In this document: positions 1 through 51,733 of the stretch, in pieces | Layout: each line of letters starts with the position of its first letter | Numbering within the stretch: position 1 is the first letter of the stretch | Source: a virus | Direction: 5' to 3' (one strand) | Virus genome (UHGV): UHGV-0405561 | Length of the DNA stretch: 51,733 nucleotides | Program-made: the position numbers and the translations under genes | Notes under the pieces: model-generated | Database searches by the model: none | What the model was told of the DNA's origin: nothing | What the model saw: only the letters and a program-made list of their open reading frames with translations

Positions 1-2
1 GG

Positions 3-209
3 TTGACGGTGGAAATCGAGAAGGTCCGCGGAGAAACGGAAAAGGTCCGTGCCGAGACGGAAAAGGTTCGTGGCGAGGTAAAGGAAACCGAGGCTCGCTT
101 ACGGACTGAGATCGAAAAGGTCAAATACGATCTGCTCAAATGGCAGTTCGCCATTGCCTTTGCCCTCGCCGCGATCATGGCCAAGGGCTTCGGCTGGATT
201 GGCTTTTAG
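3..209 (+). CDS. DUF1640-like coiled-coil membrane protein, 5'-truncated at the window edge
   Basis: EKVRGETEKVRAETEKVRGE heptad-like repeats followed by a C-terminal hydrophobic segment (FAIAFALAAIMAKGFGWIGF). Paralogous (~91% nt identity) to the ORF at 51505-51733. A Rho-independent terminator follows. Confidence 0.55.
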   Translation: MTVEIEKVRGETEKVRAETEKVRGEVKETEARLRTEIEKVKYDLLKWQFAIAFALAAIMAKGFGWIGF

Positions 210-227
210 CGAAGAGAGAATATCATG

Positions 228-261
228 AAAAAAGGCGGTTCTTCGGAGCCGCCTTTTTTTG
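228..261 (+). terminator. Rho-independent terminator
   Basis: aaaaaaggcggttcttcggagccgcctttttttg: GC stem, loop, then a T-run, immediately after the stop at 209. Confidence 0.7.
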
Positions 262-268
262 TCCGTGC

Positions 269-285
269 GAACCTTGTTCACGGTG
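269..285 (+). promoter_or_regulatory. late-operon motif GAACCTTGTTCACGGTG, copy 1
   Basis: Exact 17-mer with an internal GAAC-N3-GTTC dyad, 47 nt upstream of the ATG at 333. One of six copies, all on the + strand and all about 50 nt upstream of start codons. Confidence 0.6.
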
Positions 286-332
286 ATTCATTTCCTTTCT
301 TCGGGGCATCATCCTGAAAAAGGAGGTTCGGC

Positions 333-530
333 ATGTACGTTGAAAATACCCATTATTGGGTTGAGGTTGTGCTGCGGCAGTTAAAGGGGTTTGTCCCCAA
401 GGGCGATCCTGTCCATTTTCACATTTGTTTTTCGATGGTGGGAGGGGAACCCACGATAGATTTCACGGCTGTTCAGGTTTTTGATGAGGGAGATCAACTA
501 CAACCTCAAACCGAACCCGCGATGTGCTAG
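333..530 (+). CDS. small hypothetical protein (65 aa)
   Basis: Strong Shine-Dalgarno (SD) sequence AAGGAGG 7 nt upstream of the ATG, and sits directly downstream of motif copy 1. No recognisable domain. Confidence 0.4.
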   Translation: MYVENTHYWVEVVLRQLKGFVPKGDPVHFHICFSMVGGEPTIDFTAVQVFDEGDQLQPQTEPAMC

Positions 531-854
531 AATCGGATGTTTCCCGGTGCCCATCCGCCTTCAGGCTCGCCGCAATCACGGCCACGCCAAAGCCGCCTCC
601 AGCCTTGCCGGACTTGCTGGCCGTAATGGCAATATCAAAAGCCACGGTCTGCAATTGGCATTGAGAATGAAAGGCTTCGGGGTTCCTGATCCGCTCAGGG
701 CCGTTTTCCTTAGCATGGTAGTACGGATTGATGAGCGCCCCAGAACCCCGCAACCGCGTCTGCGCGCCGTCATTATGGCGGCTCCTTGCTTTTCGAGTAG
801 GACGCCACAACGCATGTCCCATGTCAAGCGCCAGAGGCGCAGAGAGCTTTTCCC

Positions 855-871
855 GAACCTTGTTCACGGTG
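855..871 (+). promoter_or_regulatory. late-operon motif, copy 2
   Basis: ccGAACCTTGTTCACGGTGcg; 50 nt upstream of the baseplate gene ATG at 922. Confidence 0.6.
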
Positions 872-921
872 CGCCTTGCGCCCCGTTTGTGCCATACTCC
901 CGTAAAAAAGCAGGATGAGGT

Positions 922-1290
922 ATGGCGCATAGCACACGCACGTTGCTCCTTGATGGCGATTGGGACATCACGCTGACGAAGGCCGGAAATTTGGCTCTTG
1001 CCGAGGGCGACTATGCGACGGCGCAGAACGTCGCCAACGAATGCCGCCTGTTCACGCAGGACGCCTTTTTCGCACAAGATGACGGCATTCCGTGGTACGT
1101 CGCCCAGCTTGGCAAGCCGCTGGCCCGTTCCGTGGCCTCGTCGCGTATGCGCCAAGCGGCTTCCGATGTTTCCGGCGTCGTTTCCGTAGAGTCCGTGACG
1201 GTCGAAGACATTGACCCCGTAACCCGGATCATGGACGGAACCATCAGGCTGACCACGACGGAGGGAACCAGTGTCGCAGTTGACCTTTGA
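922..1290 (+). CDS. baseplate assembly protein (gpW/gp25-like or DUF2634-like)
   Basis: 122 aa, immediately upstream of and overlapping a baseplate J-family gene. Position and size fit the small wedge protein that precedes gpJ in P2/Mu-type baseplate modules. Confidence 0.55.
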   Translation: MAHSTRTLLLDGDWDITLTKAGNLALAEGDYATAQNVANECRLFTQDAFFAQDDGIPWYVAQLGKPLARSVASSRMRQAASDVSGVVSVESVTVEDIDPVTRIMDGTIRLTTTEGTSVAVDL

Positions 1291-2503
1291 TCCCAAACTT
1301 GGGCTGGTGGCCCCTGAAACCGAGTCCATACGCGAGGCCGTACAGTCGGACTGGCAGGGCGCGTTCCGGGACGTGGACGTTGAGCTGAACGTCGAGCCCT
1401 CCACCCCCGCGGGGCAGCTTGTGGATGCGGAAACGGCGGAAATCGAGGCGAAGAACGCCGAGTTGCTGTTTCTCTCCAACATGTTCAATCCGAAAGTGTC
1501 CGAGGGGCGGTGGCAGGACGCGCTGGGCTACATCTATTTTCTCACCCGTAAGATCGCGCAGCCCACGGTGGTGGAATGCTCCGTGACCGGGCTTATGGGC
1601 ACGACCATCCCCTACGGGGCGATGGCTCAGAGCACGGACGGCTATTACCTGCTCAATACCGGGGCCTTCACCATTCCCGAATCCGGCACGGCGACGGGCT
1701 ATTTCCGGCTTGCCGAGCCTGGGCCCATCCCCATTGCGGCGGGCAGCGTCACGAAAATCGTCACGCTCATCCCCGGATGGTCCTCCATCGTCAACAAATC
1801 CGCAGGGGTCGTCGGACGCGACATGGAGACGCGGGCCGAGTTCGAGTCTCGGCGTTACGCTTCTGTCGCCAAGAACGCCCACGGGACCGCTCCGTCGCTT
1901 TACGGTGCTCTTGCGGATATCGACGGCGTCATCGACTGCCGGGTGCTCGAAAACATCACCAATGTGGAAGTGGTCAAATACGGCGTTACGCTGGAGGGCC
2001 ATTCCGTCGCCGCGTGCGTCTACGGCGGGGACGACACCGCCATTGCGGAAGTCCTTTTTCGGAAGAAGGATGCAGGCTGCGGGACGAGCGGAAACACTGA
2101 GGTTACCTACGAGGATACGGAGCGTTCCAACGCCTACGGCGGGCCGCTCTATCACTACAAAATCGTACGCCCGTCCGTCGAAACGTTCTGGATACAGGTT
2201 AATCTCGTCAGCAAGTCACTCATGGCGGAGACGACGCTTGAGGCCGTCAGGCAGGCGGTCATGGACGATTTCCTCGGCAAGTCCGAAGCATCGGGAAACG
2301 CCCGCGTGGGGCTGGCGCAGACCGTGTATGCCAGCCGGTTCTATACGTCGGTCATGGCGGTGGAAGGCATCACCTACCTGAAGAATGTCAAAATCCGGCT
2401 CGGCGGGTCCCCTGAGACATGGTTGGACGTGGTGGACATCGACGCCGATGTGGAACCCACGCTGACGCTCGACAACATCCTCGTCAATGTGACGGAAAGC
2501 TGA
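1271..2503 (+). CDS. baseplate J-family protein (P2 gpJ / Mu gp47-like)
   Basis: 410 aa. Recognised from the overall Baseplate_J pattern and its position between W-like and I-like genes. Confidence 0.8.
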   Translation: MSQLTFDPKLGLVAPETESIREAVQSDWQGAFRDVDVELNVEPSTPAGQLVDAETAEIEAKNAELLFLSNMFNPKVSEGRWQDALGYIYFLTRKIAQPTVVECSVTGLMGTTIPYGAMAQSTDGYYLLNTGAFTIPESGTATGYFRLAEPGPIPIAAGSVTKIVTLIPGWSSIVNKSAGVVGRDMETRAEFESRRYASVAKNAHGTAPSLYGALADIDGVIDCRVLENITNVEVVKYGVTLEGHSVAACVYGGDDTAIAEVLFRKKDAGCGTSGNTEVTYEDTERSNAYGGPLYHYKIVRPSVETFWIQVNLVSKSLMAETTLEAVRQAVMDDFLGKSEASGNARVGLAQTVYASRFYTSVMAVEGITYLKNVKIRLGGSPETWLDVVDIDADVEPTLTLDNILVNVTES

Positions 2504-2510
2504 GGTCACT

Positions 2511-3158
2511 ATGGGCGCCCCCACATGGCTCAACATGGATGACGTTCCCGATATGCGGGAGGTGGATAACGTCGATTCGCTGGTACCGGATTCAATCCAG
2601 TCGCAGTATGCGGCGTCCGGGCGCATCGTCGCGCTGGTACGGGGATTCCAGGCCCGGATTGACGCCTCCGCGGACATTGACACCTTTTTTGAGAAGTGGG
2701 TGAACCTGCCCACCTGCGAGGGCTGCGCACTCGACAACTGGGGGCGTATCGTCGCGATCACCCGCGTTTTGCAGGGGCACGAGTCCGTAACTCCGGGATT
2801 CGCCGACCAGATCGTCTGGGACGACGCCTATTTCAAGTTCTTGCTCATGTACAAGGCGATGGCGAACATCACCGCCGCCGACGCCGGGCAGATCAACCGC
2901 ATGATGTCTATGCTGTTTCAGGATGTTACCTACGTCCTCGACATGCAGGACATGACCATCCGCGTCATCTTCGACTACTATCCCACCGACGTGCAGATCA
3001 CCATGTTCCTAGCCTACGGCCTGCTCAACCGGGGTGGGGGCGTCGGCTACAAATGGTATCGCATCAAGACCGATGAGACGTTCGGATTCGACGATCAGGA
3101 ACTGCTCCCGTTCAATCAGGGGATTTTCTCCCCCTACCGCCTGACGGAAGGATTTTAG
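2511..3158 (+). CDS. tail protein I-like (DUF2313 / Mu gp48-like)
   Basis: 215 aa directly after the J-like gene. Composition and order match P2 gpI / YmfQ family. Confidence 0.6.
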   Translation: MGAPTWLNMDDVPDMREVDNVDSLVPDSIQSQYAASGRIVALVRGFQARIDASADIDTFFEKWVNLPTCEGCALDNWGRIVAITRVLQGHESVTPGFADQIVWDDAYFKFLLMYKAMANITAADAGQINRMMSMLFQDVTYVLDMQDMTIRVIFDYYPTDVQITMFLAYGLLNRGGGVGYKWYRIKTDETFGFDDQELLPFNQGIFSPYRLTEGF

Positions 3159-3160
3159 AC

Positions 3161-4072
3161 ATGGCATATCCGCTGCATTTCTTTACCCAGCCGTTTTGTG
3201 ATGCTGGGGACAAAACCATTCCCACGGACGAACAACCCGCCGAAGGCCGCACCAGCCTGCCGCTGGGGTTCCCGCCGGAGACGCAAAAGCCCATCCGCGA
3301 CGGCGGCATCGCACCGGATCGCTGGGACTTCAACGGCATCCTTTACATGCTCTCCGCGCTTGCCTACTGGCAGCAGTCTGGGGGGCAGTGGAAATATAAC
3401 GCGTCATTTCCCTACGCACCGCCGTCGTTCTGCTATTATAATGATCAGCTTTGGTATTGTATCAAAGAGAATGGGCCTAAAACGGCGAATGCCGCTGTGG
3501 TTCCGGGAACAGACACGACGTATTGGGTTGATCTGCTCTGGTTCATTGCCGGAAAGAAATATTGTTCCCGCACGGGAAACACGATCCAGCTTACCGGGCA
3601 GTACGTTACCGGGACCGGAACGATTGACGAAGCCGGAGAATGCAGTTTTTCCCCCGTGGTCCACCAAGCGGACAAGCTCACTACGGCTCGAAACATTTCG
3701 CTCTCCGGCGACGTGTCGGGAACCGTATCTTTCGACGGTTCACGGGGAGTAACGATTTCCACGACAGTGTCCTCCTCCCTCCGCATGGTCCCGGATTGGA
3801 CGCGCATATCTACGTCTATCAATCCCATTGTGCCTGGGAGCTCCTATACCGTGCCGTCGAATGGGTATGTATGGGTATGGGCGGCGACCCGCGGTGTGGA
3901 CGAAATCTGCCAAATCAGCATCGCAGGAACGGTGTTTACCGGATGCTCAGGCGTTAATGATTGGGTTGATACAGCCATTCCCGTAGCCAGCGGTGACATT
4001 ATCCGATTCTCAGGCAACTGGTCGGAATTAACCCCTGGCGATAACCGTATGTTCTTTATCCCCGCGAAATAA
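3161..4072 (+). CDS. tail fibre protein (N-terminal baseplate-attachment type)
   Basis: 303 aa following the I-like gene. Thr/Ser/Gly-rich C-terminal part (TGTGTIDEAG..., SGDVSGTVSFDGSRGVTISTTVSS) typical of fibre shafts. Confidence 0.5.
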   Translation: MAYPLHFFTQPFCDAGDKTIPTDEQPAEGRTSLPLGFPPETQKPIRDGGIAPDRWDFNGILYMLSALAYWQQSGGQWKYNASFPYAPPSFCYYNDQLWYCIKENGPKTANAAVVPGTDTTYWVDLLWFIAGKKYCSRTGNTIQLTGQYVTGTGTIDEAGECSFSPVVHQADKLTTARNISLSGDVSGTVSFDGSRGVTISTTVSSSLRMVPDWTRISTSINPIVPGSSYTVPSNGYVWVWAATRGVDEICQISIAGTVFTGCSGVNDWVDTAIPVASGDIIRFSGNWSELTPGDNRMFFIPAK

Positions 4073-4082
4073 GGTGTTGCAT

Positions 4083-5678
4083 ATGGCGTTTAAATTTATT
4101 CGCACCGGAACCGGCGAGCTATCCGGCCCTTCCATGATTTACCAGATAGAGCAGGGGTTCGACGACACGGCGGCCTCTGCCGAGGAAGCGCGCAAGATGG
4201 CAGCAAATGCCGAAGCCACGGCGAATAAGGCGCTGGAGGAGGCTACCGAAGCAACAGCCGTGGCGGATGTGGCCCTGAAGACGGCTCAGGATGCGCAGGC
4301 AAGCGCAGGCGCGGCGCAAAACCGGGCGGACGAGGCGTGGAGCGCGGCGACCGGCGGGGGCGAATCCGCCGAGGCCGCCATGCAGCGGGCCAATGCCGCA
4401 TACGTGTTGGCGGACACGGCGAACGCCAACGCCCTGAGCGCACAATCCAAAGCTGACGCGGCTACCACAGCGGCGGAAGAAGCCACCACGTCGGCGGATA
4501 CGGCGGCTGCGGCCGCAACGGAAGCCACGGCAACGGCAAACGAAGCCATCTCCAAAGCGGGGACGGCGGAATTTGCGGCTCATCAGGCGTCTTCGGACGT
4601 ACAGGTGCTCAAGTCAATCATTGACGGATTGGAGAGCGCGACAGACGAGTTTGAAGCAGACAGCTATACTACGTCTCTTGATAGCTTTGTAAGCACCCTC
4701 GTAAAAAAATACATTACTGGTACGATTACCTCCGTTCTTCCTGGCGGCGTGTCCGCGCCATTCTGGTTCTACAACTGGTCTACGAATAATCTCACTAAAG
4801 TTTTTCAGTTTATCCAAACGGATACTGGAAAATATGGGCGTATCGGAACTCCATCGGACATTACCATGCGCGATGGAGAAGATACGTTTTACATTCAGTT
4901 CAAAAGTGGGACGTCTACTTCGGCAACGTCCGTAGCCGTTTCTTGCGCCGACAATGCGCTAACCGCTGCGGGCCAACGTGGGTTTACGTGGACAGTGACA
5001 TCCACTCCGGCACGGGGCCTTGTGGGGACGCTGGCGTGGGATGCCACCACACCCGACGGGACGGAAATCATCATTGGCAACCGGGTTGTCGCTACTGTCA
5101 CCGGCGGCAACGTGGTGGTGAGTGACGCTAGCCCTTTCCCCAGCACAAACGCGACTCTCGCACTTATGGCCGGCACGATTGCCGCTTCCTCCACCACACT
5201 CGAAATTTCTTTCGTTTGGACTTCGTTAGACGCTTCCGGGTGCACGTGGGATGTGTGGAATGAAACGGGGGATAAAGAAGGGGTCGTGCGTACGACTGGA
5301 GACCAGTCCATCGCGGGGACAAAGACATTCATTGGTGCGGTTCGGTTAACGGACGTTGCCGAAAAATTCCAAACGGTTTCGAGCGCAACAGGAACTGTTT
5401 CACTTAACCTCTCCGACGGCAACATTTTCTACCTAACTGCAACCGGCAATCTCGCGCTGGAGTTTGTCGGTCTGATTTCGGGTTTCGTCCATTCGGTTTT
5501 CATTCAGCTTACAAACGGCGGGAATTACACCGTTGCGTACCCGGCAAACGTGAGATGGCCCGAAAAGGCCGCCCCCACTTTGACGGAAAACGGGATGGAC
5601 TTGCTCATGTTTATCACTAATGACAACGGTTCTTCATGGGATGCTACCTACTGTCTTGATATTGGGGTTCCGGCATGA
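4083..5678 (+). CDS. tail fibre protein with N-terminal Ala-rich coiled coil
   Basis: ATG at 4083 with SD AAGGTG 6 nt upstream. N-terminal AEATANKALEEATEATAVADVALKTAQDAQASAGAAQNRADEA coiled coil, then a T/S-rich beta-type distal domain. Confidence 0.55.
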   Translation: MAFKFIRTGTGELSGPSMIYQIEQGFDDTAASAEEARKMAANAEATANKALEEATEATAVADVALKTAQDAQASAGAAQNRADEAWSAATGGGESAEAAMQRANAAYVLADTANANALSAQSKADAATTAAEEATTSADTAAAAATEATATANEAISKAGTAEFAAHQASSDVQVLKSIIDGLESATDEFEADSYTTSLDSFVSTLVKKYITGTITSVLPGGVSAPFWFYNWSTNNLTKVFQFIQTDTGKYGRIGTPSDITMRDGEDTFYIQFKSGTSTSATSVAVSCADNALTAAGQRGFTWTVTSTPARGLVGTLAWDATTPDGTEIIIGNRVVATVTGGNVVVSDASPFPSTNATLALMAGTIAASSTTLEISFVWTSLDASGCTWDVWNETGDKEGVVRTTGDQSIAGTKTFIGAVRLTDVAEKFQTVSSATGTVSLNLSDGNIFYLTATGNLALEFVGLISGFVHSVFIQLTNGGNYTVAYPANVRWPEKAAPTLTENGMDLLMFITNDNGSSWDATYCLDIGVPA

Positions 5679-6808
5679 TCCAAAAAATGTTTATGGGTAT
5701 GATGGGCGCATCTGACGTTAATCCATTTTCTCGTGAGCAGCAGTTCATCACCTCTGGAACGTATGAGTTTGTCGTCCCAAAGGGCGTGAAAGGGATTAAA
5801 GCTCTGGTCATCGGGGGGGGCGCGAAGGGAAAGACGAATGGCGTAGCAACCGGAGGGAAGGGTGGCGGTGTCATATCCGGCATCATCAAAGTAAGACCCG
5901 GAGACATCTTGAGTATCGCGGTAGGCGCGGTGTTGGAAAATGTGGGAGGTACGTCTGCGATAACCCGAGCTGGAGACGTGTTGCTGCAAGGCAACGGTGG
6001 AACGAATGCAGCCCGGGGAGGTACTGCGTACGCTGAGCTTGTGACGCTGCTTTCAAACTACAATGCTACGAGCTTGCCCACGGCAGTGTATAAAGGTTGT
6101 AGATCGTTCCTTGAAATGGCCGACGACGCATGGGCGTTTCATCCGGGGTTTTGGGCCGGGGGGAATGGTGGGGGATATAGTTCTGCATACGGTGCAACGA
6201 AAGGTAGTAGCGGAAAGTTGGGTACAGGTGGATACGGGATCGGCGGAACTGGCGGAACTGGGGGACTGAATGACTATGCTAAGACTTACGGTGAAAATGG
6301 CGGCGGAGAATTCGGGGGAGGAGGCGGAAGTCCGACAACCCAAGCTTACCATGCTAATGGTGGAGGTGGTGGCGGTAGCGGAGATGGCTTAGGAGGCAAT
6401 GGGGGTAGAGGTGGAGACACTGCTCTCGGCGGAGGCTTTGGAGGCAACGGGGGAACCGGTTTTGGAGCCGGGGGCGGTGGAGGCGGCGGCGCAAATCTGG
6501 GAGGTACTTCAGGTACGGCTGGGGCGGGAGGAAGAGGCGGTGGACCGAGGGGAGGAGCAGGGGGGAAAGGCAGCATTTATATGCAGGATAATAGCAATAA
6601 AGGAGGTGGAGGAGGCGGGGGAGGTGGAGGAGAATTTGGCGGCTACGGCGGCAACGGCGGCTCAGGCGGCTACAGTGGCCCAGGCGGTTACGGAGGAAAT
6701 GGAGGAAATGGAGGATATGGAGGAGACGGAGGAGACGGAGGTTCTGGAGGAATTAAGGTCGGAAACGGAGGCGCAGGTGGACCCGGAGCGGTCGTAATAT
6801 GGTATTAA
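5675..6808 (+). CDS. glycine-rich fibre-associated protein (Gly_rich PF12810-like)
   Basis: 377 aa. N-terminal globular part (TSGTYEFVVPKGVKGIKALVIGGGAKG), then about 230 aa of GGNGG/GGYGG repeats. Encoded by GGN-repeat low-complexity DNA at 6150-6800. Confidence 0.5.
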   Translation: MIQKMFMGMMGASDVNPFSREQQFITSGTYEFVVPKGVKGIKALVIGGGAKGKTNGVATGGKGGGVISGIIKVRPGDILSIAVGAVLENVGGTSAITRAGDVLLQGNGGTNAARGGTAYAELVTLLSNYNATSLPTAVYKGCRSFLEMADDAWAFHPGFWAGGNGGGYSSAYGATKGSSGKLGTGGYGIGGTGGTGGLNDYAKTYGENGGGEFGGGGGSPTTQAYHANGGGGGGSGDGLGGNGGRGGDTALGGGFGGNGGTGFGAGGGGGGGANLGGTSGTAGAGGRGGGPRGGAGGKGSIYMQDNSNKGGGGGGGGGGEFGGYGGNGGSGGYSGPGGYGGNGGNGGYGGDGGDGGSGGIKVGNGGAGGPGAVVIWY

Positions 6809-6827
6809 TGATATTAAGGAGGTAACT

Positions 6828-7457
6828 ATGCTTATCAATATCAAAACAAAAGAGCTCATCAACGAATCAGCTTTTCGGGGGCTGCACCCATCCATTTCTC
6901 TGCCTGCCCGTCTGACCGATGATGTTTTGGCAGACTATGGACATGCGACATACTCGTACACTGAGCCGCCGGACTACGATTCGGAAACGCAGACTCGCTC
7001 CGAAACCCCTCAGTTTGTCGAGGGTAAATGGCGTCAGGTATGGACTGTCGAAGATATTGAATTTACGTCGGAAGAATTGGCGGAGCGTCTTGTGCAGAAG
7101 AAGGCCGCAAAACTCTCTGAGATCAAGTCGGCTTTTGTATCCGCCGAAGCCGACGGCTACGTCGAGTCGTCGCTTGGCTTCCGGGCCGACGCCACGCGCC
7201 GAAGCATCGAAGACATCGACGGCTTGATCGATCTCGTCTCGTCCGGTGCGCTTCCGGCCCCGGTGACGTTCCGTGATTACGACAACGCCTATCATAGCCT
7301 GACCCTTGACCAACTCAACGTCTTGCGGCTGGAAGCCAAGGGGCGCGGCCCGGTGCTTTATGCCCGGAAATGGGAGCTTGAAGCCGCCGTGGAGGCCGCC
7401 GAAACCGTGGAAGCCGTACAAGCGGTGGATGCGGGGGCAGTCTGGCCCGGAGTCTAA
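6828..7457 (+). CDS. hypothetical tail-fibre-region protein (possible fibre assembly/chaperone)
   Basis: 209 aa, strong SD AAGGAGG. Last gene of the fibre operon before the next motif copy. Confidence 0.35.
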   Translation: MLINIKTKELINESAFRGLHPSISLPARLTDDVLADYGHATYSYTEPPDYDSETQTRSETPQFVEGKWRQVWTVEDIEFTSEELAERLVQKKAAKLSEIKSAFVSAEADGYVESSLGFRADATRRSIEDIDGLIDLVSSGALPAPVTFRDYDNAYHSLTLDQLNVLRLEAKGRGPVLYARKWELEAAVEAAETVEAVQAVDAGAVWPGV

Positions 7458-7504
7458 GCATGACCTATAGAGCTGGTCGCGCAAATTATCAACGTATAGA
7501 ATGC

Positions 7505-7521
7505 GAATTTTGTTCACGGTG
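7505..7521 (+). promoter_or_regulatory. late-operon motif, copy 3 (variant GAATTTTGTTCACGGTG)
   Basis: 55 nt upstream of the ATG at 7577. Half-site degenerate (GAAT) but TTGTTCACGGTG conserved. Confidence 0.5.
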
Positions 7522-7576
7522 GGTGACGCATGAGGTCACCCCTTCTATCCGCCGGGCGGCGTAGGCCGGGGGAGAT

Positions 7577-8443
7577 ATGGCACAGAGTTTCACGAAAAAG
7601 ACTATCGCCATCACCATCACCGTTTCTGGGGTGCAAAAACGCATCGAGGGGCTTGCCTGCAAATGCAGGGTGTCCAAACTCGGACTTCCTGACAAGAACA
7701 AGGCGTCCGTCTCTATCTGGGGGCTGTCGCTCGACGACATGACGGCGATGACTACGCTCTCTTACGGCCCGCTGAGGTATGCCTCGCGCAATCACATGAT
7801 CATCGAAGCCGGAGAGCAGGGTGGTGCGCTGTCACGGGTCTTTTCCGGAAACATCATGTCAGCTTGGGCGGACTTCAACAGCGCGCCGGACGTCGAAATG
7901 AAGTTTGAGGCTATGACGGGCGGATATGCCGCGCTGATCGCCCAGAGCCCGGTTGCGTCCTCCGGCACCGCGAAAGCGGCAGAGCTGTGTGGGCAGTTCG
8001 CCAAGGAGTGCGGGCTTTCGTTCGTCAACCAAGGCATCAATATATCGGTGGACAACTCCGTCTATTCCGGATCACCGCTCGAAAAGGCGCAGGCGGTCGC
8101 AAAGCAGGTAGGTGCCGATCTCATCATCGACGACGACAAGATGACGCTTCTTCCACGCGGTGAGACGCTGAAAGGCGGGAGCGTGGTGGTGCTCTCCCCC
8201 GAAACGGGAATGATCGGCTATCCCACCTTCACAAACAACGGCATCGCCGTAAAGTGTTTCTTCAACCCGTCAGCGCAGCGCGGGGGACAGGTGAAAATCT
8301 CTAGTATCGTGCCCAAATCCAGCGGAACTTGGCGCATCACCAAGGTCGATCACGATCTTTCGGCCTACGACCCCAAGGGTGGCCCTTGGGAAACCACGAT
8401 AGAGGCAACGCATGGCGCAGGATTCCTCGCGGGAAGTTTATAG
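7577..8443 (+). CDS. tail protein D-like (P2 gpD / Mu gpP family, baseplate hub)
   Basis: C-terminal TWRITKVDHDLSAYDPKGGPWETTIEA resembles the conserved W-ITRVEH-L...G-T motif at the end of P2 gpD. 288 aa. Confidence 0.55.
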   Translation: MAQSFTKKTIAITITVSGVQKRIEGLACKCRVSKLGLPDKNKASVSIWGLSLDDMTAMTTLSYGPLRYASRNHMIIEAGEQGGALSRVFSGNIMSAWADFNSAPDVEMKFEAMTGGYAALIAQSPVASSGTAKAAELCGQFAKECGLSFVNQGINISVDNSVYSGSPLEKAQAVAKQVGADLIIDDDKMTLLPRGETLKGGSVVVLSPETGMIGYPTFTNNGIAVKCFFNPSAQRGGQVKISSIVPKSSGTWRITKVDHDLSAYDPKGGPWETTIEATHGAGFLAGSL

Positions 8444-9143
8444 CGACGCAACGCTTGATACGCCTTCCTCTCCGTTCAACGTTCTGTCATTCTTGATGGA
8501 GAGTGTTCTCAATCAGCAGTTGAACACGGCCCTCCCCGTACGTGTGGACTCCTGCACGAAACCGGGGACGGGCGACGCAGCGGGGTATGTCTCAGCCACG
8601 CCGCTGATTTGCCAGCGCGGAGCCGACGGCAGGGCCCTCACCCCTGTGAGCATTCCGAAACTGCCGTTTTTCCGGCTCCAGTGTGGAAAGGCGGCGGTTG
8701 TCATCGACCCCCAACCGGGCGATGTGGGGCTTGCCGTATTCGCGCAGAAAGACTGTTCGACGTTGCAAGCCGGAAAGACGGAGCCCGAAGTTGCCGGGAG
8801 TTTCCGCCGCTTTGACATGAGTGACGGCTTTTATATCGGCGGCTTCCTCGGCGTGCCCCCGGAAACGTTTGTCCACCTCGACCCTGAGGAACAAACCGTC
8901 ACCGTGACCGGCCCCCAAACGGTGACGCTCAACGCCGACAAAAAAATCACGCTCAACGCCCCGCTGGTCGAAGTCACCGGGCGCATCGTCCAGACCGGCG
9001 AACGCGCGGAAGACGGCGGATCGTCCTTCACCGGCGGCTTTACGAATACCGGAGGCCGCATCACGTCCAACGGCATCGTCCTTGAAGAACATACGCACAC
9101 TGGCGTGGAGGCGGGGGACGACAGTACGGGAGAGCCCCAGTAA
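8412..9143 (+). CDS. baseplate spike protein (gpV / Mu gp45-like)
   Basis: N-terminal OB-like region (PVRVDSCTKPG...), beta-helical repeats (TVTVTGPQTVTLNADKKITLNAPLVEVTG) and a C-terminal EEHTHTGVE His-rich apex motif typical of gpV-type spikes. An alternative start at Met 8496 is possible. Confidence 0.6.
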   Translation: MAQDSSREVYSDATLDTPSSPFNVLSFLMESVLNQQLNTALPVRVDSCTKPGTGDAAGYVSATPLICQRGADGRALTPVSIPKLPFFRLQCGKAAVVIDPQPGDVGLAVFAQKDCSTLQAGKTEPEVAGSFRRFDMSDGFYIGGFLGVPPETFVHLDPEEQTVTVTGPQTVTLNADKKITLNAPLVEVTGRIVQTGERAEDGGSSFTGGFTNTGGRITSNGIVLEEHTHTGVEAGDDSTGEPQ

Positions 9144-9153
9144 GGGCACAAAG

Positions 9154-9189
9154 AATCCCCTCCCGGCGCAAACCGAGAGGGGGATTTTT
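9154..9189 (+). terminator. Rho-independent terminator after the spike gene
   Basis: aatcccctcccggcgcaaaccgagagggggattttt. Confidence 0.7.
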
Positions 9190-9191
9190 CT

Positions 9192-9212
9192 ATGCGTGAT
9201 TCTATGCGTGAT
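9192..9212. repeat. tandem ATGCGTGAT arm-type repeat (left of att core)
   Basis: ATGCGTGATTCTATGCGTGAT. The same dimeric repeat recurs at 9422-9442 on the other side of the tRNA fragment. Confidence 0.5.
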
Positions 9213-9321
9213 TTACTTTGTGTATAGGTGTAGTATATACCAGTCTGTACCATAAAAATGAGTTTTTTTAGCTGAATACGGGTATACGCTTAACCATGCA
9301 CAAGATTGGAAATCGTGTGTA

Positions 9322-9362
9322 CTCAAAAGGTACCGGGAGTTCGAATCTCCCCCTCTCCGCCA
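9322..9362 (+). other. att core: 3' fragment of a tRNA gene (T-arm, acceptor 3' strand and CCA; Ser-like acceptor)
   Basis: ccgGGAGTTCGAATCTCCCcctctccgCCA. No matching 5' acceptor strand is found upstream, so this is only the duplicated 3' end. Integrase lies immediately adjacent. Confidence 0.6.
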
Positions 9363-9370
9363 TAAATTTC

Positions 9371-9403
9371 AAGGGCTTGTTGAAATCCAACAAGCCCTTT
9401 TTT
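9371..9403. terminator. bidirectional terminator hairpin
   Basis: aagggcttgttgaaatccaacaagccctttttt, between the tRNA fragment and the integrase stop. Confidence 0.6.
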
Positions 9404-9409
9404 CGTATC

Positions 9410-10438
9410 TCAATCGCCTTCATGCGTGATTCCATGCGTGATGTCCTCAAAAATTCCCGCAGTTTCCCTGTCGACACCGAGGTCATGCAGATAGATTTCT
9501 GTGGTGCGAATGTTCATGTGTCCAAGCACCTTTTGCGCCCGGCGCGGGTCTTTGAGATGGGTAGCCATAAAGTGGCGCAGGCTGTGGGCCGTAAAGAACG
9601 GTATGCCCGCCTTCTCGCAAAGGCGCTTCATAAGATACTTGATGCGCGGCGTAGTGCGTGGGTAGGGGAGTCCCGTTCCGGGGGCTTCAAAAACAAACCG
9701 CTCATTTTCGCGTAAGGCATAGAGACGGAACAACACCCCGTACAGAGTTGGGCTCATGGCAATCGTGCGTGATTCTCGGTTTCCGCCCCGGCGTTTGCTT
9801 GTCCACAGCCGGACGGTCCTGTTTTCCAGATCAACATCTTCCCACGCCATTTCTCGGATTTCAGAGATGCGCCCCGCCGTGTGAAGAAGGCAGAACAGGA
9901 AATCCCGCTCGAACCCGGTAGCGCAGGACATGAGCTTTGCGACGTCATTTTTAGGCGGGATGTACTTTACTGTCTGTACAGTGGAGAAGGGCTCAGTCTG
10001 GCGCGCGATATTGACCGAAACGTATCCCTCTCGTGTAGCCCATGAGTAAAGCGCGGACAACTCAATGCGATATTTGTTCGCGGACTTCCCGCTCACGGCT
10101 TCCTTGGCTGTTTCGAGAAAGCCTTCCAGATCGTTTTTGGTGATGGTGGAGAATTCGGTTTTAGGGCCGATGAATCTGTTCAGCTTCCGGAGTACGCTTT
10201 TCTTATAGATAAGGGTGTTCTTCTTGCATCGTCCTTCGCGTTTTTGCAGATAAAGCGCCGTGACCTCATACAAGGCCAAGCGTCTGGGCATAGTCACGGA
10301 GTCCTTGGCGGTCGATTCCCATTTGAGCGCCTCCAGCTTTGTCAAGAATCCGCCCCGGTACGCGATTCTTTGCCCTCCCTCGAACACTTCCGCCGCGTAT
10401 CGCATACCATTCTTCGTCTTGTATTTCCTGATTGACAT
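9410..10438 (-). CDS. int: tyrosine recombinase / phage integrase
   Basis: C-terminal catalytic motifs AHSLRHFMATHL and HMNIRTTEIYLH (R-H-R-Y family). N-terminal arm-binding-like RKYKTKNGMRYAAEVFEGGQRIAYRGGFLTKLEA. Start chosen at MSIRKYK. Confidence 0.85.
   Translation of the reverse strand: MSIRKYKTKNGMRYAAEVFEGGQRIAYRGGFLTKLEALKWESTAKDSVTMPRRLALYEVTALYLQKREGRCKKNTLIYKKSVLRKLNRFIGPKTEFSTITKNDLEGFLETAKEAVSGKSANKYRIELSALYSWATREGYVSVNIARQTEPFSTVQTVKYIPPKNDVAKLMSCATGFERDFLFCLLHTAGRISEIREMAWEDVDLENRTVRLWTSKRRGGNRESRTIAMSPTLYGVLFRLYALRENERFVFEAPGTGLPYPRTTPRIKYLMKRLCEKAGIPFFTAHSLRHFMATHLKDPRRAQKVLGHMNIRTTEIYLHDLGVDRETAGIFEDITHGITHEGD
9422..9442. repeat. tandem ATGCGTGAT arm-type repeat (right copy, inside the integrase 3' end)
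   Basis: ATGCGTGATTCCATGCGTGAT. Confidence 0.5.
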
Positions 10439-10601
10439 GAGAAACCTCTTTGAGAGTATCACTATCCCAAAGGAAGCGGACGGAGCGTAGCGTTTTCCCG
10501 CGGCCTACAGGGATATGAGGATATATTTTCCAAATTCTACGGAACGTTTCCCGGCTGATGCCGAGCCGCTCGCTCATCTCGTCGGCGGTGAGTGTTTCCA
10601 T
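10266..10601 (-). CDS. AlpA/Xis-like helix-turn-helix (HTH) protein (excisionase candidate); 3' part overlaps the integrase start in another frame
   Basis: N-terminal MSERLGISRETFRRIWKIYPHIPVGRGK resembles AlpA-family excisionase HTH. The ORF runs about 170 nt into the integrase N-terminus, so the true end is uncertain. Confidence 0.4.
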   Translation of the reverse strand: METLTADEMSERLGISRETFRRIWKIYPHIPVGRGKTLRSVRFLWDSDTLKEVSHVNQEIQDEEWYAIRGGSVRGRAKNRVPGRILDKAGGAQMGIDRQGLRDYAQTLGLV

Positions 10602-10609
10602 TTTTCCTC

Positions 10610-11104
10610 CTAGGCGGCCAGATCGTACACTCGAGTCCCAATCTCAGCTATCTGCGGGTCGACCTTTTCAAGCGCATTGCACAGCGTGGTCAGCGTCTTG
10701 AGCAGGTTGTGCCAGTGAAGGCCCCGGAAGTAGACGGGGCAGGTGTTCCGGGCGTCTTCAAGGAAAGTGAGCCCGGCCCACATCCCGGCACCCCATTGCG
10801 TCCAACGGGTGGCGTCTCCGGCCGCCGCCTGAACATCCCCGACGTGCCCGGCAAGGATATGGAATCGGGCATCCAAATCCCGGCGGGCACCAGCGGATAG
10901 CCTGCGCTTTTGCGTGTCGTCCGCGCACCGTTCGATCCAGCGGTCGACCTTCTCGACCTGCCTGCCAAGGTCGCCAAGCTGAGGAAGCGTTTCGGGCTTG
11001 AGGAGGGATAGCGCCACGGTGATCATGGACAGGGCCAGAACACAGCGGGTGTGCTGGACGGCCTCGGGTGGGTAAGGGATTACGGGGGTGATGGGTCTAC
11101 GCAT
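10610..11104 (-). CDS. hypothetical protein
   Basis: 164-aa ORF in the early leftward operon. No recognisable motif. Confidence 0.4.
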   Translation of the reverse strand: MRRPITPVIPYPPEAVQHTRCVLALSMITVALSLLKPETLPQLGDLGRQVEKVDRWIERCADDTQKRRLSAGARRDLDARFHILAGHVGDVQAAAGDATRWTQWGAGMWAGLTFLEDARNTCPVYFRGLHWHNLLKTLTTLCNALEKVDPQIAEIGTRVYDLAA

Positions 11105-11141
11105 ATAATCCTCCAGAAAAAGGAAAGCCCCTGTTCGGGGC

Positions 11142-11639
11142 TTAGCTATTCGGTTCGTACCGAGCTTCCTTATAGAAAATAATCCAGTGTGTTTTCAGGT
11201 TGGTTGTCGTGGTATGTCCCAAAAGAGGGCGTTGCGAAAAACAGGAAAGCACTTCGCGTAGGTTGATCTGTGTTTCGTTCCACTTGAAAATCAGCGTCCC
11301 TCCGGGCTTGAGGACGCGCCAGCATTCTGAAAAGCCTTTGGCCAGATCGGTGTGCCATGTCTCCCTTGTGAGTTTTCCGTATTTTTTTCCTTGCCACGAG
11401 CGTGGACCACATCTTTCAAGGTGTGGCGGATCAAAAATGACGAGATGGAATTTTTCATCGGCATGAGGCAGTGCTCTGAAATCGGCAACGGTATCAGGAG
11501 AAACTCTAAATACTCTGCCGTCGCAAAGTACATGCTCTTCATGTCGGATGTCGCTATACAGTACCAGAGGATTCTGCTTGTCGAAGTAGAACATGCGGCC
11601 ACCACAACATGGGTCCAGAACTTGAGGGAGGGTGCTCAT
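11142..11639 (-). CDS. DNA methyltransferase (N6-A/N4-C family, small phage type)
   Basis: DPCCGG (motif I-like) and VIFDPPH (DPPY/H motif IV). Confidence 0.65.
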   Translation of the reverse strand: MSTLPQVLDPCCGGRMFYFDKQNPLVLYSDIRHEEHVLCDGRVFRVSPDTVADFRALPHADEKFHLVIFDPPHLERCGPRSWQGKKYGKLTRETWHTDLAKGFSECWRVLKPGGTLIFKWNETQINLREVLSCFSQRPLLGHTTTTNLKTHWIIFYKEARYEPNS

Positions 11640-12409
11640 TCAAACCCCCGTAGATATGCCTGCCAGTAGCTTTCTGGTGTTTCGTGGCGCTGGTTACTTC
11701 TCAAACCTTCAACCATTTTAGCTATAAACCACTTTTTTACTGCGTGTTCATATGCCTTCCATATCCCCGGCCAGCGTCGCATTGACTTTTCGCGCTGTCG
11801 TGTGGCCCCCGGAGCTTTGCCAAGGATAAAGGGACAAACTACACAGCCGATACGATTGAAACCTTGGTCGTATAATAATGGATACGGTAAGTTCATGGAT
11901 TCGATGAACTCCCATACGGCCCACTCGGGCCATGCAAAAATCGGCTTGTAGATAGTTTGCTTGCGAAAGCTGTTTATTCTTGGGCGGGATGCGCGACGCA
12001 CCGATTCTTCCGCTCGAATACCCATTATGCGATGACGCAAGGGATGATTGTCTGACGGTTCTTTTTTCAGGACATCGCAGCACCAACGTTGCATCCTGAG
12101 CGGAGGAGCCTTCTTTTGTATGGCCTCCCACATCGTCATTTTTGAGTATAACCACGTCACTTTGGGGTAGTGCATCCGGATGAAGCGTACAACTTCCGGC
12201 GGATCGATGCGGGTACAGGAGTAAAACGCCTGATGTTTGACCCCTGCTATGCGGCATAACTCAAGAGACACGATAGAGTCTTTACCGCCGCTGAACCCGA
12301 CAAAAAAGCCTTCCGACGGTTCGTTCTCCCGCAAGAAGGCTATCGCCTCGGTTGTATAGTCGCGCAGTTCGTATCCGGGCAGTGAATACTGCCGGATGGT
12401 ATTTTTCAT
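11636..12409 (-). CDS. PAPS-reductase/DndC-like ATP-pyrophosphatase family protein
   Basis: FSGGKDS P-loop, characteristic of the PAPS reductase fold. Overlaps the methyltransferase start by 4 nt, so they are co-transcribed. Confidence 0.7.
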   Translation of the reverse strand: MKNTIRQYSLPGYELRDYTTEAIAFLRENEPSEGFFVGFSGGKDSIVSLELCRIAGVKHQAFYSCTRIDPPEVVRFIRMHYPKVTWLYSKMTMWEAIQKKAPPLRMQRWCCDVLKKEPSDNHPLRHRIMGIRAEESVRRASRPRINSFRKQTIYKPIFAWPEWAVWEFIESMNLPYPLLYDQGFNRIGCVVCPFILGKAPGATRQREKSMRRWPGIWKAYEHAVKKWFIAKMVEGLRSNQRHETPESYWQAYLRGFE

Positions 12410-12711
12410 TTTATCGGCTCCGTCATTTCAAAAGCGTCTTGTATCTTTCCGTCAAAATCGTTGTCGCCGTGGTCTTCATCACAGAGCCTTCCGGCGAGAT
12501 ATTCGATCATATCTATAAGCCTCGGCATGGCGTTGCAGGCCGCGACGATATAATCTCCATCGAATTTACTGTTGGCACAGGCTACGGTTTTATCCTTCAA
12601 TCCACCTCTTCCAAGAGAATATATGGGATACATTCCATCCAAAATATACGGCCCCGGTGTCGCTGCATTTTTCTGTTGTTTTAGAGCGTCAAGCCATTCC
12701 TGTGCTGTCAT
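12406..12711 (-). CDS. hypothetical protein (101 aa)
   Basis: ORF from MTAQEWLDAL. Stop overlaps the downstream gene start. Confidence 0.4.
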   Translation of the reverse strand: MTAQEWLDALKQQKNAATPGPYILDGMYPIYSLGRGGLKDKTVACANSKFDGDYIVAACNAMPRLIDMIEYLAGRLCDEDHGDNDFDGKIQDAFEMTEPIK

Positions 12712-12974
12712 TTTCAATTCCTTTCGCTCAGTTTTCGCATATCGCCAGCAGCGGCATATCAAATTCAGGAACAGGATATTCCTGCGGTGAATAGTTCGCC
12801 GCCGCCAGTGCCGCCGCGATGGGTGGGCAGACGCAGTTGCCGATGCCGCGCACCTGCGCCGTCTTGGTGATCGGCGCTCCGTCCGCCGTGCGCATATCAT
12901 CCCGCGTGATTCGTATGCGCGGCCCACGGTTGGGGTATGAAAAGCCCCACCGGGGGAGGGCGAGGCGTGGTGTG

Positions 12975-13784
12975 TTAGGCAATGACCTTGACGCCTTCCG
13001 GCAGGTTTTCCATCAGCCATGCCCGGATGTTGGCGATGGCCTCCAGCTTCCACGCGCCGCCGTCGCACTCGATGAGCTTGCAGGCCAGCGGGCTGGACTG
13101 GAGCCGGAACACGACCTTGTGCGCGGGCTGCGCGACTTCGGAGAAGGTACTGAACGGGTAGAGAACAGCCGGGGAGGGGACGGGGACTTCGGCCTTGCGG
13201 GCCGCGCCCTGCCGGATGGACACTTCCTGTGACACGCCGTCGTCCTGTACGCGGACTTCCGAGGTGTCCACGAGGTTGCCGCTGATCTTGATGAGCGCGT
13301 CGAGATCGTCCGAGGGCACGAAGCAGGACTGGAGGTATGGCACGAACTCGTCGGGCGTGACGAAGCGTCCGAAGGTGTGTTCCGGGACAACGGCGTCGGC
13401 CTGCATGTACGTGGTGCGCTGCTTCCAGCCCCCGAAGGGGGTGGACATAACCCTCACGGTCCTCACATCGCAGACGTGGACAAGGAGCTTTTCGAGGTCC
13501 AGCCCGTCGGGGTTCTGGTTGAGGTAGTCCACCACGGCCTGCAAGGTGCCCACGGTGAGTGTGTCCTGTTCCGCGTCATGGAGGAATTGCCATTCCCCTT
13601 CCGGATCACGCTTGTAGAACCGCAACCCGTCTTCCGTGACATGAACGGGAAGCGTAGCCTTGGCCTTGCCGTCAAGGTACTCGAGTTCCCGGCCTACGCC
13701 GATAAGATGTTTGTCAGCTTCGATGCGGTTGATTTCCATGTGATTCTCCTTTGGGTTACTGGTTGATGTGGGCGTCGTGTTCAT
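12975..13784 (-). CDS. hypothetical phage early protein
   Basis: 269-aa ORF with protein-like composition in the recombination module. Confidence 0.45.
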   Translation of the reverse strand: MNTTPTSTSNPKENHMEINRIEADKHLIGVGRELEYLDGKAKATLPVHVTEDGLRFYKRDPEGEWQFLHDAEQDTLTVGTLQAVVDYLNQNPDGLDLEKLLVHVCDVRTVRVMSTPFGGWKQRTTYMQADAVVPEHTFGRFVTPDEFVPYLQSCFVPSDDLDALIKISGNLVDTSEVRVQDDGVSQEVSIRQGAARKAEVPVPSPAVLYPFSTFSEVAQPAHKVVFRLQSSPLACKLIECDGGAWKLEAIANIRAWLMENLPEGVKVIA

Positions 13785-14169
13785 CGGCCTTCTTGAACGG
13801 GGTCACGTTCACGGTGACGCCGCCGTGATCCCTGAGTTCCGAAGGCATGGTGCCCTCGAAACGGTACTGGTCCGGGCGGTTGTCAGCGAACGACTCGAAC
13901 AGCACGGGAGCGCCGTCGATCCTGTCGAGTACGACCGGGATAGTCTGCGGTTCCTGCGGCTGGAGGCTGGTCGTCACGACGGCCTTGGATGCGATCAGCG
14001 TCCGGCTTTCGTCGGGCTTGAAGGTGATCTTGAGGGTGACGGTGCGGGGCTTGTCAGGGGGCGTATTCACGTCCGCGATGTTGTCCGCGACCTTGGCAAG
14101 CGCGAAGTTGACGGCTTCGACCACGCCGCCGTTGTTCACGGTCCTGATGTCGAGCGGGCTGCTGCTCAT
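13756..14169 (-). CDS. hypothetical protein
   Basis: 137-aa ORF. Confidence 0.4.
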   Translation of the reverse strand: MSSSPLDIRTVNNGGVVEAVNFALAKVADNIADVNTPPDKPRTVTLKITFKPDESRTLIASKAVVTTSLQPQEPQTIPVVLDRIDGAPVLFESFADNRPDQYRFEGTMPSELRDHGGVTVNVTPFKKADEHDAHINQ

Positions 14170-14282
14170 GAGTGTTCTCCTTCGAGTAAAAGAAAGCCCG
14201 CCGGGTGCGGGCGGGCTGGCGTTTTGCCGGGGTACATGCCCCCCGGCGGGCTGTATGGGGACGGCGCGGGAGGTTGCGCCGG

Positions 14283-15260
14283 TTACATGATGCTGACGGT
14301 GGCCACGGAACGGAGTTGCGCGAGGAGGTCCTGCACGACCAGTTCGCGGGCCGGTTCGTAGGCGACGGACAGGATCAGGGTCGTGGTGACCGGAGGCGCG
14401 GTGGGGAAGTCGTCTTCTTCGATGAGGGAAGCTGCGGGCGCTGGCGTCGGCACGGCCTGCCGGGCTTCCTCGGTTGCGGCTTCGCGCGCGCCCTTGTCCC
14501 GTGTCTGCCGTTCGCGCAGGCTGGCCTCGGCGGCGAACGTCTGGGCGATGACGGAGGCGGCTTCCTCCACGGTGATGTCCAGCGACAGGCAGGGCGCGAA
14601 CTTGCCCATCGGGAGGCTGAAGCCGTACTCCTCGGCCTTGGCCTTCAACGCGGCTTCAACCATCGTGGCGCGGTCGGCCTTGGCCCGCTCAAGCTGTTCG
14701 GCGGCGGCCTTGTCCCGCTTGTACTCTGCGATGACGTTTTGGATTTCGGCGTGCAGTTGGGCCGCCTTGATGCTCTTGTTGAGCCACGATTCCTTGATGG
14801 GAATGTCGAGCTCCGGTACGCCCTCGCCGTTTTTCAGGGAGTCGATGACGAACTGGACGGACGCGCGGCGGCCTTCGCGGTCGCGCTTCTCGAATTCCTT
14901 GACCTGCGCGTCGAGTCCGGCGCGGACTTCGACGACACGGGCGACGAGCGCCCTGGCCTCGTCGTTGAATGCGTCCAGCGGTCCGGCAATCCGACGGGTG
15001 ATCTCCTTGCGGGCGTCGTCGAGCCTGTCGCGGAGCTTGTTCAACCCCGCCATTTCGGACTTGATGGCGGGCACGTCCTCTTCCCGCACCGCGAGTCCTT
15101 CGTACTGCTCCAGCACGGCGTCGAGCAGGGCGGACACGGCGTCCCGATTCCAGTTGATGACGAGCGGCGTGGCGGTGACGGCAAGGTCGAACTGCTCCAG
15201 TCCGGTGGGCTGCACGTGTGCCGGGGGGAGGGCTTCCAGTTTTTCTGCGGTCTGAGTCAT
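14283..15260 (-). CDS. hypothetical phage protein (coiled-coil; DUF1351-like?)
   Basis: 325 aa with long charged coiled-coil segments. Sits directly before SSB, as DUF1351 genes do in other phages. Confidence 0.45.
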   Translation of the reverse strand: MTQTAEKLEALPPAHVQPTGLEQFDLAVTATPLVINWNRDAVSALLDAVLEQYEGLAVREEDVPAIKSEMAGLNKLRDRLDDARKEITRRIAGPLDAFNDEARALVARVVEVRAGLDAQVKEFEKRDREGRRASVQFVIDSLKNGEGVPELDIPIKESWLNKSIKAAQLHAEIQNVIAEYKRDKAAAEQLERAKADRATMVEAALKAKAEEYGFSLPMGKFAPCLSLDITVEEAASVIAQTFAAEASLRERQTRDKGAREAATEEARQAVPTPAPAASLIEEDDFPTAPPVTTTLILSVAYEPARELVVQDLLAQLRSVATVSIM

Positions 15261-15281
15261 GGGTGTATCCTGTTGGTTTTG

Positions 15282-15752
15282 CTAGAACGGAATGTCGTCC
15301 ATGCCGGAGCATTCGGACGGGAAGGCGGGGCCGAGGTCTTCATAGTCCGCCGGAGGCTGGCCTTGCCGTTGCCCCTGCGGACGTCCGTTTCCCTGTCGGC
15401 CCTGTTGCCCGCCGGATTGCCCGCTGTTGCGGTCGAGGAACTGGACGCGGTGGGCCCTGATCTCGGTGACGTAGCGGTCCTGCCCCTGCTGGTCCTGCCA
15501 TTTGCGGGTTTGCAGGCTTCCCTCGACGAACACGAGGCTGCCCTTGGCGAGGTACTGCGAGCTGTTTTCCGCCGCCTTCTGGAACACCACGACGCGGTGC
15601 CACTCGGCCTTGTCCACCTTGTTTCCGTCGCGGTCCGTGTAGGATTCGTCCGTGGCGACGTTCAGGGTACAGACGGGCGCGCCTGCCTGCGTGTATTTCA
15701 ACTCGGGATCGCGCCCGAGTCGGCCGATAACCATCACTTTGTTGAGGCTCAT
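15282..15752 (-). CDS. ssb: single-stranded DNA-binding protein
   Basis: OB-fold N-terminus, a Gly/Gln-rich linker (GQSGGQQGRQGNGRPQGQ) and an acidic DDIPF C-terminus. Confidence 0.9.
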   Translation of the reverse strand: MSLNKVMVIGRLGRDPELKYTQAGAPVCTLNVATDESYTDRDGNKVDKAEWHRVVVFQKAAENSSQYLAKGSLVFVEGSLQTRKWQDQQGQDRYVTEIRAHRVQFLDRNSGQSGGQQGRQGNGRPQGQRQGQPPADYEDLGPAFPSECSGMDDIPF

Positions 15753-15828
15753 GGAATCTCCTGCTGGGGTAAAGAAAAGCCCCGTCCGGTTATCCGGGCG
15801 GGGCTTTGGTATTGGGGATTGAAGATAT

Positions 15829-16125
15829 CTATTCTTCGCTTGAATGGAAGAAAAACTTTCGGGTGATGAACGTGGCAACAATGCCTACGAGGGTCGCTCC
15901 TGACAGAATAGTTCCCTCAAAGGGGTATCCGCACAGGACGATGACGCCACCTGTCAGAATGGCGATTATGCTGACGACAAAAGCCAGCCATTGCCCCCTG
16001 CCTTCCGCCTTTCGGTTTGCCCGCATGTCTTCGATGTTGGCTTCCAAAGCTATTTTTCCATATCGTGCCTGTACTGTTGCTCTTTTTCCGCATAGGTCAG
16101 GATACGTTTCGCCGCGCCGGGACAA
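15829..16125 (-). CDS. small membrane protein
   Basis: Two predicted transmembrane (TM) helices (WLAFVVSIIAILTGGVIVL, ATLVGIVATFI). Overlaps the next ORF. Confidence 0.35.
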   Translation of the reverse strand: MSRRGETYPDLCGKRATVQARYGKIALEANIEDMRANRKAEGRGQWLAFVVSIIAILTGGVIVLCGYPFEGTILSGATLVGIVATFITRKFFFHSSEE

Positions 16126-16289
16126 ATATCCTCATAGGCACGGACAATTTCCGGCGAAGGAAGTGGCCCTTCGTGGGCACTGATTTGCATGGAGGCAAGG
16201 GGAAGCCCCAAGCGCAATCCTTGTTCTGTTTCTGCGGGAGAGGCTTGGACCTGAGCGTTATCGTTCATCGGCGTATTTCCGCGTAGCAT
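16050..16289 (-). CDS. DUF2335-like phage protein
   Basis: VRAYEDICPGAAKRILTYAEKEQQYRHDMEK resembles DUF2335. May be the N-terminal part of a gene split from the 15829-16125 ORF. Confidence 0.35.
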   Translation of the reverse strand: MLRGNTPMNDNAQVQASPAETEQGLRLGLPLASMQISAHEGPLPSPEIVRAYEDICPGAAKRILTYAEKEQQYRHDMEK

Positions 16290-16520
16290 TGCGGATATCC
16301 TTTCCGACCATCGTCATGTCACGACTGAACATAGCGAGATCGTTTCTGTTTTTCATTTCCTGCAACGTCTGTAACACCTTTTTTTGTGCACGGCATGCGG
16401 GGCGGGGAGAAAGGGAGAGAAGGCTCCCGAAAGACGACATGAGGGAAACGACGTTTTTTTTCATGGCGATTTCCTTTGGCAAGAAGATACCTGATGTGGT
16501 CTGGGGAGCCAATCGGAAAT

Positions 16521-17405
16521 TTATGCGGCGCGGGTCCGGCCCGCTTCAATCTCCTTCCGGCGCGTCCGGTAGGCTTCGCGGATGGCCCCGATGTCCGGGT
16601 GGTTCTCCGGGACGGCGAGCCGGTCGGCGGTGGCACGCAGGGCCGTGACCGTCTCGCAGGCGTTGAACGCGGCGATGACCTGTTCCGCCGGGATGATGTT
16701 CGGGATGGAGGACGTGGGGCGAGGGACATCCGGCTGAGTGTCCGCTGCGGTTTCCGCTCTCGCCTCGATTTCTTTCCGCTTTTTACCGAACATGTTCTTG
16801 ACCGCCCCGTAGTCCGGGTGCCCTTCGGGAATGCGGTGGCGGTTCCAACACGCGACGCAACCGTCGCCGTCGCGTACCTCGTTCAACTCTTTGGCGAGAG
16901 CGGCGAGGTCCACACGCTTCGGTTGTGGGGCGGGTTCGGGAGCGTTGCGCCGGGGCTGTTCCCGGCCGTCGTTCCGGTCCCGCCCGCCCGCGCCTTCGCC
17001 GTCGTCATCGTCGTCGGCAACCACGCCGACCAACGCGGAGAGCGAATAGCGGCGGGCGTAGGTGATTGCGCTCCCCATTGACTGCACGGCGTTCTTGGAG
17101 CCCGTATTGTCGTATGGCATCCTGCATTCCGATGCCAGCCATTGCCCCGACTCGTGCATCAACATGGTCCTGACGTGTGCGACGCCCTCGGTGGGGAGAA
17201 CGATCTGGGCGATGGAGAGGCCGTGCTTGGGGAGCACCTTGCGGACCGCATCGATCATCGCCGTCAAATCAGCGTATTTGCGCGAGAGCCTTCCCTTTTC
17301 CCCAATGGCTGCCGTGGCGTTCCTCTCTGCGGGTTCAAGCTCGCCCTGTGCGGCGGCAAGGGCCTTCGCCAGTTCGTTGATTTGTTCGCTGTGCGTTTCG
17401 CACAT
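16521..17405 (-). CDS. erf: ERF-family single-strand annealing protein
   Basis: N-terminal INELAKALAAAQGELEPAERNATAA...YADLTAMIDAVRKVLPKHGLS fits the ERF superfamily. Paired with ssb. Confidence 0.65.
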   Translation of the reverse strand: MCETHSEQINELAKALAAAQGELEPAERNATAAIGEKGRLSRKYADLTAMIDAVRKVLPKHGLSIAQIVLPTEGVAHVRTMLMHESGQWLASECRMPYDNTGSKNAVQSMGSAITYARRYSLSALVGVVADDDDDGEGAGGRDRNDGREQPRRNAPEPAPQPKRVDLAALAKELNEVRDGDGCVACWNRHRIPEGHPDYGAVKNMFGKKRKEIEARAETAADTQPDVPRPTSSIPNIIPAEQVIAAFNACETVTALRATADRLAVPENHPDIGAIREAYRTRRKEIEAGRTRAA

Positions 17406-17534
17406 GGCTCTACTCCTCTTCGGCTTCCGTGTTCCTGCGCTGGCTCCGCGCATAAGCGGCGTTGCCCGCCGCGATCAAGAGTTCCTCGTCCGTCCAGGGG
17501 CCGTGTTCGTCGCCGTAGGCGTCGTCCGTCCAGT

Positions 17535-17909
17535 TCATCGCAGAACCTCCTTGAGCAGCGGCTCGATGATGGGGCGCATGCCGAGCGCGAGGAAACAGCC
17601 GCCGAGCAGGGCGGCGACCAGCACCGCGTACAGAAGGCGGTCCGGGATGTGCCAGTGGCGCGCGTCGTCGGGATCGGGGAGGGGGTACTTGTGGACCGGG
17701 GTTGCGCGCTGTTCTTTCATGGGCTGCTTCCTCACTTTCGCGGCGGCTTCGGCAAAGGCGCGCGCCGCGTTCTCGTAGATGACGGCGATTTCTTCACGGG
17801 TGTACGACTTGTTGCAGTGGCGGCACCGGAGCCTGTCGCCGTCGGTTTCCGTCAGGCGGATCAGGCGGCCCTGCGCCTTGCAGTGCGGGCAGACGATGCG
17901 GGCTTTCAT
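17535..17909 (-). CDS. Zn-ribbon protein with C-terminal TM segment
   Basis: CPHC...CRHC, and VLVAALLGGCFLALG. Confidence 0.4.
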   Translation of the reverse strand: MKARIVCPHCKAQGRLIRLTETDGDRLRCRHCNKSYTREEIAVIYENAARAFAEAAAKVRKQPMKEQRATPVHKYPLPDPDDARHWHIPDRLLYAVLVAALLGGCFLALGMRPIIEPLLKEVLR

Positions 17910-18145
17910 GCGGCGACCCTCCTTTTCAAGATGGCGTACTTGTTGGCTTCGGCCTGTGCGCGGCGTTCAAGGCGGGCGTAGGCGTCGCGCAGGGCCTCGG
18001 GGGTGTACGTCTCGCCGCAGTTCGGGCAGCGGTAGACGCCGTTCTTCCCGGCGAGCCTGCGGGGGCGTTCCGGGTTCCAGACCATGCAGCGGGGGCAGTA
18101 GAGCGTGCTCATGCGACCCGCCTTTCGTCGAGCTTTTCGATCCAC
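17906..18145 (-). CDS. Zn-ribbon protein
   Basis: CPRC...CPNC. Confidence 0.4.
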   Translation of the reverse strand: MDRKARRKAGRMSTLYCPRCMVWNPERPRRLAGKNGVYRCPNCGETYTPEALRDAYARLERRAQAEANKYAILKRRVAA

Positions 18146-18462
18146 AGGCCGACGACCTCGGCGTCCGAGACGTACCCGGCCCGCACATCCTCATAGAGGG
18201 CGATGAGTTCCGCCTCGTCGCATTCCCCGCCGCATTCCGGGCAGGTGAACGTCCCGTTCTCATAGGTCAGATAGTGGTGGCTGCCGTCGTACCCAAGGCA
18301 GTTGGGGCAGGGGAAAAGCTCGCGCCTCAGCATGGCGTCGCGCGCCTGCCGTGCGGCGAGGTTTTCATCCGCATCGCGTTCGAGAGCGCGCTCGATGCAG
18401 TCTTCCGGGTGGGCGCAGGTCCCAAAGGCCCCCTCACGTCCGCAGTTCATTCCGTAACACAT
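18109..18462 (-). CDS. Zn-ribbon protein
   Basis: CPNC...CPEC, start at MCYGMNCG. Confidence 0.4.
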   Translation of the reverse strand: MCYGMNCGREGAFGTCAHPEDCIERALERDADENLAARQARDAMLRRELFPCPNCLGYDGSHHYLTYENGTFTCPECGGECDEAELIALYEDVRAGYVSDAEVVGLWIEKLDERRVA

Positions 18463-18691
18463 GGAAATACCCTCGTTTTGATGTTCGGTTCGGTGTCCCA
18501 AACCCAATGAAAAAGCCCGGCTGGTGTCCGGGCTTTTCGATGGGGCTAGGCATGAAAAAAGGCGGCTCTTTCGAGTCGCCTTGATTCGGTCAGCGGGGTT
18601 TGTGGTCAAGAGTGCTTTCGGGTGTACCGATAATACCCGTACACGCAAGCCGCTGTTACGATAACTCCGATAAGTACATAGTAATAAGGAC

Positions 18692-18874
18692 TCATTTTTT
18701 CCCTCCTTTAGTTGGGATAGACAGCCCGTGAAACCATGCCCCGATAAAGATTGTTATGCCGCCTGAAATGCATCCGGCTTGCCAATCCTCAGGCCGGAAA
18801 AAGGCGGTTGCGATAAGAGCCACCCCCAGCATCGCAAAAATATTCGACCAGTATTTGAGCATCCTGTTCTCCAT
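18692..18874 (-). CDS. small membrane protein (60 aa)
   Basis: Two hydrophobic helices. First gene of the early leftward operon downstream of operator site A. Confidence 0.3.
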   Translation of the reverse strand: MENRMLKYWSNIFAMLGVALIATAFFRPEDWQAGCISGGITIFIGAWFHGLSIPTKGGKK

Positions 18875-19017
18875 ACTTTAAAGATAGCCATTCCGCCCGA
18901 AGTTGTCGACTCTTTTGCAGGTTGTCACCCCGTGGCCTTCGCCAGCAGCCCAGAGCCTTCAACTCCTTTGATCTGCCTCCGCTTAGGGCCAACTTGTCCC
19001 TGTTGGCAAAGACAGGA

Positions 19018-19078
19018 TTGCATAAACATTATTCATTGTCAACAAGAAAAAGAAAAAAGTTTATGCATAAAATGAACG
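19018..19078. promoter_or_regulatory. operator/promoter site A: TTGTCAAC, A-tract, TTTATGCATAAA
   Basis: AT-rich. The same architecture (TTGACAAC...AAAACTTTATGCAAA) recurs at 19441-19512 on the other side of the small regulator gene. Confidence 0.5.
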
Positions 19079-19123
19079 TAAAAAAGGGCCGTTTGGCCCT
19101 TGGTTGTATTCAGTGCGCCCCAG

Positions 19124-19408
19124 TTATTTGGGTAGCTGCTTCAATGCCGCCTTGATCACATCTGACCAAGACAGGCCCATAGCCTCGCATAAATTCACTA
19201 ACTCACCGATTTTGATCACTTGAGGCTTACGCCTGTCAGGATCGCCTTGTCCGACAAAAAGTGATTGAACTTTACCTCTTGGGGCTTTTAAATAACCAAA
19301 GGCGACAGTCCCAAGGGCTTCGTCGGTCATTCTGAGTTCTTCTTGTCTTGCCACAAGGGAAGCTCTGATTGCGGCGTCTAGCGCCTCAATGTCCTGCTTG
19401 TTGAGCAT
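19124..19408 (-). CDS. small HTH regulator (P2 C / CII-like size class, 94 aa)
   Basis: Start at MLNKQD with GGAG 8 nt upstream. Flanked on both sides by repeated operator-like sites, with a terminator hairpin at 19081-19106. Confidence 0.5.
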   Translation of the reverse strand: MLNKQDIEALDAAIRASLVARQEELRMTDEALGTVAFGYLKAPRGKVQSLFVGQGDPDRRKPQVIKIGELVNLCEAMGLSWSDVIKAALKQLPK

Positions 19409-19440
19409 GCTTTCCACTCCTTTTTCCTCCCCTTGTAGCA

Positions 19441-19512
19441 TAAATTTTATGCAAAAGGAGTTAGCATAAACTTTTTACATTGACAACGAAAAAACTTTAT
19501 GCAAATCTTACA
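19441..19512. promoter_or_regulatory. operator/promoter site B: TTTATGCAAAA, TTGACAAC, TTTATGCAAAT
   Basis: Contains a TTGACA -35-like hexamer. Three copies of TTTATGCA within 70 bp. Confidence 0.5.
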
Positions 19513-19989
19513 TCAAGAACAATACCAGCCCGTGACAATCCGTCCCGGCTTGCTCTTCGACAACCAGCCCCGAGGAACCCGCCGCCGACGCCGCGCCACC
19601 TGCCCATGCAGACCTCGCCGTCGGGGGAACAGGGGGAGGGATGCGGGATAGAATCCCACCGCGCTTGTGACGCCGTTTTCGAGCTGGGCGCGAAACCTCA
19701 AATCTCAAAAAGGATTTTGAACCTTTTTTGCGTTCTTTTTGATTTCTCGTGAAGATGTAAAAAACGGAGTCGGTTACATCATGAAACCGACTCATATACC
19801 CCGGCGGAGCCAATCCCCGCCGGGGGCGCGTCTTCCATGCGTTGCAACCATTCCGCATGGTTCGAGGCGACGGAACGTCCGCCGCCTCTTTCATGCGCCG
19901 GGCCGATCCCGGCGGTTTCCAACCTCCATACGCACATCGGAAGCGCATGGTTCGGGACCACGATGGCTCGCGGCCCCTGTCATGCGCGG

Positions 19990-20232
19990 CTACTTTTTCG
20001 CGGGCAGAAGCTGGTAGCCGAGTTCCCGCGCCATGAGTTCGAGCGGTCGGGCGTCGCCGGTGGCCTGAATGATGCCCATGAGCGTTTCTACGCCGAGTTT
20101 CGCGCCGGTGTCGCAGGGATTGGTTTCCCGGAGCAGGGTCGAGTATTTTTTGTCCACGGCCTTGGCGATGTCCTTGGCGGGCACCTTGCCTTGCGTCACG
20201 ATTTCGTGAACGGCCTCAATGACTTTGGTCAT
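19990..20232 (-). CDS. phage 186 CII-family regulator, short form (80 aa)
   Basis: KDIAKAVDKKYSTLLRETNPCDTGAKLGVETLMGIIQATGD...LELMARELGY is paralogous to the 23202-23696 protein (RAMAAEMDMAPSSLGNVLNPYADRASVKLGLEQAAFIMRRTGD...LQLLAAELGY). Confidence 0.5.
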   Translation of the reverse strand: MTKVIEAVHEIVTQGKVPAKDIAKAVDKKYSTLLRETNPCDTGAKLGVETLMGIIQATGDARPLELMARELGYQLLPAKK

Positions 20233-20408
20233 ATTGTCCTCGTGAAGGTTCGTGTTGTTTCCTGTGGTTGTCGGACGGTATCGCTCAGGTCCACCGTGGT
20301 TTCCCAACCCCAGACACCGACGCGCCCGCCGATGCCGCTGGTTCCCGCCGACCCGTCGCGGCCTGTGAGGACGGCGGGGGAGGTCCTCGCTCGTCGTGAA
20401 AAGTGTAA

Positions 20409-20457
20409 TACCAATTGGTAAAAGATAGGTCAAGAATAAAATTCCCAATAGGTAAAA
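20409..20457. promoter_or_regulatory. TACCAATTGGTA palindromic operator plus half-site CCAATAGGTAAAA
   Basis: Perfect 12-bp palindrome at 20409-20420. The same motif family recurs in the cI/cro intergenic region. Confidence 0.5.
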
Positions 20458-20554
20458 TATAGAGTAAAAAATACCACCGACACCACGAAGGCATCGGCGG
20501 TCACGCCCGGCAGGGCACAAAAAAAGCCCCTCGGATGAGGGGCGGGGAGGAAAG

Positions 20555-21154
20555 ATGGACGGCATCACTATTAAGCCACGATCCAATTCAAGTATTCGCA
20601 AGTTTAGGATAGAATCTGACCCGGAAGCTGAAATCCGATTAAACAATACATACGGATGTATTGAAGCGTTCTTGAATTTTCATGTGGAGCAAGAGGCTTT
20701 TAACAATATCCATGAAAGGCTGGATAATCTTATCATTCAGCTTTTACAACTCAGGCATGATTGTGGTGTCGATGTGACATTTGGGGAACGTGCGAAACCA
20801 AGTATATGTCACTATGGCCCCCCGTCTCAACAAAGAATACCAATTGAATCCGTGAAAGCTGTTCCAGACCCGTGGTTATATGGAATGTTTTTTCATGAGA
20901 ATGGGGATGTTCTTCTCCTTGCCGCATATGGGACGCCCAATTTGTCCATCAGGATAGCCGACAAATCCGCCCTCTTTGTTGTGGATGAAGATTTCGACAA
21001 GGCCGCCATTCTTGATCTTTTCGAGGAAATGAAGCGGATTACGAACTGGGAACCTTTTTCTGTATATAGATTGGTTCGCATCTTGGACTCGACACTTGAC
21101 TCTTTACACCGTTTTCCATCGTCTCCGCTTCTTTCTCCAAAACTTACCGGGTAA
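20555..21154 (+). CDS. hypothetical protein (199 aa) in a low-GC insert
   Basis: SD GGGGAGG, local GC clearly below the flanks. No recognisable domain. Confidence 0.5.
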   Translation: MDGITIKPRSNSSIRKFRIESDPEAEIRLNNTYGCIEAFLNFHVEQEAFNNIHERLDNLIIQLLQLRHDCGVDVTFGERAKPSICHYGPPSQQRIPIESVKAVPDPWLYGMFFHENGDVLLLAAYGTPNLSIRIADKSALFVVDEDFDKAAILDLFEEMKRITNWEPFSVYRLVRILDSTLDSLHRFPSSPLLSPKLTG

Positions 21155-21158
21155 AATG

Positions 21159-21395
21159 CTATTCGTCCAATGGAGCAATTCGATAGGTTAACACGTTCCC
21201 ACAGGCATTCGAACATGGCTCTAACCTTTCTATTGAGCCCTGTTGCTCTGGATTATGTCCACAAACTAACGGAAAAATAGAAAAATGCCCATTACATCCC
21301 GGACGAGTACATGGTGGGCTGATGTTTTGATCAGTATCCCATACCGTTGAAAGGCTCTCTTTGCCTTCTTCATGGTATTCAAGCCGTATTTTCAT
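21159..21395 (-). CDS. hypothetical protein (78 aa), Cys-rich
   Basis: Start MKIRLEYHE with a GGGGG RBS. CTRPGCNGH...CGH...CSNAC cysteines. Confidence 0.35.
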   Translation of the reverse strand: MKIRLEYHEEGKESLSTVWDTDQNISPPCTRPGCNGHFSIFPLVCGHNPEQQGSIERLEPCSNACGNVLTYRIAPLDE

Positions 21396-21429
21396 GAATT
21401 CCCCCTTCTCCCCGCCCCGGCGGGGATTT

Positions 21430-21864
21430 TCATTTGCTACATGAGGCCGCACACATCATCAGCAAAAGCCCGTCAACATCTGCGGCAAGACCGTATAGGC
21501 AACCCTCGATCATGCTGTTCATGTGATTAAACGGCGTATCCCCGCCTCGTCGGAAGTCGGTGCGGATACCAAAGATAGGAAGACCTTTGGCGTAGGCGTA
21601 CCCGATTTCCCAAGCCGTGCCGTCATCAACCTGAGTGCCGTCAAGCAAGGCGACAACGCAGGTACTGTGGTCAATGGCGTTTCGGCACATATCAAAGATA
21701 AGGGAGATCGCCCCGGGGCCAGCGGCTTTGATTTGGTCTGAGGTGAGCAAGTCTCCCGGCCAGACCACGGAGTGCCCTGCTGCGCGCAGGCGTTCGGAAA
21801 GATTACCATGCCACGCTCGTTCGGCGTCTGAGAAAAGGGGGCCAGCCTGATAGATTTTATACAT
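21430..21864 (-). CDS. nucleoside 2-deoxyribosyltransferase (NDT)-like protein (NDT/Rcl fold)
   Basis: MYKIYQAGPLF...GTAWEIGYAYAKGLPIFG matches the NDT-family N-terminal and catalytic-region signatures. Starts 15 nt after the repressor stop, so it is in the same operon. Confidence 0.6.
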   Translation of the reverse strand: MYKIYQAGPLFSDAERAWHGNLSERLRAAGHSVVWPGDLLTSDQIKAAGPGAISLIFDMCRNAIDHSTCVVALLDGTQVDDGTAWEIGYAYAKGLPIFGIRTDFRRGGDTPFNHMNSMIEGCLYGLAADVDGLLLMMCAASCSK

Positions 21865-21878
21865 GCGGCACTCCACGG

Positions 21879-22610
21879 TTATTTGCAGCTCACATCACTC
21901 CATGCCCACAAAACGCGCCCGACGACACACTTGCTCCAGTCGCCCTCGAAGTCTTCCATGAGGCTATAGACCTCCGGGGGATTTTCGGCGGCGTTGTCCG
22001 AATAGTAGGTGATACGGTAATCGCGTTTTTTCGGCTGGTGTTCGACGGCGACGCGTTTGATTTTCCCGCACCCGTCCGTATCCATCACCAGCATGATGCG
22101 CCCGGTGAAGTTGAGGACGTCCTTGTCCTGCCGGTCTACGAGTACGATGTCCTGCGGTTTGAGGGTCGGGAGCATAGATGTGGAGTGCTTGCCGATCATA
22201 ACCGCAATGAGGTCGCGTTTGTGCTGGATGCAGCGTTGATGCCGCCAGACGAGGAACCACGAGATGAGCTGCCCCTGAGGAATGATGCCGGGCCCCGCTC
22301 CGACCTCTTCGACCAGGGGCACGGCAAGGTAATCTTCATCCGGCGGGGGAGCGAGGTCTTCGCCTGCGGGGACGATTCGGGCATCAACGAAGCAAACATC
22401 CTTACTTTGGCTAGATGTGGGATTAGAAAAACTGACTCCCAGAAAGTCTAAAAGCGGCTGTATTGACGTAATTGTAGGAACTCGTTCGCCTTTTTTCCAG
22501 CGAGTGATGAGGTTGGGGTGAACATCAAGGGCCTCGGCTAGCTTCTTGGCGTTTCCACATTTTTCGATGGCTTTATCGAGCAGAGCCAAAAATTCAGCAT
22601 AAATATCCAT
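21879..22610 (-). CDS. cI: CI-like repressor (HTH plus S24 LexA-like peptidase)
   Basis: N-terminal HTH (KKLAEALDVHPNLITRWKKGERVP). C-terminal S24 domain with Ser...Lys dyad context (GKHSTSMLPTLKPQDIVLVDRQ). Confidence 0.8.
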   Translation of the reverse strand: MDIYAEFLALLDKAIEKCGNAKKLAEALDVHPNLITRWKKGERVPTITSIQPLLDFLGVSFSNPTSSQSKDVCFVDARIVPAGEDLAPPPDEDYLAVPLVEEVGAGPGIIPQGQLISWFLVWRHQRCIQHKRDLIAVMIGKHSTSMLPTLKPQDIVLVDRQDKDVLNFTGRIMLVMDTDGCGKIKRVAVEHQPKKRDYRITYYSDNAAENPPEVYSLMEDFEGDWSKCVVGRVLWAWSDVSCK

Positions 22611-22621
22611 GAGTTTACTTT

Positions 22622-22692
22622 TACCAGTTGGAAAAAAATATATCTACACACCAATAGGTAAATAGTATTGACTAGTATTTTACCTACTGGTA
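22622..22692. promoter_or_regulatory. cI/cro divergent promoter with three TACC-N4-GGTA-type operators
   Basis: TACCAGTTGG, ACCAATAGGTAAA and TACCTACTGGTA. TTGACT at 22668 and TATTCA at 22691 would make cro mRNA nearly leaderless. Confidence 0.5.
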
Positions 22693-22702
22693 TTCATGCG
22701 GT

Positions 22703-22954
22703 ATGAAAACCGACCTTCCACAGCGTAAATTTTATGGTTTCTCAGTCAAGGATGCCGCTGCACTATCTGGATTTCCATATGTAACCGTATGGAGACATTT
22801 GAATAACCAGCGGAATATAAGCCCAGAAGCAGCTATTCGCTATCACTCAACGTTGGGGGTTCCTCTTGCTGTTCTGAGGCCCGATATATGGCCTCCAACG
22901 TCCCCCAACACTCCCACCGAACCCGAAGAGGAGGCTGTCCATGAGCTGGCCTGA
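22703..22954 (+). CDS. cro: Cro-like HTH regulator
   Basis: 83 aa, divergent from cI. HTH AAALSGFPYVTVWRHLN. Confidence 0.5.
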   Translation: MKTDLPQRKFYGFSVKDAAALSGFPYVTVWRHLNNQRNISPEAAIRYHSTLGVPLAVLRPDIWPPTSPNTPTEPEEEAVHELA

Positions 22955-23201
22955 AGCATTCGTTCTTACGACACCTCTCATAGCTATGTGTGTCATCATC
23001 TGGATATTGATGCGCCACTAGCCCCTCCGCACACCGGCGGGCCACGGCTTCCGGCGTCGGGTAGTCCGCGGCGCGGTACGCCCTCCAGCGGGGGCGGGGT
23101 TCGTCGGGAATCAGGATGCGGACGCGCCACACCGGGCCGCGCAGAGTGATGAGCAGGTGAACCGTTTCCATGCCGTCAGAATAGGCGGCTGACAGTACAG
23201 G

Positions 23202-23696
23202 ATGAATGGTGAAGTCATGAACATCCCCACATACGAGCACGTCATCGAAGCCGTGCAGACGGCGGTGAAGAAGTACCCCGGCGGCGTCCGTGCGATGGCC
23301 GCCGAGATGGATATGGCGCCGTCGAGCCTCGGCAATGTCCTTAACCCCTATGCGGATCGCGCCTCGGTCAAGCTCGGGCTGGAGCAGGCCGCGTTCATCA
23401 TGCGCCGGACGGGCGACGTGTCGGCGCTCCAGCTTCTTGCGGCGGAGCTCGGCTACACGCTCCTCCCGATGCACGCAGAACCGGACAAGGATGTGAAAGG
23501 TGAACAGCTTGATGACGTTCAGCGGCTGGCCGAATTCCAACGGGCACTCAACAGCGATGCGCCGGACAAGGATCGGGTGATGACGTTTTTTGCGCTGGTT
23601 TGCGACTTGGTGGAGACGGAAACGGCAAAGCGTAAGGAGCGCGGGCAGGTCTACAGGCAGGGAAAGGGATTCGTGAACGTAGAGGATGTGCGATGA
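23202..23696 (+). CDS. phage 186 CII-family transcriptional regulator
   Basis: See the paralogue at 19990-20232. The NVLNPYAD...LGLEQAAFIMRRTGD pattern resembles 186 CII (NKLNPEQ...). Confidence 0.5.
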   Translation: MNGEVMNIPTYEHVIEAVQTAVKKYPGGVRAMAAEMDMAPSSLGNVLNPYADRASVKLGLEQAAFIMRRTGDVSALQLLAAELGYTLLPMHAEPDKDVKGEQLDDVQRLAEFQRALNSDAPDKDRVMTFFALVCDLVETETAKRKERGQVYRQGKGFVNVEDVR

Positions 23697-24469
23697 ATGG
23701 GATGCAGATTTTCGAGAAGAAAGAGTTCGGTTCCGTGCGCGTGGTCGAACACGAAGGCGAGCCGTGGTTCGTGGCGAGCGACGTGGCGAAGGCGTTGGGA
23801 TATGAGCGCCCCAACGATGCAGTGAACGCACACTGCAAAAAGATGAATAAATTCAGCTACGGCAATTCACCGCAAGGGGCCATGCCCTACAACATTATCC
23901 CCGAATCGGACGTGTACCGCCTCGTCATGCGGTCGAACCTGCCCAGCGCGGTGGAGTTTCAGGATTGGATTTGTGAGGAGGTCATCCCGTCCATTCGCAG
24001 GACGGGCGGCTACGGCGTCCCGGCGCTTCCGAACTTCAGGAATCCGGCGGAGGCGGCGCGGGCGTGGGCGGACAAGGAGGAGCAACGGCTTCTTGAAGAG
24101 CAGAAGCGTCTCGCGCTGGAGCTGAGGATGGAGGAGGTGAGGCCCAAGGTGGTCTTTGCCGAGTCCATCGAGGTCGCCAGGACGAGCATCCTCGTGGGGG
24201 AAATGGCGAAGCTCATCAAGCAGGCCACGGGCTACGACATCGGGCAGAACCGCTTTTTCGAGTGGCTTCGGAGCAGGGGCTACCTGCACAAGAGCGGATC
24301 GCAGACGAACATGCCCACGCAACGCTGCATCGACAACGGCTGGATGGAGATCAAGGAGGGCGCCCGCATCGGAAGCAGCGGGGAAAGCCACATCACCCGT
24401 ACGCCGAAGATCACGGGCAAGGGGCAGATTTACTTCATCAACCTGTTCAAGAAGCTGGTGGAACCATGA
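23693..24469 (+). CDS. Bro-N / KilAC-domain antirepressor
   Basis: N-terminal MQIFEKKEFGSVRVVEHEGEPWFVASDVAKALGY (Bro-N). The C-terminus has the ANT/KilAC pattern. Confidence 0.75.
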   Translation: MNGMQIFEKKEFGSVRVVEHEGEPWFVASDVAKALGYERPNDAVNAHCKKMNKFSYGNSPQGAMPYNIIPESDVYRLVMRSNLPSAVEFQDWICEEVIPSIRRTGGYGVPALPNFRNPAEAARAWADKEEQRLLEEQKRLALELRMEEVRPKVVFAESIEVARTSILVGEMAKLIKQATGYDIGQNRFFEWLRSRGYLHKSGSQTNMPTQRCIDNGWMEIKEGARIGSSGESHITRTPKITGKGQIYFINLFKKLVEP

Positions 24470-24783
24470 TCATCCGTTGCCGTCATCGTATCCCGTCGCC
24501 CGATGCTGCGGGGTTCACGACGCCGGAAGGACTCAGGGAGGCCGCCGCACGGTATCCGCACCTGCGACCCTGCCCGAAGCGGGGATGCCATTGGCTGTAC
24601 CGGACGGCCTGTGCGAAGTGCCGGGACAGACTTGAAGTGCCGCTTGAAGGTTACGAATCCGGACACGAAAAGGGCCCGCTGCGGGAACAACGGGCCAAAG
24701 GGGAAAAGATGATGCAAGTTCATCAAAACGTTGAAAGCAGTATGCCCGTAACCGAGTGTGCCGTCAAGGGAAAGGTGGCGTGA
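24466..24783 (+). CDS. hypothetical Cys-rich protein
   Basis: ATG overlaps the Bro stop (ATGA). 105 aa. Confidence 0.4.
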   Translation: MIIRCRHRIPSPDAAGFTTPEGLREAAARYPHLRPCPKRGCHWLYRTACAKCRDRLEVPLEGYESGHEKGPLREQRAKGEKMMQVHQNVESSMPVTECAVKGKVA

Positions 24784-25766
24784 TGAATTCCGATATTCGT
24801 TTGTCCGTGGGGTTCTGGCAACACCCGAAGACGAAGAAGACCGCCCGCAGGCTAGGGCTTGAGGGTGTTCGCTCTCTACAAATCCTTTGGCTCTGGTCTG
24901 CCCAGTACAGGCCTGACGGGAATCTTTCCGGCATGGACTGGGAGGACATTGAGCTGGCTGCGGACTGGCAGGGTGAGGAGCGGAAGTTTTTCGACACCTG
25001 TCTCGGCATGTGGATTGACGAAACCTCGGACGGCTACGTGCTGCATGACTGGCAGGAACATAACCCGTGGCAGTCAGAAGCGCTGGCTCGTTCCGAGAAA
25101 GCTCAGAAAGCTGCTCAGGCACGTTGGGGGAAAGCAAACAATCTCAACAAGCAATGCTCAACGGATGCTCAAGCGTTGCCCAAGCATGATTCGAGCAATG
25201 CCCCTCTTCCTTCTCCTTCTCCAGAAGAAAAAGACAAGAGCGTGTTTAACGCGGGCGCGCGCGTTGAACGTCCCGAGCCGGAAGAGAACCGGGCCCCCGA
25301 ATCTCAGAAGCCGGAAACGGCCTCTTCTCGGCAGCCGCCCGTGGCGTTTGACGAGTTCTTCGAGTCTTTCCCGGCACGGCACCGGGGTGGACGGAATGAA
25401 GCCGAACGCGAATGGGTAGCCCTTGAGGCCAACCGGGCCCTTCCGGGCCTGCCCCGCATTCTCGACGCTCTCGGGCAGTGGGAGGACTCGGACGCATGGA
25501 AACAACAGGGCGGCAGGTATGTTCCCTCGGCGGCGAATTTCCTCAAGCGGGAATACTGGCTGCGGAAACCTCCCGAACCTGCGGAGCAAACGGACGACGG
25601 CAAGCAGGAACGACCGCGGGCGGCTACCGTAGCGCAGCAGCGGGTACGGGACAACGACGACATGGCGAAAATGCTTTTGCAGGCAAGGAGGGCTCAACAT
25701 GCACAACCCGGACTTTACGCTTCAACTGCTGGTCAATCTGGCGCTGCACTACCCGCAGGCCGGTAG
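24783..25766 (+). CDS. replication initiation / replisome organiser protein
   Basis: N-terminal MNSDIRLSVGFWQHPKTKK...LWLWSAQYRP resembles the phage replisome organiser N-terminal domain. The ATG overlaps the upstream stop. Confidence 0.55.
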   Translation: MNSDIRLSVGFWQHPKTKKTARRLGLEGVRSLQILWLWSAQYRPDGNLSGMDWEDIELAADWQGEERKFFDTCLGMWIDETSDGYVLHDWQEHNPWQSEALARSEKAQKAAQARWGKANNLNKQCSTDAQALPKHDSSNAPLPSPSPEEKDKSVFNAGARVERPEPEENRAPESQKPETASSRQPPVAFDEFFESFPARHRGGRNEAEREWVALEANRALPGLPRILDALGQWEDSDAWKQQGGRYVPSAANFLKREYWLRKPPEPAEQTDDGKQERPRAATVAQQRVRDNDDMAKMLLQARRAQHAQPGLYASTAGQSGAALPAGR

Positions 25767-26130
25767 GACGCCCGCACAGCTCCAGATTTTGGCCGAGGAT
25801 TGGGCCGAAGACCTCGCGGAGTTCTCTCCCGACGTGGTGGAAAAGGCCGTGAAGCAGTACCGCCGTGAGTCGGCTTACTTCCCGACCGTTGCCGACATCC
25901 GGGCGCGGTGCGACGAGCTGAGGCGCGGGACGGAAGCGCGAGCGAGCGACGTACTGGCCCTGCCGGGGAAAACCCGGACGCGAGAGGAGCAGCTTGCCCT
26001 GAACAGCGACTGGTGCGCGAAGATTCTCGCCAACCTGCGCGGGAAAATGGACGCCCGGAAGCGGGGCCCGCAGGACAAGCCCCTGAGCGTGCAGCTTTCC
26101 GAACTCCGGGCGATGGGGGCGGAGCAATGA
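25699..26130 (+). CDS. hypothetical replication-associated protein
   Basis: 143-aa ORF in the replication module. Confidence 0.4.
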   Translation: MHNPDFTLQLLVNLALHYPQAGRTPAQLQILAEDWAEDLAEFSPDVVEKAVKQYRRESAYFPTVADIRARCDELRRGTEARASDVLALPGKTRTREEQLALNSDWCAKILANLRGKMDARKRGPQDKPLSVQLSELRAMGAEQ

Positions 26131-26570
26131 GCTGGAGCGTTTCCAACGAACCGTCCCCCGTCCGGCGCGCACCGGCGAAGGGGGTCCCGGCCTGTCCCAC
26201 GGAATCGCAGGAGCAGAAGGCGTTGTTCGACTGGTGGCGGGCGTATGCCCGGAACACGCCGCTGATCATGCTGCATATCCCGAACGGCGGGGCGCGCAAC
26301 GCGATCACCGGGGCGCGGATGAAGGCCGAGGGCGTCACGGCGGGCGTGCCGGACATTCTGCTGGCGGTTCCCCGGCAGGGATGCCACGGGCTGTGGATCG
26401 AGCTGAAACGCCGGAAAGGAGGCCGGGTGTCGGAAGCGCAGGAGCACGTCATGGCCCGGCTCCGGCAGGCCGGGTACCGCGTCGAGGTCTGCAAGGGCTG
26501 GTGGGAGGCGCGGGAGGTCATCGAGAACTATCTGACCGGGGCATTGCCCCAAGCGAGCATGACAGTATGA
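26127..26570 (+). CDS. VRR-NUC domain nuclease
   Basis: GVPDILLAV...GLWIELK PD-(D/E)XK core typical of VRR-NUC. Confidence 0.7.
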   Translation: MSWSVSNEPSPVRRAPAKGVPACPTESQEQKALFDWWRAYARNTPLIMLHIPNGGARNAITGARMKAEGVTAGVPDILLAVPRQGCHGLWIELKRRKGGRVSEAQEHVMARLRQAGYRVEVCKGWWEAREVIENYLTGALPQASMTV

Positions 26571-26842
26571 GCGTGGCCGTTGAAGAAGTGGAAATCATCA
26601 TCCCCGAAAGCATGGGCCGGGTGGAGGCGTTGGCGAAGGCCACGGCCGTGCTCAACCGCGTCATTGAAAGGCGGATGCGGAAGTGGCGCGCGGAACGGAA
26701 GGAGGTCGCGGTGTTCGGGCCGCGCATCGATGAGAACCCCGGTCAGCCGTACCGGACGCTGGTGTACCGCGTCGCCCGCGACAGGGGCGGCTATTCGCTG
26801 TGCAACGTCTGGAACCTGAACGCATACCGGGTCACGGCCTGA
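26567..26842 (+). CDS. hypothetical protein
   Basis: 91 aa, translationally coupled to the genes on both sides. Confidence 0.4.
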   Translation: MSVAVEEVEIIIPESMGRVEALAKATAVLNRVIERRMRKWRAERKEVAVFGPRIDENPGQPYRTLVYRVARDRGGYSLCNVWNLNAYRVTA

Positions 26843-27144
26843 TGGCGTGGCGAAAGGCGGGTGAGCTAGTGGAAGCGTTGGAAGCGGAGTTGATTCTTGG
26901 CAACGGCAGCGTGCGGTCCGGGCGCTGCCTGACGGCGGCGTTGGCGAAGCGCATGGGCGAGGCGCGGGAAAAGCATCCGGTGTTTGCGGAGGGCGAATAT
27001 CACGCGCTTGGCGTCATTGGGGAGGAGTACCGGGAGCTTGTACATGCCGTTGAGCACGAGTCCCCGGAGCGTATCCGCGACGAGGCCCTCGACGTGGCGG
27101 TGATGGCCCTGCGGCTGTGGATGGGGGAACATGAGGAGGCGTGA
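26842..27144 (+). CDS. MazG-like nucleotide pyrophosphohydrolase
   Basis: EYHALGVIGEEYRELVHAVEHES...EALDVAVMALRLW has the EEXXE-type all-alpha NTP-PPase pattern. Confidence 0.5.
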   Translation: MAWRKAGELVEALEAELILGNGSVRSGRCLTAALAKRMGEAREKHPVFAEGEYHALGVIGEEYRELVHAVEHESPERIRDEALDVAVMALRLWMGEHEEA

Positions 27145-27512
27145 TGAGCGAGACGTGGGTCAGCCGTGAGGAACTGGTCGAAGTCATGGGGGACGTCGGG
27201 GCGGTTATCTTGTGCGCGCAATACGGCGGACGGGCATGCTTCGTTCCATTCAAGCCGGAAGGCTTCCTGTTGGACTTGCTGGGAGCCCGGCGTGCGGAGC
27301 TTTTATGTACTGCTTTCGGAGGAATGCACATCGTCGTTCCCAACCTGCGCCGGGGGGAACCGTTCAAGGACCGCATCCTGTCGCGTCTGGAAGCAGGGGA
27401 GAATCCAGACGCCATCGCCGAAGCCCTTGGCGTGACCACCCGTTACGTCCGCAGGCTCAAGAAGCAGCTTCGCGAGTCGCCCGAACCACAGCGGCAATAC
27501 CGGCTATTGTAA
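27141..27512 (+). CDS. Mor/C-family late-gene transcriptional activator
   Basis: LLCTAFGGMHIVVPNLRRGEPFKDRILSRLEAGENPDAIAEALGVTTRYVRRL matches the Mor-family FGG...Y-P...R...I and C-terminal HTH pattern. The first late motif copy follows immediately downstream. Confidence 0.7.
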   Translation: MMSETWVSREELVEVMGDVGAVILCAQYGGRACFVPFKPEGFLLDLLGARRAELLCTAFGGMHIVVPNLRRGEPFKDRILSRLEAGENPDAIAEALGVTTRYVRRLKKQLRESPEPQRQYRLL

Positions 27513-27516
27513 GTCA

Positions 27517-27533
27517 GAACCTTGTTCACGGTG
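27517..27533 (+). promoter_or_regulatory. late-operon motif, copy 4
   Basis: cagGAACCTTGTTCACGGTGtc; 48 nt upstream of the endolysin ATG. Confidence 0.6.
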
Positions 27534-27581
27534 TCGCCTCCTGCCCTCCTGTGCGAGGGTGGGCGCAGGAGGAGGATTTAT

Positions 27582-28103
27582 ATGAAGATCAGATACCGCA
27601 AGGTTCCCGGTAAAATCGTCGCAAGCGCGGCGCTCGTGGCTCTTCTCGGTGCCGGAGCCGCCACCCTGTCCGTCGATATGATCGCGGATTTTGAAGGCTA
27701 CGTGCCCGAAGCCTATCAGGACCCGGTCGGTATTTGGACCAAGTGCTTCGGCGATACCGAAGACGTCGTCCCCGGCGCAACGTATACGTTCGGTCAGTGC
27801 GTCGATTCCCTGAATGCCGCCGTGTACGCCCATGCCGAACCGGTCATGCGGTGCGTGCCGGGACTTGCCGATCAGCCGTACAAGGTCAAGGCCGCCTTCG
27901 TTTCGATGGCCTACAATATCGGGACGCACGGGTTCTGCACATCCTCTGTCGCCCGGTACGCCAACGCGGGGGATTGGGAGCGCGCCTGCCGACGTATGGC
28001 CGAGATATACAAGACGGCCAAGGGAAAGGAACTTCCCGGACTCGCCCGGCGGCGTCAGGCCGAGTCCGGGCTTTGCCTTCAAGGGCTGAGGGAGGGCAGG
28101 TGA
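27582..28103 (+). CDS. SAR-type endolysin (GH24 phage lysozyme)
   Basis: Phage_lysozyme pattern (EGYVPEAYQDPVGIWTKCFGDTE...FVSMAYNIGTHGF) and an N-terminal weakly hydrophobic signal-anchor (KIVASAALVALLGAGAATLSV). RBS AGGAGGAGGA. Confidence 0.85.
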   Translation: MKIRYRKVPGKIVASAALVALLGAGAATLSVDMIADFEGYVPEAYQDPVGIWTKCFGDTEDVVPGATYTFGQCVDSLNAAVYAHAEPVMRCVPGLADQPYKVKAAFVSMAYNIGTHGFCTSSVARYANAGDWERACRRMAEIYKTAKGKELPGLARRRQAESGLCLQGLREGR

Positions 28104-28408
28104 TGTTCTCTTTCCTCGCCAAACTTCTCCCTTTTTTCAAGCCGCTGGCCGAACGCTTTTTCACCGACGGCGCAAGGCGCGCCGAGCTGGAAGCCGAAAA
28201 GGAGCTGGCCGAAGCCAGAGCGTTCGCATCTGGAAGGATCAGCCCGAAGTACCTGCTCAAGTACGTGCTTGTCGTCGCCTTCGCCGTTTTCGCCGCCGTG
28301 ACCCTCCTCCATTTTTTCTTCCCGCAGTCCTTCGCCGTATCTCCGCTTGCGGAATTGAAGGACCTCATTGACGTGGCTGCGGAAATCTTCGGCATGGGGA
28401 GTTTTTGA
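28103..28408 (+). CDS. putative holin / lysis membrane protein
   Basis: ATGTTCTCTTTCCTCGCC start overlapping the endolysin stop. TM helix VLVVAFAVFAAVTLLHFFF. Confidence 0.45.
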   Translation: MFSFLAKLLPFFKPLAERFFTDGARRAELEAEKELAEARAFASGRISPKYLLKYVLVVAFAVFAAVTLLHFFFPQSFAVSPLAELKDLIDVAAEIFGMGSF

Positions 28409-28680
28409 TGGAACAGACGCTGGATCACGAATCCCGGCTTTCCCGCATCGAGGCCCTGCTTGAAGCGCTCAACAAGCGACTTGACGACGCGATTCTCACC
28501 CAGCTTCGCGATCACGGGAAGCACATTCGGGAGCTTGAGGACCATATTTCGGTCATGGCCGAGACGTGCGCACGGGAGCGTGGGCAGCAGGCCGGAAGCC
28601 GGGCCACGCTGGTGTTCGTCATGACCGTCATTTCCAGCTTGGGCGGCTGCATTGGGGCCGTCGTGGGACGGTTGTTCTAA
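28405..28680 (+). CDS. lysis-cassette protein with coiled coil and C-terminal TM
   Basis: 91 aa. LVFVMTVISSLGGCIGAVVGRLF. Confidence 0.4.
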   Translation: MMEQTLDHESRLSRIEALLEALNKRLDDAILTQLRDHGKHIRELEDHISVMAETCARERGQQAGSRATLVFVMTVISSLGGCIGAVVGRLF

Positions 28681-28681
28681 G

Positions 28682-29227
28682 ATGTCGTCACGTTATGACT
28701 GGGAAACCATCCGGGCGGAGTACGAGACCGGGGCAAGCCAGTCCGAACTCTCCAAAAGGCATGGCGTAAGCCGGAAGGCCATCCAGAAACATATTACGGC
28801 GGAAGGCTGGACGCAGGACGTTTCCGGAGCGGTCAATCGCATGACGGAAGCGAAAGTCGCGGGGGTGGTCGCAGGGTGCGACCCTCAAAAAAAGGCCGAA
28901 GCCCTGAACCGTGCCGCCGAAGCCAAGGCCGCCGTCATCATGCGCCATAAGGCTGAGTGGGACCGGCACCAATCGCTTATTGACGAGGCGTTGGGCGACG
29001 GAGACTTCGAGAAGGCCAAACTCGCCAAGATCACCGCCGAGACGATCAAGATCAGGCAGGAATGTGAGCGTAAGGTGTGGGGCATCGTGGACAAGGCCGC
29101 GGTGGATCATACGTCGTCCGACGGGTCCATGTCTCCGCGCCCAGTCGAGCTCTCTCGTCTTTCCCCGGATGAGCTGCTCCGGCTGACGCGGGAGGCGTTC
29201 AGGGAGACGGGGCGGGATGGCGGGTGA
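28682..29227 (+). CDS. terminase small subunit
   Basis: N-terminal HTH (ASQSELSKRHGVSRKAIQKHI). Directly upstream of the large subunit. Confidence 0.55.
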   Translation: MSSRYDWETIRAEYETGASQSELSKRHGVSRKAIQKHITAEGWTQDVSGAVNRMTEAKVAGVVAGCDPQKKAEALNRAAEAKAAVIMRHKAEWDRHQSLIDEALGDGDFEKAKLAKITAETIKIRQECERKVWGIVDKAAVDHTSSDGSMSPRPVELSRLSPDELLRLTREAFRETGRDGG

Positions 29228-30686
29228 AGTGCTTGCGGAAATCCGCCGCGCGCTGGCCCGGAGCTGCCTCGCGGCCTTCGTGCGCTACACCATGCCCGGC
29301 TACCGCATGGGCTGGGTGCATGAGGAAATCTGTTCCGAGCTTGACGCCTTTCTCGCCGCCGTTGTGGCCGGGCGTTCCCCGCGCCTCATGCTGACGATGC
29401 CGCCTCGGCACGGGAAAAGCGAGTTGGCCTCCCGTCGTTTCCCGGCCTACGCCTTGGGCCGCTATCCCGATCTTTCCATCATTTCCACGAGCTACGCCGC
29501 CGACCTGTCCTCACGCATGAACCGCGACGTTCAGCGCGTCATCGACGGTACCGAGTACCGTGAGCTCTTCCCGGGGACAGCCCTCTACGGCAAGAACATC
29601 CGCACCGTGGGGAACGGGTCCTACCTCCGCAACTCGGACATATTCGAGGTGGTGGGGCACGGCGGTTGCTACAGGTCTGCTGGCGTGGGCGGCGGCATCA
29701 CCGGCATGGGCGGTCATATCGTCATTGTCGATGACCCGTTCAAGGACCGGGCGTCCGCCGATTCCCCGACCATCCGCCAGAACGTCTGGGACTGGTACAC
29801 CTCCACCCTGTACACGCGCCTCGCTCCGGGCGGGGGCATTCTCGTCATCAATACCCGCTGGCACATGGCCGACCTTTCCGGGCGGCTGCTCGAAGCGGCG
29901 GCGCGGGGGGAGGGCGACCACTGGCGCGTGGTGAACTTCCCCGCAATCGCCACGGAGGACGAGCCCCACCGCAAGGCCGGGGAAGCCCTCCACCCGGAAC
30001 GCTATCCGTTGGAGCAGCTCCTCGCCATCAAGAAAGCCCTCGGTACTCGCGACTGGGAGGCCCTGTACCAGCAACGGCCGACGCCAGACGGGGGAAATGT
30101 CTTCAAGGCCGAATGGCTGCGCTTTTGGTTCCCGAAAGACCTTCCGGAAACGTTCGATCAGCTCGTCATCTCATGGGACATGACGTTCAAGGAAGGCGAC
30201 GACACGGACTTTGTCGTGGGGCAGGTGTGGGGCCGCAAGGGCGCCGACCGGTACCTCCTCGATCAGGTTCGGCGACGCATGGGTTTTACGGACACGGTCG
30301 CCGCGTTCCGGGCGCTCGCCGCCAAATGGCCCGGCGCAGCCCGCAAGCTGGTGGAGGACAAGGCCAACGGCCCGGCGGTCATCGACGCGCTGAAACACGC
30401 CGTGCCCGGCATCATCCCCGTGGAGCCGGACGGCAGCAAGACCGCCCGCGCCCATGCCGTGACCACGTTCTTCGAGGCCGGAAACGTCCTGCTCCCGCAC
30501 CCGGAGCATTGCCCGTGGGCGAGGGAGTACGTCGCGGAACTGACGCAGTTCCCCGGTGCGCCTCATGATGACCAAGTGGACGCCACCACGCAGGCCCTCC
30601 GCGATTTCGACGTGAAGCGGCCCATGTGCATCAATCCCGCCATCCTCCGACCGCGTATGGGGGTGAGAGGACTTGGGGGGATTTGA
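29217..30686 (+). CDS. terminase large subunit
   Basis: 489 aa. Walker-A-like region (LMLTMPPRHGKSELAS) and a C-terminal RNaseH-like nuclease region. Typical position. Confidence 0.85.
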   Translation: MAGEVLAEIRRALARSCLAAFVRYTMPGYRMGWVHEEICSELDAFLAAVVAGRSPRLMLTMPPRHGKSELASRRFPAYALGRYPDLSIISTSYAADLSSRMNRDVQRVIDGTEYRELFPGTALYGKNIRTVGNGSYLRNSDIFEVVGHGGCYRSAGVGGGITGMGGHIVIVDDPFKDRASADSPTIRQNVWDWYTSTLYTRLAPGGGILVINTRWHMADLSGRLLEAAARGEGDHWRVVNFPAIATEDEPHRKAGEALHPERYPLEQLLAIKKALGTRDWEALYQQRPTPDGGNVFKAEWLRFWFPKDLPETFDQLVISWDMTFKEGDDTDFVVGQVWGRKGADRYLLDQVRRRMGFTDTVAAFRALAAKWPGAARKLVEDKANGPAVIDALKHAVPGIIPVEPDGSKTARAHAVTTFFEAGNVLLPHPEHCPWAREYVAELTQFPGAPHDDQVDATTQALRDFDVKRPMCINPAILRPRMGVRGLGGI

Positions 30687-30703
30687 ACCATTGCCTGATG
30701 TTC

Positions 30704-30733
30704 AAAAGGCGGTCGTTGTGGCCGCCTTTTTCG
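30704..30733. terminator. bidirectional terminator
   Basis: aaaaggcggtcgttgtggccgcctttttcg, between the convergent terminase and lipoprotein genes. Confidence 0.7.
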
Positions 30734-30736
30734 TAC

Positions 30737-31363
30737 CTACTGATTAGCCTGTTCGAGTTCCCTCTGTGCAGCAGTCTTGCCATCAGGAGTTGTATCGGTT
30801 GCAGCCTTGCAGAATGGGTCTAAGTTACCATCTGTAAATAATTTCTTAGCTTCTTTACAGGTAATCCAGTTAGGATTTTTCCCCAACAGATTGTCTAAAC
30901 GAGCGAAGAAAAGTTGATATATGGCAGGGGAGGTGGTCATGTTCGTCATCGGGCCTGTCCCTGCGGTAACTCCCACGCCACCAAAAAATTCAGATGACAG
31001 GTCGATACTGGCTTGTTCTTGTCCACTATGCATGGCAACCACTTTGGTACCATTTTTCACATAGAAAAATTGAACAACCCAAGTCTCTGTAGCCCTAGCC
31101 GCATCTATGACCGAACGCCTCTGAGCCTGTAAAGAGAGCCCTTCATAATAAATAATATAGTTATCATCGGCAAGGCGGAAAACCATATCCGCAGAATGCA
31201 ACACCTCATCCGGTGTCTTTCCTTCGTATATACGAGTAGTCATTTGAATTTGCCGTTCTCTTTCGGCGGCTATTTCCTCTGGGGTTAATGGCTTTTGGGT
31301 GGCACACCCGACCATCCCGAAACACATCCCCGCCACAACCAGCGTCAATAAAAATTTTTTCAT
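30737..31363 (-). CDS. lipoprotein (moron, opposite strand, lower GC)
   Basis: Lipobox LTLVVAGMCFGMVGC. 208 aa, AT-richer than the flanking head genes. Confidence 0.7.
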   Translation of the reverse strand: MKKFLLTLVVAGMCFGMVGCATQKPLTPEEIAAERERQIQMTTRIYEGKTPDEVLHSADMVFRLADDNYIIYYEGLSLQAQRRSVIDAARATETWVVQFFYVKNGTKVVAMHSGQEQASIDLSSEFFGGVGVTAGTGPMTNMTTSPAIYQLFFARLDNLLGKNPNWITCKEAKKLFTDGNLDPFCKAATDTTPDGKTAAQRELEQANQ

Positions 31364-31584
31364 AACTCCTCCTGTCGATTCCGAACCATACCGGGGTTAG
31401 AAAGTCAACAGGTTGTTTTATCGACGCGCTGGCGTCTCAATCATATGATGCCTACAACTGGATCGATGAGGGGTTGCAGCGTATGAGGCTGGCAATCATC
31501 GTCGCACGGGCGGCAAACAGGACGATTGCAGAAGCGAACGAGCAAACAGGGCCCCAGAAACGGGGGCTTTTCTTTTGCCTGCAC

Positions 31585-31601
31585 GAACCTTGTTCACGGT
31601 G
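31585..31601 (+). promoter_or_regulatory. late-operon motif, copy 5
   Basis: cacGAACCTTGTTCACGGTGttt; 33 nt upstream of the portal ATG, preceded by a hairpin and T-run at 31548-31580. Confidence 0.6.
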
Positions 31602-31634
31602 TTTTTCCTTCTTCGCTCGTAGCATGATGCTCCC

Positions 31635-33896
31635 ATGAGCAAGAAGCGCACTTATCGACATGCCACCTCCATACCTCCGCAAGCGCAGCCGTCGCGCCGT
31701 CTGAATCTCTCCCCGGACGTGCGCGGCGGCCTTGCTCAGCCTTTGCCGCCTACGCCCGACGACATCAGCAGGCTGTACGGTCCGGCGAAGACGCTCGGCG
31801 CGCCCGAAGAGGTGCAGCTTGCGATGGACGCACGGCTTGCGGACTCCGGCGTCTATTCCCTGCTCCAGCATTCCCTTGAGCTCGGAGTCGGGATTGCCCC
31901 TCAGTTCATGGGATACGGCGTCCTCCAGAATCTTGCCCAGAACGGATTGATCCGTGCCTGCGTCGAGACGGTATCCGACGACATGACCCGCGAGTGGATT
32001 GAGTTCAAGCGCGAAGGGGAGGGCGATGATGACGCCCTGCTTACCGACCTCGCACAGGCTTGCAAGAGATTGGGGCTCCAGCGTCTTTTCCACGAAGCGA
32101 CGGAGCTTGTGGGGTACGAGGGCGGGGCCCTCCTCTTCATCGACACCGGGGCCATCGGGCAAGAGCTGGAGCGCCCGCTGAACATCAGCCCGTACTCGGC
32201 GGAACTGAAACCCGGCGGACTCCTGCGCTTCGTCGTCATCGACCCGGTGAACGTTTTCCCCGGCGACTACAACAGTCTTTCGCCGCTTGAGCCGGACTAC
32301 TTCCGTCCGCGCTGGTGGTGGGTGCTTGGGCAGCGTGTGCACGCCTCGCGCCTCATCCGATTGGTTGCGAACGAATGCCCGGTGCTGCTGCGGCCCGCCT
32401 ACAATTTTTTGGGCATCCCGCAGGCGCAGATACTCTGGGACTATGTGCTGCACTTTCAGGAGTGCCGCGCCGCAGAAGCCCGGTTGTTGACGAAGTTTTC
32501 GTTAACCGTCTTCAAGACGAAGATGGACGACATTCTTTTCGCCTCAGGCGGTACGGCCCATCTCGATACCCGCATCCGGTACATGATCCAGTCCATGACG
32601 AACGACGGCGTGCTTGCCGTGGACAAAGAGGCGGAAGAGGTGGTGAAGCTGGAAACGCCGCTTTCCGGCGTAACCGACATCGTGCGCCAGTCCCTCGAAA
32701 TCCTCGCCGCCCTGAACCGCACCCCGGCGGTCAAACTGCTCGGCATCAGCCCGTCCGGGTTCAATGCCACGGGCGAATCGGACATCCGCAACTATTACGA
32801 CCATATCACGAGCCAGCAGGAGAAAGTCCTGCGCGACGGCATCAAGAAGGCGCTCGACTGTATCCAGCTCCACCTGCGCGGAACCATCGACCCGTCCGTG
32901 ACGTTCGACTTCGCGCCCCTCGGCGGGGAGGACAGGGCGGCCCTTGCGACGCTCCAGAAGACCAAGGCCGACACCATCGCCGTCTACATGGATCGGGACA
33001 TCATCTCTCAGGAAGAAGCCCGGCAGTCCCTTGCCAGTGACCCGGACAGCGGTTTCTCCAACATAGACCCGGAGGAAGTGCCGCAGGGCAACGGAATGCC
33101 CGACGCTCTGCCGGAAGCCGGGGAAGGAGGCTTGATGCCCGACATCGACGACGTGGACAAGGCCGGGGCCGTCTACGACGCCGCGTGGGACGAGGATGTC
33201 TGGCGTACCGCCGAGAACGGGAAACGGTATCAGATCGACACTGAAACCGGCGAGATCAAGAAAGGGAATGTGGGGCAGCCCGTCGTCAACCGGGAGTCAC
33301 GTCCCGTGGAGTCCTCCAAGCCGGACACGGCCCGTTATGAGGCATTGGTGCGGGAACACGGCGGTGACCACAAGAAGGCTGCGCATGCTTATTTCCGCGA
33401 GAAATTGCAGGGGCGGCATGTCACCGCGCAGACGGATAATGGGCCGATAGAGGCGTGTTTTACCGGCGGCGGATGGGGTGAGCTGAAGAAGGGGATGAGG
33501 GATGATCCACTTAAGGCTGCATTGGTTCCGCATTTGCCGGATATCGTCGCCCATGGAACGTACAGCGTAGACACTCCGGCGCATAATCATCCAGACGTAA
33601 GAAAGTTCCACTCATACGCCAAGTCCATCCACACGGAGCAAGGGGATTTTGAGGCGATAGTCGATGTAGCGGAACGTCCGGAAAAGCAGCCGCAGCATCA
33701 GGTTTACAGCCTGACGCGAGAAGGAACGCGGGAGTACGAATACCGTAGACAAAAAGAGTCGGCGTTTTCCCCCGCGGCCCCCGGGCAAAACCGGGGCGCT
33801 AGAAAAACGCCGACTCATGGCAGCGATGCTGCTCTTGAGAAAAATATAGCTCCTTTCTTCGAGGTTGTAAATATTCGTTTCGCTAATGAGGAGTAG
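31635..33896 (+). CDS. portal protein with an approximately 270-aa C-terminal extension of unknown function
   Basis: The first 480 aa or so are portal-like. An acidic linker (PDIDDVDKAG) is followed by a distinct globular C-terminal region (HLPDIVAHGTYSVDTPAHNHPDVRKFHSYAKSIHTEQGDFEAIVDV). Confidence 0.75.
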   Translation: MSKKRTYRHATSIPPQAQPSRRLNLSPDVRGGLAQPLPPTPDDISRLYGPAKTLGAPEEVQLAMDARLADSGVYSLLQHSLELGVGIAPQFMGYGVLQNLAQNGLIRACVETVSDDMTREWIEFKREGEGDDDALLTDLAQACKRLGLQRLFHEATELVGYEGGALLFIDTGAIGQELERPLNISPYSAELKPGGLLRFVVIDPVNVFPGDYNSLSPLEPDYFRPRWWWVLGQRVHASRLIRLVANECPVLLRPAYNFLGIPQAQILWDYVLHFQECRAAEARLLTKFSLTVFKTKMDDILFASGGTAHLDTRIRYMIQSMTNDGVLAVDKEAEEVVKLETPLSGVTDIVRQSLEILAALNRTPAVKLLGISPSGFNATGESDIRNYYDHITSQQEKVLRDGIKKALDCIQLHLRGTIDPSVTFDFAPLGGEDRAALATLQKTKADTIAVYMDRDIISQEEARQSLASDPDSGFSNIDPEEVPQGNGMPDALPEAGEGGLMPDIDDVDKAGAVYDAAWDEDVWRTAENGKRYQIDTETGEIKKGNVGQPVVNRESRPVESSKPDTARYEALVREHGGDHKKAAHAYFREKLQGRHVTAQTDNGPIEACFTGGGWGELKKGMRDDPLKAALVPHLPDIVAHGTYSVDTPAHNHPDVRKFHSYAKSIHTEQGDFEAIVDVAERPEKQPQHQVYSLTREGTREYEYRRQKESAFSPAAPGQNRGARKTPTHGSDAALEKNIAPFFEVVNIRFANEE

Positions 33897-33898
33897 GC

Positions 33899-34285
33899 AT
33901 GGCGCGTACAGCACTGAAATTGGGCAGCGGTACCCACATGAGTTTCGGCGGTTCAAGCATCACGGTCATCCAAGAGCCGGGCATCTTCATTCCCTACGAT
34001 CCCAATGGGGGGCAGGCTATGGATGAACTCAACCGTTTCCTTGTCCGGTATGGGTATTGTCCCCCCGGAGAAGGCATTCCAGATGAAATTCTAGGTCTGC
34101 GTCCGGAGGATTCAGCCATAGCCCATACTCTGAGGACATGGATGAAACAAGACAACAACAATCTCGACGACCAAGAGCTTGAAGAAAAGTTTCGCGAACG
34201 CATCCGGCATTTGGGCCCGATATTACGACGCATACGCCTTGAAAAAGAAACCGGACGCTTACCGGATCGTAGTGCCTGCGAATAG
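33899..34285 (+). CDS. hypothetical protein (128 aa) after the portal extension
   Basis: Lower-GC ORF with an A-rich start context. Possible immunity/partner of the portal C-terminal domain. Confidence 0.4.
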   Translation: MARTALKLGSGTHMSFGGSSITVIQEPGIFIPYDPNGGQAMDELNRFLVRYGYCPPGEGIPDEILGLRPEDSAIAHTLRTWMKQDNNNLDDQELEEKFRERIRHLGPILRRIRLEKETGRLPDRSACE

Positions 34286-34406
34286 CTTCCCTGTCGATCT
34301 CGTAACATTCCGGCGTGGTTTGCCATACTACAAGATAAACGCACATGGGGTTCCTCCTTTTGGGGCAGCACCGCACGGAACCGTAGGAATGTCAAGGTGG
34401 ATATGA

Positions 34407-35186
34407 ATGCCTAAAATCATCCGCGCCATCAAGCCCAACGCGGGCATCCGGGCGAAATACCGGAAGCGGCTGGTGTCCCTTCTCGACGAGATGCAGCGGT
34501 CCGTCATCTGGTGGCTGCGCGCGGAGTACAGGAAGCAGGAAACCCGCATAGCGCAGGATTCCCCGGCGAGTGACCTGCAAGACCGCCTCAAGCGCCTGTT
34601 TCGGTACTGGACGAGGCGGTGGAGGGAAAGCGCGGAGAGTTTCGCGCGGGAGTTCGTGGGCAGTACGCGGCGGCGCACGGAAGCCGGCATGAAGCAGGCC
34701 CTCAAAGATGCGGGCTTCACGGTGAGGATGGATAGGAGCAGGGCCATGAACGACGTGGCGCGGGCTCTTTTCGAGGAAAACGTCAACCTCATCAAGTCCA
34801 TTCCGCAGCACTATTTCACGGAAGTGACGGGGCTTGTACAGCGATCCGCCAGCATGGGCCGGGACGTGGCCTTTCTTACCGACGAACTGCACAAGCGGTA
34901 CGAGATCACCCGGCGCCGGGCCGAATTCATTGCCCGCGACCAGTCCAACAAGGCTACCGAGGCCCTTAAGCGCGTGCAGGATAAGGAGCTGGGCATCACC
35001 GAAGGCATCTGGGTGCATGTTCCGGGAAAGAAAACGAGCCGCCATACCCACCAGATGATGAACGGGGAAAAGTTCGTCATCGCGGAAGGGCTCTACGACT
35101 CTGACGTGAAGCGCAAGGTGCTTTGCGGCGAGCTTCCGGGGTGCCAATGTACGTATCGGGCCGTCATCCCTGAATTTGGAGACTAG
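34407..35186 (+). CDS. MuF-like head morphogenesis protein
   Basis: GIWVHVPGKKTSRHTHQMMNGEKF matches the Phage_Mu_F conserved core. Confidence 0.75.
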   Translation: MPKIIRAIKPNAGIRAKYRKRLVSLLDEMQRSVIWWLRAEYRKQETRIAQDSPASDLQDRLKRLFRYWTRRWRESAESFAREFVGSTRRRTEAGMKQALKDAGFTVRMDRSRAMNDVARALFEENVNLIKSIPQHYFTEVTGLVQRSASMGRDVAFLTDELHKRYEITRRRAEFIARDQSNKATEALKRVQDKELGITEGIWVHVPGKKTSRHTHQMMNGEKFVIAEGLYDSDVKRKVLCGELPGCQCTYRAVIPEFGD

Positions 35187-36902
<1,716 letters not shown>

Positions 36903-36912
36903 GAGGCACACC

Positions 36913-37548
36913 ATGCCTTTGCAGTCCCAAGTCAATCTCTCCGTCGCTCCCGGCGTCGCGGGCGACAAAGCGACGCCCGATCAGAGCGTCTACACCCCGC
37001 TCAACCCCCTGGCGGCGGTGGCCCTCCCTGTGGGGCGCTTCGTCTTCCCGGTCGAGGATTCCGGGGTGCTCGACAATACGCGGGCCACCAACGTCGCGGG
37101 CGCCGCCACAGCCGTGCTCGGCTTCGTTGAGCGCGTCATCAACTATGTGAACTATGAATTGCTTTCTGACGGCACCCTGACCGTCCCGGAAGGCTCGAAC
37201 CTCACCGTGGCCGTGAAGGGCGACTATTGGGCCGTTTCCACGACCAAGGCCGCGGTGGGGCAGGCCGTCCTTGCCTCCACCGCCGACGGTTCCATCAGCA
37301 CCGGGACCCCCGACGCCACGCATCTCGATACGGGGTGGGTCGTCAAGACTCCCGGCGAAATCGGGGAACCGATCATCATCAGCAATTGGGGGCAGGCCGC
37401 AGCGTCTGGTTCCGGCGGCGACACCTCGAGCCTGATGCAGAAAGATTTCAGCAACGCCACCGGCGCGCTCGGCGTGGCCAACGGCGGAACCGGCGCAACC
37501 ACTGCGGAACAGGCCCGCACCAACCTCGGCGCAGCCGCCGGAGCGTAG
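36913..37548 (+). CDS. head structural protein (decoration/cement candidate)
   Basis: 211 aa between the scaffold and the major capsid gene. RBS AGGAGG. Confidence 0.4.
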   Translation: MPLQSQVNLSVAPGVAGDKATPDQSVYTPLNPLAAVALPVGRFVFPVEDSGVLDNTRATNVAGAATAVLGFVERVINYVNYELLSDGTLTVPEGSNLTVAVKGDYWAVSTTKAAVGQAVLASTADGSISTGTPDATHLDTGWVVKTPGEIGEPIIISNWGQAAASGSGGDTSSLMQKDFSNATGALGVANGGTGATTAEQARTNLGAAAGA

Positions 37549-37558
37549 GAGGTACTAC

Positions 37559-38572
37559 ATGAATCCGACTTTTGAACAGGCCAAGCGCTACGGCTTCATC
37601 TTCCCCAATGCGCGCATGTGGGCCACGCCCGAAAACCGCGCCCGCATCGCGCAGGACGCGGCGCTCATCACCACGCCGAACACGACCGTCCCCGCCGAGC
37701 TTCTGGCGTATATCGACCCGATGGTCATTGAAATCCTGACCGCACCCCGCCGCGCCCGCGAAATCTTCGGTGAAGAGAAAAAGGGCGACTGGACGACTCC
37801 GTATATGAAGTGGCGCGTGGACGAAATGACCGGAAAGACCGAGCCGTATTCCGACTACGCCAACGGCACGACTTCGGGCGTGAACTCCGAATGGCAGACC
37901 CGCGTGCAGTACGTCTTTCAGACCTCCATCACCTACGGCGACTTTGAAGTGGACATGTCGAGCACGGCGAAAGTCAACCTCGCGGCCTCCAAGCAGCGCG
38001 CGGCGGCCAACGTCATCGACATCGACCAGAATCGTTTCTACCTGCTCGGCGTCGCCGGGAAGGAAATCTACGGCATCCTGAACGACCCGAATCTCCCTGC
38101 GGCCATCACCGCAGGGGCCACGGGCACGGGCGGCTCCACGAAATGGGCCGACAAGACCACGGTGCAGATTTACAACGATGTCCTTGCGCTGTTCGCACAG
38201 CTCTCCGAGCAGTCCAGCGGCCTCATCGACAAGGATACCCCGCTGAAACTCTGCCTCTCCCCCGAACTGGCCGTTCGCCTCGGCGCGGCTACCGATTTCA
38301 ACGTGTCCGTGCTGGACATGCTGAAGCGGTACTTCACCCGCATCGACATCGTGACCGTCCCCGAACTGCACAGCATGACCGCCGGGGAAACCATGTTCCT
38401 CATCGCCCCCGAAGTGAACGGGCAGCGCTCCGGTACGCTGGCCTTCGGCGAAAAGATGCGCGCCGGCCGCGTCGTGCCCGACCTGTCCAGCTTCCGCCAG
38501 AAGTTCGTCGGCACCACCTACGGCGGCATCGTGCTCATGCCCTTCGCCTTCGCGCAGATGACCGGCATGTAA
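37559..38572 (+). CDS. major capsid protein
   Basis: 337 aa after the protease/scaffold and decoration genes. RBS AGGAGG. Most strongly SD-driven gene of the head operon. Confidence 0.65.
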   Translation: MNPTFEQAKRYGFIFPNARMWATPENRARIAQDAALITTPNTTVPAELLAYIDPMVIEILTAPRRAREIFGEEKKGDWTTPYMKWRVDEMTGKTEPYSDYANGTTSGVNSEWQTRVQYVFQTSITYGDFEVDMSSTAKVNLAASKQRAAANVIDIDQNRFYLLGVAGKEIYGILNDPNLPAAITAGATGTGGSTKWADKTTVQIYNDVLALFAQLSEQSSGLIDKDTPLKLCLSPELAVRLGAATDFNVSVLDMLKRYFTRIDIVTVPELHSMTAGETMFLIAPEVNGQRSGTLAFGEKMRAGRVVPDLSSFRQKFVGTTYGGIVLMPFAFAQMTGM

Positions 38573-38594
38573 AGCTGTTGCATTCCTCCATACG

Positions 38595-38633
38595 AAAGCC
38601 CCAACCGCCTGTTCAACGGTTGGGGCTTCTTTG
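38595..38633. terminator. bidirectional terminator
   Basis: aaagccccaaccgcctgttcaacggttggggcttctttg. Confidence 0.7.
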
Positions 38634-38651
38634 TACCTTTGGGGTATATAC

Positions 38652-38918
38652 TCAGTAATGATAGCGGCATTGGAGTACGATCAGGGCTTCGCTCTTTTCG
38701 TCCACCTTATAGACGAGCCGATCCTCCTGATTGATGCGTCGTGACCAGCATCCGGCAAGATCGAACCGGAGCGGTTCCGGCTTGCCCAGCCCTTCAAAAG
38801 GATTCCGCATGGCATCGCGCAACAATTCATTGATCCGTTTGACCGTGCGCTTGTCCGTATGCTGCCAGGAGAGGTAATCCTCCCACGCCTGCGGCGTCCA
38901 CGTGAGCAGCATGATCAA
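38652..38918 (-). CDS. yoeB: YoeB/Txe-family toxin
   Basis: TWTPQAWEDYLSWQHTDKRTVKRINELLRDAMRNPFEGLGKPEPLRFDLAGCWSRRINQEDRLVYKV...CRYHY is near-collinear with E. coli YoeB. Confidence 0.85.
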   Translation of the reverse strand: MIMLLTWTPQAWEDYLSWQHTDKRTVKRINELLRDAMRNPFEGLGKPEPLRFDLAGCWSRRINQEDRLVYKVDEKSEALIVLQCRYHY

Positions 38919-39169
38919 TCCTCCAGCTCATGCGGCATGGCCTTGCCCGCATCGGCGGCCTGTACCGCTTCCCTGAGCCGCGCGGCGTTGGCGGGCGAAC
39001 GGAGCAGATACGCCGTCTCCATGATGGCGTTGTAATCCTCAAGCGACATCATGACCACAGAGGGCGATTTTTGCCGGGTAATGATGACTGGCTCATGGTG
39101 ATCGCAGACACGGCTCATGGTTTCCGCAAGGTTTTGCCGGGCTTCGGAGTAGGTGATGGCCTGTGACAT
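38915..39169 (-). CDS. yefM: YefM/Phd-family antitoxin
   Basis: MSQAITYSEARQNLAETMSRVCDHHEPVIITRQ...SLEDYNAIMETAYLLRSPANA. Overlaps the yoeB start by 4 nt. Confidence 0.85.
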   Translation of the reverse strand: MSQAITYSEARQNLAETMSRVCDHHEPVIITRQKSPSVVMMSLEDYNAIMETAYLLRSPANAARLREAVQAADAGKAMPHELED

Positions 39170-39298
39170 GGTGCCCCCTTTGTTATTTTGTACAAAAATA
39201 TGTACAAATAAGGTGGACGTCAAGAGTAAAAGGCGGCCATTCTAAAAATCCACCGCTGTTTCCCCCGCCTCGCTATGGGGCTTTCCTTTTGCCCATGC

Positions 39299-39315
39299 GA
39301 ACCTTGTTCATGGTG
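39299..39315 (+). promoter_or_regulatory. late-operon motif, copy 6 (variant GAACCTTGTTCATGGTG)
   Basis: 51 nt upstream of the ATG at 39367. Confidence 0.55.
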
Positions 39316-39366
39316 ATGGTATCCCGGTTTTTTTGCCATGATGACCAAAACAACGGAGGGACAGAT

Positions 39367-39780
39367 ATGGCCAGACCCAAAAAGAATACAGCCCCGGAAA
39401 CAGAGCAGGCGACGAAGACGGATACCGTGATGGTCGCCCTGAACCGGACGACCGGGATCACGTTCCCCATGCCCGACGGACGCAAGGTGCTCATCGAAGG
39501 CAACGCCGCCAGCCTGCGCGGAAAGGAAAAGGGCGTGCTGCCCGTGGGCGCGTTCGGGCTGACGCGGGTGAACGCCGACGATTGGGCGTACATCGAAAAG
39601 ACCTATGGCCCGCACATGGAAATCTTCAAATCCGGCCTCATCTTCGCGCAGGCGCGCAAGGCCGACGCCGTGGACGAGGCCGACGAAAGGGCGGAACTGC
39701 GCAACGGGCTGGAGCCCGTGGACGTGGAGAACGACCCCAAGGCGCAGACCGAACCGCTCCAGAGCAAGGCGGGGTTCTAA
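39367..39780 (+). CDS. hypothetical head-tail region protein
   Basis: 137 aa. First gene after motif copy 6. Confidence 0.45.
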   Translation: MARPKKNTAPETEQATKTDTVMVALNRTTGITFPMPDGRKVLIEGNAASLRGKEKGVLPVGAFGLTRVNADDWAYIEKTYGPHMEIFKSGLIFAQARKADAVDEADERAELRNGLEPVDVENDPKAQTEPLQSKAGF

Positions 39781-39783
39781 CCC

Positions 39784-40215
39784 GTGGCTGTTGTTGTCTT
39801 TGACCCGCAGGAGTTCCGGGAGGCCTATCCGCGCTTCGTCGATCCGAAGACCGGGCAGCCTCTTCTGACGGATGCCCAGCTTCGGCAGGCGTTCGACGTC
39901 GCCTGTCTGCTCTTGGACAACACGGACTCTTCCCCGGTTCCCTATGACCCGGTCCACGGCGTCATGATCCGCAAGACGCTCCTGTACCTCCTCGTCTGCC
40001 ACTTGGCGACGCTGGCCTTGTGGCCAGTGGGCCAGTCCGGGCCCGTGTCCTCCGCCACGGAGGGTTCGGTGTCTGCGAGCTTCTCCGTGCCCACGGCGAC
40101 GGGGAAGGCGTTCTACAACCAGACGCCGTGCGGACAGGCCTTCTGGCAGGCCGTCCAGCCCTACGTTGCGGGCGGACGCTACTACGCGGTCAGGCGCTAT
40201 CATCCGTGGGGGTAG
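39784..40215 (+). CDS. DUF4054-like head-tail protein
   Basis: GTG start. 143 aa, positional. Confidence 0.4.
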   Translation: MAVVVFDPQEFREAYPRFVDPKTGQPLLTDAQLRQAFDVACLLLDNTDSSPVPYDPVHGVMIRKTLLYLLVCHLATLALWPVGQSGPVSSATEGSVSASFSVPTATGKAFYNQTPCGQAFWQAVQPYVAGGRYYAVRRYHPWG

Positions 40216-40217
40216 GT

Positions 40218-40805
40218 ATGGCGAACGCGCATGTCCTTGGCGGCGGGAAGTGGAAGAAGGCGCTTGAAGCCGTCTCGAAACAGGCGGCGAGCCTCAAGGT
40301 CGGTGTGCTCGAAGGGGCGACGAGCGAAGACGGCGAGTCCGTGGCCACCTACGCCTTTTACAATGAGTTCGGGGCGACCGTGGAAGTGCCGGAGCGGACG
40401 CAGACGCTGTACTTCAAGCGGAACCGGGACGGAACCGTCGGGAACCGTTTCGTCAGGAAAGACAAAAGCGACTTCGCGCAGGACGTGGCCGTGGGCGGGC
40501 ATACGATCACCATTCCCGCCCGTCCCTTCATGCGTTCCACGGTGCAGGCGCAGAAAGACGCATGGGCGAAAGCCTTCGCCGATGCGTTTGTTGCGAAAGC
40601 CCACGAGCGGGATGCCGTCGTGCGCGGGCTCAACCTGCTCGGCAGGAAGATGCAGGACGACATCGTGGCGACCATCAAGTCGAACTTGGCCCCGGACAAT
40701 GCCGAATCGACCAAACGCCGCAAGAACGCCAAGGGCGCGGGCAAGGGAACGCTCATCGATAAGGGGCACCTCCTCAAATCCATCAGCTACGAGGTGGAGT
40801 CGTGA
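40218..40805 (+). CDS. HK97 gp10-like virion morphogenesis protein
   Basis: TITIPARPFMRST motif region and position. Confidence 0.5.
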   Translation: MANAHVLGGGKWKKALEAVSKQAASLKVGVLEGATSEDGESVATYAFYNEFGATVEVPERTQTLYFKRNRDGTVGNRFVRKDKSDFAQDVAVGGHTITIPARPFMRSTVQAQKDAWAKAFADAFVAKAHERDAVVRGLNLLGRKMQDDIVATIKSNLAPDNAESTKRRKNAKGAGKGTLIDKGHLLKSISYEVES

Positions 40806-41266
40806 TGTTCGGCCTTGATCTCCATGCCGTCGTGCGCGGAGCCGTCACCGCCGTCCATCCTGACGAGCGCGTCGTCCGCTATCGGTCAGTGGGGCAATCG
40901 AACGTGCGCGGGAAGATGGTTCCGGCCTACGCCGATCCAGAAACGCTGGATGCGCAGATACAGAGCGAGAAGGATGACGCCCTATACCACGCCGGCCGCG
41001 CCGACGAGAACAGCATTACCCGGACATTTTACCTATGCACCCCGGCGGACTTGGGGAGCCGTGTCGCGGGCATCGTCCGCCCTCTGGCGCGTAACGGGGA
41101 CATGTTTTTCCGTCCTCAGGACGGGACGTGGTGGCTGGTTGTCGCCGTGGTTGAGGACTTTTCCTCGGTGGGCTGGAGCCGGGTGCGCTGCACGTTGCAG
41201 GTGAACGGCCCAGAGGGTGTCGAGCCTCCCGGCGCGGGCGGCGGAACGGAAGAGGAGGGCGCATGA
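40802..41266 (+). CDS. head-tail joining protein (hypothetical)
   Basis: 154 aa, overlapping starts and stops. Confidence 0.4.
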   Translation: MMFGLDLHAVVRGAVTAVHPDERVVRYRSVGQSNVRGKMVPAYADPETLDAQIQSEKDDALYHAGRADENSITRTFYLCTPADLGSRVAGIVRPLARNGDMFFRPQDGTWWLVVAVVEDFSSVGWSRVRCTLQVNGPEGVEPPGAGGGTEEEGA

Positions 41267-41823
41267 GCCAGCCGCCTGCCTATACCCCGGTCGGCGCCGG
41301 TATGCCGGATATTCTCGATGCCTTCTACGGCTTCCTGAGCACATACCTTGTGCGTTACGTCCCGGCGGAAAACATCATCCGGGGCTGGGAAAATCGGTAC
41401 GCCCTTCCGTCAGGAACCAACGACTACATCATTTATACGCTGTCCGGGTCGTCGCGGGTGGGCACCAATGCCTTGTCCGAAGTGTCCGCTGACGGAACCA
41501 TGACTTTCTCCACGCTGTTCGAGGGGACGGTCCAGATCGATTTCTGTTCCGATACCGAAGCCTCCCGCCTTTGGGCAGCGTACTGCGACAGCCTGCTTCG
41601 GAGTCCCGTTGGCCCGGCCTTTTTCGCACCCTACGGTTTCTCGTCAACCTATACCGACAATCCCGTCAGCGTCGAATATGCGGACGGGTCAGACCAGTAC
41701 GTGAAGCGGACCACGCTCACCGTCCATGTCTGCTATACGCTCACATCCACGGTGGCTCTAGAGTACGCCGAGCGCGTACGGTTGAGCCGTCTGGAAAATG
41801 TAGACGCCCACCACAAACCCTAG
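41263..41823 (+). CDS. tail-completion/neck protein (hypothetical)
   Basis: 186 aa, immediately before the sheath gene. Confidence 0.4.
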   Translation: MSQPPAYTPVGAGMPDILDAFYGFLSTYLVRYVPAENIIRGWENRYALPSGTNDYIIYTLSGSSRVGTNALSEVSADGTMTFSTLFEGTVQIDFCSDTEASRLWAAYCDSLLRSPVGPAFFAPYGFSSTYTDNPVSVEYADGSDQYVKRTTLTVHVCYTLTSTVALEYAERVRLSRLENVDAHHKP

Positions 41824-41832
41824 AGGTCAGCA

Positions 41833-43347
41833 ATGCCCATTCCCGCATCGAATATCGTCAAGATCGAACCGCGCGTCATCGCGGCGGGCCGCGAAGAACT
41901 GGAGATGAACGGCCTGTACGTCACCGATGCCCCGCTCCCGCCCGTCGTCTATCCCGCCGCCGTGATGGAGTTTACGTCCGCCAACGCAGTTGGGGAGGCG
42001 CTGGGCAAGACGTCCGAAGAATACGTTTTCGCGCAGCACTATTTCAACGGATATGAAAGCAAGTTCGCCTCGCCCAAGGCCCTGTTCATCGCCCGCCACG
42101 CGCCTGAGGGCCTTGCCGCCTACACGCTCGGCGCGGCCAACGCAAATACGCTGGCCAAACTCAAGGCCATCACCGCTGGGACTATGGCCCTCACCATCGA
42201 CGGTGCCCCGGTCAGCGTTTCGGGCATCGACCTTTCCGGGGCCACGTCCTTCGCTGATGTCGCTGCGCTGGCGTCCGCTGACGCCTCCGACTGGACGCTG
42301 GCCTACGACGGCGCGGCGGGGCGCTTCATCCTGTCCACCAAGACGGTAGGAGCGGATGGCGAAGCCGTCGCCGCCGGATCGAACACGGATACTGAGGGCA
42401 ACCTCGCCTATGCGCTGGGGCTGATGCCCGTGCAGGGCGCGCTGGTGTCTGCCGGCACGGCAGCGGAAACCGTGGCCGAAGTGCTCGACCGCGTAGCCGA
42501 AACCACGCAGAACTGGGTGACATTCACGCACAGGGAAAAGGCGTCCTCCACGTTGGGAAGCGCCGCCGAAACGGTAGGCGAACAGCTTGCGGCGTGGGCC
42601 AATGCGCACTGGGGCACCCTCGCCGTCGTCCACGACGATACGGAAACCCTGATCACCGCACCTTCCGACGCCGACGTCATCGGGGCCATGTCCGTCAATG
42701 ACAATACGGCCTTCATCTACGGTACGACGGTATACGCCGCGTTCATCATGGGTACCGTCGCCTCCATCGACTGGAACCGCATCAACGGCACCATCACGCT
42801 GGCCTTCAAGCGCGGGGACGGCCTTGCCGCAACCGTGAACTCCGAAGGTTACGCCACCGTGCTGGAAGGCCGTAACGCAAATTTCTACGGGGCATATGCC
42901 ACCCGGAACGCGGACTTTGATTTCCTGTATCCCGGCAGGCTTCTGAACAGCGACTACGTGTTCATCGATCCGCTGGTCAACGCGATTTGGCTGAACAACG
43001 CGTTGCAGGTGTCGATCCTCAACGGGCTTACGCAATCGCCGCGCGTGCCCTACACCGAGGCGGGGTTCACCCGCATCCGCTCGTGGATGATGGACCCGGT
43101 CAACCGCGCCCTCACCAACGGGGCTATCGAGCCCGGCGTCATTCTGTCCGAATCCCAGAAGTCCGAACTCGCCGCCGAAGCCGGAACGGACATTTCCGAG
43201 GAACTGTACACACAGGGCTACTACATCCAGATTCTTGACCCCGGCGCGTCCGTCCGCGTGAACCGGGAAACCCCGTCCATTTCCCTCTGGTACACCTACG
43301 GCGGCGCGGTCCAGCGCATTACCGTCGCCAGCACCGCCGTTCTCTAG
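41833..43347 (+). CDS. tail sheath protein (DUF3383-like)
   Basis: 504 aa, followed by tube, chaperone and tape measure. Confidence 0.6.
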   Translation: MPIPASNIVKIEPRVIAAGREELEMNGLYVTDAPLPPVVYPAAVMEFTSANAVGEALGKTSEEYVFAQHYFNGYESKFASPKALFIARHAPEGLAAYTLGAANANTLAKLKAITAGTMALTIDGAPVSVSGIDLSGATSFADVAALASADASDWTLAYDGAAGRFILSTKTVGADGEAVAAGSNTDTEGNLAYALGLMPVQGALVSAGTAAETVAEVLDRVAETTQNWVTFTHREKASSTLGSAAETVGEQLAAWANAHWGTLAVVHDDTETLITAPSDADVIGAMSVNDNTAFIYGTTVYAAFIMGTVASIDWNRINGTITLAFKRGDGLAATVNSEGYATVLEGRNANFYGAYATRNADFDFLYPGRLLNSDYVFIDPLVNAIWLNNALQVSILNGLTQSPRVPYTEAGFTRIRSWMMDPVNRALTNGAIEPGVILSESQKSELAAEAGTDISEELYTQGYYIQILDPGASVRVNRETPSISLWYTYGGAVQRITVASTAVL

Positions 43348-43370
43348 CCGTCCTCCAAAGGAGCTTTTCC

Positions 43371-43817
43371 ATGTCGCAAGCCTACGATTTCGATATCACG
43401 TCAGCCAACGCCAGCGCCGTCCTGACGGTGGATTCCCTGTTTCCTTCGGGGATCGCGCTGCAAATGTTCGCCACGGATCAAGCCGTGGGGCAGGATTCCG
43501 TCGACATCACCGAAACCCGCATGGGCGTGGACGGGCGCATGGTCGCCGGGTTCACGCCGGTCATCTACCCCGTGACCGTCACCCTCGAAGCGGCCTCGCC
43601 GTCCGCCAAAAACCTTGGCACGGTCTGGCGGGCCATGAAGACGGTCCGGGGCATCTACGAATGCACCCTCGTCATCACCGTGCCGAGCATCGCCAAGGTC
43701 TACACGTGGTCGCGCGGGGTCATGAAAAGCGGCGTGCCGTTCCCCTCGATGAAAAAGGTTCTGGAACCGACCACGTGGGTCTTCCACTTTGAAAACATGG
43801 ACGTTGCGGGGGTGTGA
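43371..43817 (+). CDS. tail tube protein
   Basis: 148 aa between the sheath and the chaperone. Confidence 0.55.
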   Translation: MSQAYDFDITSANASAVLTVDSLFPSGIALQMFATDQAVGQDSVDITETRMGVDGRMVAGFTPVIYPVTVTLEAASPSAKNLGTVWRAMKTVRGIYECTLVITVPSIAKVYTWSRGVMKSGVPFPSMKKVLEPTTWVFHFENMDVAGV

Positions 43818-44269
43818 GCATGAGAAAGGAAACCGTCGTCACCATCGAGGACAGGGGCAATCCGCTCACCTTCACAATCCGGGAAATGCCCGCGACGAAG
43901 CTCGAACGCTGGATCATCCGGGCCATGCTGCTGCTTGCCGGTTCCGAAGGGCTGGAAGGTATTTCCGGTACAAGCGTCGAGAACGCCGGGAAGTACCTGT
44001 CCGAACACGGCCTCAAGGCGCTCGCCAACGTCGAGTACGAGAAGGCGCAGCCGCTCCTCGACGAGCTGCTCGCCTGCTGCGCGCGCACCGACGCGGGCGT
44101 CGAGCAACGCTGCACGCCCGACACCGTTGACGGCTACATCGAGGATGTGCGCACGCTCTTCAAGCTCCGCGTGGAGGCCGCGAAACTGAACTTCGGTTTT
44201 TTCGGCGCAAGCCCGTCCGACTCCCCCGCCGATCTGCATATCGGCAAGCCGCGCAAGCCAAAGGGCTAG
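43814..44269 (+). CDS. tail assembly chaperone (short form)
   Basis: 151 aa directly upstream of the tape measure. Ends ...KPRKPKG* with a slippery site. Confidence 0.6.
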   Translation: MSMRKETVVTIEDRGNPLTFTIREMPATKLERWIIRAMLLLAGSEGLEGISGTSVENAGKYLSEHGLKALANVEYEKAQPLLDELLACCARTDAGVEQRCTPDTVDGYIEDVRTLFKLRVEAAKLNFGFFGASPSDSPADLHIGKPRKPKG

Positions 44270-44457
44270 CGGACTTCGCCAATGTCGGCGGCCTGACGGG
44301 AAGCCTCATCGCCCGTCGGGTCGCCACCCTGCACGAGCTGGATACGGTCTACGGCTATGAAGACGCGCTCAACATGGCTGAGGTACTGCTGGTGACGGAC
44401 TACAACGAATGGATCATGCACAAACAGGCGGAAAAGCAATATGGCGACGGTCATTGA
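44260..44457 (+). CDS. -1 frameshift extension of the tail chaperone (long form)
   Basis: Canonical X_XXY_YYZ heptamer A_AAG_GGC at 44260-44266. The -1 frame continues LADFANVGGLTGSLIARRVATLHELDTVYGYEDALNMAEVLLVTDYNEW... to TGA at 44455-44457. Confidence 0.55.
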   Translation, partial: KGLADFANVGGLTGSLIARRVATLHELDTVYGYEDALNMAEVLLVTDYNEWIMHKQAEKQYGDGH

Positions 44458-46573
44458 TTCCCTGCTGATCACCATCGGCGTTGATCCCTCCGGCGTTCAG
44501 CAGGGGATACAAACCGTCGATCAGGCGCTCAAAACTATTGACTCGACGGTAAAGCAAACAGCCGGGACACTCACGGAAGGGCTGAAGCCGAACACGGATA
44601 CGTCGGGTTTGCAAAAGCTCGGCGCCGAGACGCAGCTTGCCGAATCCGCCCTGCGCGAAGCCGACGCCACCGCCCGGCGCGTCGGCGATTCCATGTCTCA
44701 GGCGTTGAAGAAACCCGGCGAAGCCATGCAGGGCACCGCTCGCCTCATCGAATCCGTAAAGGGCTTTCTCGGTGGATTCATTGCGCCGCTCGCCGGGGCC
44801 GTCGCCATCGGCGGCATGTTCGGCAATTTCATCTCGCAAGGGACGCAGCTCAGCGCGCTGTCGAGCAAGCTCGGACGCGACGTGCGCGACCTCGACGCAT
44901 GGGGCGCGGCGGTGGAGCAGGCGGGCGGCTCGGCGTCCGCGTTCCAGTCCACGCTGGACTCGTTCGACAAGGGGATGCGGGAGGCTGCCGTGTCCGGCGG
45001 GGGCGGCAACCTTGAAATGCTCTACCTGCTCGGCATTCGGGCGACCGATGCACGGGGCAAGCTCCGCAGCCTGACCGACATCCTGCCCGATCTCGCCAAG
45101 CGCATCGAAGGCATGAGCAATGCCCGCAGCCGAACCATCCTCGAAAAGATGGGGCTCGACGACGGCACGATCATGTTGCTCCAGAAGGGCGGCAAGGCCG
45201 TCGAAGACCTGATGCGCGACATGCGCGACTTCGCGTTCACGAAGCGGGATACCGATGCCGCGGATGCGTTCAGCGGGGCCATGTCCGGGCTCAAGCGTGC
45301 AGGGCAGAGCGTCGCCAATGTGCTGTTCCGCGAGCTCGTGCCGATTGTCGTGAAGTTATCCGGCGGCATGAAAGAGTTCTTCCGCGTGCTCGTTCAGCAT
45401 GAGCCGTTTGTCCTGTCGTTTTTCGCCGTGTTGACGGCGGCAAGCATGAAGTTCCTCTTGGCGTGGGCCGCAAATCCGGTTGTGCTTTCTATCCTCGCCA
45501 TCATCGCCGCGCTGGGTGCGCTGGCGCTGGTCATCGACGACCTGTACGCCTACACGCAGGGAGGCGGAGCGCGCTGGAAGGACTTTTGGGCGCAGTTCGG
45601 GACGGGGGAAGAGATTTCCCGCAAGCTGTCCGCCTCGTGGGAGGCTCTGAAAGCGATTGGGAAGGGAGTTTTCGAGGGGCTGAAGGAGTACGCGCGGGAC
45701 TTCCTCAAGCTCTTTGATTCCGCCGTTGGTTACGTCAGGCCTGTGCTCGACCTCGTCCTTGGCTTTGGTCAGAAAGGCAAACCGGAACTTGAAGGCATCG
45801 GGAAAGCTATAGCATCACTTATCGCTGGTTTTCTTGCGATCAAAGCCGCTATCGGGGTTTTCAGCGGCGTTATCGGTATCGTCACCAAGCTGGGTGGCGC
45901 GATTCAGATGGTCATTGGCGTAGTCAAGGCCCTGACGCTGGCGATGATGGCGAACCCCGTCATTGCCATCCTCACTGTTCTTATCGGCCTCACAATCCTA
46001 ATCGCCACGAACTGGGACACGATCAAGGCGAAGGTAATAGAATGGGGGCAGACCGCCGCGCAGTGGATCGACGAGGTAAAGGCGAAGGCGGGGAAGCTCT
46101 GGGACGACTTCAGGCAATCCATCCCGACATGGGAAGATGTAAAGGCAAAATTTGCCTCAATCGGAGACAGCTTGAAGAACTACTTCAAAAAGCTGTTTTC
46201 AGATATTTGGGAGAGTCTGCTTTCCGGCATGCCCGACTGGACAAAAAAGCTGCTCGGCCTTGATGCAGAGGCAAAATCCGAAAACAGTGAAAAGGGGCTG
46301 GAAGATGCAAATATGTACGCTGCGGGAGTGCCCGTTTCCGACTCTACGGTGTTCGCTCAATCCATGCCTTACAACCCCGAATGGAAACAGCTTGCTGCCT
46401 CTCAGGCCCTGAGCCGCATGGGTAACTCTTCAAGTACGGACATCAATTCGACCGTCAGCGTGAACACCATCAACATCACCGCACCCGACGGCGACGCGCA
46501 GGCGATTTCCGGGGCCTTGCAGGGCGGGCTGAACAACCTCATCCCGTCAATACAGTCGGGCACCATTCGTTAA
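44441..46573 (+). CDS. tail tape measure protein
   Basis: 710 aa, alpha-helical. Internal hydrophobic segments (AANPVVLSILAIIAALGALALVIDDL). Position after the chaperone frameshift pair. Confidence 0.85.
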   Translation: MATVIDSLLITIGVDPSGVQQGIQTVDQALKTIDSTVKQTAGTLTEGLKPNTDTSGLQKLGAETQLAESALREADATARRVGDSMSQALKKPGEAMQGTARLIESVKGFLGGFIAPLAGAVAIGGMFGNFISQGTQLSALSSKLGRDVRDLDAWGAAVEQAGGSASAFQSTLDSFDKGMREAAVSGGGGNLEMLYLLGIRATDARGKLRSLTDILPDLAKRIEGMSNARSRTILEKMGLDDGTIMLLQKGGKAVEDLMRDMRDFAFTKRDTDAADAFSGAMSGLKRAGQSVANVLFRELVPIVVKLSGGMKEFFRVLVQHEPFVLSFFAVLTAASMKFLLAWAANPVVLSILAIIAALGALALVIDDLYAYTQGGGARWKDFWAQFGTGEEISRKLSASWEALKAIGKGVFEGLKEYARDFLKLFDSAVGYVRPVLDLVLGFGQKGKPELEGIGKAIASLIAGFLAIKAAIGVFSGVIGIVTKLGGAIQMVIGVVKALTLAMMANPVIAILTVLIGLTILIATNWDTIKAKVIEWGQTAAQWIDEVKAKAGKLWDDFRQSIPTWEDVKAKFASIGDSLKNYFKKLFSDIWESLLSGMPDWTKKLLGLDAEAKSENSEKGLEDANMYAAGVPVSDSTVFAQSMPYNPEWKQLAASQALSRMGNSSSTDINSTVSVNTINITAPDGDAQAISGALQGGLNNLIPSIQSGTIR

Positions 46574-46593
46574 TTCCAAAATGGATAGGGAAA

Positions 46594-47109
46594 ATGGCAG
46601 TAGCAGCATCAACAACACAACATTGGGCGCTTATCAGCGACAAAGGGACCACCGCAGTCACTTTCGACTCAATGCTCAGCATCGACGTGAAGAATGAAAA
46701 CAAGCTCCTCTCCTCGCCGGTTGAAGAGTCGGGATTTGCGAGTTACAATAAAGTGTCAAGCCCGCTGGACATCTACGTCGAACTCGCCGCGTCAGCATCG
46801 GAGTCGGGCCACGCGGCGCTGCTGGCGGCGCTCGACAAACTTGCGTCCGGAACTGAGCTTGTATCGCTCGTCACGCCAGACAAAGAATACCGCTTCCTCA
46901 ACATCGAAAGCTATTCGACGAAGCGCACGGCGACGGAAGGGGCCACGCTGCTTGTCGCGGAACTGCATTTGCTGGAAGTGCGGCAGGTCAAGGTACGAGT
47001 ATCACAAGCCGCGATACGAAGCCCGAAACGCCCGACATCGGCGTCGAAAGTTGATCGGGGGCTGGTACAGGCGCAGCCATATAATTCAACCATGTTCAGT
47101 ATCAAATAG
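46594..47109 (+). CDS. tail protein (gpU/DNA-circularisation-N-like position)
   Basis: 171 aa after the tape measure. Contains the near-protospacer of spacer 4 (46982-47013). Confidence 0.45.
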   Translation: MAVAASTTQHWALISDKGTTAVTFDSMLSIDVKNENKLLSSPVEESGFASYNKVSSPLDIYVELAASASESGHAALLAALDKLASGTELVSLVTPDKEYRFLNIESYSTKRTATEGATLLVAELHLLEVRQVKVRVSQAAIRSPKRPTSASKVDRGLVQAQPYNSTMFSIK

Positions 47110-47123
47110 AGTGGGGAGTTACT

Positions 47124-47444
47124 ATGCAGGTAATTCCGCTTTTAGCTATTCCATCTAGTACGTTTCAGGTTATACTTGATGACCAGCAATGCCGTATTTC
47201 GCTCTACCAGCGCGGGCGGCGCATATACCTTGATCTTGATGTAGACAACGAACCGGTATGCCGGGGGGCGATATGTCAGAACCGGGCGTCTGTCGTTCAG
47301 TCGCCCACGCGGTTGTTCAGCGGCACGCTGCACTTCTGGGACACGCTCGGAGACGAGCCGCCGCGATATGATTTACTCGGCACGCGGTTCCTGCTGCTGT
47401 ACGTCGCGGACGGCGAAGAGTTGCCGGATGCGTTGAGGTTTTAG
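47124..47444 (+). CDS. hypothetical tail protein
   Basis: 106 aa, RBS GGGGAG. Confidence 0.4.
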   Translation: MQVIPLLAIPSSTFQVILDDQQCRISLYQRGRRIYLDLDVDNEPVCRGAICQNRASVVQSPTRLFSGTLHFWDTLGDEPPRYDLLGTRFLLLYVADGEELPDALRF

Positions 47445-47517
47445 TGAGCGTAGACAGGGGCGGGGAGAAGCGTTAGAGGAGGGGCGTGGGGCACGCCTCC
47501 CAAAAGGAGGCAACCCC

Positions 47518-47601
47518 ATGAAGCAATTCCTCCGGGACGTTGCGGCGCTTGCGCTTGCTGACGTCATAGCGGCTGTGGTGGTTCACTTGCTGAACCTCTA
47601 A
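47518..47601 (+). CDS. 27-aa hydrophobic peptide
   Basis: Strong SD AAAAGGAGG 7 nt before the ATG. MKQFLRDVAALALADVIAAVVVHLLNL. Followed by the perfect hairpin gccccgtaggaattgccgttcctacggggc at 47611-47640. Confidence 0.3.
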   Translation: MKQFLRDVAALALADVIAAVVVHLLNL

Positions 47602-47892
47602 AAGCAGTTGCCCCGTAGGAATTGCCGTTCCTACGGGGCGCTAAAACTGGATTCTCGAAATCCGGGGGACGTGCCCCACGGGGCGGTGGGTGTTGACGCA
47701 CTCGCAGCCCTTCCTTTTTCAATAGCCATTCACGGGGTTGCGGTCAAGCCCACTCTTCCGGGTTCACAAAAAAGTTGTCTGGAAAAATCTTTTGGAATAA
47801 GGTAGTTGGAAAGTGGACCCCAAAACGAAGGTTTTGGCGGGGAAGTTGATGCAACATCCTGAAAACAAAGGAGGGAGTATCAAAAATCTCTG

Positions 47893-48160
47893 GTTGTCCG
47901 CCGTGTAGGCGGTTTAGAAGTGAGAAACGGCCTGCTGCTTTGCGCCGTAGTTGTTGTCCGCCGTGTAGGCGGTTTAGAAGTAAAGCAAACCCTGAGACCT
48001 TTCCTTTAAAAAGTTGTCCGCCGTGTAGGCGGTTTAGAAGTATGTCACAGTCTCTCTGCTTCAACGATTTCAGTTGTCCGCCGTGTAGGCGGTTTAGAAG
48101 GGCAGGTCAAAGTACGAGTATCGCAAGCTGCGGTTGTCCGCCGTGTAGGCGGTTTAAGAA
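47893..48160 (+). CRISPR. orphan CRISPR mini-array, type I-F-like repeats (5 repeats, 4 spacers)
   Basis: Repeat GTTGTCCGCCGTGTAGGCGGTTTAGAAG (28 bp) at 47893, 47953, 48013, 48073 and 48133. The last repeat is degenerate (...TTTAAGAA). Spacers are 32 bp each. The 5-bp stem and 5-nt loop match the I-F repeat GTTCACTGCCGTATAGGCAGCTAAGAAA. No cas genes in the window. Confidence 0.9.
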
Positions 48161-48186
48161 AGCCCCGCATAATGCAGGGCCTTTCT

Positions 48187-49041
48187 TCATTCTACGACTT
48201 CGCAGTCTTCGATAACAAGATTCCCCAACGCGAACCCTGAAACCTTTCCTTTGAAGATGACATTCTGCCTCTTCTTGAGCTTGGCGGCGGGGTGCTGGAG
48301 TTTCGGGGGCTTCTTGCCGTCGAGTTTATCTGATAATTGCAGCAGCTTCGAGCGGTTGTCTTCCGGCCCTTTGAGGACACACAAGACATTCGACATATCA
48401 CCGATGGGAAAAACAGCCTGATAATCGCCGCTCATGTTTTTCTCGATCTTGGCTATCTTGCCCCCGATCGAGATAGTGCGCCCGCCATACTCCTCATCCC
48501 CAGCCGCCTCATTTTCGTTGTAGGTATTCCAGATTTTGGCGGGAGAGACGGCTGTTTTGGTGTAATACCAATAGTCACAATGATGTGAGGCCTCTTTTTT
48601 TTTCTGTAAAAATGTTTCGCCATCTTTGAAATCTTCTTTTTTTAGCAAAGAAACCATTTTTTGGCATTGCTCATAGAAAGAAGCGTAATCTTCCAGTAGC
48701 ATATATGCGTCTGCTGAAAAACCATAGCCTCTAGGTGCTTCAGGTACTGTATTTATTGCAGCCTGAGCTTCCGCGAGTGCTTCTTTCCCTTTACCTTCAT
48801 AAAAGAAAGCATGTGACTTTGCTCCATGTGCTTCATGGATAATTTCTTTTGTCGAAGAATTTTCTTGTAATGCCTTATCCGCCAGTGTATGAACCTGCTT
48901 GGCTGTCATTTTTTTTTCGTCCAAGGCACTCCATGCGTCTTTCAACTCATCCACCGTCACGGCAAACACGGGCTGTGCGAGGCCAAGGGCCAGCAGGGCG
49001 GCCAGCAAAGGAAATTTTTTCATAGTCCCCCCCATCGCCAT
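48187..49041 (-). CDS. secreted/periplasmic protein of unknown function
   Basis: Sec signal MKKFPLLAALLALGLAQPVFA|VT. 284 aa. The 3' end carries the near-protospacer of spacer 2. Confidence 0.55.
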   Translation of the reverse strand: MAMGGTMKKFPLLAALLALGLAQPVFAVTVDELKDAWSALDEKKMTAKQVHTLADKALQENSSTKEIIHEAHGAKSHAFFYEGKGKEALAEAQAAINTVPEAPRGYGFSADAYMLLEDYASFYEQCQKMVSLLKKEDFKDGETFLQKKKEASHHCDYWYYTKTAVSPAKIWNTYNENEAAGDEEYGGRTISIGGKIAKIEKNMSGDYQAVFPIGDMSNVLCVLKGPEDNRSKLLQLSDKLDGKKPPKLQHPAAKLKKRQNVIFKGKVSGFALGNLVIEDCEVVE

Positions 49042-49044
49042 CCG

Positions 49045-50160
49045 TTACGCTTCATCCGGCTGTTTTTTCAGAGCATCATACCCCAGAGCCGTCGCCCGAA
49101 TCGCCTCGGCGAACCGCAACATGTCGTCCAGCTTTTCAATAGGCTGTTTTTCGTCTTTCTTGCCGTCGTTGAAGAGGCCCACATACTTCTGCTTGCCGTT
49201 GAAATGGAGGCGGCAGAGAGGCTTGCGGTTATTGTCGTCAAGGAGAATGGCGCAATATTTCAAGGCGTCGCGGATGACGACACGTTCGGGGGCGACTGTA
49301 CCGATGAGCATGGACTTGACGAGATAGTATCCTTGCCACTCCTCTTCCGTCGTTACAATGCCGGGCTTGCCCTCATCGGCGCTATCCTCGGCGTTTTCCG
49401 ATGCTTCGGAAGGCTCCGGTGCGGGTTTAGGCGCTGCGGACAAGGCATTTTTAAGGCGGGCATTGATTTGTTCGTTGATGAACTGCTCAATGGCACGAGT
49501 GAGGATAGGCGTAAAGCGTTCTTTCACCGACTGGGTTATTTTGCCTTCATAAACCTGCGCGATGAAAAATTTGACGAATTCCTCGTCCGGTTCCGTAATC
49601 TGACGCGCCAAAACGCTTTTGAACTCACGGGTGTACTTAAGTTCGCTGGCGGCGCTCAAGGCTTCGTCAACGTCGAATTTATCTTTGCACAGCTTCCTGA
49701 TTTCAGGAACCAACGCTTCATCCATGCTCTCAAGGACAAAATCCATGTAGGGTTTGTTGTCCATGAGATTGGGGGCTTCGAGATCGGAGAAGAAACGATA
49801 TCGGTTGCCGTCGGTCAGAATGGCAACGCGGGCCGATGTGACATGGAAATACCGCTGGAGCTGCGTGCATTGACTGCATTCAAGGGGAGCGCCGTAGGGT
49901 TTGCACTCGAAAAGGACAATGGGCTGGCCGTCACGCATGATGGCGTAGTCGACCCGCTCGCCCTTCTTTTCGCCGATGTCGGCAGTGAACTCCGGCACGA
50001 CTTCCATAGGGTTGAATACGTCATAGCCGAGCAGGTGAATGAACGGCATGATCAGCGCGTTTTTCGTCGCTTCTTCGGTTTGCAGATTCTTGCCCTGATT
50101 CCGGCACTTTGAAGCCAAGGCCGTGAGCGCGTCCATGAAATCCATAGTTTCTCTCCCCAT
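49045..50160 (-). CDS. HsdR_N-like PD-(D/E)XK nuclease domain protein
   Basis: N-terminal ATKNALIMPFIHLLGYDV...VDYAIMRDGQPIVLFECKPYGAPL matches the type I restriction HsdR N-terminal/Mrr-like nuclease motif D...E-C-K. Confidence 0.55.
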   Translation of the reverse strand: MGRETMDFMDALTALASKCRNQGKNLQTEEATKNALIMPFIHLLGYDVFNPMEVVPEFTADIGEKKGERVDYAIMRDGQPIVLFECKPYGAPLECSQCTQLQRYFHVTSARVAILTDGNRYRFFSDLEAPNLMDNKPYMDFVLESMDEALVPEIRKLCKDKFDVDEALSAASELKYTREFKSVLARQITEPDEEFVKFFIAQVYEGKITQSVKERFTPILTRAIEQFINEQINARLKNALSAAPKPAPEPSEASENAEDSADEGKPGIVTTEEEWQGYYLVKSMLIGTVAPERVVIRDALKYCAILLDDNNRKPLCRLHFNGKQKYVGLFNDGKKDEKQPIEKLDDMLRFAEAIRATALGYDALKKQPDEA

Positions 50161-50519
50161 AGAGCGTTATAGACCGGTTTATAATGGATCATATCGTTGA
50201 GAAAATCCACCCCGAAAGAGGAGAGGGGGAGCGACTTTACATTTTTCCTATTTTGTGCTGTTCTTTATCCACGGTGCTCGTAACACCAAACTAGGCGGAC
50301 AACGCCACCCGACAGTATGGCTCTTTTTGTGCCTTTTTGCCAAAGTCAAGACTCTTTTTGGCTGTGGTTTTCTGCTATACTTGTATCTTCTTGATGCCGG
50401 GTGTCCCCGATATGTCCAAGGCTTCGGCCCAAAGGCGGGGAGCCGCTCCTAGTTGCGGTTACGAACACCCGGCATCGTCATTCGTAGGCGGTGCCAACAT
50501 CCAAAACTAGGAGTGGCAC

Positions 50520-51449
50520 ATGTCTCAGTCCCTTTGCTTCAACGAATTCACCTTCTCGCCAGTCATCCGCGACAATCAGCCTTGGTTCCGCTCTTCTGAA
50601 ATCGCCACCGTGTTAGGGTACGCCCGAGAGGATACCTTGAGTCGTCTTTACGACAGAAACGCTGATGAATTCTCGTCAGATATGACTCAAGTGGTTGAAA
50701 TCAGCGTAGACCGTCAGTTTGGCGCAGAAGGCCGAGCCCGCATCTTCAGCTTGCGCGGCTGCCACCTCCTCGCCATGTTCGCCCGGACTCCGGTGGCAAA
50801 GGCGTTCCGCAAGTGGGTGCTGGACGTCATCGAGCAGTACGGCGACAGGGTGCCCGTTGCCGAACCCGTGACGCTCAACGACGAGCTGATCAGCGCGTCG
50901 GAACGGGCGGAGCTCAAGCTCATCGTAGACGCCAAGCTCTCGACATACCCCGCCGCTGTGCAGGGCAAGGCCCGCGCCGAAATCTGGGCGAAGTTCAACC
51001 GCCACTTTAGGATTGCAGAATACAAGCAGCTCCCGGCCCGGCTTATGCCCGAGGCCCGCGAGTTCCTGCTTTCTGTCCGCGTCCGCGCCATCAGCGCCAT
51101 ACCCACGGCGGAATCGTCAATCCCGGATCCGGCGCTTCCCGTCGCATCACCAGCATACCGTGAGCGCATCGCGGCTCTCGACCGTCTCGAAGAGGAATGG
51201 ATCGAATTCGCGGGGGAAACCCGCTCCCGGCTGCACCAATTCGTCAACGAGCTCCTGCGCGTCAAGGGGAGCACCTATCCCGAACTGTTGAACCGGGTAT
51301 GTCCCCGGCAGAACATCTCGAAGGACCCGCTCCTCGGCATCCTGCAATCCAACTCGTACAATGCCCAAACATGGATTGACGCGGGAATCTCGGAAATGAG
51401 AACGGCCATCCGTGCCGCGAAGACCGCGAACAGGTTGATGCTAGGGTAA
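50520..51449 (+). CDS. Bro-N domain antirepressor-like protein
   Basis: MSQSLCFNEFTFSPVIRDNQPWFRSSEIATVLGY...LSRL is a Bro-N N-terminal domain. The first 32 nt are the near-protospacer of spacer 3. Confidence 0.7.
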   Translation: MSQSLCFNEFTFSPVIRDNQPWFRSSEIATVLGYAREDTLSRLYDRNADEFSSDMTQVVEISVDRQFGAEGRARIFSLRGCHLLAMFARTPVAKAFRKWVLDVIEQYGDRVPVAEPVTLNDELISASERAELKLIVDAKLSTYPAAVQGKARAEIWAKFNRHFRIAEYKQLPARLMPEAREFLLSVRVRAISAIPTAESSIPDPALPVASPAYRERIAALDRLEEEWIEFAGETRSRLHQFVNELLRVKGSTYPELLNRVCPRQNISKDPLLGILQSNSYNAQTWIDAGISEMRTAIRAAKTANRLMLG

Positions 51450-51504
51450 TCCTTGGCAAGCCTACATGAATCATATAAGATTTTACCAACGGAGGGATTC
51501 CCCC

Positions 51505-51733
51505 ATGTTGTTGTTCGATACCGGAAAAAAGCTGGAAAAAGCGTTTACCGCCGAGCAGTTCGACGCCCTTGTCGAGGTGCTCGAAAAGCGTGAGGATAAG
51601 GCCGCGACCAAGGAAGACCTGCGCGAAACCGAGTTGCGGTTGCAGGTTGAACTGGAGAAGGTCCGCGGAGAAACGGAAAAGGTTCGTTCCGAGACGGAAA
51701 AGGTTCGTTCCGAAATGAAGGAAACCGAAGCTC
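51505..51733 (+). CDS. DUF1640-like coiled-coil protein, 3'-truncated at the window edge
   Basis: MLLFDTGKKLEKAFTAEQFDALVEVLEKRED...EKVRGETEKVRSETEKVR. Paralogue of the ORF at 3-209. Confidence 0.55.
   Translation, partial: MLLFDTGKKLEKAFTAEQFDALVEVLEKREDKAATKEDLRETELRLQVELEKVRGETEKVRSETEKVRSEMKETEA

Follow-up and report, generated by a model that had tools for sequence, protein, structure and literature searches.

A repeated 17-bp element ahead of the late operons of a temperate Bilophila phage: candidate binding sites of a Mor/C-like activator

That several late operons each begin with a conserved activator site, placed ahead of a weak promoter, is familiar from the phages controlled by P2 Ogr and P4 Delta. 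In phage Mu, the site bound by C and Mor is a 16-bp imperfect dyad centred at -43.5, which overlaps or replaces the -35 element, and the Plys promoter requires the stretch from -52 to -34 (PMC2582627, PMC4390567). Here, we describe a comparable arrangement in a stretch of 51,733 nucleotides (hereafter the window), which represents the complete circular genome (51.7 kb) of a temperate phage whose host is Bilophila. Bilophila wadsworthia is a sulfide-producing gut pathobiont and, to our knowledge, almost nothing is known about gene regulation in its phages. The genome has a lambda-like layout: it encodes an integrase (9410-10462), a cI-like S24 repressor, Cro, CII as well as a replication initiator and loader, and a single activator gene occupies the place where Q would sit. 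The phage is not Mu-like, and with only one activator gene in an integrase-based, non-transposable genome, a two-activator cascade of the Mu type was not found. Comparison of the 20-kb late region with 50,697 GenBank phages at the level of DNA similarity gave no match, ARAGORN detected no tRNA at the tRNA-like sequence adjoining the integrase gene, and two CRISPR spacers searched exactly in IMG/VR returned nothing. In our estimate, the probability is about three in four that the six copies of the motif described below are the elements by which a Mor/C-like activator binds six late promoters of this phage; binding of the motif by the 122-aa protein, the start sites and the timing of expression are what we infer.

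The repeated element and its promoter context

The motif GAACCTTGTTCACGGTG occurs six times in the window with zero to two mismatches, always on the + strand, and a search allowing up to three mismatches returned exactly these sites, four of them exact, one with a single mismatch and one with two (Table 1). Shuffled sequences yielded 0.15 matches on average and two at most, compared with the six observed, and the mismatch counts were bimodal: no site carried three mismatches, one carried four, and about 13, spread over both strands, carried five. All six copies are intergenic, each placed 33-55 nt ahead of the gene that opens a lysis or structural block; behind copy 6 this is a gene of unknown function (phrog_2085), which heads the head-tail/tail block. 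The six positions, their common orientation, the distance of 33-55 nt to the first ATG and the placement at the head of late operons had all been stated in the first-pass annotation, and the motif search, the shuffles and the measured distances bear them out, copies being found upstream of late operons only. An abundance of the motif at non-phage loci, named there as a refuting observation, was not seen: beyond Bilophila-type prophages, exact copies are no more frequent than expected by chance and lack the -10. Of the roughly 80 copies that the 17-mer has by chance in unrelated genomes, only three had a -10-like hexamer at the expected place.

Table 1. Positions of the motif copies, predicted promoter elements, hairpins and the activator gene in the window (distances to ATG are counted from the motif end)
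Feature	Position	Strand	Remarks
Motif copy 1 (exact)	269..285	+	upstream of small ORF 333-530 (unknown, 65 aa); 47 nt to first ATG
Motif copy 2 (exact)	855..871	+	upstream of baseplate wedge / J / I / tail-fibre operon 922-7457; 50 nt to first ATG
Motif copy 3, GAATTTTGTTCACGGTG (2 mismatches)	7505..7521	+	upstream of baseplate hub operon 7577-9143; 55 nt to first ATG
Motif copy 4 (exact)	27517..27533	+	upstream of endolysin-terminase operon 27582-30686; 48 nt to first ATG
Motif copy 5 (exact)	31585..31601	+	upstream of portal-protease-capsid operon 31635-38572; 33 nt to first ATG
Motif copy 6, GAACCTTGTTCATGGTG (1 mismatch)	39299..39315	+	upstream of head-tail / sheath / tube / tape-measure operon 39367-47444; 51 nt to first ATG
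Predicted -10, CATCAT	307..312	+	21 nt after copy 1
Predicted -10, CATACT	893..898	+	21 nt after copy 2
Predicted -10, TTCTAT	7543..7548	+	21 nt after copy 3
Predicted weak -10, GAGGGT	27555..27560	+	21 nt after copy 4; in leader-hairpin loop
Predicted -10, CATGAT	31623..31628	+	21 nt after copy 5
Predicted -10, CATGAT	39337..39342	+	21 nt after copy 6
Strong intrinsic terminator (A-run, GC hairpin, T-run)	225..262	+	-22.8 kcal/mol, z -5.7; ends 7 nt before copy 1
Terminator-like hairpin with T-run, moderate	31548..31570	+	15 nt before copy 5
Weak terminator-like hairpin with T-run	39263..39281	+	18 nt before copy 6; equalled by shuffles
Hairpin pairing CCUCCUGC with GCAGGAGG (endolysin Shine-Dalgarno)	27539..27576	+	RNA folding
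Mor/C-family-like late activator, 122 aa	27144..27512	+	phrog_836; Pfam Mor similarity

The symmetry of the element can be read in two ways, either as GAAC-N3-GTTC centred near -45 or as ACCnTGnnCAnGGT (10 of 14 positions) centred near -41.5. The former dyad, which had been ascribed to the motif as such, is shared by the four exact copies and copy 6, but broken in copy 3 (GAAT) and several relatives; its half-sites are just 7 bp apart, and the motif does not display a clear 5-6-5 dyad as in the Mor site.

At each of the six copies in the window, a -10-like hexamer lies 21 nt after the motif, unaccompanied by a -35 element. When the contexts from the window and its relatives were grouped into 16 families according to their downstream sequence, a hexamer whose second base is A and whose sixth is T was located exactly 21 nt after the motif in 11 of them (CATGAT, CATCAT, CATTAT, CATACT, CATGCT, TTCTAT, GAGGGT or AGAGAT), and one further lysis-type family contains GAGAGT shifted by one base downstream. 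The spacer itself is not conserved, neither in the window nor in the relatives, and at the lysis promoter the -10, GAGGGT, is a poor or ambiguous one that is not clearly recognisable in one relative. Given the fixed distance of 21 nt, and provided that the predicted -10 is correct, the motif would span roughly -50 to -34 with its centre close to -42. This predicted position would match that of the Mu Mor/C sites. The likeness to late promoter control in Mu that had been noticed from the letters is thus supported, given a -10-like hexamer without a -35 and an element that would lie where C and Mor bind in Mu, and so is the remark that the site sequence differs from the Mu sites. Other promoter types fitted poorly: read as a canonical sigma-70 -35, the TTGTTC inside the motif would be 27 nt away from the -10, and a conserved -24/-12 pattern, as for sigma-54, is absent. 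At the portal operon, only 6 nt separate the CATGAT from the ATG and no Shine-Dalgarno sequence is found, for which reason the portal mRNA is predicted to be leaderless.

Terminators had been proposed directly upstream of several sites. This holds convincingly for two of the six (copies 1 and 5) and weakly for copy 6, while no terminator hairpin was found before copies 2, 3 and 4. At the lysis promoter, the leader hairpin (Table 1) spans both the predicted -10 and the predicted transcription start; the same design of the lysis leader exists in relatives, and in two of their loci (L188 and L190) a T-run comes after the hairpin. Opposite-strand insertions between the late blocks comprise an unknown gene, a YefM/YoeB module and a cargo island. 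Because terminators and these insertions divide the late genes into blocks, each block would carry its own promoter copy.

The activator and its relatives

The activator gene is the last one of the lambda-like early-right operon, and its start overlaps the preceding stop codon (ATGA). Previously delimited as 27141-27512 and said to end 5 bp before copy 4, it does end at 27512, but starts with the ATG at 27144 and leaves a gap of 4 nt. Over its full length, the 122-aa protein is matched by the PHROG family phrog_836, 'late transcriptional activator', with an E-value of 2e-14. The Pfam Mor model (PF08765) scores 20.4-20.5 bits (E 5e-4), which is below the curated cut-off of 24.9, and matches 67 of 80 relatives, collected by profile search, at E<1e-3 (best 2.2e-10). 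Given a score of its own below the cut-off, together with the matches of its relatives and of phrog_836, the protein is best regarded as a divergent Mor relative instead of a clean member of the family, and the Mor/C-family identity suggested earlier is supported in this sense.

HTH_23 matches residues 78-112, a C-terminal helix-turn-helix, and the AlphaFold model contains helices at 75-83, 88-95 and 99-110. In hhalign and MAFFT alignments, YGGRACFVP (residues 27-35) corresponds to LGGGQVYIP of Mor and LGGRQFYIP of C, a conserved strand motif of the form GG-x3-(Y/F)-x-P. The N-terminus of the protein is short and the helix-GG-strand unit occurs a second time, and it is the strand of this second copy, FGGMHIVVP (58-66), that is aligned by the Pfam model. 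Searching the activator sequence against the PDB gave nothing significant, whereas the family profile found generic HTH matches only, with the sequence of the Mor crystal structure at E 0.61. Foldseek with the AF2 monomer (pLDDT 81) likewise returned generic HTH folds from the PDB, with 1rr7 at rank 40 (E 2, not significant), although a monomer cannot reproduce an intertwined dimer.

Among 15 ORFs of the early region, which are a subset of the early ORFs, no Q-like, sigma-like or other late-regulator family was found. The CII-type activator (23202-23696) was dropped as a candidate for binding the motif for a biological reason, namely that the targets of CII proteins are lysogeny promoters and not structural operons.

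Related loci were retrieved with a 13-sequence sub-alignment of the activator. A prophage related to the phage studied here is located on contig NZ_JNJP01000012 of Bilophila wadsworthia ATCC 49260. Exact copies of the motif are present in 19 of 23 IMG/VR contigs encoding a 75-79% identical activator, and three activator clades correspond to three clade-specific motif variants: clade A (75-100% identity) to GAACCTTGTTCACGGTG in 16 distinct contexts, clade B (50-52% identity) to GAAACTTGTTCAGGGTG in five contexts without any A form, and clade C (43-46% identity) to GAACTTCTTCCGGGGAA, joined by two weaker copies that a 20-nt spacer separates from a -10, the motifs of clades B and C having been found by scanning with variants of the known motif and not de novo. 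This co-variation could reflect shared descent without direct recognition. De novo repeat searches at the loci of distant relatives (L184-L187, L189-L193) produced noise only within up to 10 kb downstream, one of these loci (L190) having no intergenic gaps within the downstream stretch covered, and two sets of activator-bearing loci showed no repeated motif within the 10 kb available.

Proposed mechanism and competing explanations

According to the reading that we favour, the 122-aa Mor/C-like protein would be produced at the end of the early-right operon, bind the 17-bp element and recruit the host sigma-70-type RNA polymerase, a step modelled on Mu Mor at Pm and on Mu C at Plys, PI, PP and Pmom. 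Each promoter would consist of the 17-bp element (about -50 to -34), a 21-bp non-conserved spacer without a -35 and a sub-optimal -10 of the CATnAT type, with the conserved A at -11 and the conserved T at -7, and each site would restart late transcription past a terminator or an inserted opposite-strand gene.

It is unlikely, in our opinion, that the late-promoter element is instead read by another factor, be it a phage protein that escaped recognition (the unannotated ORFs 26234-26842 and 25699-26130 are examples), a regulator of the host or an alternative sigma factor for which GAAC would act as a -35-type element. The GAAC of the motif does resemble the -35 core of ECF-sigma promoters, but 16-17 nt after GAAC, where an ECF promoter would have a conserved CGT-type -10, the bases belong to the non-conserved spacer, and the sole conserved downstream feature is the sigma-70-type nAnnnT hexamer 34 nt after GAAC; an ECF-sigma-type promoter was rejected for this spacing and because no sigma gene is present among the scanned phage genes. 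Several early ORFs match no family, yet those scanned include nothing sigma-like or Q-like, and even though the activator is assigned to Mor by weak sequence similarity only, the motif variants follow the activator clades. Moreover, a homologous activator is accompanied by a motif set of its own in Persinger, a phage of the unrelated host Pseudomonas, which argues against a host factor of Bilophila.

Less probable still is a motif that mainly serves as a recombination linker at mosaic boundaries, devoted to module exchange and without any regulatory role. Modules and flanks are indeed reshuffled among the relatives, where one downstream module follows differing upstream flanks and vice versa, with the breakpoint at the motif (the upstream flank of copy 2, for instance, is joined in the locus L041 to a different downstream module); a mere homology patch, however, needs neither a single orientation nor a fixed 21-nt spacing to a -10-like hexamer nor a constant placement 33-55 nt before late blocks, and exchange at shared promoters is the expected by-product of a conserved regulatory site. 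Least credible of all is an action of the motif in RNA, whether in processing, in a leader bound by protein or in antitermination of read-through transcripts, since, although any read-through RNA from upstream operons would contain it and its 3' end at copy 3 is part of a hairpin (GGTGAC...GTCACC), no common RNA structure contains the motif across the six copies, what is conserved at a fixed distance from it is a promoter element of DNA, and three copies sit downstream and not upstream of terminator hairpins, which they therefore cannot suppress.

A bolder extension of the activator reading is offered tentatively, as we expect it to fail somewhat more readily than to hold: a distinct Mor-derived subfamily, characterised by a short N-terminus, a duplicated helix-GG-strand unit, a three-helix HTH and the lack of a cascade, may have replaced Q in lambda-like phages of Desulfovibrionaceae and Pseudomonas, together with insulated late cassettes, a hairpin-nested lysis promoter and a leaderless portal mRNA. 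If so, the late regulon would be composed of insulated cassettes of terminator, activator site and weak -10, which would tolerate the insertion of morons between late operons; the hairpin/terminator around the lysis promoter would sequester the Shine-Dalgarno sequence of the endolysin gene, so that the lysis genes could only be expressed from activator-initiated transcripts starting inside the hairpin; and some late genes, such as portal, would be expressed from leaderless mRNAs.

Independently of this extension, a complete putative late regulon is open to testing, with one activator, six defined promoters and predicted start sites. These starts are expected about 34 nt beyond the motif ends, near 319, 905, 7555, 27567, 31635 and 39349. 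The compact pair of activator and promoter could find use in Desulfovibrionaceae as a switch for gene expression, and the combination of motif, 20-21 nt and nAnnnT provides an annotation rule for late operons in this group of phages.

Comparison with known late control systems

Phages with P2 Ogr or P4 Delta share with the present one the copy of an activator site heading each of several late operons, but their TGT-N12-ACA sites near -55 and their zinc-finger activators are absent here. Lambda Q, like the activator, is the last early-right gene and immediately precedes the lysis genes; however, Q acts at one promoter (PR') by read-through of terminators, whereas six separate promoter-like sites are found here. 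Control of the Q type is also at odds with the absence of a Q homologue among the scanned early genes and with the three sites located downstream of terminator hairpins.

In Pseudomonas phage Persinger, gp60 (annotated as 'late transcriptional activator') is 42% identical over the C-terminal two thirds and is encoded just upstream of the lysis genes. The synteny extends over the pyrophosphatase, a hypothetical gene, the activator, the lysis genes and the terminase, and Persinger also contains repeated sites on the late strand at a fixed spacing to an nAnnnT hexamer: the 19-mer GGAAATCCCACAAGAGGAA occurs five times, all on the late strand, and each copy is followed after 18 nt by such a hexamer. 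We found no published analysis of this motif. It differs from the Bilophila phage motif in that the 19-mer is another sequence, the spacer measures 18 nt instead of 21 nt and two copies lie inside annotated genes.

The closest resemblance is to Mu. As with Mu C, the activator is small, contains a strand with GG and has its HTH at the C-terminus; it is combined with several putative late promoters that have a -10 but no -35 and whose 16-19 bp element would span about -52 to -34, and the activator gene directly precedes the lysis promoter and the endolysin gene (C, Plys, endolysin in Mu). Terminator hairpins likewise lie directly before Pm and Plys in Mu (PMC2582627). As with Mor at Pm, the site would take the place of the -35, its predicted centre being near -43.5, and the T-rich, alpha-CTD/UP-like tract located upstream in Pm (PMC4390567) may be compared with the T-runs of the preceding terminators, which three copies have at about -55 to -65. 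The differences from Mu concern the site, which is unrelated in sequence and has a 4-3-4 dyad or a 14-bp imperfect palindrome instead of 5-6-5, and the protein, which has a short N-terminus, a second helix-GG-strand unit and marginal sequence similarity, and for which a structural match to Mor (1RR7) was not recovered with Foldseek and the AF2 monomer model. They also concern the wiring: Mor controls one promoter, as opposed to six candidate targets here, and a single activator without a Mor-to-C cascade would operate in a lambda-like integrase genome that is not transposable. Mor/C-type control would reach from Mu-like transposable to lambda-like integrating phages, and there is good support for the view that the Bilophila phage represents a new example of a known control scheme and not a new regulatory principle.

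Six copies of one motif on a complete circular genome

Searching the window with up to three mismatches, we found six matches to the 17-bp motif GAACCTTGTTCACGGTG, all on the + strand (see table; copies 1-6 are numbered by position), whereas dinucleotide-preserving shuffles gave a mean of 0.15. When the limit was raised to six mismatches, the three-mismatch class stayed empty, one match appeared at four mismatches and about 13, on both strands, at five; given this clean gap, there are exactly six sites. The motif set is real in the window and reproduces the six-copy, single-strand element described by the first-pass annotation. Its further statement that the copies lie 33-55 nt before the first ATG of an operon holds for every + strand late block, each of which is headed by a copy.

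At the window ends (51550-51733 joined to 1-209) one reading frame continues across the junction; this ORF has EKVRxETEKVR coiled-coil repeats and finishes in a hydrophobic C-terminal tail. The 51,733-bp window is therefore a complete, circularly closed genome, and the count of six sites covers all of it. The phage is lambda-like and temperate. Next to the integrase gene, the stretch 9335-9399 contains a tRNA T-arm-like sequence (GGGAGATTCGAACTCCC, - strand) together with a strong bidirectional terminator; this is likely the attP region, where ARAGORN detected no complete tRNA. The leftward early block contains an Erf-like recombinase gene, and the rightward early operon reads cro-like, CII-like, antirepressor, replication initiator, helicase-loader-like, unknown, MazG-like and, last, the candidate activator of 122 aa, whose ATG overlaps the stop codon of the preceding gene.

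Features of the window and of the Persinger genome
Feature	Coordinates	Strand	Remark
Motif, exact	269, 855, 27517, 31585	+	GAACCTTGTTCACGGTG search
Motif, one mismatch	39299	+	GAACCTTGTTCACGGTG search
Motif, two mismatches	7505	+	GAACCTTGTTCACGGTG search
Small ORF	333-530	+	late block
Baseplate wedge, J and I proteins, fibres	922-7457	+	late block
Baseplate hub	7577-9143	+	late block
Integrase	9410-10462	-	
cI-like HTH/S24 repressor	21879-22610	-	
Candidate activator	27144-27512	+	
Endolysin to large terminase	27582-30686	+	late block
Gene of unknown function		-	between large terminase and portal blocks
Portal, protease, major capsid	31635-38572	+	late block
YefM antitoxin / YoeB toxin module	38652-39223	-	between major capsid and head-tail genes
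Head-tail genes, sheath, tube, tape measure, Dit-like, plug proteins	39367-47444	+	late block
CRISPR mini-array	47892-48160	+	no cas genes
Cargo island, two parts	48187-50160; 50520-51449	-; +	between tail and baseplate genes
Persinger GGAAATCCCACAAGAGGAA copies	627-645, 4992-5010, 31508-31526, 37498-37516, 41933-41951	-	Pseudomonas phage

The cargo island encodes a protein with a tRNA_anti-like OB domain, an HSDR_N nuclease-like protein and a Bro-N protein, and is adjoined by the CRISPR mini-array, which has a related array at L185:938-1570. Five 28-nt type I-F-like repeats (GTTGTCCGCCGTGTAGGCGGTTTAGAAG) enclose four 32-nt spacers. Two of these match one related Bilophila prophage next to a 5' CC PAM, spacer 1 in the tape-measure gene (L161:331-362, 30/32) and spacer 4 in the Dit gene (L161:916-947, 31/32); the window's own Dit copy (46982-47009) carries mismatches to spacer 4 and a PAM altered to GC. 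Spacer 3 matches a Bro-N gene region in at least 10 related phage loci (29-30/32, without the CC PAM). The array thus looks phage-borne and directed at sibling phages.

Predicted promoter anatomy and occurrence in other genomes

Alignment of the six window copies on the motif revealed no conservation in the following 21 nt; the hexamers after this spacer are CATCAT, CATACT, TTCTAT, GAGGGT, CATGAT and CATGAT. The motif contexts of the window and of related contigs in IMG/VR fall into 16 downstream-sequence families, 11 of which show, exactly 21 nt after the motif, a hexamer whose second base is A and whose sixth is T, while a lysis-type family has GAGAGT one base off and another, an evident chance match, has neither form. 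If the predicted hexamer occupies -12 to -7, the motif lies at about -50 to -34; a -35 hexamer was found at none of the motif-bearing promoter candidates. Shine-Dalgarno sequences are present in the short downstream leaders except for portal, whose ATG follows the predicted -10 by 6 nt without one, in the window (31623-31637) and all relatives, an arrangement kept in other activator clades (L204/L244:12390, L255:15706). A leaderless late portal mRNA is therefore predicted. In related phages the motif is also a mosaic junction, one upstream flank being joined to different downstream modules or the reverse (for example, the flank of copy 2 at 855 compared with L041, L048 and L089, and at many further loci).

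The exact 17-mer occurs in 64 IMG/VR stretches on about 42 contigs, among them 19 of the 23 contigs encoding an activator 75-79% identical. One genome per species (596 Gb) contained 93 stretches, about 70 being expected for a random 17-mer. The matches in Bilophila wadsworthia ATCC 49260, further Bilophila assemblies, an uncultured Desulfovibrio and one MAG lie in DNA with homology to this phage and have the -10-like hexamer at +21; of some 80 isolated copies in unrelated taxa, only three have nAnnnT there. Abundance at non-phage loci, named in the first-pass annotation as a result that would speak against its reading, was not observed.

The candidate activator and its probable cognate sites

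The designation of the gene before copy 4 as a Mor/C-family activator can be kept in part. Along its whole length the protein matches phrog_836 ('late transcriptional activator', E 2e-14), and it also matches Pfam HTH_23. Among 1.8 billion representatives, a search with a profile recovered 884 relatives, 67 of 80 aligned ones matching Pfam Mor at E<1e-3; the protein's own Mor score (20.4 bits) stays below the cut-off of 24.9. Neither a PDB sequence search nor a fold search recovered Mor with significance, and on all these results together we treat the activator as a divergent Mor/C relative rather than a curated member. In hhalign and MAFFT alignments, its GG-x3-(F/Y)-x-P strand motif lines up with the invariant-glycine linker found in both Mor and C of Mu. 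The activator has two units of helix plus GG-x3-hydrophobic-x-P strand (residues 24-39 and 55-70, CAQYGGRACFVP and CTAFGGMHIVVP), where Mor and C have one each.

Scanning the loci of more distant relatives for motif variants yielded clade-specific forms, in every case on the activator strand. Clade A (75-100% identity to the window activator) has GAACCTTGTTCACGGTG in 16 distinct contexts, and clade B (50-52%) has GAAACTTGTTCAGGGTG in five, with no clade A form in 503 kb. Clade C (43-46%) has GAACTTCTTCCGGGGAA directly 3' of the activator gene in two contexts, and additionally GAAC(A/T)TCTTCCGGG(C/T)AT about 7 kb downstream, followed by a 20-nt spacer, TATCCT, 6 nt and ATG. Pseudomonas phage Persinger (NC_054149) encodes a homologue just 5' of its lysis genes and carries five copies of GGAAATCCCACAAGAGGAA, none being expected by chance, on the late strand only. 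Each is followed after 18 nt by CAGACT, AACAAT, GACCAT, CAGAAT or CAAACT (nAnnnT); one copy lies within the activator gene and one within the annotated major head gene. Shared descent could account for part of this pattern. Nevertheless, cognate pairing of activator and site would predict just such a picture: in four lineages, from two host phyla, a homologous activator is accompanied by a private site that is repeated and identically positioned.

The motif is unlikely to be read by another factor or by an alternative sigma: the phage genes scanned include no such gene, sequence is not conserved at ECF-sigma spacing, and the clade and host pattern speaks against it. Still less probable is a pure recombination linker; the motif visibly is a mosaic junction, but its orientation and fixed spacing to the -10 would be left unexplained. 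A role at the RNA level is the least probable, as three copies sit downstream of terminator hairpins and the six share no RNA structure.

Proposed mechanism and comparison with Mu

As far as sequence analysis goes, the first-pass interpretation of Mor/C-activated late promoters is supported. Early-right transcription would produce the activator, which would bind the six sites and recruit host RNA polymerase to weak -10 promoters lacking a -35, so that every late block would be turned on independently of terminators and opposite-strand insertions. The claim that several copies directly follow a terminator hairpin applies to copy 1 (strong, -22.8 kcal/mol, z -5.7), copy 5 (moderate) and copy 6 (weak); none was found before copies 2, 3 and 4. 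At the predicted lysis promoter, a hairpin (27539-27576) pairs CCUCCUGC, just 3' of the motif, with the endolysin Shine-Dalgarno sequence and encloses both the predicted -10 and the predicted transcription start, a nested design also seen in relatives. Downstream of the clade C activator genes (L188, L190) the corresponding hairpin, highly stable at -28 to -35 kcal/mol, has a T-run behind it and hence is a terminator. Read-through early transcripts would thus be terminated or translationally blocked, while activator-initiated ones would lack the 5' hairpin arm and be translatable; with the predicted start inside the hairpin, only late transcripts would escape.

In Mu, the C site is a 16-bp imperfect dyad centred at -43.5 and overlapping the -35, Plys needs -52 to -34, and late promoters have a -10 and no -35 (PMC2582627); the Mor site is a 16-bp element, likewise centred at -43.5, in place of the -35 (PMC4390567). 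Cryo-EM indicates a tetramer touching alpha-CTD, sigma region 4 and the beta flap (bioRxiv 10.1101/2025.05.02.651988). Mu itself has terminator hairpins directly 5' of Pm and Plys, and its C gene is followed by Plys and then the endolysin gene. From this site geometry and gene layout, the window agrees with Mu in predicted motif position, absent -35 and local gene order, bearing out the suggested resemblance, whereas the site sequence differs, as had also been noted, and its symmetry appears to differ too. The mechanism itself is already known; what is new in this probable Mor/C-type late regulon of a lambda-like Bilophila phage is the site sequence.

Follow-up and report, generated by a model that had tools for sequence, protein, structure and literature searches.

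The viral DNA examined here (UHGV virus genome UHGV-0405561, 51,733 nucleotides, hereafter the window) carries in its interior the 3' part of a tRNA gene, with short repeats on either side and an integrase gene next to it. Such a locus could be the internal P-O-P' junction of two related prophages inserted at one tRNA gene, with the left 9 kb as the end of the first prophage and the remainder as the second, which was the reading favored in a preliminary description; or it could be the attachment site of one phage that has int in the middle of its map, which that description gave as the alternative. A tandem junction would look identical to attP, and since it too is a P-O-P' arrangement, the site alone cannot separate the two readings; the topology of the assembly and its gene content do, and they decide for a single phage. 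We concluded that positions 9192 to 9442 are, very probably, the attP of a single complete temperate myovirus of Bilophila wadsworthia whose circular assembly had been cut inside a gene of the tail region. As on lambda's vegetative map, the site is the P-O-P' of a genome that is circularly permuted. The sequence anatomy, circular closure, single gene set and motif co-variation described below were observed directly; the features are located in Table 1.

Table 1. Features of the attachment region and of the point of closure in the window
Feature	Positions	Strand	Basis or remark
Coiled-coil membrane protein gene, 5' part	51476..51733	+	Start taken from the called gene in L001
Same coiled-coil gene, 3' part; marks the arbitrary linearization point	1..209	+	Frame continuous over the closure
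Tail spike gene (gpV-like), final late gene before attP	8412..9143	+	Pfam Phage_spike, Apex
Hairpin 3' of the tail spike gene	9157-9182		Terminator scan
P-arm candidate arm-type integrase sites, two direct copies of ATGCGTGAT	9192..9212	+	Exact copies only here and at 9422-9442
tRNA-Ser(GGA) 3' part, core identity with attB	9304..9362	+	59/59 identity
Anticodon loop TTGGAAA, putative 7-bp crossover (overlap) region	9306..9312	+	Inference
Extra TAAATTT common to the window and the commonest host downstream flank (B2)	9363..9369	+	
Phage-supplied intrinsic terminator, 12-bp stem and T run	9371..9405	+	Terminator scan, inverted repeat I11
Tyrosine integrase gene, 342 aa	9410..10438	-	Pfam PF00589 (2.4e-21), PF02899, PF13102; PHROG 1 integrase
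P'-arm candidate arm-type sites, two direct copies of ATGCGTGAT at +116 and +128	9422..9442	+	
Candidate excisionase (recombination directionality factor) gene, HTH ORF	10266..10601	-	

The tRNA-derived core and its flanking repeats

The plus strand of the window from 9304 to 9362 was identical at 59 of 59 nucleotides to positions 32 to 90 of a 90-nt tRNA-Ser(GGA) gene from human-gut metagenome contigs. The tRNA-derived segment spans 2 bp of the 5' anticodon stem, the anticodon loop, variable arm, T arm, acceptor strand and CCA. ARAGORN found no complete tRNA gene in the whole window, in agreement with the earlier view that only a 3' part is present, and called the full 90-nt gene tRNA-Ser(gga) at three loci in other contigs (L170, L128, and L142). 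The fragment had been described as 40 nt long, from 9322 to 9362; its T arm, 3' acceptor strand and CCA do end at 9362, but its length is 59 nt and its start is at 9304. When the TAAATTT that follows is included, the block of identity with the host extends to 66 bp (9304 to 9369). The terminator beyond this block also stands just past the int stop codon on the opposite strand, and in attL loci it comes immediately 3' of the tRNA.

The anticodon loop is bordered by an imperfect inverted repeat, CAAGA and TCGTG (the anticodon stem), whose halves are candidate core-type sites, and across three element families that are unrelated, the match to the tRNA starts 2 to 6 bp ahead of this loop. From the sequence, crossover probably takes place at the anticodon loop, 9306 to 9312; attP and attB do not differ anywhere in the 59-66 nt block, so the attL and attR junctions cannot map the cut.

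The repeats read ATGCGTGATTCTATGCGTGAT at 9192-9212 and ATGCGTGATTCCATGCGTGAT at 9422-9442. In the P arm the two ATGCGTGAT copies are spaced by 12 nt (start to start) and lie at -114 and -102, counting from the first base of the anticodon loop. The exact 9-mer occurred four times in the 51.7 kb, always on the plus strand and always inside the two dimers, where shuffling predicted 0.43 copies and none of 100 shuffles reached four; the 21-mer occurred twice against 0.00 expected with three mismatches allowed. With one mismatch the 9-mer was not above chance (12 against 10.5 expected), and the significance lies in the exact copies and the dimers only. The left dimer lies outside coding sequence. 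The right-hand dimer is within the final codons of int (I333 to H339, in the terminal residues ITHGITHEGD), and not in an intergenic stretch.

The positions of the repeats were unchanged in relatives. Family 2, whose integrase is 53% identical to that of the window, has ATTGGTGA at -194, -182, and -170 and at +116 and +128, with ATTGGTGAT in its P' arm at the same +116 and +128 as the P' repeats of the window. A third element (integrase 31% identical) has TGTACGA at -139 and -126 and at +126 and +139. When the arm motifs of the three families were compared crosswise, none was present in the arms of another family. This co-variation, in which each family carries its own motif on both arms, supports reading the repeats as arm sites, and we regard the ATGCGTGAT dimers as putative arm sites bound by Int. 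The original suggestion that arm-type repeats flank the fragment on both sides thus gains from the confinement of exact copies to the arms and from the co-variation of the motifs.

An Rfam scan of 9100-9500 at a permissive E-value gave no tRNA match; the best match was RF04351, an antisense plastid 3'UTR family, which scored below gathering and aligned to the complement of the tRNA-Ser-like 3' end in the window, a hint that the similarity to tRNA reaches the variable arm. The lack of an Rfam tRNA match for the fragment, together with the location of the right-hand dimer in an ORF, would suit a phage cargo tRNA that has decayed, or a resemblance by chance, with repeats that have no integration role and represent a coding repeat of int (ITHGITH) and a coincidental copy. 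We consider this exceedingly unlikely: all 59 nucleotides of the fragment match a real host tRNA and end exactly at CCA, the attL, attR and attB junctions break precisely at the core block, the left dimer does not code for protein, and the motifs of both arms change together across three element families. The 59-nt identity and the breaks at the block uphold the description of an att site made up of a tRNA 3' fragment, repeats and int.

Closure of the assembly and gene content

The window corresponds to contig NODE_8_length_51764 of ENA assembly ERZ807510 minus its last 31 nt, and those final 31 nt of the 51,764-bp contig are the same as window positions 1-31. This terminal overlap means that the assembly closes on itself. 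The tail operon continues over the arbitrary cut point, and the gene order across the join is that of a normal tail operon with a moron island; the coiled-coil gene lies between Bro-N (50520) and the sheath-initiator gene (922). The coiled-coil gene at the join has within it a tandem duplication of 96 nt (51638-51733 and 1-96, 86% identical), and the point of closure coincides with this duplication and its exact repeats of 29-31 nt; the copy number of the 96-nt unit is uncertain because the 31-nt overlap sits at the duplication boundary. A cycle in a de Bruijn graph, taken alone, is compatible with a free circle, a concatemer or tandem identical prophages.

The break at exactly this duplication, and the unusual length of the overlap (31 nt is not known to be a default SPAdes k), could be accounted for by a false circle, in which the repetitive coiled-coil gene links sequence from two related phage strains into a chimera. 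Against such an artefact, the 31-mer at the join differs from the matching stretch of the other repeat copy, the operon over the join is the normal one, and independent contigs of 46-51.5 kb from other samples have the same P1-core-P1' order. We therefore judge a chimera highly unlikely, and even if true it would leave the nature of the att site unchanged.

The gene content also pointed to a single phage. The window has one set of int, ERF/SSB, CI-like repressor, lysozyme, TerL, portal, capsid, sheath, and tube genes, and its tape measure, baseplate, fibre and spike genes are likewise single-copy. For the nine proteins of the baseplate, fibre, hub and spike encoded at 922-9143, a search to the right of the att site found no paralogue. 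The region right of int had been taken for a full phage genome; it is incomplete, as the baseplate, fibre and spike genes are absent there and present at the left of the window. We also observed a type I-F-like CRISPR mini-array in this phage; exact scans of IMG/VR with two of its spacers gave no match.

Two prophages in tandem are hard to reconcile with these observations. The contig closes into a circle, and one gene keeps its frame over the join; the window holds neither an intact tRNA nor a host flank and has one fragment only, there is one integrase and one copy per module, and the left-hand proteins lack counterparts on the right. The total of 51.7 kb is close to the distance from int to attR, some 50 kb, in a provirus of an isolate genome. 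In addition, abundant reads from host junctions would be expected to branch the assembly graph at a 59-66 nt core that is longer than the overlap, and this apparently did not happen. The claim of two related prophages in tandem was thus not sustained, and the alternative of one phage with int in mid-map was favored by the circular closure and the single copy of each module.

Attachment forms and tandem arrays in other contigs

We surveyed human-gut metagenome and IMG/VR contigs for att sites; the counts given here are of loci, not all of them independent. The attL form was found at 13 loci, as a full tRNA (complete by ARAGORN in L142) followed by P' and then by a convergent int at +108 to +1133. 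At the eight attR loci the tail spike gene precedes the P arm, and the core fragment is followed by host flank B1 or B2. The attP form was found at eight loci. Empty sites with the intact tRNA (attB) were also present, and a full tRNA followed by B1 or B2 was found at 39 sites. In integrated forms one end has the intact tDNA, and the opposite end has the displaced fragment, oriented the same way. All four att forms, therefore, exist in nature.

Members of the integrase 90% cluster and of the capsid cluster were annotated as Bilophila wadsworthia or uncultured Bilophila, and one member of the integrase cluster (P0048) is on a 3.4 Mb contig. When a genome collection was searched with a 26-nt pattern from the T arm and acceptor, the matches listed were tRNA-Ser genes of many phyla, with L015, L057, L065, and L104 as related Desulfovibrionaceae; the exact host was not among the matches listed. 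Host flanks compared by blastn with these genome loci gave no match, and neither did the DNA of the att region when searched against deposited phages.

Two other elements use the same tRNA-Ser(GGA), and tandem arrays at this Bilophila tRNA are real, with hybrid junctions that join arms of different families: P2-core-P1' in L152 and L169, P1-core-P2' in L226 and L243, and P2-core-element 3 in L140 and L217. Two long contigs show the tRNA, a family-2 prophage of ~57-59 kb, the fragment and then the next element (L201/L140 and L219/L217), and on a 123-kb contig (L180) P1-core-P1' stands beside a truncated int. These arrays speak for a tandem origin of the window junction too, which the closure and the single gene set of the window nevertheless make very unlikely.

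Integrase, proposed mechanism and significance

A tyrosine integrase gene does lie beside the att site, as first described. Its product has an N-terminal arm-binding-like domain, a SAM-like core-binding domain and a catalytic domain, and the catalytic hexad R190, K215, H285, R288, H307, and Y316 was invariant in 37 homologues. The AlphaFold2 model had a mean pLDDT of 86, with an N-domain of three strands (3-8, 11-20, and 23-31) and a helix (34-47) at pLDDT 78-91, and the best Foldseek match of the model in PDB was full-length lambda Int (1z1b_A, E 2.6e-13, 348 aligned columns). The integrase is thus predicted to be a three-domain protein with a lambda-like fold. By sequence its N-terminus matched Arm-DNA-bind_4 (PF14657) at E 0.0017 and 18.3 bits, below the 22.3 cut-off, and a search of PDB sequences with the N-terminus alone gave no match. 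In families 1 and 2, the only pair compared for N-domain divergence, the integrases are 44% identical in the N-domain and 67% in the catalytic domain.

The region to the right had been labeled int-xis, and here the tyrosine int stood, while xis became a candidate: the ORF is conserved and has an HTH, and its family matches fall below threshold (TIGR01764 'excisionase family', E 0.0032; HTH_28, E 0.0038). The ribosome-binding site of this ORF is a perfect AGGAGG, and 173 nt of the ORF overlap the start of int in a different frame; a counterpart with 41% identity stands upstream of the family 2 int, and a PHROG search with the ORF gave no match. The protein it encodes may direct excision.

We propose that the phage brings with it the last 59 nt of the host tRNA-Ser(GGA) gene, a 7-nt trailer and its own terminator, and that the adjoining int would encode a lambda-type heterobivalent tyrosine integrase. 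The N-domain of this protein would bind the ATGCGTGAT dimers of the P arm (9192-9212) and the P' arm (9422-9442), while the other two domains, core-binding and catalytic, would work on the core that matches the tRNA, probably in the anticodon loop. Insertion of the phage would then follow from recombination of attP with attB. At attL the 5' part left in the host and the 3' part supplied by the phage would together rebuild the tRNA, with the phage terminator and int after it, and at attR the displaced host 3' fragment would lie behind the tail spike gene and the P arm. Excision may be directed by the small HTH protein encoded upstream of int.

Much of this arrangement resembles lambda: attP is ~250 bp in lambda and 251 bp in the window (9192-9442), both arms carry short repeats distinct from the core, int adjoins attP with a small HTH gene upstream of it, the predicted three-domain integrase has full-length lambda Int as its best fold match, and on the vegetative map attP and int come after the tail genes, in the middle. 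The lambda core is 15 bp long and its site is intergenic, whereas the core in the window is a 59-66 bp block identical to a tRNA. The window also differs in having two sites per arm, all in direct orientation, and P' sites inside the int coding sequence, and its integrase is only ~18% identical in sequence to lambda Int. In attP of the P2/186/HP1 type there are two direct arm repeats on each arm, and HP1 also integrates at a tRNA gene; the window likewise has a dimeric direct repeat per arm and belongs to a temperate phage of the myovirus type, and the catalytic domains of P2 and HP1 integrases are weak fold matches to its integrase (E ~1e-5).

Williams, in 2002, reportedly classified tDNA att sites, including an anticodon-centred class. 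With its putative crossover at the anticodon loop, the core in the window corresponds to the anticodon-centred class tabulated in Islander, which lists 3' fragments in 3760 of 3919 islands, 2083 anticodon-centred sites and 125 tandem arrays (PMC4383910). As in islands and prophages of this kind, attP holds a 3' fragment of the target tDNA beside a tyrosine recombinase gene, identity begins at the anticodon stem-loop, integration restores the tRNA and sends the 3' fragment to the far end, and tandem arrays occur in which each member has its own fragment and integrase. There is no difference in kind between the window attP and anticodon-centred tDNA elements.

The att mechanism is a textbook one, of which the window gives a clean and well-supported example; it is the phage that is new. 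We found no description of this Bilophila phage and its tRNA-Ser(GGA) site, and the deposited phage collection held no terminase more than 50% identical and no integrase more than 27% identical to those of the window. For this uncultured temperate phage of 51.7 kb, the results fix the host as Bilophila wadsworthia, a sulfidogen of the gut associated with bile, the integration target as tRNA-Ser GGA, and also where the genome ends lie; they further identify tRNA-Ser(GGA) as a hotspot common to at least three elements, with real tandem arrays. Around their common core these elements have the arm motifs ATGCGTGAT, ATTGGTGAT and TGTACGA, one per element. If the arm motifs have diversified together with the integrases, the elements may form orthogonal integration and excision modules, and we offer as a tentative possibility that the at least three Bilophila elements constitute a natural orthogonal set of Int and attP pairs. 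For an organism that is difficult to manipulate genetically, the three natural pairs of Int and arm motif are possible tools of orthogonal integration. The P' sites of families 1 and 2 lie within the final codons of the integrase itself, which, if this reading is true, could couple site specificity to the gene or allow Int to regulate itself. Orthogonality, if true, would let elements stack in tandem at one attB without cross-excision.

Core, arm repeats and integrase

The preliminary description had placed the 3' 40 nt of a tRNA at this site and denied the presence of a complete tRNA gene. ARAGORN likewise called no complete tRNA in the window, and the fragment does carry the T arm (GGGAG TTCGAAT CTCCC), the 3' acceptor strand and CCA in a stretch ending at 9362, but it proved to be longer than 40 nt. 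A 45-nt probe from the fragment matched 110 stretches from human-gut metagenomes and 9 stretches from IMG/VR, many of which contained a full 90-nt tRNA-Ser(GGA) as called by ARAGORN; positions 32 to 90 of this tRNA were identical to the tRNA-derived stretch of the window at 59 of 59 nt. The 7 bases past CCA are also common to the most frequent host trailer, giving an identity block of 66 bp.

The dimeric repeats reported on the two sides of this core were found at the same positions, ATGCGTGATTCTATGCGTGAT in the left (P) arm and ATGCGTGATTCCATGCGTGAT in the right (P') arm, with 251 bp between the outer edge of one dimer and that of the other. The 9-mer ATGCGTGAT occurred as four exact copies in 51,733 bases, all of them + strand copies within the dimers; 0.43 copies were expected from shuffled sequences, and four copies were reached in 0 of 100 shuffles. 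The 21-mer dimer occurred twice, relative to an expectation of 0.00. As the 9-mer showed no enrichment in the window when one mismatch was allowed, only exact copies count.

The neighboring gene encodes a tyrosine integrase (Int), as had been noted from the sequence, with a catalytic domain and SAM-like core-binding domains assigned by Pfam. Residues R190, K215, H285, R288, H307, and Y316 were invariant in an alignment of 37 homologues, mostly from Desulfovibrionaceae. By sequence, the arm-binding domain (PF14657) matched below threshold, and the N-terminal consensus was KYxTKxGxRY...GGFxTKxxAxxWE; in the AlphaFold2 model (mean pLDDT 86), residues 3–47 formed three strands and a helix, and the top fold match of the model in the PDB was full-length lambda Int (1z1b_A; E 2.6e-13, 348 aligned columns). 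The ORF overlapping int is, from its sequence, a reasonable candidate for Xis; it matched excisionase family TIGR01764 and HTH_28 below threshold and had no match in PHROGs, and a homologue 41% identical to it lies in the same place in family 2, another element family at the same tRNA.

Features of the window by position
Feature	Position	Strand	Remarks
Motif CGAACCTTGTTCACGGTG	268, 854, 7504, 27516, 31584, 39298	+	18 nt each
Genes beyond the cut	sheath initiator 922; hub 7577; spike 8412–9143		sheath initiator, baseplate J, wedge, fibre, E217_gp41 hub, spike
P-arm dimer	9192–9212	+	
TRTACCA copies	9236–9242, 9246–9252		TATACCA, TGTACCA
tRNA-derived stretch	9304–9362	+	begins 2 bp ahead of anticodon loop; loop, variable arm, T arm, acceptor strand, CCA
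Anticodon loop	9306–9312	+	TTGGAAA; inside tRNA-derived stretch
Terminator	9371–9399	+	12-bp stem, T run next; scan for terminators
int stop codon	9410–9412	−	
Tyrosine integrase	9410–10438	−	Pfam
P'-arm dimer	9422–9442	+	
Candidate xis ORF	10266–10601	−	N-terminal HTH; starts 5 nt past perfect AGGAGG; 173-nt overlap with int
Leftward early operon	after int and xis-like ORF		methyltransferase-like gene, PAPS reductase, DUF1351, SSB, ERF
L226 spacer targets	21823–21854, 31989–32020		
CI-like repressor	21879–22610		
Bro/ANT, VRR-NUC, lysozyme	between CI-like repressor and TerL		
Head genes	TerL 29217; portal 31635; major capsid 37559		TerL, portal, Mu-F, major capsid
YoeB/Phd-YefM pair	38652–39169	−	
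Tail genes	sheath 41833; tape measure 44441–46573		tail terminator, sheath, tube, tape measure, Dit-like, Pam3_gp18
CRISPR mini-array	47893–48160		five 28-nt repeats, exact 60-nt period, four 32-nt spacers
Spacer self-matches	46982; 48226; 50519		Dit-like gene, 3 mismatches; Sie-like gene, 6; start of Bro-N, 5
Small accessory island	48187–50145	−	between Pam3_gp18 and cut point
In-frame tandem duplication	51638–51733, 1–96		96 nt (32 aa), copies 86% identical; inside coiled-coil protein gene, whose product also has a C-terminal hydrophobic segment

Forms of the site in related contigs

Two more element families at the same tRNA provided a natural co-variation test of the arm motifs, whose positions we counted from the first base of the anticodon loop. 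In family 1 (the window, with its integrase as the reference), ATGCGTGAT lies at −114 and −102 in the P arm and at +116 and +128 in the P' arm. Family 2, whose integrase is 53% identical to that of the window, has ATTGGTGA at −194, −182, and −170 and at +116 and +128; element 3, with an integrase 31% identical and int on the opposite side of the core, has TGTACGA at −139 and −126 and at +126 and +139. Each of the three motifs is confined to the arms of its own family, always as direct repeats with a 12- to 13-nt period. Arm-type integrase sites would be expected to show such a pattern. The N-domains of the family 1 and family 2 integrases are 44% identical and their catalytic domains 67%, and the lower N-domain value fits a changed arm specificity. 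The right-hand copies in the window encode ITHGITH at the Int C-terminus, where the family 2 counterpart reads ITNEITN; that they are a mere coding repeat is a reading against which the family-specific motifs on both arms speak.

The stretch from the P-arm sites to the core contains TRTACCA twice in direct orientation, with a 10-nt spacing; the copies are partly kept in relatives, including the diverged locus L164. Speculatively, an accessory protein, for instance Xis, could bind there.

When loci were sorted by the sequence to the left and right of the core, four forms of the site were found, the counts being of loci that are not all independent. The full tRNA ran into host flank B1 or B2, both of which occur downstream of the intact tRNA, at 39 loci; at 13 (attL) it ran into a P' arm of the window type with a convergent int at +108 to +1133. 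A window-type P arm followed by the core and then B1 or B2 was present at 8 loci (attR), and P-core-P' at 8 (attP), several of these on contigs of 46–51.5 kb. These four forms are the products expected if a window-like circle and the tRNA gene recombined within their block of identity. A provirus in an isolate genome (IMG 2561511128) extends ~50 kb from an int remnant to attR, close to the length of the window. Bilophila wadsworthia is the host: when clustered at 90%, the integrase groups with WP_368535672.1 [Bilophila wadsworthia], on a 3.4-Mb contig, and WP_294508375.1 [uncultured Bilophila sp.] has the same sequence as the capsid protein.

Circular closure, tandem arrays and gene content

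By exact matches of the encoded proteins, the window was traced to ENA ERZ807510 contig NODE_8_length_51764_cov_53.96, which, except for its last 31 nt, is the window in the same coordinates. Those 31 nt are identical to window positions 1–31, so the contig is a closed cycle in the assembly graph from which the terminal repeat was trimmed. The cut point lies inside a coiled-coil membrane-protein gene whose frame is continuous over the join (...EARLQVELEKVRGETEKVRSETEKVRSEMKETEARLTVEIEKVRGETEKVRAETEKVRGEVKETEARL...). The 86% identity of the first and last 96 nt is due to the tandem duplication in this gene; as the assembly was cut exactly at a unit boundary, the copy number of the unit is uncertain.

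The gene content of the window is one genome's worth. The preliminary description had proposed two related prophages in tandem at one tRNA, with a full early-to-late genome to the right of int. Right of the att site, however, there were no paralogues of the nine proteins encoded at 922–9143, and apart from the 96-nt duplication the left and right parts showed no notable DNA similarity; the right part is therefore not a full genome, and depends on the left part to complete its tail. Since a tandem array also has a P-O-P' structure at its internal junction, the site alone cannot separate the readings, and tandem arrays at this tRNA are real: we found P2-core-P1' junctions (arms numbered by family) at L152 and L169, P1-core-P2' at L226 and L243, and P2-core-element 3 at L140 and L217, and two long contigs run from the tRNA through a family-2 prophage of ~57–59 kb and a fragment to the next element. 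Tandem identical prophages could also give a graph cycle, the 31-nt overlap falls at the repeat boundary, and 31 is not known to be a default SPAdes k. But host DNA, an intact tRNA, a second integrase and duplicated modules are all absent from the window, whose two ends connect to one another, and we consider it very improbable that the site is an internal junction of tandem prophages.

At least three element families integrate at the Bilophila tRNA-Ser(GGA) gene, a hotspot with tandem arrays or truncated-integrase remnants at L140/L201 (VOFH01003509.1), L217/L219 (ERZ1106949 NODE-17), L152, L169, L226, L243, and L180.

The 18-nt motif CGAACCTTGTTCACGGTG occurred in six copies with up to 2 mismatches (0 expected), all on one strand. 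Most precede the start of a late gene by 45–75 nt (the ORF at 333, sheath initiator, hub, lysozyme, and portal), and the sixth (39298) is downstream of the YoeB/Phd cassette and before the head-completion genes (from ~39.4 kb); the motif is likely a late promoter or regulator site. The cassette, which encodes a YoeB toxin with its Phd-YefM antitoxin, is an insertion that separates the major capsid gene from the head-completion genes. The accessory island, between tail and baseplate genes, encodes a Sie-like/tRNA_anti-like OB-fold protein and an HSDR_N-type endonuclease (PHROG 4225, E 4e-120), lies between the CRISPR mini-array and a Bro-N gene, and is probably a defence or superinfection-exclusion cluster.

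The mini-array repeat, GTTGTCCGCCGTGTAGGCGGTTTAGAAG, looks similar to type I-F repeats; it matched Rfam CRISPR-DR4 over its full length, below gathering, and no cas genes were found in the window. Of the four spacers, three have imperfect matches (3–6 mismatches) in genes of the phage itself and seem directed against variant alleles carried by related phages; an exact scan of IMG/VR with two of the spacers gave no match. Contigs of further Bilophila (pro)phages, belonging to both integrase families (L226, L202, L142, and L249–L252), also have mini-arrays of 2–7 copies of this repeat, with 25 distinct spacers in all. In the L226 array, carried by a family-2 phage with its P' arm and int next to the P1-core-P2' junction, two spacers match the window with 2 mismatches each, one of them in the portal gene with a 5' CC flank, which we take to be a type I-F PAM. 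These matches suggest phage-against-phage targeting.

Relation to known systems and proposed integration

The att region had no DNA match among deposited phages, and the best deposited-phage matches were 50% identical for TerL and 27% for Int. The phage itself is not among deposited phages; its attP/Int mechanism is well known. The system resembles lambda attP/Int in style, and belongs to the anticodon-centred type that targets tDNA. For each of the three element families, tRNA identity starts 2–6 bp ahead of the anticodon loop. A crossover at this loop would correspond to the anticodon-centred class of Islander, which holds 2083 of 3919 islands (PMC4383910).

We propose that Int would bridge the arm dimers and the core and synapse attP with the tRNA-Ser(GGA) gene, with strand exchange within the identity block; the 7-nt anticodon loop, lying between the halves of the inverted repeat formed by the anticodon stem, is the probable place of crossover. 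In the integrated state the tRNA would be rebuilt, its 3' part and terminator being phage-derived.

Follow-up and report, generated by a model that had tools for sequence, protein, structure and literature searches.

What is the role of a small nucleoside deoxyribosyltransferase (NDT) gene that lies directly behind the repressor of a temperate phage? The question arises from UHGV virus genome UHGV-0405561, the whole 51,733-nucleotide stretch of which is referred to here as the window. The host of this phage is the gut bacterium Bilophila, and in the phage's immunity region the gene represents accessory cargo (a 'moron'). The data presented below mark it as a candidate defence gene, open to test, in a slot where related prophages appear to keep anti-phage genes.

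The gene and the immunity region

The features of the region are collected in Table 1. An earlier note, made from the sequence alone, had described a 144-aa open reading frame beginning 15 nt after the cI stop codon. The reading frame exists with the sequence quoted and lies on the same strand as cI, although that strand is the minus strand and the distance from the cI TAA to the NDT ATG is 14 nt. To judge by dN/dS values of 0.12-0.20, calculated against relatives that are 91-94 % identical, it is a real gene under purifying selection, and a chance ORF is ruled out. Use of an alternative, longer GTG start at 21876 is unlikely, since that codon falls within the Shine-Dalgarno region.

Table 1. 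Features of the immunity region, in order of their position in the window
Feature	Coordinates	Strand	Remarks
Left operator cluster	20411..20456		Two exact copies of CCAATWGGTAAA: 20411-20422, 20445-20456
Two intrinsic-terminator-like hairpins	20473..20543 (20501-20473, 20543-20526)	minus	With T runs; just before the left operators
orf199	20555..21154	plus	Convergent, within the immunity region; locally G+C-poorer stretch
orf78	21159..21395	minus	Cys-rich small ORF; strong Shine-Dalgarno sequence directly after the hairpin
G+C-rich hairpin	21409..21426		4 nt 3' of the NDT stop; terminator-like only on the plus strand
NDT-family gene	21430..21864	minus	144 aa; ATG at 21864, stop at 21430
Putative Shine-Dalgarno sequence (GGAG)	21871..21874	minus	6 nt 5' of the NDT ATG, within the 14-nt cI-NDT spacer; read from the sequence
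cI-like repressor	21879..22610	minus	243 aa; HTH plus S24-like C-terminal domain
Right operator cluster	22620..22690		Three copies of CCAATWGGTAAA: 22620-22631, 22651-22662, 22679-22690; in the 92-nt cI/cro intergenic region
cro-like HTH gene	22703..22954	plus	Divergent; followed by cII-like (CP76) and Bro/ANT genes

The cI-like protein matches HTH_3 (E 1.5e-6) and, weakly, Peptidase_S24 (0.0055) in Pfam, as well as the repressor family phrog_4 (3.9e-14); an Ala-Gly site, the serine motif SMLP and the lysine of KIKR can be discerned by eye. The 12-nt motif of the operators is matched six times in the whole window, compared with 0.27 matches expected, and five of the six fall in the two clusters. 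Together with the two minus-strand terminators, these clusters bracket cI, the NDT gene and two more cargo ORFs. The block from 20384 to 20544 is conserved in related phages, and the cargo to the right of it differs; the hairpins within it are likely to form the end of the repressor-operon transcript. A scan of the cI-NDT spacer for promoter-like or terminator-like sites revealed none. From this layout we infer that NDT and cI share a transcript from the maintenance promoter, so that the NDT would be made in the lysogen.

As read from the sequence, the NDT gene occupies a rexAB-type position: 3' of the repressor, on the same strand, between the operator clusters and before the terminator. The rex-like position proposed in the earlier note is thus borne out by the operators on both sides, by the terminators before the left operators and by the recurrence of the gene behind unrelated repressors (see below). 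Its further suggestion of a role in DNA-precursor modification is less likely, because membership of the repressor operon places a gene to be expressed in lysogens rather than during lytic DNA synthesis.

Family searches returned no match for either of the other cargo ORFs. The first, orf78, was found only in exact relatives and represents variable cargo outside the NDT module. The second, orf199, has only four homologue clusters. It was considered as a partner of NDT and rejected, as it occupies the same slot in other prophages that have no NDT and is missing from the relatives in which NDT is 91-94 % identical; orf199 forms a cargo module of its own.

Family, fold and active site

The NDT protein matches PF05014 (clan Nribosyltransf) with an E value of 7.3e-21 and 74.9 bits, against a cut-off of 28.8, and PF15891 with an E value of 1.1e-10 (both Pfam); PHROG NDT families match it too. 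The AlphaFold (AF2) monomer model (pLDDT 92.8) has a predicted flavodoxin-like fold and superposes on solved NDTs, with a TM-score of 0.84-0.88 and an rmsd of 1.8 Å for DpNDT (7O62) in Foldseek. The top 34 structures in that search are all NDT-family deoxyribosyltransferases, two of the chains belonging to an engineered variant of LlNDT. Chains of DNPH1/Rcl appear only from rank 40 downwards (TM about 0.54-0.64), and sequence searches of the PDB gave no DNPH1/Rcl match. The comparison of structure and HMMs (PF05014, PF15891 and DNPH1/Rcl) that the earlier note had called for therefore yields matches to the first two and a poor fit to the third. Of the 'NDT/Rcl fold' that it had assigned, the NDT part stands, whereas a dNMP hydrolase of the Rcl/DNPH1 type is made less probable by the low TM-scores and by the retention of 5'-OH ligands.

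The model is a compact single domain from which a sensor or regulatory domain is absent.

Alignment identified Tyr5, Pro36, Cys60, Asp80, Glu86 (the nucleophile), Asp109 and Asn116-Ser-Met118 as the residues of interest. The catalytic pair, the nucleophile Glu86 and the N-terminal Tyr5 predicted to position it, aligns with E86/Y5 of EfPDT, E100/Y16 of DpNDT and E88/Y7 of CtNDT, and is invariant or nearly invariant across the family alignments. Asp80, Asn116-Ser-Met118 and Asp109 align with D82, N118-L-M120 and D111 of CtNDT. By this alignment the protein keeps Asp80 (after beta-4) and Asn116 (which would come from the partner subunit), counterparts of the Asp and Asn that touch the 5'-OH of the sugar in CtNDT, and Asp109 as the putative leaving-group residue; Pro36 aligns with the transferase-conserved Pro of DpNDT and CtNDT. 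The third residue of the triad is usually Asp (LlNDT D72, CtNDT D62, EfPDT D60, DpNDT D74) and is here Cys60. In alignments of close relatives this Cys is invariant among 27 sequences and present in at least 90 % of 119, and among 150 wider representatives the position is occupied by Cys in 70, Asn in 38 and Asp in 23. In CtNDT, D62 contacts the base and the 3'-OH and clashes with a 2'-OH. Since the CtNDT D62N mutant retains about 50 % efficiency, and since the corresponding residue of DmtZ is Asn77 and not Asp, Cys60 alone would be no bar to activity.

By alignment and model, then, the active-site set of the NDT family is intact and nearest to the tetrameric DpNDT/EfPDT type, except for the change of the triad Asp to Cys. 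The altered triad residue and a conserved Trp85 beside the nucleophile suggest a changed pocket. The analysis thereby sets out an NDT subgroup with a Tyr-Cys-Glu triad, which is of interest for nucleoside-analogue biocatalysis.

A match to TIR_2 lies under the Pfam threshold (21.8 bits, cut-off 28) and is consistent with distant kinship at the level of the fold only. It bears on the possibility that the protein acts in counter-defence or detoxification, destroying a nucleoside toxin or an immune signal (chain-terminating analogues, ADP-ribose-derived signals) and so protecting prophage and host. The fold is related to that of TIR and other N-glycosidases acting on NAD-derived molecules, and cargo that mobile elements carry beside defence genes often counters defence. 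In sequence, however, the protein is firmly NDT-like, and the retained deoxyribose-type ligands speak against NAD-like substrates. Counter-defence genes are, moreover, typically expressed early in infection, whereas this gene, as part of the repressor operon, would probably be expressed in the lysogen. Such a function is considered very unlikely.

Homologues and genomic neighbours

The NDT gene and the hairpin that follows it behave as a module (21404-21858). In L092, L093 and L008 this module recurs at about 91.5 % nucleotide identity, there preceded by an unrelated repressor of the S24 type; heteroimmune Bilophila phages have in this way retained NDT and hairpin together. A copy that is 91 % identical also lies behind a different repressor in Bilophila wadsworthia ATCC 49260. 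The module boundary near 21404 is common to all related phages, and in other prophages NDT is preceded by repressors homologous to cI. Neighbours were surveyed by crude ORF picking (all-ORF lists and homology searches), and by this measure NDT follows a same-strand S24/cI repressor, at a distance of 0-1.3 kb, in 15 of 66 assessable homologue clusters. Residue 60 is Cys in 14 of those 15 and Gly in the other; repressor linkage was seen in none of the 18 Asp-type clusters. The window's own branch, in a rough neighbour-joining tree, is almost entirely repressor-linked.

It is apparent that the same repressor operon carries defence genes in sister prophages, namely SoFic (E 7e-107) in one from D. 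desulfuricans and PDC-M18A/B (2e-76 and 2e-20; PADLOC) in L120. The exclusion or defence role envisaged in the earlier note is supported to this extent, by association only. Defence-type genes also adjoin NDT homologues elsewhere (Type ISP R-M, Mrr at a 1-nt gap, DUF499/MADS, DrmC, HmaC and PbeA); the non-prophage ones that could be assigned to a locus (L018 and L029, but not L036) belong to the Asp-type branch and not to that of the window.

The NDT protein has no match at E <= 0.01 in PADLOC-DB v2, which includes retron NDT effectors, and no model match in NCBIfam. Membership of a known defence family was rejected on these grounds, there being no match in these collections for membrane-anchored NDT fusions either. 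In the literature library searched, no report was found of an NDT that stands alone in the immunity region of a prophage or that serves in defence. A conserved partner, or two-gene system, was likewise rejected: the proteins adjoining NDT in the window, L114, L115, L118 and L001 are mutually dissimilar, and upstream and downstream neighbours are heterogeneous across 66-68 NDT clusters.

The distribution of NDT in the Desulfovibrionaceae is patchy and its contexts are highly variable. These features disfavour a housekeeping orthologue, an outcome that the earlier note had allowed for, but a few ordinary chromosomal settings keep it credible. Homologues of 60-66 % identity are found in such settings, in an FxsA-NDT arrangement, with lipoprotein neighbours, with transporter/glycosyltransferase neighbours, or with GlnRS. 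Neither these chromosomal homologues outside mobile elements nor the replacement of the triad Asp by Cys had been foreseen. In a scan of one genome per species, the only Bilophila match was on a contig that is also listed as viral in IMG/VR. Cultured phages gave no DNA match, and their protein matches were confined to 34-36 % identical genes of large Lactococcus and Enterococcus phages. One locus (L062) has NDT, a gene that we take to encode a YfbR-like 5'-deoxynucleotidase and a second NDT in a row.

Several of these observations would fit metabolic lysogenic conversion, in which an ordinary salvage transferase would allow the lysogen to interconvert scavenged gut deoxynucleosides and bases and would have no part in phage-phage conflict. 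DpNDT and EfPDT, the nearest relatives with a solved structure and assay data, have deoxyribosyltransferase activity, which is usually read as salvage. The sugar-binding residues, the nucleophile and the transferase-conserved Pro are all present, and loss of the Asp need not alter the chemistry, given the residual efficiency of CtNDT D62N. Homologues exist in chromosomes outside mobile elements, the three-gene row of L062 resembles dNMP catabolism or salvage, and a harmless constitutive enzyme fits the missing sensor domain. Because the sole Bilophila match is on a viral-listed contig, the phage copy may even add an activity that the host lacks. Salvage alone, however, fails to explain placement behind many unrelated repressors or the operon shared with SoFic and PDC-M18, and the patchy distribution and variable contexts are unlike those of a housekeeping gene. 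Salvage is therefore regarded as possible, if on the doubtful side; were it the only function, the gene would be an ordinary auxiliary metabolic gene.

Proposed function and known systems

The reading that is tentatively preferred here, with somewhat less than even confidence, is that the NDT is lysogen-expressed immunity-region cargo that protects against other phages. To judge by the conserved residues, the C1' atom of a (deoxy)nucleoside-type substrate would be attacked by Glu86, Asp109 would assist the departure of the base, and water or another base would accept the sugar. Retention of Asp80 and Asn116 as 5'-OH ligands would favour nucleosides over 5'-phosphates, and Cys60 may relax sugar or base specificity. 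The genomic context suggests that the enzyme would remove, or swap the base of, deoxynucleoside-type compounds needed by an incoming phage, possibly non-canonical ones, with the host unharmed. Precedents for NDT-fold proteins in phage conflict are the retron Ec86 effector, the AbiJ-NTD1 fusions and DmtZ. Lacking a sensor or regulatory domain, the protein would be expected to act constitutively; to our knowledge, those defences that are known to deplete nucleotides are gated. The pool of free deoxynucleosides is minor, and a nucleoside-specific enzyme would therefore be a weak weapon against ordinary phages.

More specifically, the Cys-type stand-alone NDT could be an unrecognised single-gene anti-phage system, a constitutive N-glycosidase/transferase acting on non-canonical deoxynucleosides, deoxynucleotides or modified DNA bases, which would starve or damage hypermodified superinfecting phages while the host pool is spared. 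This proposal is unlikely, though worth stating.

A glycosidase directed at non-canonical bases, which would cleave modified deoxynucleosides or deoxynucleotides, or excise modified bases from phage DNA, and so block hypermodified phages, is quite improbable. Brig1, reportedly a DNA-glycosylase defence, follows the same logic. That this fold can acquire specificity for a single non-canonical nucleotide, or for selected nucleotides, is shown by DNPH1 and DmtZ, and such specificity would keep a constitutive enzyme safe for the host. Mrr-type restriction enzymes target modified DNA, and one NDT homologue is followed, after a 1-nt gap, by a gene of this type; the changed pocket suggested by Cys60 and Trp85 would also be in keeping with this activity. 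NDT domains in Abi-like proteins have, in addition, been proposed to act on DNA (Anantharaman et al.). On the other hand, a DNA-binding surface is not evident in the compact single-domain model, and the assignable Mrr and R-M neighbours represent the Asp-type branch rather than that of the window.

If the NDT does protect lysogens, it would represent a new and very small type of effector in prophage-encoded immunity: an ungated nucleoside-chemistry enzyme, distinct from nucleases, membrane proteins and gated nucleotide depleters. A family known mainly for salvage and biocatalysis would then have a part to play in conflicts between phages. In Desulfovibrionaceae/Bilophila prophages, the slot that follows the repressor is a cargo hotspot, with SoFic, PDC-M18, NDT and orf199 as well as several proteins of unknown function, and a search of it could reveal further systems in this important lineage of sulfidogenic gut bacteria.

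Among characterized enzymes, the best matches are the tetrameric DpNDT (7O62) and EfPDT (7M5H), with profile E values of 5e-18 and 2e-21, respectively, and a TM-score of 0.77 for the latter. All three proteins have the N-terminal Y-x-A-G/A-P-L-F, the nucleophile motif D-D/A-G-x-x-x-E and T-D-x-R, and the N-x-M motif is common to the phage NDT and DpNDT. Identity is only about 30 %, however, D74 and D60 are replaced by Cys60, and Trp85 and Gln6 are specific to the clade of the phage protein. Both tetrameric enzymes show deoxyribosyltransferase activity in vitro and have been studied as biocatalysts; the paper on them describes no mobile-element context. CtNDT of Chroococcidiopsis thermalis (PDB 8PQT and others) aligns without gaps over the catalytic segments at about 25 % identity, Y7/D82/E88/D111/N118/M120 corresponding to Y5/D80/E86/D109/N116/M118 and D62 to Cys60.

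DmtZ and DNPH1/Rcl resemble the phage NDT in being phage or cellular NDT-superfamily enzymes that reshape deoxynucleotide pools, and DmtZ, a dAMP hydrolase/deoxyribose-5-phosphate transferase of Z-genome phages encoded near dutZ, shares a non-Asp triad residue. They differ in that their substrates are 5'-monophosphates. The structural match to DNPH1 (TM about 0.55-0.62) is far weaker than that to DpNDT, and the gene for the phage NDT lies in a lysogeny operon. The NDT-like effector of retron Ec86 (Retron-Eco1) and the AbiJ-NTD1-NDT fusions provide examples of NDT-fold domains as actual or predicted anti-phage effectors. The former is restrained by an RT/msDNA complex and the latter are fused to an N-terminal domain for which binding of viral targets is predicted, in contrast to the phage NDT, which is a bare 144-aa domain. 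RexA/RexB and BstA are unrelated to it in sequence and fold, and the likeness is one of gene position alone: like lambda rexAB and other repressor-linked cargo (BstA, SoFic), the NDT gene follows the same genomic logic, lying 3' of cI and between the operators.

Position of the NDT gene in the immunity region

The nucleoside 2′-deoxyribosyltransferase (NDT) ORF was found to be real, with the sequence quoted in the earlier note, on the minus strand. It lies behind the cI-like repressor gene on the same strand, as had been stated, but the gap, given as 15 nt, is a 14-nt spacer between the cI TAA and the NDT ATG (CCGTGGAGTGCCGC). The spacer includes a GGAG ribosome-binding site 6 nt ahead of the ATG, and a consensus scan revealed no promoter-like or terminator-like site in it. 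NDT is probably co-transcribed with cI, and it would be expected to benefit the lysogen. The cI start codon, an ATG at 22610, has no recognisable Shine-Dalgarno sequence, and upstream an operator copy comes within 9 nt of it (22611–22640); the cI maintenance transcript may be leaderless, like that of lambda. Against phage copies 91–94 % identical, dN/dS was 0.12–0.20; the gene is under purifying selection.

Coordinates of features in the window and in related loci

Feature	Position	Strand	Remarks
Glycine-rich ORF	5675–6808	+	377 aa, extremely glycine-rich, long GGxGG runs; GC-skew spike of 0.34 at the same place; possible fibre or surface protein
CP76 (cII-like) paralogue	about 19990–20240	−	Nearest gene on the left side of the left operators; N position of lambda
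Left operator cluster	20411–20456		2 copies of CCAATWGGTAAA
Two terminator-like hairpins with T runs	20501–20473, 20543–20526	−	Directly right of left operator cluster
orf199	20555–21154	+	199 aa; locally G+C-poorer stretch; antisense to repressor operon inside immunity region
orf78	21159–21395	−	Cys-rich, 78 aa; strong ribosome-binding site directly past NDT hairpin
G+C-rich hairpin	21409–21426		Terminator-like on + strand only; single module with NDT
NDT gene	21864 (ATG) to 21430 (stop)	−	ORF, 144 aa
cI-like repressor gene	21879–22610	−	ORF, 243 aa; HTH_3, weak S24, PHROG repressor match
Right operator cluster	22620–22690		3 copies of CCAATWGGTAAA in the 92-nt cI/cro intergenic region
CP76 (cII-like) paralogue	23202–23696	+	Usual cII position, right of cro
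Repressor operon, sister Desulfovibrio prophage L001	6852–9519		SoFic, SDH-type protease
Repressor operon, sister Desulfovibrio prophage L120	3449–6222		PDC-M18A/B, 260-aa protein
Second PF05014 gene, locus L114	9781–10263		160 aa, divergent; early-left operon near RdgC
fxsA-NDT, locus L123	4503–5414		NDT 3 nt behind fxsA in one abundant chromosomal variant
NDT gene row, locus L062	7971–9905		Desulfovibrionaceae MAG

The 12-mer CCAATWGGTAAA, with at most one mismatch, occurs six times in the 51.7 kb, against 0.27 expected. The order on the minus strand is right operators, cI, NDT, hairpin, orf78, orf199 (opposite strand), terminators, left operators and an early-left operon with a CP76-like gene, ERF, SSB and DUF1351. 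In lambda the layout is OR-cI-rexA-rexB-OL, with rexAB as cargo behind cI between OR and OL. Since the order is the same, the rex-like position suggested in the earlier note is borne out by operators on both sides, terminators and gene order, and the analogy, by which NDT would occupy the equivalent place in a true immunity-region slot, is well founded. As the hairpin behind NDT reads as an intrinsic terminator on the plus strand only, it may shield the repressor operon against convergent transcription from orf199.

Among the related Bilophila phages compared, orf78, which is left uncalled in public assemblies, and orf199 are present in exact relatives only. No family match was found for orf199, and only four homologue clusters among 5.8 billion proteins; these homologues occupy the equivalent slot in other prophages, behind different repressors and without NDT.

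Enzyme family and active site

The NDT protein matched PF05014 (E 7.3e-21, 74.9 bits, cut-off 28.8) and PF15891 (E 1.1e-10) in Pfam, where a TIR_2 match was sub-threshold, and two NDT families in PHROGs; NCBIfam and PADLOC each gave zero matches. The nearest solved relatives by sequence are tetrameric EfPDT (PDB 7M5H; single-sequence E 1e-13, profile E 1.8e-21) and DpNDT (PDB 7O62; 2e-11 and 5.4e-18), followed by CtNDT, BpNDT and LhPDT. EfPDT and DpNDT are deoxyribosyltransferases active in vitro, and such activity in the nearest characterised enzymes, usually taken as salvage, favours a plain salvage enzyme, the main rival to a role in conflict.

An AlphaFold2 model, built from an alignment of 119 homologues, had a mean pLDDT of 92.8 and a pTM of 0.88. 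Its best Foldseek match in the PDB was DpNDT (TM 0.84–0.88, rmsd 1.8 Å), then EfPDT, CtNDT, LhPDT, BpNDT and LlNDT; DNPH1/Rcl, BcmB and YtoQ ranked much lower (TM about 0.55–0.68). By this ranking the modelled protein groups with the nucleoside-using transferases and not with the dNMP hydrolases. Of the NDT/Rcl fold proposed earlier, the NDT family assignment therefore stands and the Rcl/DNPH1 type is weakened.

Active-site residues were mapped from profile alignments, hmmalign of references and homologues, and residue lists in papers, and conservation was scored in two alignments of close relatives (27 and 119 sequences). Catalytic Tyr5, nucleophile Glu86, and Asn and Met of the 'NLM' motif (Asn116-Ser-Met118) are invariant in the smaller alignment, with at least 90 % conservation across the larger one. 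The sugar ligand Asp80 and Pro36, aligned to a Pro reported as conserved in transferases, reach at least 90 % in both, and Asp109, the counterpart of CtNDT Asp111, whose role is to stabilise the purine as it leaves, is Asp or Glu among the 27. These alignments show the active-site residue set of the family to be intact, with the third triad residue as the exception.

The third triad residue is Cys60, aligned to EfPDT Asp60, DpNDT Asp74 and CtNDT Asp62; it is invariant among the 27 sequences and at least 90 % conserved among the 119. An exhaustive search (E ≤ 1e-3) gave 1822 matches; of the 150 representatives taken from it at 50 % identity, 70 have Cys at the aligned position, 38 have Asn and 23 have Asp. 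CtNDT D62 contacts the base and 3′-OH and clashes with the ribose 2′-OH. The D62N mutant keeps about 50 % efficiency, and Asn also occupies the equivalent position in DmtZ, a phage enzyme; the Cys substitution therefore argues for altered specificity rather than a dead enzyme. The CtNDT 5′-OH ligands D82 and N118 are retained as D80 and N116, favouring nucleosides over 5′-phosphates; the substrates are probably of nucleoside type. The Tyr-Cys-Glu subgroup appears not to have been characterised yet.

Three relatives 40–47 % identical (P0152, P0167 and P0244) carry a fused N-terminal region of about 230–300 aa with several hydrophobic stretches, membrane-spanning in appearance. Asn takes the triad position in those fusions that were inspected, and none of the three was matched by PADLOC models.

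Repressor linkage, exchange and gene neighbourhoods

The 108 surveyed loci with an NDT ORF formed 75 clusters at 85 % identity. Repressors were detected with an S24/cI profile built iteratively from four repressors, and linkage was defined as a same-strand repressor ending 0–1300 nt before the NDT start, in clusters whose upstream flank spans 1.5 kb or more. It is apparent that 15 of the 66 assessable clusters are linked, about half of them with the repressor directly adjacent and the remainder with one gene between. Roughly 0.1 % of bacterial genes encode S24 proteins; against this general figure, linkage of 23 % would be far above chance. Residue 60 is Cys in 14 linked clusters and Gly in one, and none of the 18 clusters with Asp there is linked. 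In a rough neighbour-joining tree, the window's branch holds nine linked clusters and four unlinked ones (L014, beside a phage baseplate gene; L011, beside GlnRS; and two contigs too short for assessment), and a second branch holds four further linked clusters. Identity between the window's cI and the paired repressors runs from 89 % to <30 %.

Within the assembly collection, 104 blocks contain the exact protein. The six sites listed are one and the same prophage, with terminase, lysozyme, ERF, SSB and Bro/ANT genes, one copy being on a contig of 210 kb. Among named genomes, Bilophila wadsworthia ATCC 49260 comes closest (91 % identity), with the match on a 6.9-kb contig also listed as viral by IMG/VR. 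No close relative was found in cultured phages. By DNA comparison, three related Bilophila phages (L088, L089, L091) share the cro-cI-NDT block with the window to about 21404, just beyond the hairpin. Similarity restarts at the terminator and left-operator block (20384–20544), and the intervening 0.5–1.1 kb differs in each. Three others (L092, L093, L008) share only 21404–21858, NDT plus hairpin, at about 91.5 %; their repressor, a 232-aa HTH protein with GDSMEP read as an S24 motif, is unrelated at the DNA level. NDT and its hairpin are thus shown to be a self-contained module, kept in the immunity region across heteroimmune phages.

Homologue contexts were annotated with Pfam. In Desulfovibrio desulfuricans CP176628 the order is S24 repressor, Fic protein (SoFic by PADLOC, E 6.9e-107), NDT and SDH-type protease, then the early operon; in L120 it is S24, 340 aa, 178 aa (the pair being PDC-M18A and PDC-M18B, 1.9e-76 and 2.3e-20), NDT and 260 aa. 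L114 has S24, 232 aa, NDT and 202 aa, with a second PF05014 gene further along, and L118 has S24 and NDT beside a primase-helicase. The repressor-operon slot of the sister Desulfovibrio prophages is a cargo hotspot worth mining.

Outside prophages, the genes directly next to NDT include those for a Type ISP R-M enzyme, Mrr (1-nt gap), DUF499/MADS proteins, DrmC, HmaC, PbeA and several PDC candidates; those defence-type neighbours assignable to a locus (L018, L029) are in the Asp-type branch. Ordinary neighbours (GlnRS, GGDEF-EAL, RtcR) occur as well. Abundant homologues 60–66 % identical lie in plain chromosomal settings (FxsA-NDT, lipoproteins, transporter with glycosyltransferase), and the existence of chromosomal homologues again favours salvage. 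FxsA relieves F-plasmid exclusion of T7; the fxsA-NDT adjacency may be coincidence. In L062, NDT, a YfbR-like 5′-deoxynucleotidase and a second NDT-like ORF stand in a row, which suggests a pathway from dNMP through deoxynucleoside to base. A conserved partner gene was ruled out, none being kept among the neighbours.

Possible role of the NDT protein

The recurrent place behind repressors and the defence genes within a common operon point, tentatively, to a conflict-related role as the likeliest reading. Salvage is less likely; it gains from the lack of a sensor domain in the protein, and from the small return to defence of targeting free deoxynucleosides. A narrower form of the conflict-related role, aimed at non-canonical bases, is improbable. 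DNA-precursor modification, raised earlier, is unlikely as action on the phage's own precursors, since its expression would be tied to the promoter of the repressor. The enzyme family is already known, as is the concept of cargo located behind cI; a search of the literature yielded no account of a stand-alone NDT serving in defence or lying in the immunity operon of a prophage. The conflict-related role is directly testable by simple experiments. Precedent also supports this role: NDT-fold proteins are linked to phage conflict in the retron Ec86 effector, in AbiJ-NTD1 fusions and in DmtZ.

Follow-up and report, generated by a model that had tools for sequence, protein, structure and literature searches.

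How does a phage genome come to carry a CRISPR array but no cas genes, and what is such an array directed against when three of its four spacers closely resemble genes of the phage itself? This question is raised by a locus in a virus genome of which the window (the whole stretch of DNA analysed) is one complete circular copy of 51,733 bp, the ends of the source contig overlapping exactly over 31 bp.

The carrier genome and its CRISPR cassette

The genome is that of a temperate phage infecting Bilophila, a gut bacterium. An earlier sequence-only reading had pointed to Desulfovibrio-type relatives, which was right for the family Desulfovibrionaceae and wrong for Desulfovibrio proper, Bilophila being the host genus. 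That reading had also placed a second, tandem prophage beside this one, which we reject as an artefact: the 86% similarity between the start and end of the window is an internal 21-bp repeat within one coiled-coil gene, and this gene spans the junction of the single circular genome. The temperate lifestyle is indicated by the predicted tyrosine integrase (9410..10438, minus strand; Pfam Phage_integrase) encoded directly after the tail spike gene (8412-9143). Among GenBank phages, close relatives were not found, the only hits being short matches to the endonuclease and Bro genes, and the Rfam and tRNA scans of the window were both empty.

The CRISPR cassette lies with the baseplate plug gene of the Pam3_gp18 family (47124..47444, plus strand) on its left and an OB-fold gene (tRNA_anti-like / Sie-like; 48187-49041, minus strand), a moron, on its right. 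Further to the left are the tape-measure gene (44441-46573) and a Dit-like tail gene (46594-47109, with a match to Pfam Dit_like), while further to the right are an HSDR_N-domain endonuclease moron (49045..50160, minus strand; phrog_4225, 2.4e-120), missing from the L047-type target phage described below, and a Bro-N gene (50520-51449) that matches the Bro-N / anti-repressor families. The array itself (47893..48160, plus strand) is cas-less and type I-F-like, and is built from five repeats of 28 nt and four plus-strand spacers of 32 nt, which run from the leader-proximal and newest S1 (47921..47952) through S2 (47981..48012) and S3 (48041..48072) to the oldest, S4 (48101..48132), at the trailer end. 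The repeat, GTTGTCCGCCGTGTAGGCGGTTTAGAAG, starts at 47893, 47953, 48013 and 48073, with a 60-bp period, and the fifth, terminal copy, starting at 48133, is degenerate. As RNA, the repeat is predicted to form a hairpin with a stem of 5 bp and a loop of 5 nt, followed by a 3' handle of 8 nt, in the same register as a canonical I-F repeat. The repeat is identical at 28/28 positions to that of an array at L029 5425-5572, beside Cas3f, in B. wadsworthia ATCC 49260, and shows one difference from the main arrays of the same strain.

Immediately upstream of the first repeat, about 140 nt (47753..47892, plus strand) form a CRISPR leader homologous to those of Bilophila type I-F arrays, with identities of 81% over 132 nt (L028), 81% (L008) and 76% (L017), and of 87.5% over 48 nt to the cas-adjacent leaders of L029 and L018. 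A sigma-70 consensus scan of the plus strand of this leader found no promoter. Homology to array-less relatives (L031-39) ends at 47750 and resumes at 48156-59, and in array-less relatives the stops of the plug gene and the OB-fold gene are only 40 bp apart. Following the last repeat is a hairpin shared with the convergent gene (48156..48187; -24.3 kcal/mol for 60 nt, z -4.1), which, as modelled, is likely a bidirectional terminator; its stem in L071 differs in sequence, though by eye the segment still reads as an inverted repeat.

Short-read assemblies are prone to breaks and misjoins at CRISPR repeats; the assembler might have fused a bacterial chromosomal array to phage sequence, and two contigs from other samples (L064 and L065) do stop nearby, at 47532 and 47643. 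However, both flanks of the cassette are phage genes that are adjacent in relatives, ten sibling contigs (L071-80), assembled independently from other samples, have the same cassette between the same two genes, and the contig closes on itself; we regard a chimera as next to inconceivable.

Near-matching sites in the carrier's own genes

The sequence-only reading had reported near-matches of three spacers to genes of the carrier, and on recomputation all of its scores were reproduced. S4 matches the Dit-like gene at 46982..47013 (plus strand) with 29/32, its mismatches falling at spacer positions 11, 23 and 29, and a GC lies 5' of the site; a match of S4 with three or fewer mismatches was seen in none of 100 shuffles of the window. 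S2 matches 48226..48257 (plus strand), antisense to the 3' end of the OB-fold gene, with 26/32 (mismatches at 1, 4, 7, 16, 28 and 31), and the CC previously noted 5' of this site at 48224-48225 is indeed there. S3 matches 50519..50550 (plus strand) with 27/32 (mismatches at 1, 7, 13, 16 and 28; 5' CA), a site that starts one base ahead of the Bro-N ATG and takes in 10 codons and one further base of the gene. For S1, no match above 21/32 was found in the window. The self site homologous to its protospacer is at 46373..46404 (minus strand) in the tape-measure gene, where CC is present and the score is 19/32; here, the carrier's allele has diverged at all codon positions (13/32 differ).

The 14 mismatches of the three near-matching sites lie at exactly the coordinates first listed for them. 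All had been assigned to wobble positions, and this holds for the 13 that are coding, 50519 being the base before the ATG, which is in phase and non-wobble. A codon-position test, suggested at the outset, found third positions only (13/13; hypergeometric P = 1e-7), with 12 of the coding mismatches synonymous and one, at 50546, changing Glu to Asp. Since third positions make up 51-61% of the differences between the carrier and a relative in these genes, the 13/13 mark the protospacers, in the aligned sequences, as sitting in protein-conserved stretches of diverged homologs.

Moreover, each self site is predicted to be disabled, S4 by having no PAM, S2 by its seed mismatches at positions 1, 4 and 7, and S3 by both a missing PAM and seed mismatches. 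We also considered that the near-self matches regulate the phage's own genes, which is unlikely, as every self site is without a PAM or a seed match.

Protospacers in related phages

Closer protospacers had been expected in relatives, and these were found for all four spacers. S1 matches the antisense strand of the tape-measure 3' end with 32/32 and a 5' CC in L047-52, L054, L056 and L081-82, with 31/32 and CC in L071-80, and with 30/32 and CC in L057. While S1 was not among the three spacers originally matched to the carrier, it belongs to the same pattern, targeting a tape-measure allele. S4 is likewise matched with 32/32 in L047-type loci and L081-82, flanked by GC rather than CC, and with a CC flank at 31/32 in L057 and L059-61 and at 30/32 in L031-40 and L066. 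For S2, the best score is 30/32, with a 5' CC, in L047-56 and L070, followed by 29/32 with CC in L071-80. S3 reaches 31/32 at the start of the Bro-N genes of L004-15, with position 1 as the sole difference and CA as the flank; in every sampled relative the CC PAM is absent and seed position 1 mismatched, and neither CC nor GG lies close enough, on one side or the other, for the PAM to have slipped or flipped. The exact matches with 5'-CC that had been proposed as a check thus exist for S1, are exact but preceded by GC for S4, and are inexact for S2 and S3. Overall, CC stands beside the protospacers of S1 (exact), S2 (30/32), S4 (in three haplotypes), spacer D of the sibling arrays (exact) and spacer 3 of L017, the non-CC flanks being those of the exact S4 matches (GC), of S3 (CA, GT or AT among the sampled relatives) and of one L008 spacer (GA).

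No single sampled phage is exact for all four spacers. Exact searches of IMG/VR for S4, S1 and 31-mers of S3 and S2 found nothing, and a protein-guided scan of the same resource gave one distant relative, L003, which has no array. In the JGI metagenomes, the exact S3 32-mer was not found, and a degenerate S2 pattern retrieved only one further L047-type contig, L070.

At the level of sequence, these exact and near-exact matches show that the spacers derive from related phages and not from the carrier, in agreement with the original proposal of an origin in diverged homologous phages. If the spacers had instead been taken from the carrier genome, which later escaped by synonymous mutations, the silent mismatches and the PAM loss at the S4 site would fit escape under purifying selection. 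Against this stand the exact 32/32 protospacers in other phage lineages, the 3-6 changes per site, which far exceed the needs of escape, and the S1 self site, which differs at 13/32 with first and second codon positions included; in addition, the whole surrounding block of 5-6 kb is 12-28% diverged, not the protospacers alone. We therefore consider a self origin highly improbable. The companion proposal, that the array targets close relatives and spares its carrier, is upheld as a prediction: the carrier should be spared because each of its homologous sites, which differ at 3-13 bases, is without a PAM or without a seed match.

Type I-F machinery of the host

In B. wadsworthia ATCC 49260, Cas1f (397 bits), Cas3f (753 bits) and Csy3 (240 bits) all score above cut-off, Csy2 was found by Pfam, a candidate Csy1 is without a family match, and a Csy4-like protein scores 34.5 bits, just under the curated cut-off of 36.25. 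These cas genes adjoin arrays with the repeat found in the phage, one of which has the identical 28-mer. The phage has no homolog of the host I-F cas genes, as tblastn of its genome with six host I-F Cas proteins gave nothing below E = 0.05. From other Bilophila genomes, we infer that the carrier's own host has I-F cas genes.

With repeat and leader so host-like, the cassette could be a passive relic: a single recombination event would have brought a piece of host array, leader included, into the phage, where it would be functionless and its spacers would record past host immunity against this phage family. A spacer common to two arrays of ATCC 49260 indicates that spacers or blocks can move between arrays, and earlier surveys have suggested recombination as the route behind phage mini-arrays (PMC7099407). 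Yet a block taken from a host should contain some spacers against the carrier, and every carrier site is mismatched or PAM-less. Further counting against a relic are the retention of the cassette at the same site in diverged phage lineages and the nested gains in the sibling arrays, both described below, and we judge it unlikely. None of the 107 spacers collected from host arrays matches the window at 28/32 or better.

Sibling cassettes and spacer acquisition

The cassettes of L071-80 have a leader to which that of the carrier is identical at 135/140 positions, and their arrays hold one, two or three spacers, with a common trailer-end spacer and nested additions at the leader end. The newest of these spacers, D, matches the tape-measure gene of the same L047-type prophage with 32/32 and CC. 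At least two diverged phage lineages keep the cassette at this one site; their leaders are 96% identical, their spacers entirely different.

On the target, the four protospacers span 2,366 bp (P = 4e-4 for random placement), that of S1 lying upstream of that of S4 on the opposite strand, and those of S2 and S3 downstream on the same strand. Priming in type I-F systems favours two strand classes, with 43% and 30% of acquisitions (PMC4117759), and the strand layout seen here corresponds to both. Primed adaptation would explain why all four targets fall within 2.4 kb beside the array site. We infer, with support from this layout and from the sibling arrays, that new spacers are added directly to the phage's own array, at its leader end, by the adaptation proteins of the host, probably through priming; spacers might also arrive by recombination with host arrays. 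Conserved tail, Bro and moron genes had been put forward as the chosen targets of exclusion. The clustering points elsewhere, and the targets look less as though they were selected for conservation than as though they were acquired from, or linked to, the 2.4 kb in which the array site lies.

Over 39298-46276, the carrier shares 95% identity with its main target; over 46277-285, across the junction, identity drops to 84-88% or the sequences are unalignable. This latter block contains all four sites homologous to the protospacers.

Proposed role of the array

The best explanation, and one in which we place considerable confidence, is that of a cas-less I-F cassette through which a Bilophila phage would turn the host machinery against related phages. 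The cassette, with its leader, five repeats and four spacers, resides between the baseplate-plug gene and the OB-fold moron of a temperate phage. In a Bilophila cell with a chromosomal I-F system, the array transcript would be processed by host Cas6f and the crRNAs taken up by host Csy/Cascade; related phages with matching protospacers and a CC PAM, whether entering the cell or already resident in it, would then be destroyed by Cas2-3, the carrier being spared through its mismatched or PAM-less sites.

Alternatively, the cassette might serve as an RNA anti-CRISPR decoy, whose transcribed repeats sequester Cas6f and Cas7f and leave the phage less exposed to host I-F immunity. Prophage-encoded I-F repeat mimics do inhibit I-F systems (PMC10651486), and the repeat hairpin here is intact. 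However, those elements (Racrs) are solitary and without functional spacers, whereas this array has five regularly spaced repeats and a leader like that of the host, its 32-nt spacers have exact targets flanked by a PAM, and it shows turnover at the leader end, all of which makes a decoy very improbable as the explanation. A decoy role would be compatible with the use of the array against related phages.

Beyond this use of host machinery, the phage array may be a live adaptation site, at which the prophage gains spacers by priming from superinfecting siblings while keeping immune alleles linked to it; on this we are nearly evenly divided, leaning slightly against. Here, the host Cas1-Cas2/3 complex would insert spacers from superinfecting siblings while the phage is a prophage, and the array would stay linked to the block of about 6 kb of diverged, hence immune, alleles (46277 to 285). 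Inherited together, array and immune alleles would act as a 'weapon plus immunity' module and drive phage lineages apart. If true, this would overturn the view that bacterial phage mini-arrays are without working leaders and receive spacers only by recombination.

Contrary to what earlier surveys argued, the host-like leader, the priming-like layout and the nested sibling gains point to a capacity of arrays in bacterial prophages to gain spacers where they stand. The local jump in divergence around the array indicates a way in which arrays of this kind may influence phage mosaicism and the separation of lineages. In the human-gut pathobiont Bilophila wadsworthia, the locus offers a specific example, open to experimental test, of phages competing by means of CRISPR, with carrier, targets, PAM context and host effector genes all identified. 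For practical purposes, orphan Bilophila arrays should be checked for a prophage location before they are read as records of host immunity.

Comparison with known systems

By its repeat fold, its 32-nt spacers and the presence of the same repeat beside host I-F cas genes, the array can be assigned to type I-F. A type I-F array that benefits the phage carrying it is also known from Vibrio phage ICP1, which reportedly encodes a complete I-F CRISPR-Cas system and targets a host defence island. In contrast to ICP1, with its own cas genes and host-island target, the Bilophila phage has no I-F cas homologs, and hence no complete phage-encoded system of the class summarised in PMC11656645, and its targets are sibling phages. 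Racrs, the solitary repeat units of prophages that include a type I-F one, act as single repeats that poison the Cas complex (PMC10651486). They share with the Bilophila array the phage-borne copies of a host I-F repeat and the lack of cas genes, but the five repeats, 60-bp period and targeting spacers set this array apart from a solitary Racr.

The closer likeness is to virus-borne mini-arrays. As Faure et al. (2019) are represented in PMC6858448, PMC7099407 and PMC11656645, phage and prophage mini-arrays are cas-less with host-identical repeats, and have one or two spacers and leaders unlike those of the host, from which spacer entry by recombination only was argued (PMC7099407). In these accounts, their spacers target adjacent genes of close relatives and not the carrier, as in the Bilophila phage, whose array differs in its host-like leader and in having siblings with nested leader-end gains. 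The Saccharolobus portogloboviruses SPV1 and SPV2 likewise carry cas-less mini-arrays, with a proposed role in heterotypic superinfection exclusion (Medvedeva et al., 2019, PMC6858448). Like the Bilophila phage, they combine host-like repeats and leader with an absence of cas genes, their spacers match close relatives while the carrier's orthologous loci are mismatched, and the arrays of relatives occupy the same position with different spacers, indicating turnover. SPV1 and SPV2 are, however, archaeal viruses with one or two spacers, whereas the Bilophila phage is a tailed temperate phage with a type I-F array of four spacers; unlike theirs, its targeting looks one-directional in our sample, as the L071-type arrays match the carrier at no better than 27/32. 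The usual size of one or two spacers, which is a convention and not a functional criterion, is exceeded by the four spacers here and does not describe the one to three of L071-80. Nonetheless, with a virus genome devoid of I-F cas homologs, host-identical repeats, and spacers against relatives rather than the carrier, the array is a new and well-documented instance of the known virus-borne mini-CRISPR arrays, a predicted weapon of phage against phage.

A complete circular phage genome with an inserted leader and array

The window comprises nearly all of ENA contig ERZ807510 NODE_8 (51,764 bp, coverage 54), which runs on for 31 bases past the window and there repeats the window's first 31 exactly. 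Moreover, in the related locus L067, a 138-aa coiled-coil protein runs unbroken across the window junction, which together with the overlap shows the genome to be complete and circular at 51,733 bp. The junction gene (window 51505-51733 plus 1-209) encodes a coiled-coil membrane protein with internal 21-bp (7-aa) repeats. An end-to-end similarity of 86%, considered as a sign of a tandem prophage, is this same internal repeat; we found no evidence for the neighbouring tandem prophage that the sequence-only reading had named as a possible target, the window being a single circular genome.

The genome is that of a tailed temperate phage, and has an integrase (9410-10438), terminase, portal, capsid, sheath, tube, tape measure (44441-46573), Dit-like protein (46594-47109), Pam3_gp18 plug (47124-47444), and a baseplate with tail fibres (922-9143). 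Its Bro-N, Dit, and OB-fold proteins have homologs that their sources name as Bilophila or Bilophila wadsworthia. An ORF in the tail-fibre region (5675-6808) has many Gly-rich 9-bp tandem repeats (TRF, 6242-6752). The OB-fold protein (tRNA_anti-like, Sie-like), encoded on the minus strand at 48187-49041, begins with what resembles a signal peptide; among relatives, identity is 64-71% in its highly variable N-terminal half, its C terminus is near-invariant, and just the C-terminal 156 aa were called by the source's gene caller.

In the array, the 28-nt repeat GTTGTCCGCCGTGTAGGCGGTTTAGAAG occurs four times (starting at 47893, 47953, 48013, and 48073) and once more in degenerate form (start 48133), with four 32-nt spacers in between, S1 (leader-proximal) to S4 (trailer end). 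The repeat folds into a 5-bp stem with a 5-nt loop, as in the canonical I-F repeat, and the 140 nt before the first copy are homologous to Bilophila array leaders, the common blocks including TTCAyAAAAAAGTTGTC, AATAAGGTAGTT, and AAAACGAAG. In array-less relatives, gp18 and the OB-fold gene are convergent, with 40 bp between their stops. The window is homologous to these relatives as far as 47750 on the left and again from 48156-59 on the right, so that the insert is made up of the leader and the array, about 405 bp in all. It terminates in a hairpin common to the array and the convergent OB-fold gene. A sigma-70 consensus scan gave no promoter. A contig end in another relative (L041, 9772-10149) falls in sequence with 88% identity to window 47481-47851, a stretch that includes part of the leader; this phage probably also holds an array, which broke its assembly.

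Near-self matches and their mismatches

A scan of both strands of the whole window bore out the three self matches of the sequence-only reading, all on the plus strand: S4 at 46982-47013 (29/32), S2 at 48226-48257 (26/32), and S3 at 50519-50550 (27/32). For S1, the best match on either strand was 21/32. No second S4 match with three or fewer mismatches occurred in shuffled windows. The 14 mismatches also lie exactly where they had been read, though the claim that all occupy third codon positions holds for the 13 coding ones (13/13; hypergeometric P = 1e-7), 12 of which are silent and one Glu to Asp; the fourteenth (50519) precedes the ATG and is in phase, but is not a wobble position. Since third positions hold 51-61% of the differences in matched genes between the phage and a relative, this excess places the sites in protein-conserved stretches of diverged homologs.

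Every self site carries at least one disabling feature. At the S4 site the seed is intact and the flank is GC, not CC; the S2 site has CC, with mismatches at positions 1, 4, and 7; and the S3 site is mismatched at positions 1 and 7 and flanked by CA. On what is established about the I-F PAM and seed, such defects should block interference, and the carrier would be spared by its own array. At the site homologous to the S1 target, the carrier's tape-measure allele has diverged to 19/32.

Closer protospacers in related (pro)phages

DNA around the Bro-N, Dit, and OB-fold protein homologs was fetched and scanned for all four spacers. An integrated prophage in contigs of up to 415 kb (L047-type: L047-52, L054, L056, and L070) matches S1 (32/32 with CC), S4 (32/32 with GC), S2 (30/32 with CC), and S3 (28/32). 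The S2 and S3 matches are also in L053 and L055 of this type, and the exact S1 (CC) and S4 (GC) matches in L081 and L082. Elsewhere, S4 is matched at 31/32 with CC in the L057 type (L057, L059-61), with S1 at 30/32 with CC in L057 only, and at 30/32 with CC in the L031 type (L031-40). Bro-N genes of L004-15 match S3 at 31/32, differing at position 1, with a CA flank. S1 targets the tape-measure gene at its 3' end, on the antisense strand, and with exact protospacers there it is not an orphan.

These protospacers, closer than those of the carrier, are what the sequence-only reading had required of relatives. They support the proposal that the spacers originated from diverged relatives, and they exclude the alternative of carrier-derived spacers followed by mutation of the carrier. 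The near-self observation is confirmed and its interpretation supported. Exact matches with CC had also been sought, and S1 provides one; exact S4 matches are flanked by GC, S2 reaches CC at 30/32, and S3 has no CC PAM in any relative sampled. The GC flank might stem from PAM escape by the targets, or just from haplotypes outside the sample.

Layout of the protospacers

On the L047-type target, oriented as the window, the protospacers lie at 8894-8925 (S1, opposite strand), 9502-9533 (S4), 10040-10071 (S2), and 11228-11259 (S3), spanning 2,366 bp (P = 4e-4 under random placement in 50 kb). The S2 and S3 protospacers share the strand of S4, the oldest spacer, and lie downstream of it; that of S1 lies upstream, on the opposite strand. 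In type I-F primed acquisition, two favoured classes make up 43% and 30% of new protospacers, and both lie 5' on their own strand (PMC4117759). The positions around S4 are those of these two classes, consistent with priming though short of proof. Selection for tight linkage of the array to immune alleles would also produce such clustering. Here, the carrier and the L047-type target share 95% identity over 39298-46276, and 84-88% identity or no alignment over 46277-51733 plus 1-285 (about 6 kb), a diverged block in which the array and the four sites homologous to the protospacers all lie.

Spacer gain in sibling phages

Ten contigs from different samples (sibling phages, L071-80) have the same cassette between the same OB-fold and gp18 genes (in L071 at 5767-5974, reverse strand), with 135 of 140 leader positions identical to the window and the same degenerate terminal repeat. 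Their arrays hold 1, 2, or 3 spacers. Trailer-end spacer A is present in all ten, B is added in three, C instead in two, and D on top of B in one, and the series A, B+A, C+A, D+B+A shows the nesting of leader-end gains that marks ordinary CRISPR adaptation. Spacer D matches the tape-measure gene of the L047-type prophage (32/32 with CC), and B those of other relatives (up to 28/32); A and C had no match in any locus fetched. No spacer is common to the window and these siblings. As window S1 matches them at 31/32 with CC, against a best of 27/32 in the reverse direction, targeting looks one-directional, from window to siblings, in the present sample.

Host I-F machinery and other arrays

Scanning one genome per species for the repeat gave 15 loci, most of them from Bilophila and relatives. 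The arrays of B. wadsworthia ATCC 49260 adjoin several I-F cas genes, namely Cas1f (397 bits), Cas3f with an I-F Cas2 domain (753 bits), Csy3 (240 bits), Csy2, and a Csy4-like protein slightly below the cut-off (34.5 bits); the identical 28-mer repeat is found in one small array adjoining Cas3f. No homologs of these host cas genes were found in the phage genome, and with its host-like repeat and leader the array is thus cas-less, with all host I-F cis elements. Spacer TTGACCGAATTGAGCAGCGGCATCCGAAATGC occurs in two arrays of this strain, L021 (reverse 2948-2979) and L022 (5485-5516), one cas-adjacent and the other, of 4 repeats, close to a DUF1351 phage gene on a different scaffold, which suggests that the arrays exchanged the spacer or acquired it in parallel.

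In uncultured Bilophila MGYG-HGUT-01277 (L017, 2497-2764), a further array, with 4 spacers, adjoins a Rha phage-regulator gene. Spacer 3 of this array has a 27/32 match (flank CA) in an ORF of the same locus, 2.8 kb off, and a better one (30/32 with CC) in a homolog in L026, the same near-self, better-in-relative pattern as in the window. Arrays with variant repeat ATTATCCGCCGTGTAGGCGGCTTAGAAG occur in related phages with Bro-N type P0003 (L007, 1134-1221; L008, 1428-1734) at a different site, between a Bro-N gene and one encoding 93 aa; on the related contig L006, one of the L008 spacers has a 32/32 match (flank GA). The L007 terminase large subunit (11618-14098) has 826 aa as against 491 and Hint/intein-splicing domains, pointing to an intein. 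Capsid-tail moron slots in L004, L006-L010, and L031-L037 hold toxin-antitoxin pairs (Phd/YoeB, HicA/HicB), and Bro-N genes sit in several different slots among relatives, which marks these islands as accessory-gene hot spots.

Comparison with known systems

Neither Racr-type solitary repeats (PMC10651486) nor complete phage CRISPR-Cas systems fit the window array. Virus-borne mini-CRISPR arrays, by comparison, are an established class of cas-less arrays with host-identical repeats, whose spacers are directed against closely related viruses, often at array-adjacent genes, with the carrier copy mismatched; heterotypic superinfection exclusion has been proposed as their role, with experimental tests in SPV1 and SPV2 (PMC6858448, PMC11656645, PMC7099407). 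The window array belongs to this already known class, agreeing with it in every functional feature tested, and we infer its expression, crRNA processing, and phage exclusion. It differs in degree, having four spacers, and its leader is host-like, whereas those of bacterial phage mini-arrays have been reported to be unlike the host's (PMC7099407). To this class, the cassette adds population evidence of leader-end gains.

Follow-up and report, generated by a model that had tools for sequence, protein, structure and literature searches.

The stretch of viral DNA analysed here (51,733 nucleotides in all; hereafter the window) carries integrase, terminase, portal and sheath genes, and near its right end, flanked by tail and baseplate genes and by phage accessory genes, lies a CRISPR array of five repeats and four 32-nt spacers (47893–48160), as determined by sequence reading, repeat finding and a pattern search allowing 3 mismatches. 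The 28-nt repeat, GTTGTCCGCCGTGTAGGCGGTTTAGAAG, begins at 47893, 47953, 48013, 48073 and 48133, with a period of exactly 60 nt. Repeats 1–4 (47893–47920, 47953–47980, 48013–48040 and 48073–48100, all on the + strand and recovered by both repeat finding and pattern search) are identical, and repeat 5 (48133–48160, + strand; GTTGTCCGCCGTGTAGGCGGTTTAAGAA) is a degenerate terminal copy with three mismatches at its 3' end (TTTAAGAA versus TTTAGAAG). The intervening spacers, S1 (47921–47952), S2 (47981–48012), S3 (48041–48072) and S4 (48101–48132), read on the same strand, all differ from one another; S1, being leader-proximal, is the newest and S4, being trailer-proximal, the oldest. This is the composition that an earlier, sequence-only reading of the same DNA had described, degenerate last repeat included. 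The 5-bp stem with a 5-nt loop that it had noted in the repeat is likewise recovered by folding, at positions 6–20 and followed by an 8-nt tail (minimum-free-energy structure .....(((((.....)))))........; −9.7 kcal/mol, z = −2.95). Compared with the Rfam family CRISPR-DR4 (RF01317), which we take to be an I-F-type repeat family, each repeat matches over its full length on the + strand with 25.6 bits (E = 0.004), a score below the gathering score of 35; a scan of the whole window against Rfam at the gathering threshold gave no match.

The repeat had no match in 100 shuffles, and no further copy within 3 mismatches was found elsewhere in the 51.7-kb window, which rejects the dispersed REP-like element that the sequence-only reading had set against its own proposal. 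Across the Bilophila and Desulfovibrio genome loci and gut-metagenome loci examined, the repeat occurs either in regularly spaced arrays or as one repeat at the position of a host array, array B, beside cas2-3. Two open reading frames that run through the array of the window (47744–48064 on the − strand and 47940–48215 on the + strand) are artefacts, their sole "homologues" being other arrays.

Upstream of repeat 1 is an A+T-rich leader of about 135–140 nt (47750–47892, + strand), delimited by alignment and BLAST; the leader-like character of this region had been recognised before, and its extent, formerly given as 47800–47892, is corrected here. The leader aligns with those of both host cas-adjacent arrays and other phage-borne arrays through a set of conserved blocks, GGCTTCA-AAAAAAGTTGTC, GAATAARGTAGTT, AACGAAG and, right before repeat 1, CT(A/G). 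Similarity by BLAST begins at 47756–47760, and homology to an array-less phage (L103) stops at about 47748, near the start of the leader. Counted from the sequences, the leader is ~94% identical to that of a sister phage (L141); identity is 76–79% to the leaders of L017 and L087, and 66% to that of host array B, a level at which competence for adaptation is not assured. The shuffle control for global identity between leaders is weakly discriminating, and the case for leader homology is made by the conserved blocks and BLAST.

Within the most conserved block of the leader, sequence reading and the leader alignment suggest a candidate promoter, TTGTCT-N17-TAAGGT (47775–47803, + strand), which is a weak consensus match and for which a consensus scan made no call. 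At the opposite end of the array, folding identifies a hairpin followed by a T-rich tract (48156–48187, + strand; −14.6 kcal/mol, z = −3.4), the hairpin standing directly 5' of TTTCTTC. Of the downstream hairpin terminator proposed in the sequence-only reading, the hairpin is thus confirmed; a simple consensus terminator scan made no call on it, and it likely terminates the array and, on the other strand, the convergent gene at 48187–49041.

The array is part of an accessory island (47445–51733) delimited by synteny with a related, array-less phage, L102, and inserted with the baseplate-plug gene on one side and the baseplate genes of the window start on the other. In addition to the array, the island comprises a small ORF with hairpins and genes for an OB-fold protein, an HSDR_N nuclease and a Bro-N protein, and it takes in the 5' part of a CCDC90-like gene. 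L102 is syntenic with the window over 37.6–47.4 kb and then continues, also at the protein level, with homologues of window 300–875 and the baseplate genes; neither a remnant leader nor a remnant repeat was found at the homologous site of L102 or of L103. The earlier placement of the array between tail genes and a Bro gene holds on the tail side; directly downstream stand the OB-fold (tRNA_anti-like) gene and then the HSDR_N nuclease gene, and Bro-N is 2.4 kb away.

An intact attP (the tRNA-Ser 3' half, adjoining the integrase) and a tail module that wraps from the window end to the window start identify the window as a temperate phage genome in excised or circular form; the array is phage-borne, as had been stated, and an integrated prophage is not what this sequence shows. 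The earlier claim that no cas gene is present in the window is upheld: tblastn with six Bilophila I-F Cas proteins returned noise (best E = 0.058), and PADLOC, applied to the 81 window ORFs, reported methyltransferases, BrxP-like and similar hits and no cas, results that together reject a hidden cas gene. No tRNA genes were found in the window, and megablast of its 40000–51733 portion against GenBank phages gave no match. No PHROG family was found for gene164 (10610–11104), for a 27-aa ORF (47518–47601) or for the ORF at 50255–50452, and no Pfam family for gene164.

Bilophila wadsworthia ATCC 49260 has a complete type I-F locus (cas2-3/csy1/csy2/csy3/cas6f/cas1f) in which array B adjoins cas2-3, and the repeat of the window agrees with the array B repeat at 28/28 positions. 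NCBIfam scores are above cut-off for Cas1f (397 bits), Cas3f (754 bits) and Csy3 (241 bits) and below it for Csy2 (66 bits) and Csy4 (34.5 bits), and NCBIfam gave no match for the protein that occupies the Csy1 position. The repeat identity bears out the type I-F assignment of the sequence-only reading, which had looked to the host for a compatible I-F cas operon; the host species has such an operon, with an identical repeat. Cas need not be present in all hosts, since at three Bilophila loci (L118, L162 and L174) apparently a cas1 fragment alone is next to the arrays. ATCC 49260 also harbours a related prophage (L035) that bears a 4-repeat array of its own.

The exact repeat is found in 67 human-gut metagenome loci, most of which are cas-adjacent array B, and cas-adjacent gut arrays hold spacers that match the phage itself. 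These spacers are identical (32/32) to the window at 35691, 25543, 13242 and 12221; a further one matches at 31/32 positions at 47518, and another at 29/32 at 29622 (mismatches 6, 18 and 30). Each of these six matches is flanked by a CC PAM; together with one additional match that lacks it, CC accompanies 6/7 of the host-array matches (p = 2e-6). Since cas-adjacent arrays thus carry perfect, CC-flanked spacers against the phage, it can be concluded that the phage infects hosts whose Csy machinery uses the same repeat.

The spacers of the phage array, in turn, match other phages. S1 corresponds at 31/32 positions (mismatch at position 12) to the 3' end of the tape-measure gene of the sister phage L141 (1444–1475, − strand); S2 corresponds at 29/32 (mismatches 1, 7 and 16) to L141 at 3224 and to a second sister contig, L151, at 646; and S3 corresponds at 31/32 (mismatch at position 6) to the start of a Bro-N gene in the IMG/VR contigs L103 and L104. 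A CC PAM is present at the targets of all three spacers (3/3, p = 6e-4). The single mismatches of S1 (position 12) and S3 (position 6) fall at multiples of six, and in type I systems every sixth base is left unpaired, being flipped out. IMG/VR scans with S1, S2 and S4 bearing N at every sixth position gave no match. The sole level of external match for S2 is 29/32, with seed mismatches at 1 and 7, and a relaxed 23-nt scan with this spacer gave no match. No external target of S4 was found, including in a relaxed 23-nt IMG/VR scan. The comparison with related phages that the sequence-only reading had called for thus yields CC-flanked matches for S1, S2 and S3, and these are consistent with its suggestion that the array takes part in conflicts between mobile elements.

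All four spacers correspond to genes located within 2.4 kb of the array (p about 9e-5), and the carrier's own versions of the sites, which match at 19, 26, 27 and 29 of 32 positions overall, have seed mismatches or a non-CC flank. The site orthologous to that of S1, at the 3' end of the tape-measure gene (46373–46404, − strand), keeps its CC PAM and is strongly diverged (19/32), within a locally hypervariable stretch that has conserved flanks on either side. The S2-like site (48226–48257, + strand; 26/32), in the OB-fold gene at 48187–49041 (−), also keeps the CC PAM, and three of its six mismatches (1, 4, 7, 16, 28 and 31) are in the seed. The S3-like site (50519–50550, + strand; 27/32), where the Bro-N gene at 50520–51449 begins, has mismatches 1, 7, 13, 16 and 28 and a 5' flank of CA, not CC. 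For S4, the best match is the S4-like site in the phage's own Dit-like tail gene at 46594–47109 (46982–47013, + strand; 29/32), which has a 5' flank of GC, not CC, and whose mismatches (11, 23 and 29) are all at third codon positions; the source allele of S4 is predicted to read GTC-CGG, and so to provide a CC PAM, at the place where the present phage reads GTG-CGG.

Because it combines a CC PAM with 26/32 identity, the S2-like site in the phage's own genome could lead to priming or to autoimmunity. Three other assemblies (L105–L107) have this array without S2 and represent the more commonly assembled, three-spacer variant; the L105 contig occurs in 8 samples. S1–S4 were found solely in arrays of the present phage, that is, in the window and in L105–L107, and in no cas-adjacent array.

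In the two sister contigs, L141 and L151, whose flanks are about 80% identical to the window, an array occupies the corresponding position; its leader and degenerate last repeat are those of the window and its other repeats are perfect, but none of its spacers is shared with the window. L141 holds the spacers of L151 plus one extra, leader-proximal spacer, a difference that might instead reflect a deletion in L151. At a second phage locus, arrays with a common leader and trailer contain 3, 8 or 9 different spacers. The spacers of L141 have no targets among the sequences compared, window included, and there is no sign of mutual targeting, in that the spacers of the other phage-borne arrays compared do not match the window.

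Taken together, the anatomy of the array, the identity of its repeat with that of the host, the homology of its leader and the absence of cas, along with CC-flanked sites in other phages that match nearly perfectly, mutations in the carrier's own alleles, a turnover of spacers at an orthologous locus and the targeting of the phage by same-repeat, cas-adjacent arrays, are best explained by a working cas-less CRISPR array of a temperate Bilophila myovirus, which would rely on the host for Cas6f, Csy and Cas2-3 in excluding rival phages; we consider this explanation highly probable. The array would be transcribed from its own host-like leader, both in the lysogen and early in infection, and host Cas6f would cleave every repeat at the foot of its 5-bp hairpin, a cut site taken from what is established for Csy4, to release 60-nt crRNAs with the 8-nt 5' handle UUUAGAAG. 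Once bound in the host's Csy (Cascade) complex, these crRNAs would bring in host Cas2-3, so that incoming phage DNA with a CC-flanked protospacer would be degraded. The predicted targets are the rival-phage alleles of genes flanking the array (the tape-measure 3' end and the Dit-like, OB-fold and Bro-N genes), and the carrier would escape through own alleles that have seed mismatches, many mismatches or no PAM. The outcome would be heterotypic superinfection exclusion, with a presumed fitness benefit. The leader is probably also used by host Cas1 and Cas2-3 to insert new spacers at the leader end, an adaptation in situ.

A more far-reaching interpretation, unlikely in our judgement even when its two forms are taken jointly, makes the array a selfish, homing-like element. 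Since all four spacers correspond to positions that, in rival phages, lie no more than 2.4 kb from the insertion site of the array, host Cas2-3 would in a mixed infection cause a break in the rival genome beside the allelic site, which may be "empty" or differently armed, and recombinational repair may use the array-bearing genome as template, copying the leader-array cassette together with the linked immune alleles into the rival; the process would resemble the localized marker exclusion exerted by the Seg and homing endonucleases of T-even phages. In the weaker form, a poison–antidote linkage, spacers may persist only together with tightly linked resistant alleles, so that recombinants avoid self-targeting. 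Either form would explain why targets are close to virus-borne arrays and, if true, would account for the proximity left unexplained by Medvedeva et al. (PMC6858448).

It is improbable that the array acts instead as an RNA decoy, a Racr-like anti-CRISPR whose transcripts, abundant upon phage replication, would soak up Cas6f and Cas7f or dilute host crRNAs in Csy complexes and thereby shield the phage from the host I-F system, the spacers being incidental. The targeting of the phage by host cas-adjacent arrays does create pressure to blunt the I-F system, and I-F repeat units carried by phages have been proven to act as inhibitors, binding Cas6f and Cas7f (PMC10651486); however, Racrs are solitary repeats without spacers, whereas the window contains four full 28 + 32 nt units and no solitary copy. 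Incidental spacers would also be hard to reconcile with CC-flanked, near-perfect targets in other phages, with spacer turnover alongside repeats that stay perfect, and with the presence of a complete leader. A decoy role would, for its part, be compatible with guide function.

More improbable still is a passive relic, in which a piece of array B with its leader was captured through recombination or aberrant excision and is now carried without function. The cassette has been kept at one site in two phage lineages whose flanks are ~20% diverged, its non-terminal repeats are all perfect, and the spacer sets of the two lineages are completely different; furthermore, the absence of S1–S4 from every cas-adjacent array and the correspondence of all four to neighbouring genes of the phage are unlike a random piece of host array. 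These features outweigh the evident opportunity for capture, which is provided by a prophage remnant of the same family right beside array B. Many Bilophila array B loci are flanked by a YoeB/YefM module with 81–97% protein identity to window 38652–39223, and in L114 array B is flanked also by gene164 and by an integrase 92% identical to that of the window, integrated at tRNA-Ser; the repeat, too, is that of array B.

Repeat identity with host array B, and the distance of only about 8 kb that separates the phage attB (tRNA-Ser) from array B in L114, would also suit a recombination handle, by which the repeats would mainly offer homology for insertion into, or spacer exchange with, the host array and thereby disrupt or edit host immunity, an idea raised in PMC7099407. 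We regard this as very improbable: the phage encodes an integrase of its own and retains its tRNA-Ser attP intact, no contig was seen in which phage DNA is joined to a host array via the repeat, no spacer was seen in both phage and host arrays, and the CC-flanked phage targets would be left unaccounted for. Finally, although repeats often break or mis-join short-read assemblies and the window ends overlap imperfectly (86% over 96 nt), a host array mis-joined into a phage contig can be dismissed almost entirely, because the junction of leader, array and downstream gene recurs in three independent assemblies from other samples (L105–L107) and both flanks are syntenic in L141.

The preferred reading, a cas-less phage array that would guide the host's own type I-F machinery against rivals, makes the locus a new example of an already described phenomenon, and this placement is well supported. 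Bilophila wadsworthia is a culturable human-gut pathobiont, and strain ATCC 49260, which combines a complete type I-F system with a related array-bearing prophage, offers a bacterial model for virus-borne arrays. Questions suited to this model are whether host Cas processes phage-encoded crRNAs, whether lysogens exclude rivals and why targets cluster near the array. A further one is canonical spacer acquisition by a phage array with a host-like leader, which earlier surveys, as far as they are represented in later accounts, thought unlikely for bacteriophage mini-arrays. A single gut CRISPR machinery would moreover be used simultaneously by the host against the phage and, to judge from the spacer matches, by the phage against its competitors.

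Clostridioides difficile prophages carry cas-less type I-B arrays, in which the repeats are of the host type and the spacers are directed against further phages of that species; these arrays differ from the present one in subtype and phylum, and are usually longer. Mini-arrays that are borne by viruses, lack cas and turn host Cas on related viruses form an established class (PMC6858448, PMC7099407, PMC11656645), and in the case of the Saccharolobus portogloboviruses SPV1 and SPV2 it was shown experimentally that mini-arrays mediate exclusion (Medvedeva et al. 2019, PMC6858448). Like the present phage, SPV1 and SPV2 have no cas, and they have host-like repeats and a promoter-bearing leader; their spacers are directed against closely related viruses, the orthologous sites of the carrier being mutated; their targets are close to the array, a proximity that the authors declared unexplained; and orthologous arrays have different spacers, implying turnover (PMC6858448). 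Whereas those viruses are archaeal, the present array belongs to a bacterial temperate myovirus and is of type I-F, and the exclusion attributed to it is predicted from sequence. The mini-array definition of Medvedeva et al. specifies one or two spacers (PMC6858448), a number exceeded both here (four spacers, or three in the common variant) and in related phage arrays (3 to 9 spacers), so that the present array is a short phage-borne array, not a mini-array in the strict sense.

The phage and prophage mini-arrays of Faure et al. 2019, as far as they are described in later papers (PMC6858448, PMC7099407, PMC11656645), have one or two spacers and are without host-like leaders, and spacer gain was proposed to occur via recombination with host arrays. 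In the same accounts they share with the present array the absence of cas, host-identical repeats, and spacers against adjacent genes of close relatives and not of the carrier; the present array differs from them in having a host-homologous leader. The extra spacer next to the leader and the existence of arrays with as many as nine spacers suggest canonical adaptation.

Vibrio phage ICP1, in the summary of Seed et al. 2013 given in PMC11656645, likewise has an I-F array in its genome and uses it in a conflict between mobile elements. It possesses, however, a full type I-F cas operon of its own, unrelated to that of the host, and targets a host defence island, whereas the present phage, which is without cas effector and adaptation genes, depends on its host and has other phages as its targets. 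RNA anti-CRISPRs (Camara-Wilpert et al. 2023, PMC10651486) resemble the present array as phage-borne copies of host I-F repeats that are preceded by a promoter and have Cas6f and Cas7f as interaction partners, and are unlike it in being solitary repeats that have no functional spacer and inhibit CRISPR-Cas. In Pseudomonas aeruginosa ATCC 10145, an isolated I-F array, CRISPR3, was shown experimentally to support interference and primed adaptation in trans (PMC13142298, preprint). CRISPR3 is chromosomal, its leader has 3 mismatches to the cas-adjacent one, as against 66% identity here, and its spacers do not target alleles of the genes that flank it; like the present array, it is of type I-F, lies far from cas, has a leader derived from a cas-adjacent array and is associated with mobile elements.

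The window carries an orphan type I-F-like CRISPR array at 47893-48160 (sequence reading, repeat and pattern search), composed of five direct repeats of 28 nt with a period of exactly 60 nt and four mutually unrelated 32-nt spacers (S1-S4, numbered from the leader). Four of the five repeats share the sequence GTTGTCCGCCGTGTAGGCGGTTTAGAAG, the fifth differing from them at three positions, all at its 3' end; its predicted fold is a hairpin at positions 6-20 (stem of 5 bp, loop of 5 nt) that leaves an 8-nt tail, and every copy matches Rfam CRISPR-DR4 full-length on the + strand, at scores below the gathering score. No additional copy occurs anywhere in the window with up to three mismatches allowed, shuffled sequence gave no matches, and both a homology search with Cas proteins and a defence-gene scan found no cas genes in the window. 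The array ends at a stable hairpin predicted by folding, followed by a T-rich tract (48156-48187), that adjoins the stop codon of the convergent gene 48187-49041. The array is real, and the sequence-only reading had interpreted it correctly.

Its carrier is a temperate myovirus genome (58.5% G+C) encoding terminase, portal, DUF3383-type sheath, tape measure and an E217/Pam3-type baseplate, in addition to lysozyme, ERF, SSB, CII-like regulators and a tyrosine integrase. Next to the integrase gene (9410-10462, - strand), positions ~9303-9362 constitute the attP core, with a sequence identical to the last ~60 nt, at the 3' end, of a tRNA-Ser(GGA) gene; a related integrase element occupies this tRNA gene in the metagenome contig L114, only ~8 kb from the host's cas2-3-side array. 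Together, these observations identify the window as the attP form, so that the earlier placement of the array inside a prophage holds for a phage genome and fails for an integrated one. The head-tail structural module contains an inserted YoeB/RelE-type toxin and Phd/YefM antitoxin pair (38652-39223, - strand), encoded on the strand opposite to the module's own genes, and the tail-fibre region (ORFs at 4074-6808) includes several 9-nt tandem repeat arrays at 6242-6752, such as 6.8 copies of GGAGGAAAT, which suggest Gly-rich, collagen-like repeats.

The array is preceded by a Dit-like gene (46594-47109), a Pam3_gp18-like baseplate-plug gene (47124-47444) and a small ORF with hairpins, and followed by an OB-fold gene (48187-49041, - strand), an HSDR_N nuclease gene (49045-50160, - strand), a Bro-N gene (50520-51449) and a CCDC90-like gene interrupted by the window end. 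The related phage contig L102 lacks the array; its synteny with 37.6-47.4 kb of the window places the array within a ~4.5-kb accessory island of the tail module, and its direct continuation into homologues of the window start and baseplate genes indicates that the window is circularly permuted. The window ends (1-96 and 51638-51733) overlap imperfectly (86% over 96 nt) in the CCDC90-like coiled-coil gene, which holds 21-nt tandem repeats (also at 21-77 and 51673-51713) and whose single L102 counterpart matches both ends; this looks like a circular genome opened inside a repetitive gene, or two diverged copies. The OB-fold (tRNA_anti-like, with a weak Sie-like PHROG match) and HSDR_N-type genes form a two-gene unit (48187-50160, - strand) directly after the array and possibly provide the island with another module for defence or exclusion. 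In the sister phage L141 the OB-fold gene is retained at 70% amino-acid identity, and the nuclease has no match.

The ~135 nt before repeat 1 align, through several conserved blocks, with the leaders of other phage-borne arrays and of arrays A and B, which flank the type I-F cas operon of Bilophila wadsworthia ATCC 49260; as a whole, they share 66% identity with the leader of array B. Because homology to the array-less phage contig L103 ends at ~47748, the exact leader start, the mobile unit comprises leader and array. The module at 47486-47748, which ends at this same point, contains a hydrophobic ORF of 27 aa (47518-47601), preceded by a good ribosome-binding site, and then three strong hairpins; L103 and L104, otherwise unrelated to the window, share the module at 96% identity, and a host array spacer from L124 targets it with a CC PAM (31/32 in the window, 32/32 in L103 and L104).

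The exact repeat is present in ATCC 49260, another Bilophila species and a gut Desulfovibrio MAG. Scaffold 81 of ATCC 49260 has the order array A, cas1f, cas6f, csy3, csy2, csy1, cas2-3, leader and array B, with an array B repeat identical to that of the window and an array A repeat that differs at one position. The operon itself (4754-13572; L030 and L089) runs cas2-3, csy1, csy2, csy3, cas6f, cas1, leaving cas1 and cas2-3 at opposite ends, each adjoining an array; the canonical I-F order places cas1 and cas2-3 side by side. Neither Pfam nor NCBIfam gave a match for the protein at the Csy1 position. A metagenome scan located the exact repeat at 67 loci from the human gut, the majority being array B beside cas2-3 (1 to 21 repeats), and spacers of these array B loci match the window phage perfectly in four cases and near-perfectly in two, all with a CC PAM (6/7 when one further match without CC is included; p = 2e-6). 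The phage accordingly infects hosts whose type I-F system uses exactly its repeat, and ATCC 49260 also holds a related prophage with its own four-repeat array (L035). Among host loci, a spacer in several cas-adjacent arrays (L122, L130, L155) matches the host's own csy2, inside the cas operon, at 32/32, flanked by GT instead of a CC PAM, the matched gene being seen in L108, L111, L126 and many other loci. In L118, L162 and L174, short arrays adjoin only a 102-aa C-terminal cas1 fragment and a solitary inverted repeat. Such loci may have arisen by deletion of the operon between arrays A and B and, if so, some hosts lack Cas.

Three of the four spacers match other phages, each with a CC PAM: S1 the 3' end of the tape-measure gene of L141 (31/32, mismatch 12), S2 a site in L141 and in L151, from the same sister phage, that is orthologous to part of the window's OB-fold gene (29/32, mismatches 1, 7 and 16), and S3 the Bro-N gene start of L103 and L104 from IMG/VR (31/32, mismatch 6), which belong to a Bilophila phage because they too are targets, with a CC PAM, of cas-adjacent arrays. 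S4 had no external match in IMG/VR scans, relaxed ones included. The carrier's own sites are altered: that of S1 (46373-46404, - strand) is strongly diverged (19/32, 5' flank CC); that of S2 (48226-48257, orthologous to the S2 target) has three seed mismatches (26/32, 5' flank CC); that of S3 (50519-50550) matches at 27/32 with a CA flank; and that of S4 (46982-47013) matches at 29/32 with a GC flank, its three differences falling at synonymous third-codon positions. None of the four is more than 2.36 kb away from the array, in a genome of 51.7 kb (p about 9e-5). The isolated array of L017 shows a like pattern: two of its four spacers match L017 itself imperfectly, without a PAM, 2.5-2.8 kb away, and another element carries a CC-flanked site that one of these matches at 30/32. 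In L148, spacer 2 of the phage-borne array (897-1404) matches the contig itself at 662, ~235 nt upstream and again adjoining the array (position 1669 of L003 is noted alongside); this self-match is perfect (32/32) but flanked by AT instead of a CC PAM.

On the best-supported reading, the phage array, lacking cas genes of its own, works through host Cas proteins against rival related phages. It would be transcribed from its own leader and processed by host Cas6f, whereupon host Csy proteins and Cas2-3, guided by phage crRNAs, would destroy the rivals; the outcome would be heterotypic superinfection exclusion, the carrier avoiding self-targeting via its mutated alleles. Spacers would probably be added by host Cas1 and Cas2-3 via the phage leader. 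A decoy acting like an RNA anti-CRISPR (Racr) is less well supported, and such an effect could coexist with guide function.

Capture from host array B is a plausible origin judging from genomic context, since a same-family phage has left a remnant (YoeB/YefM module, gene164 and integrase at tRNA-Ser) beside array B at many Bilophila loci. The YoeB/YefM copies beside array B, again in many loci, have ~86-88% nucleotide identity to 38652-39223. That the array is a passive relic of array B is less well supported than a guide function, as is a role as a recombination handle. The same phage array lacks S2 in other samples (L105-L107). At the same site in L141/L151, whose flanks are ~80% identical, the leader and degenerate last repeat are the same and the repeats perfect, with entirely different spacers, L141 having one more than L151 at the leader end. 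At a second locus, beside homologues of the window gene 10610-11104, phage arrays with a common leader, terminal repeat and trailer carry 3, 8 or 9 differing spacers. S1-S4 occur in none of the cas-adjacent arrays compared. Taken together, these comparisons favour an array that is under selection and gains its spacers in situ over one that copies them from host arrays; in L129, a repeat variant shifts along the array. An assembly artefact is likewise less well supported. The 10610-11104 product (gene164, - strand), a 164-aa protein adjoining the integrase, belongs to no Pfam or PHROG family; in related phages its gene lies, in divergent orientation, next to phage-borne arrays with 3-9 spacers (L003, L023, L026, L129, L148) and ~1.8 kb from that of L035. 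It may be a functional partner of the arrays, the alternative being that the locus is another hotspot of insertion.

The Bilophila phage array is a further example of an already-known array class, and a literature search found no paper describing such an array for Bilophila phages. It is neither a Racr or solitary repeat unit nor an ICP1-like complete system. Bacteriophage mini-arrays, as described in PMC6858448, PMC7099407 and PMC11656645, have one or two spacers and no host-like leader, whereas this array has a host-homologous leader, and its spacers number more than two and show signs of polarised acquisition. In these features it resembles the archaeal mini-arrays of Saccharolobus portogloboviruses (SPV; PMC6858448), as well as the isolated type I-F array of P. 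aeruginosa, which works in trans (PMC13142298). It offers a tractable bacterial system for phage-borne arrays. The proximity of targets to the array, left unexplained for the SPV arrays (PMC6858448), also characterizes the Bilophila phage array; this second, independent instance makes it worth testing a homing or marker-exclusion hypothesis, whereby Cas2-3 would cut a rival near the array site and repair would copy the array cassette.
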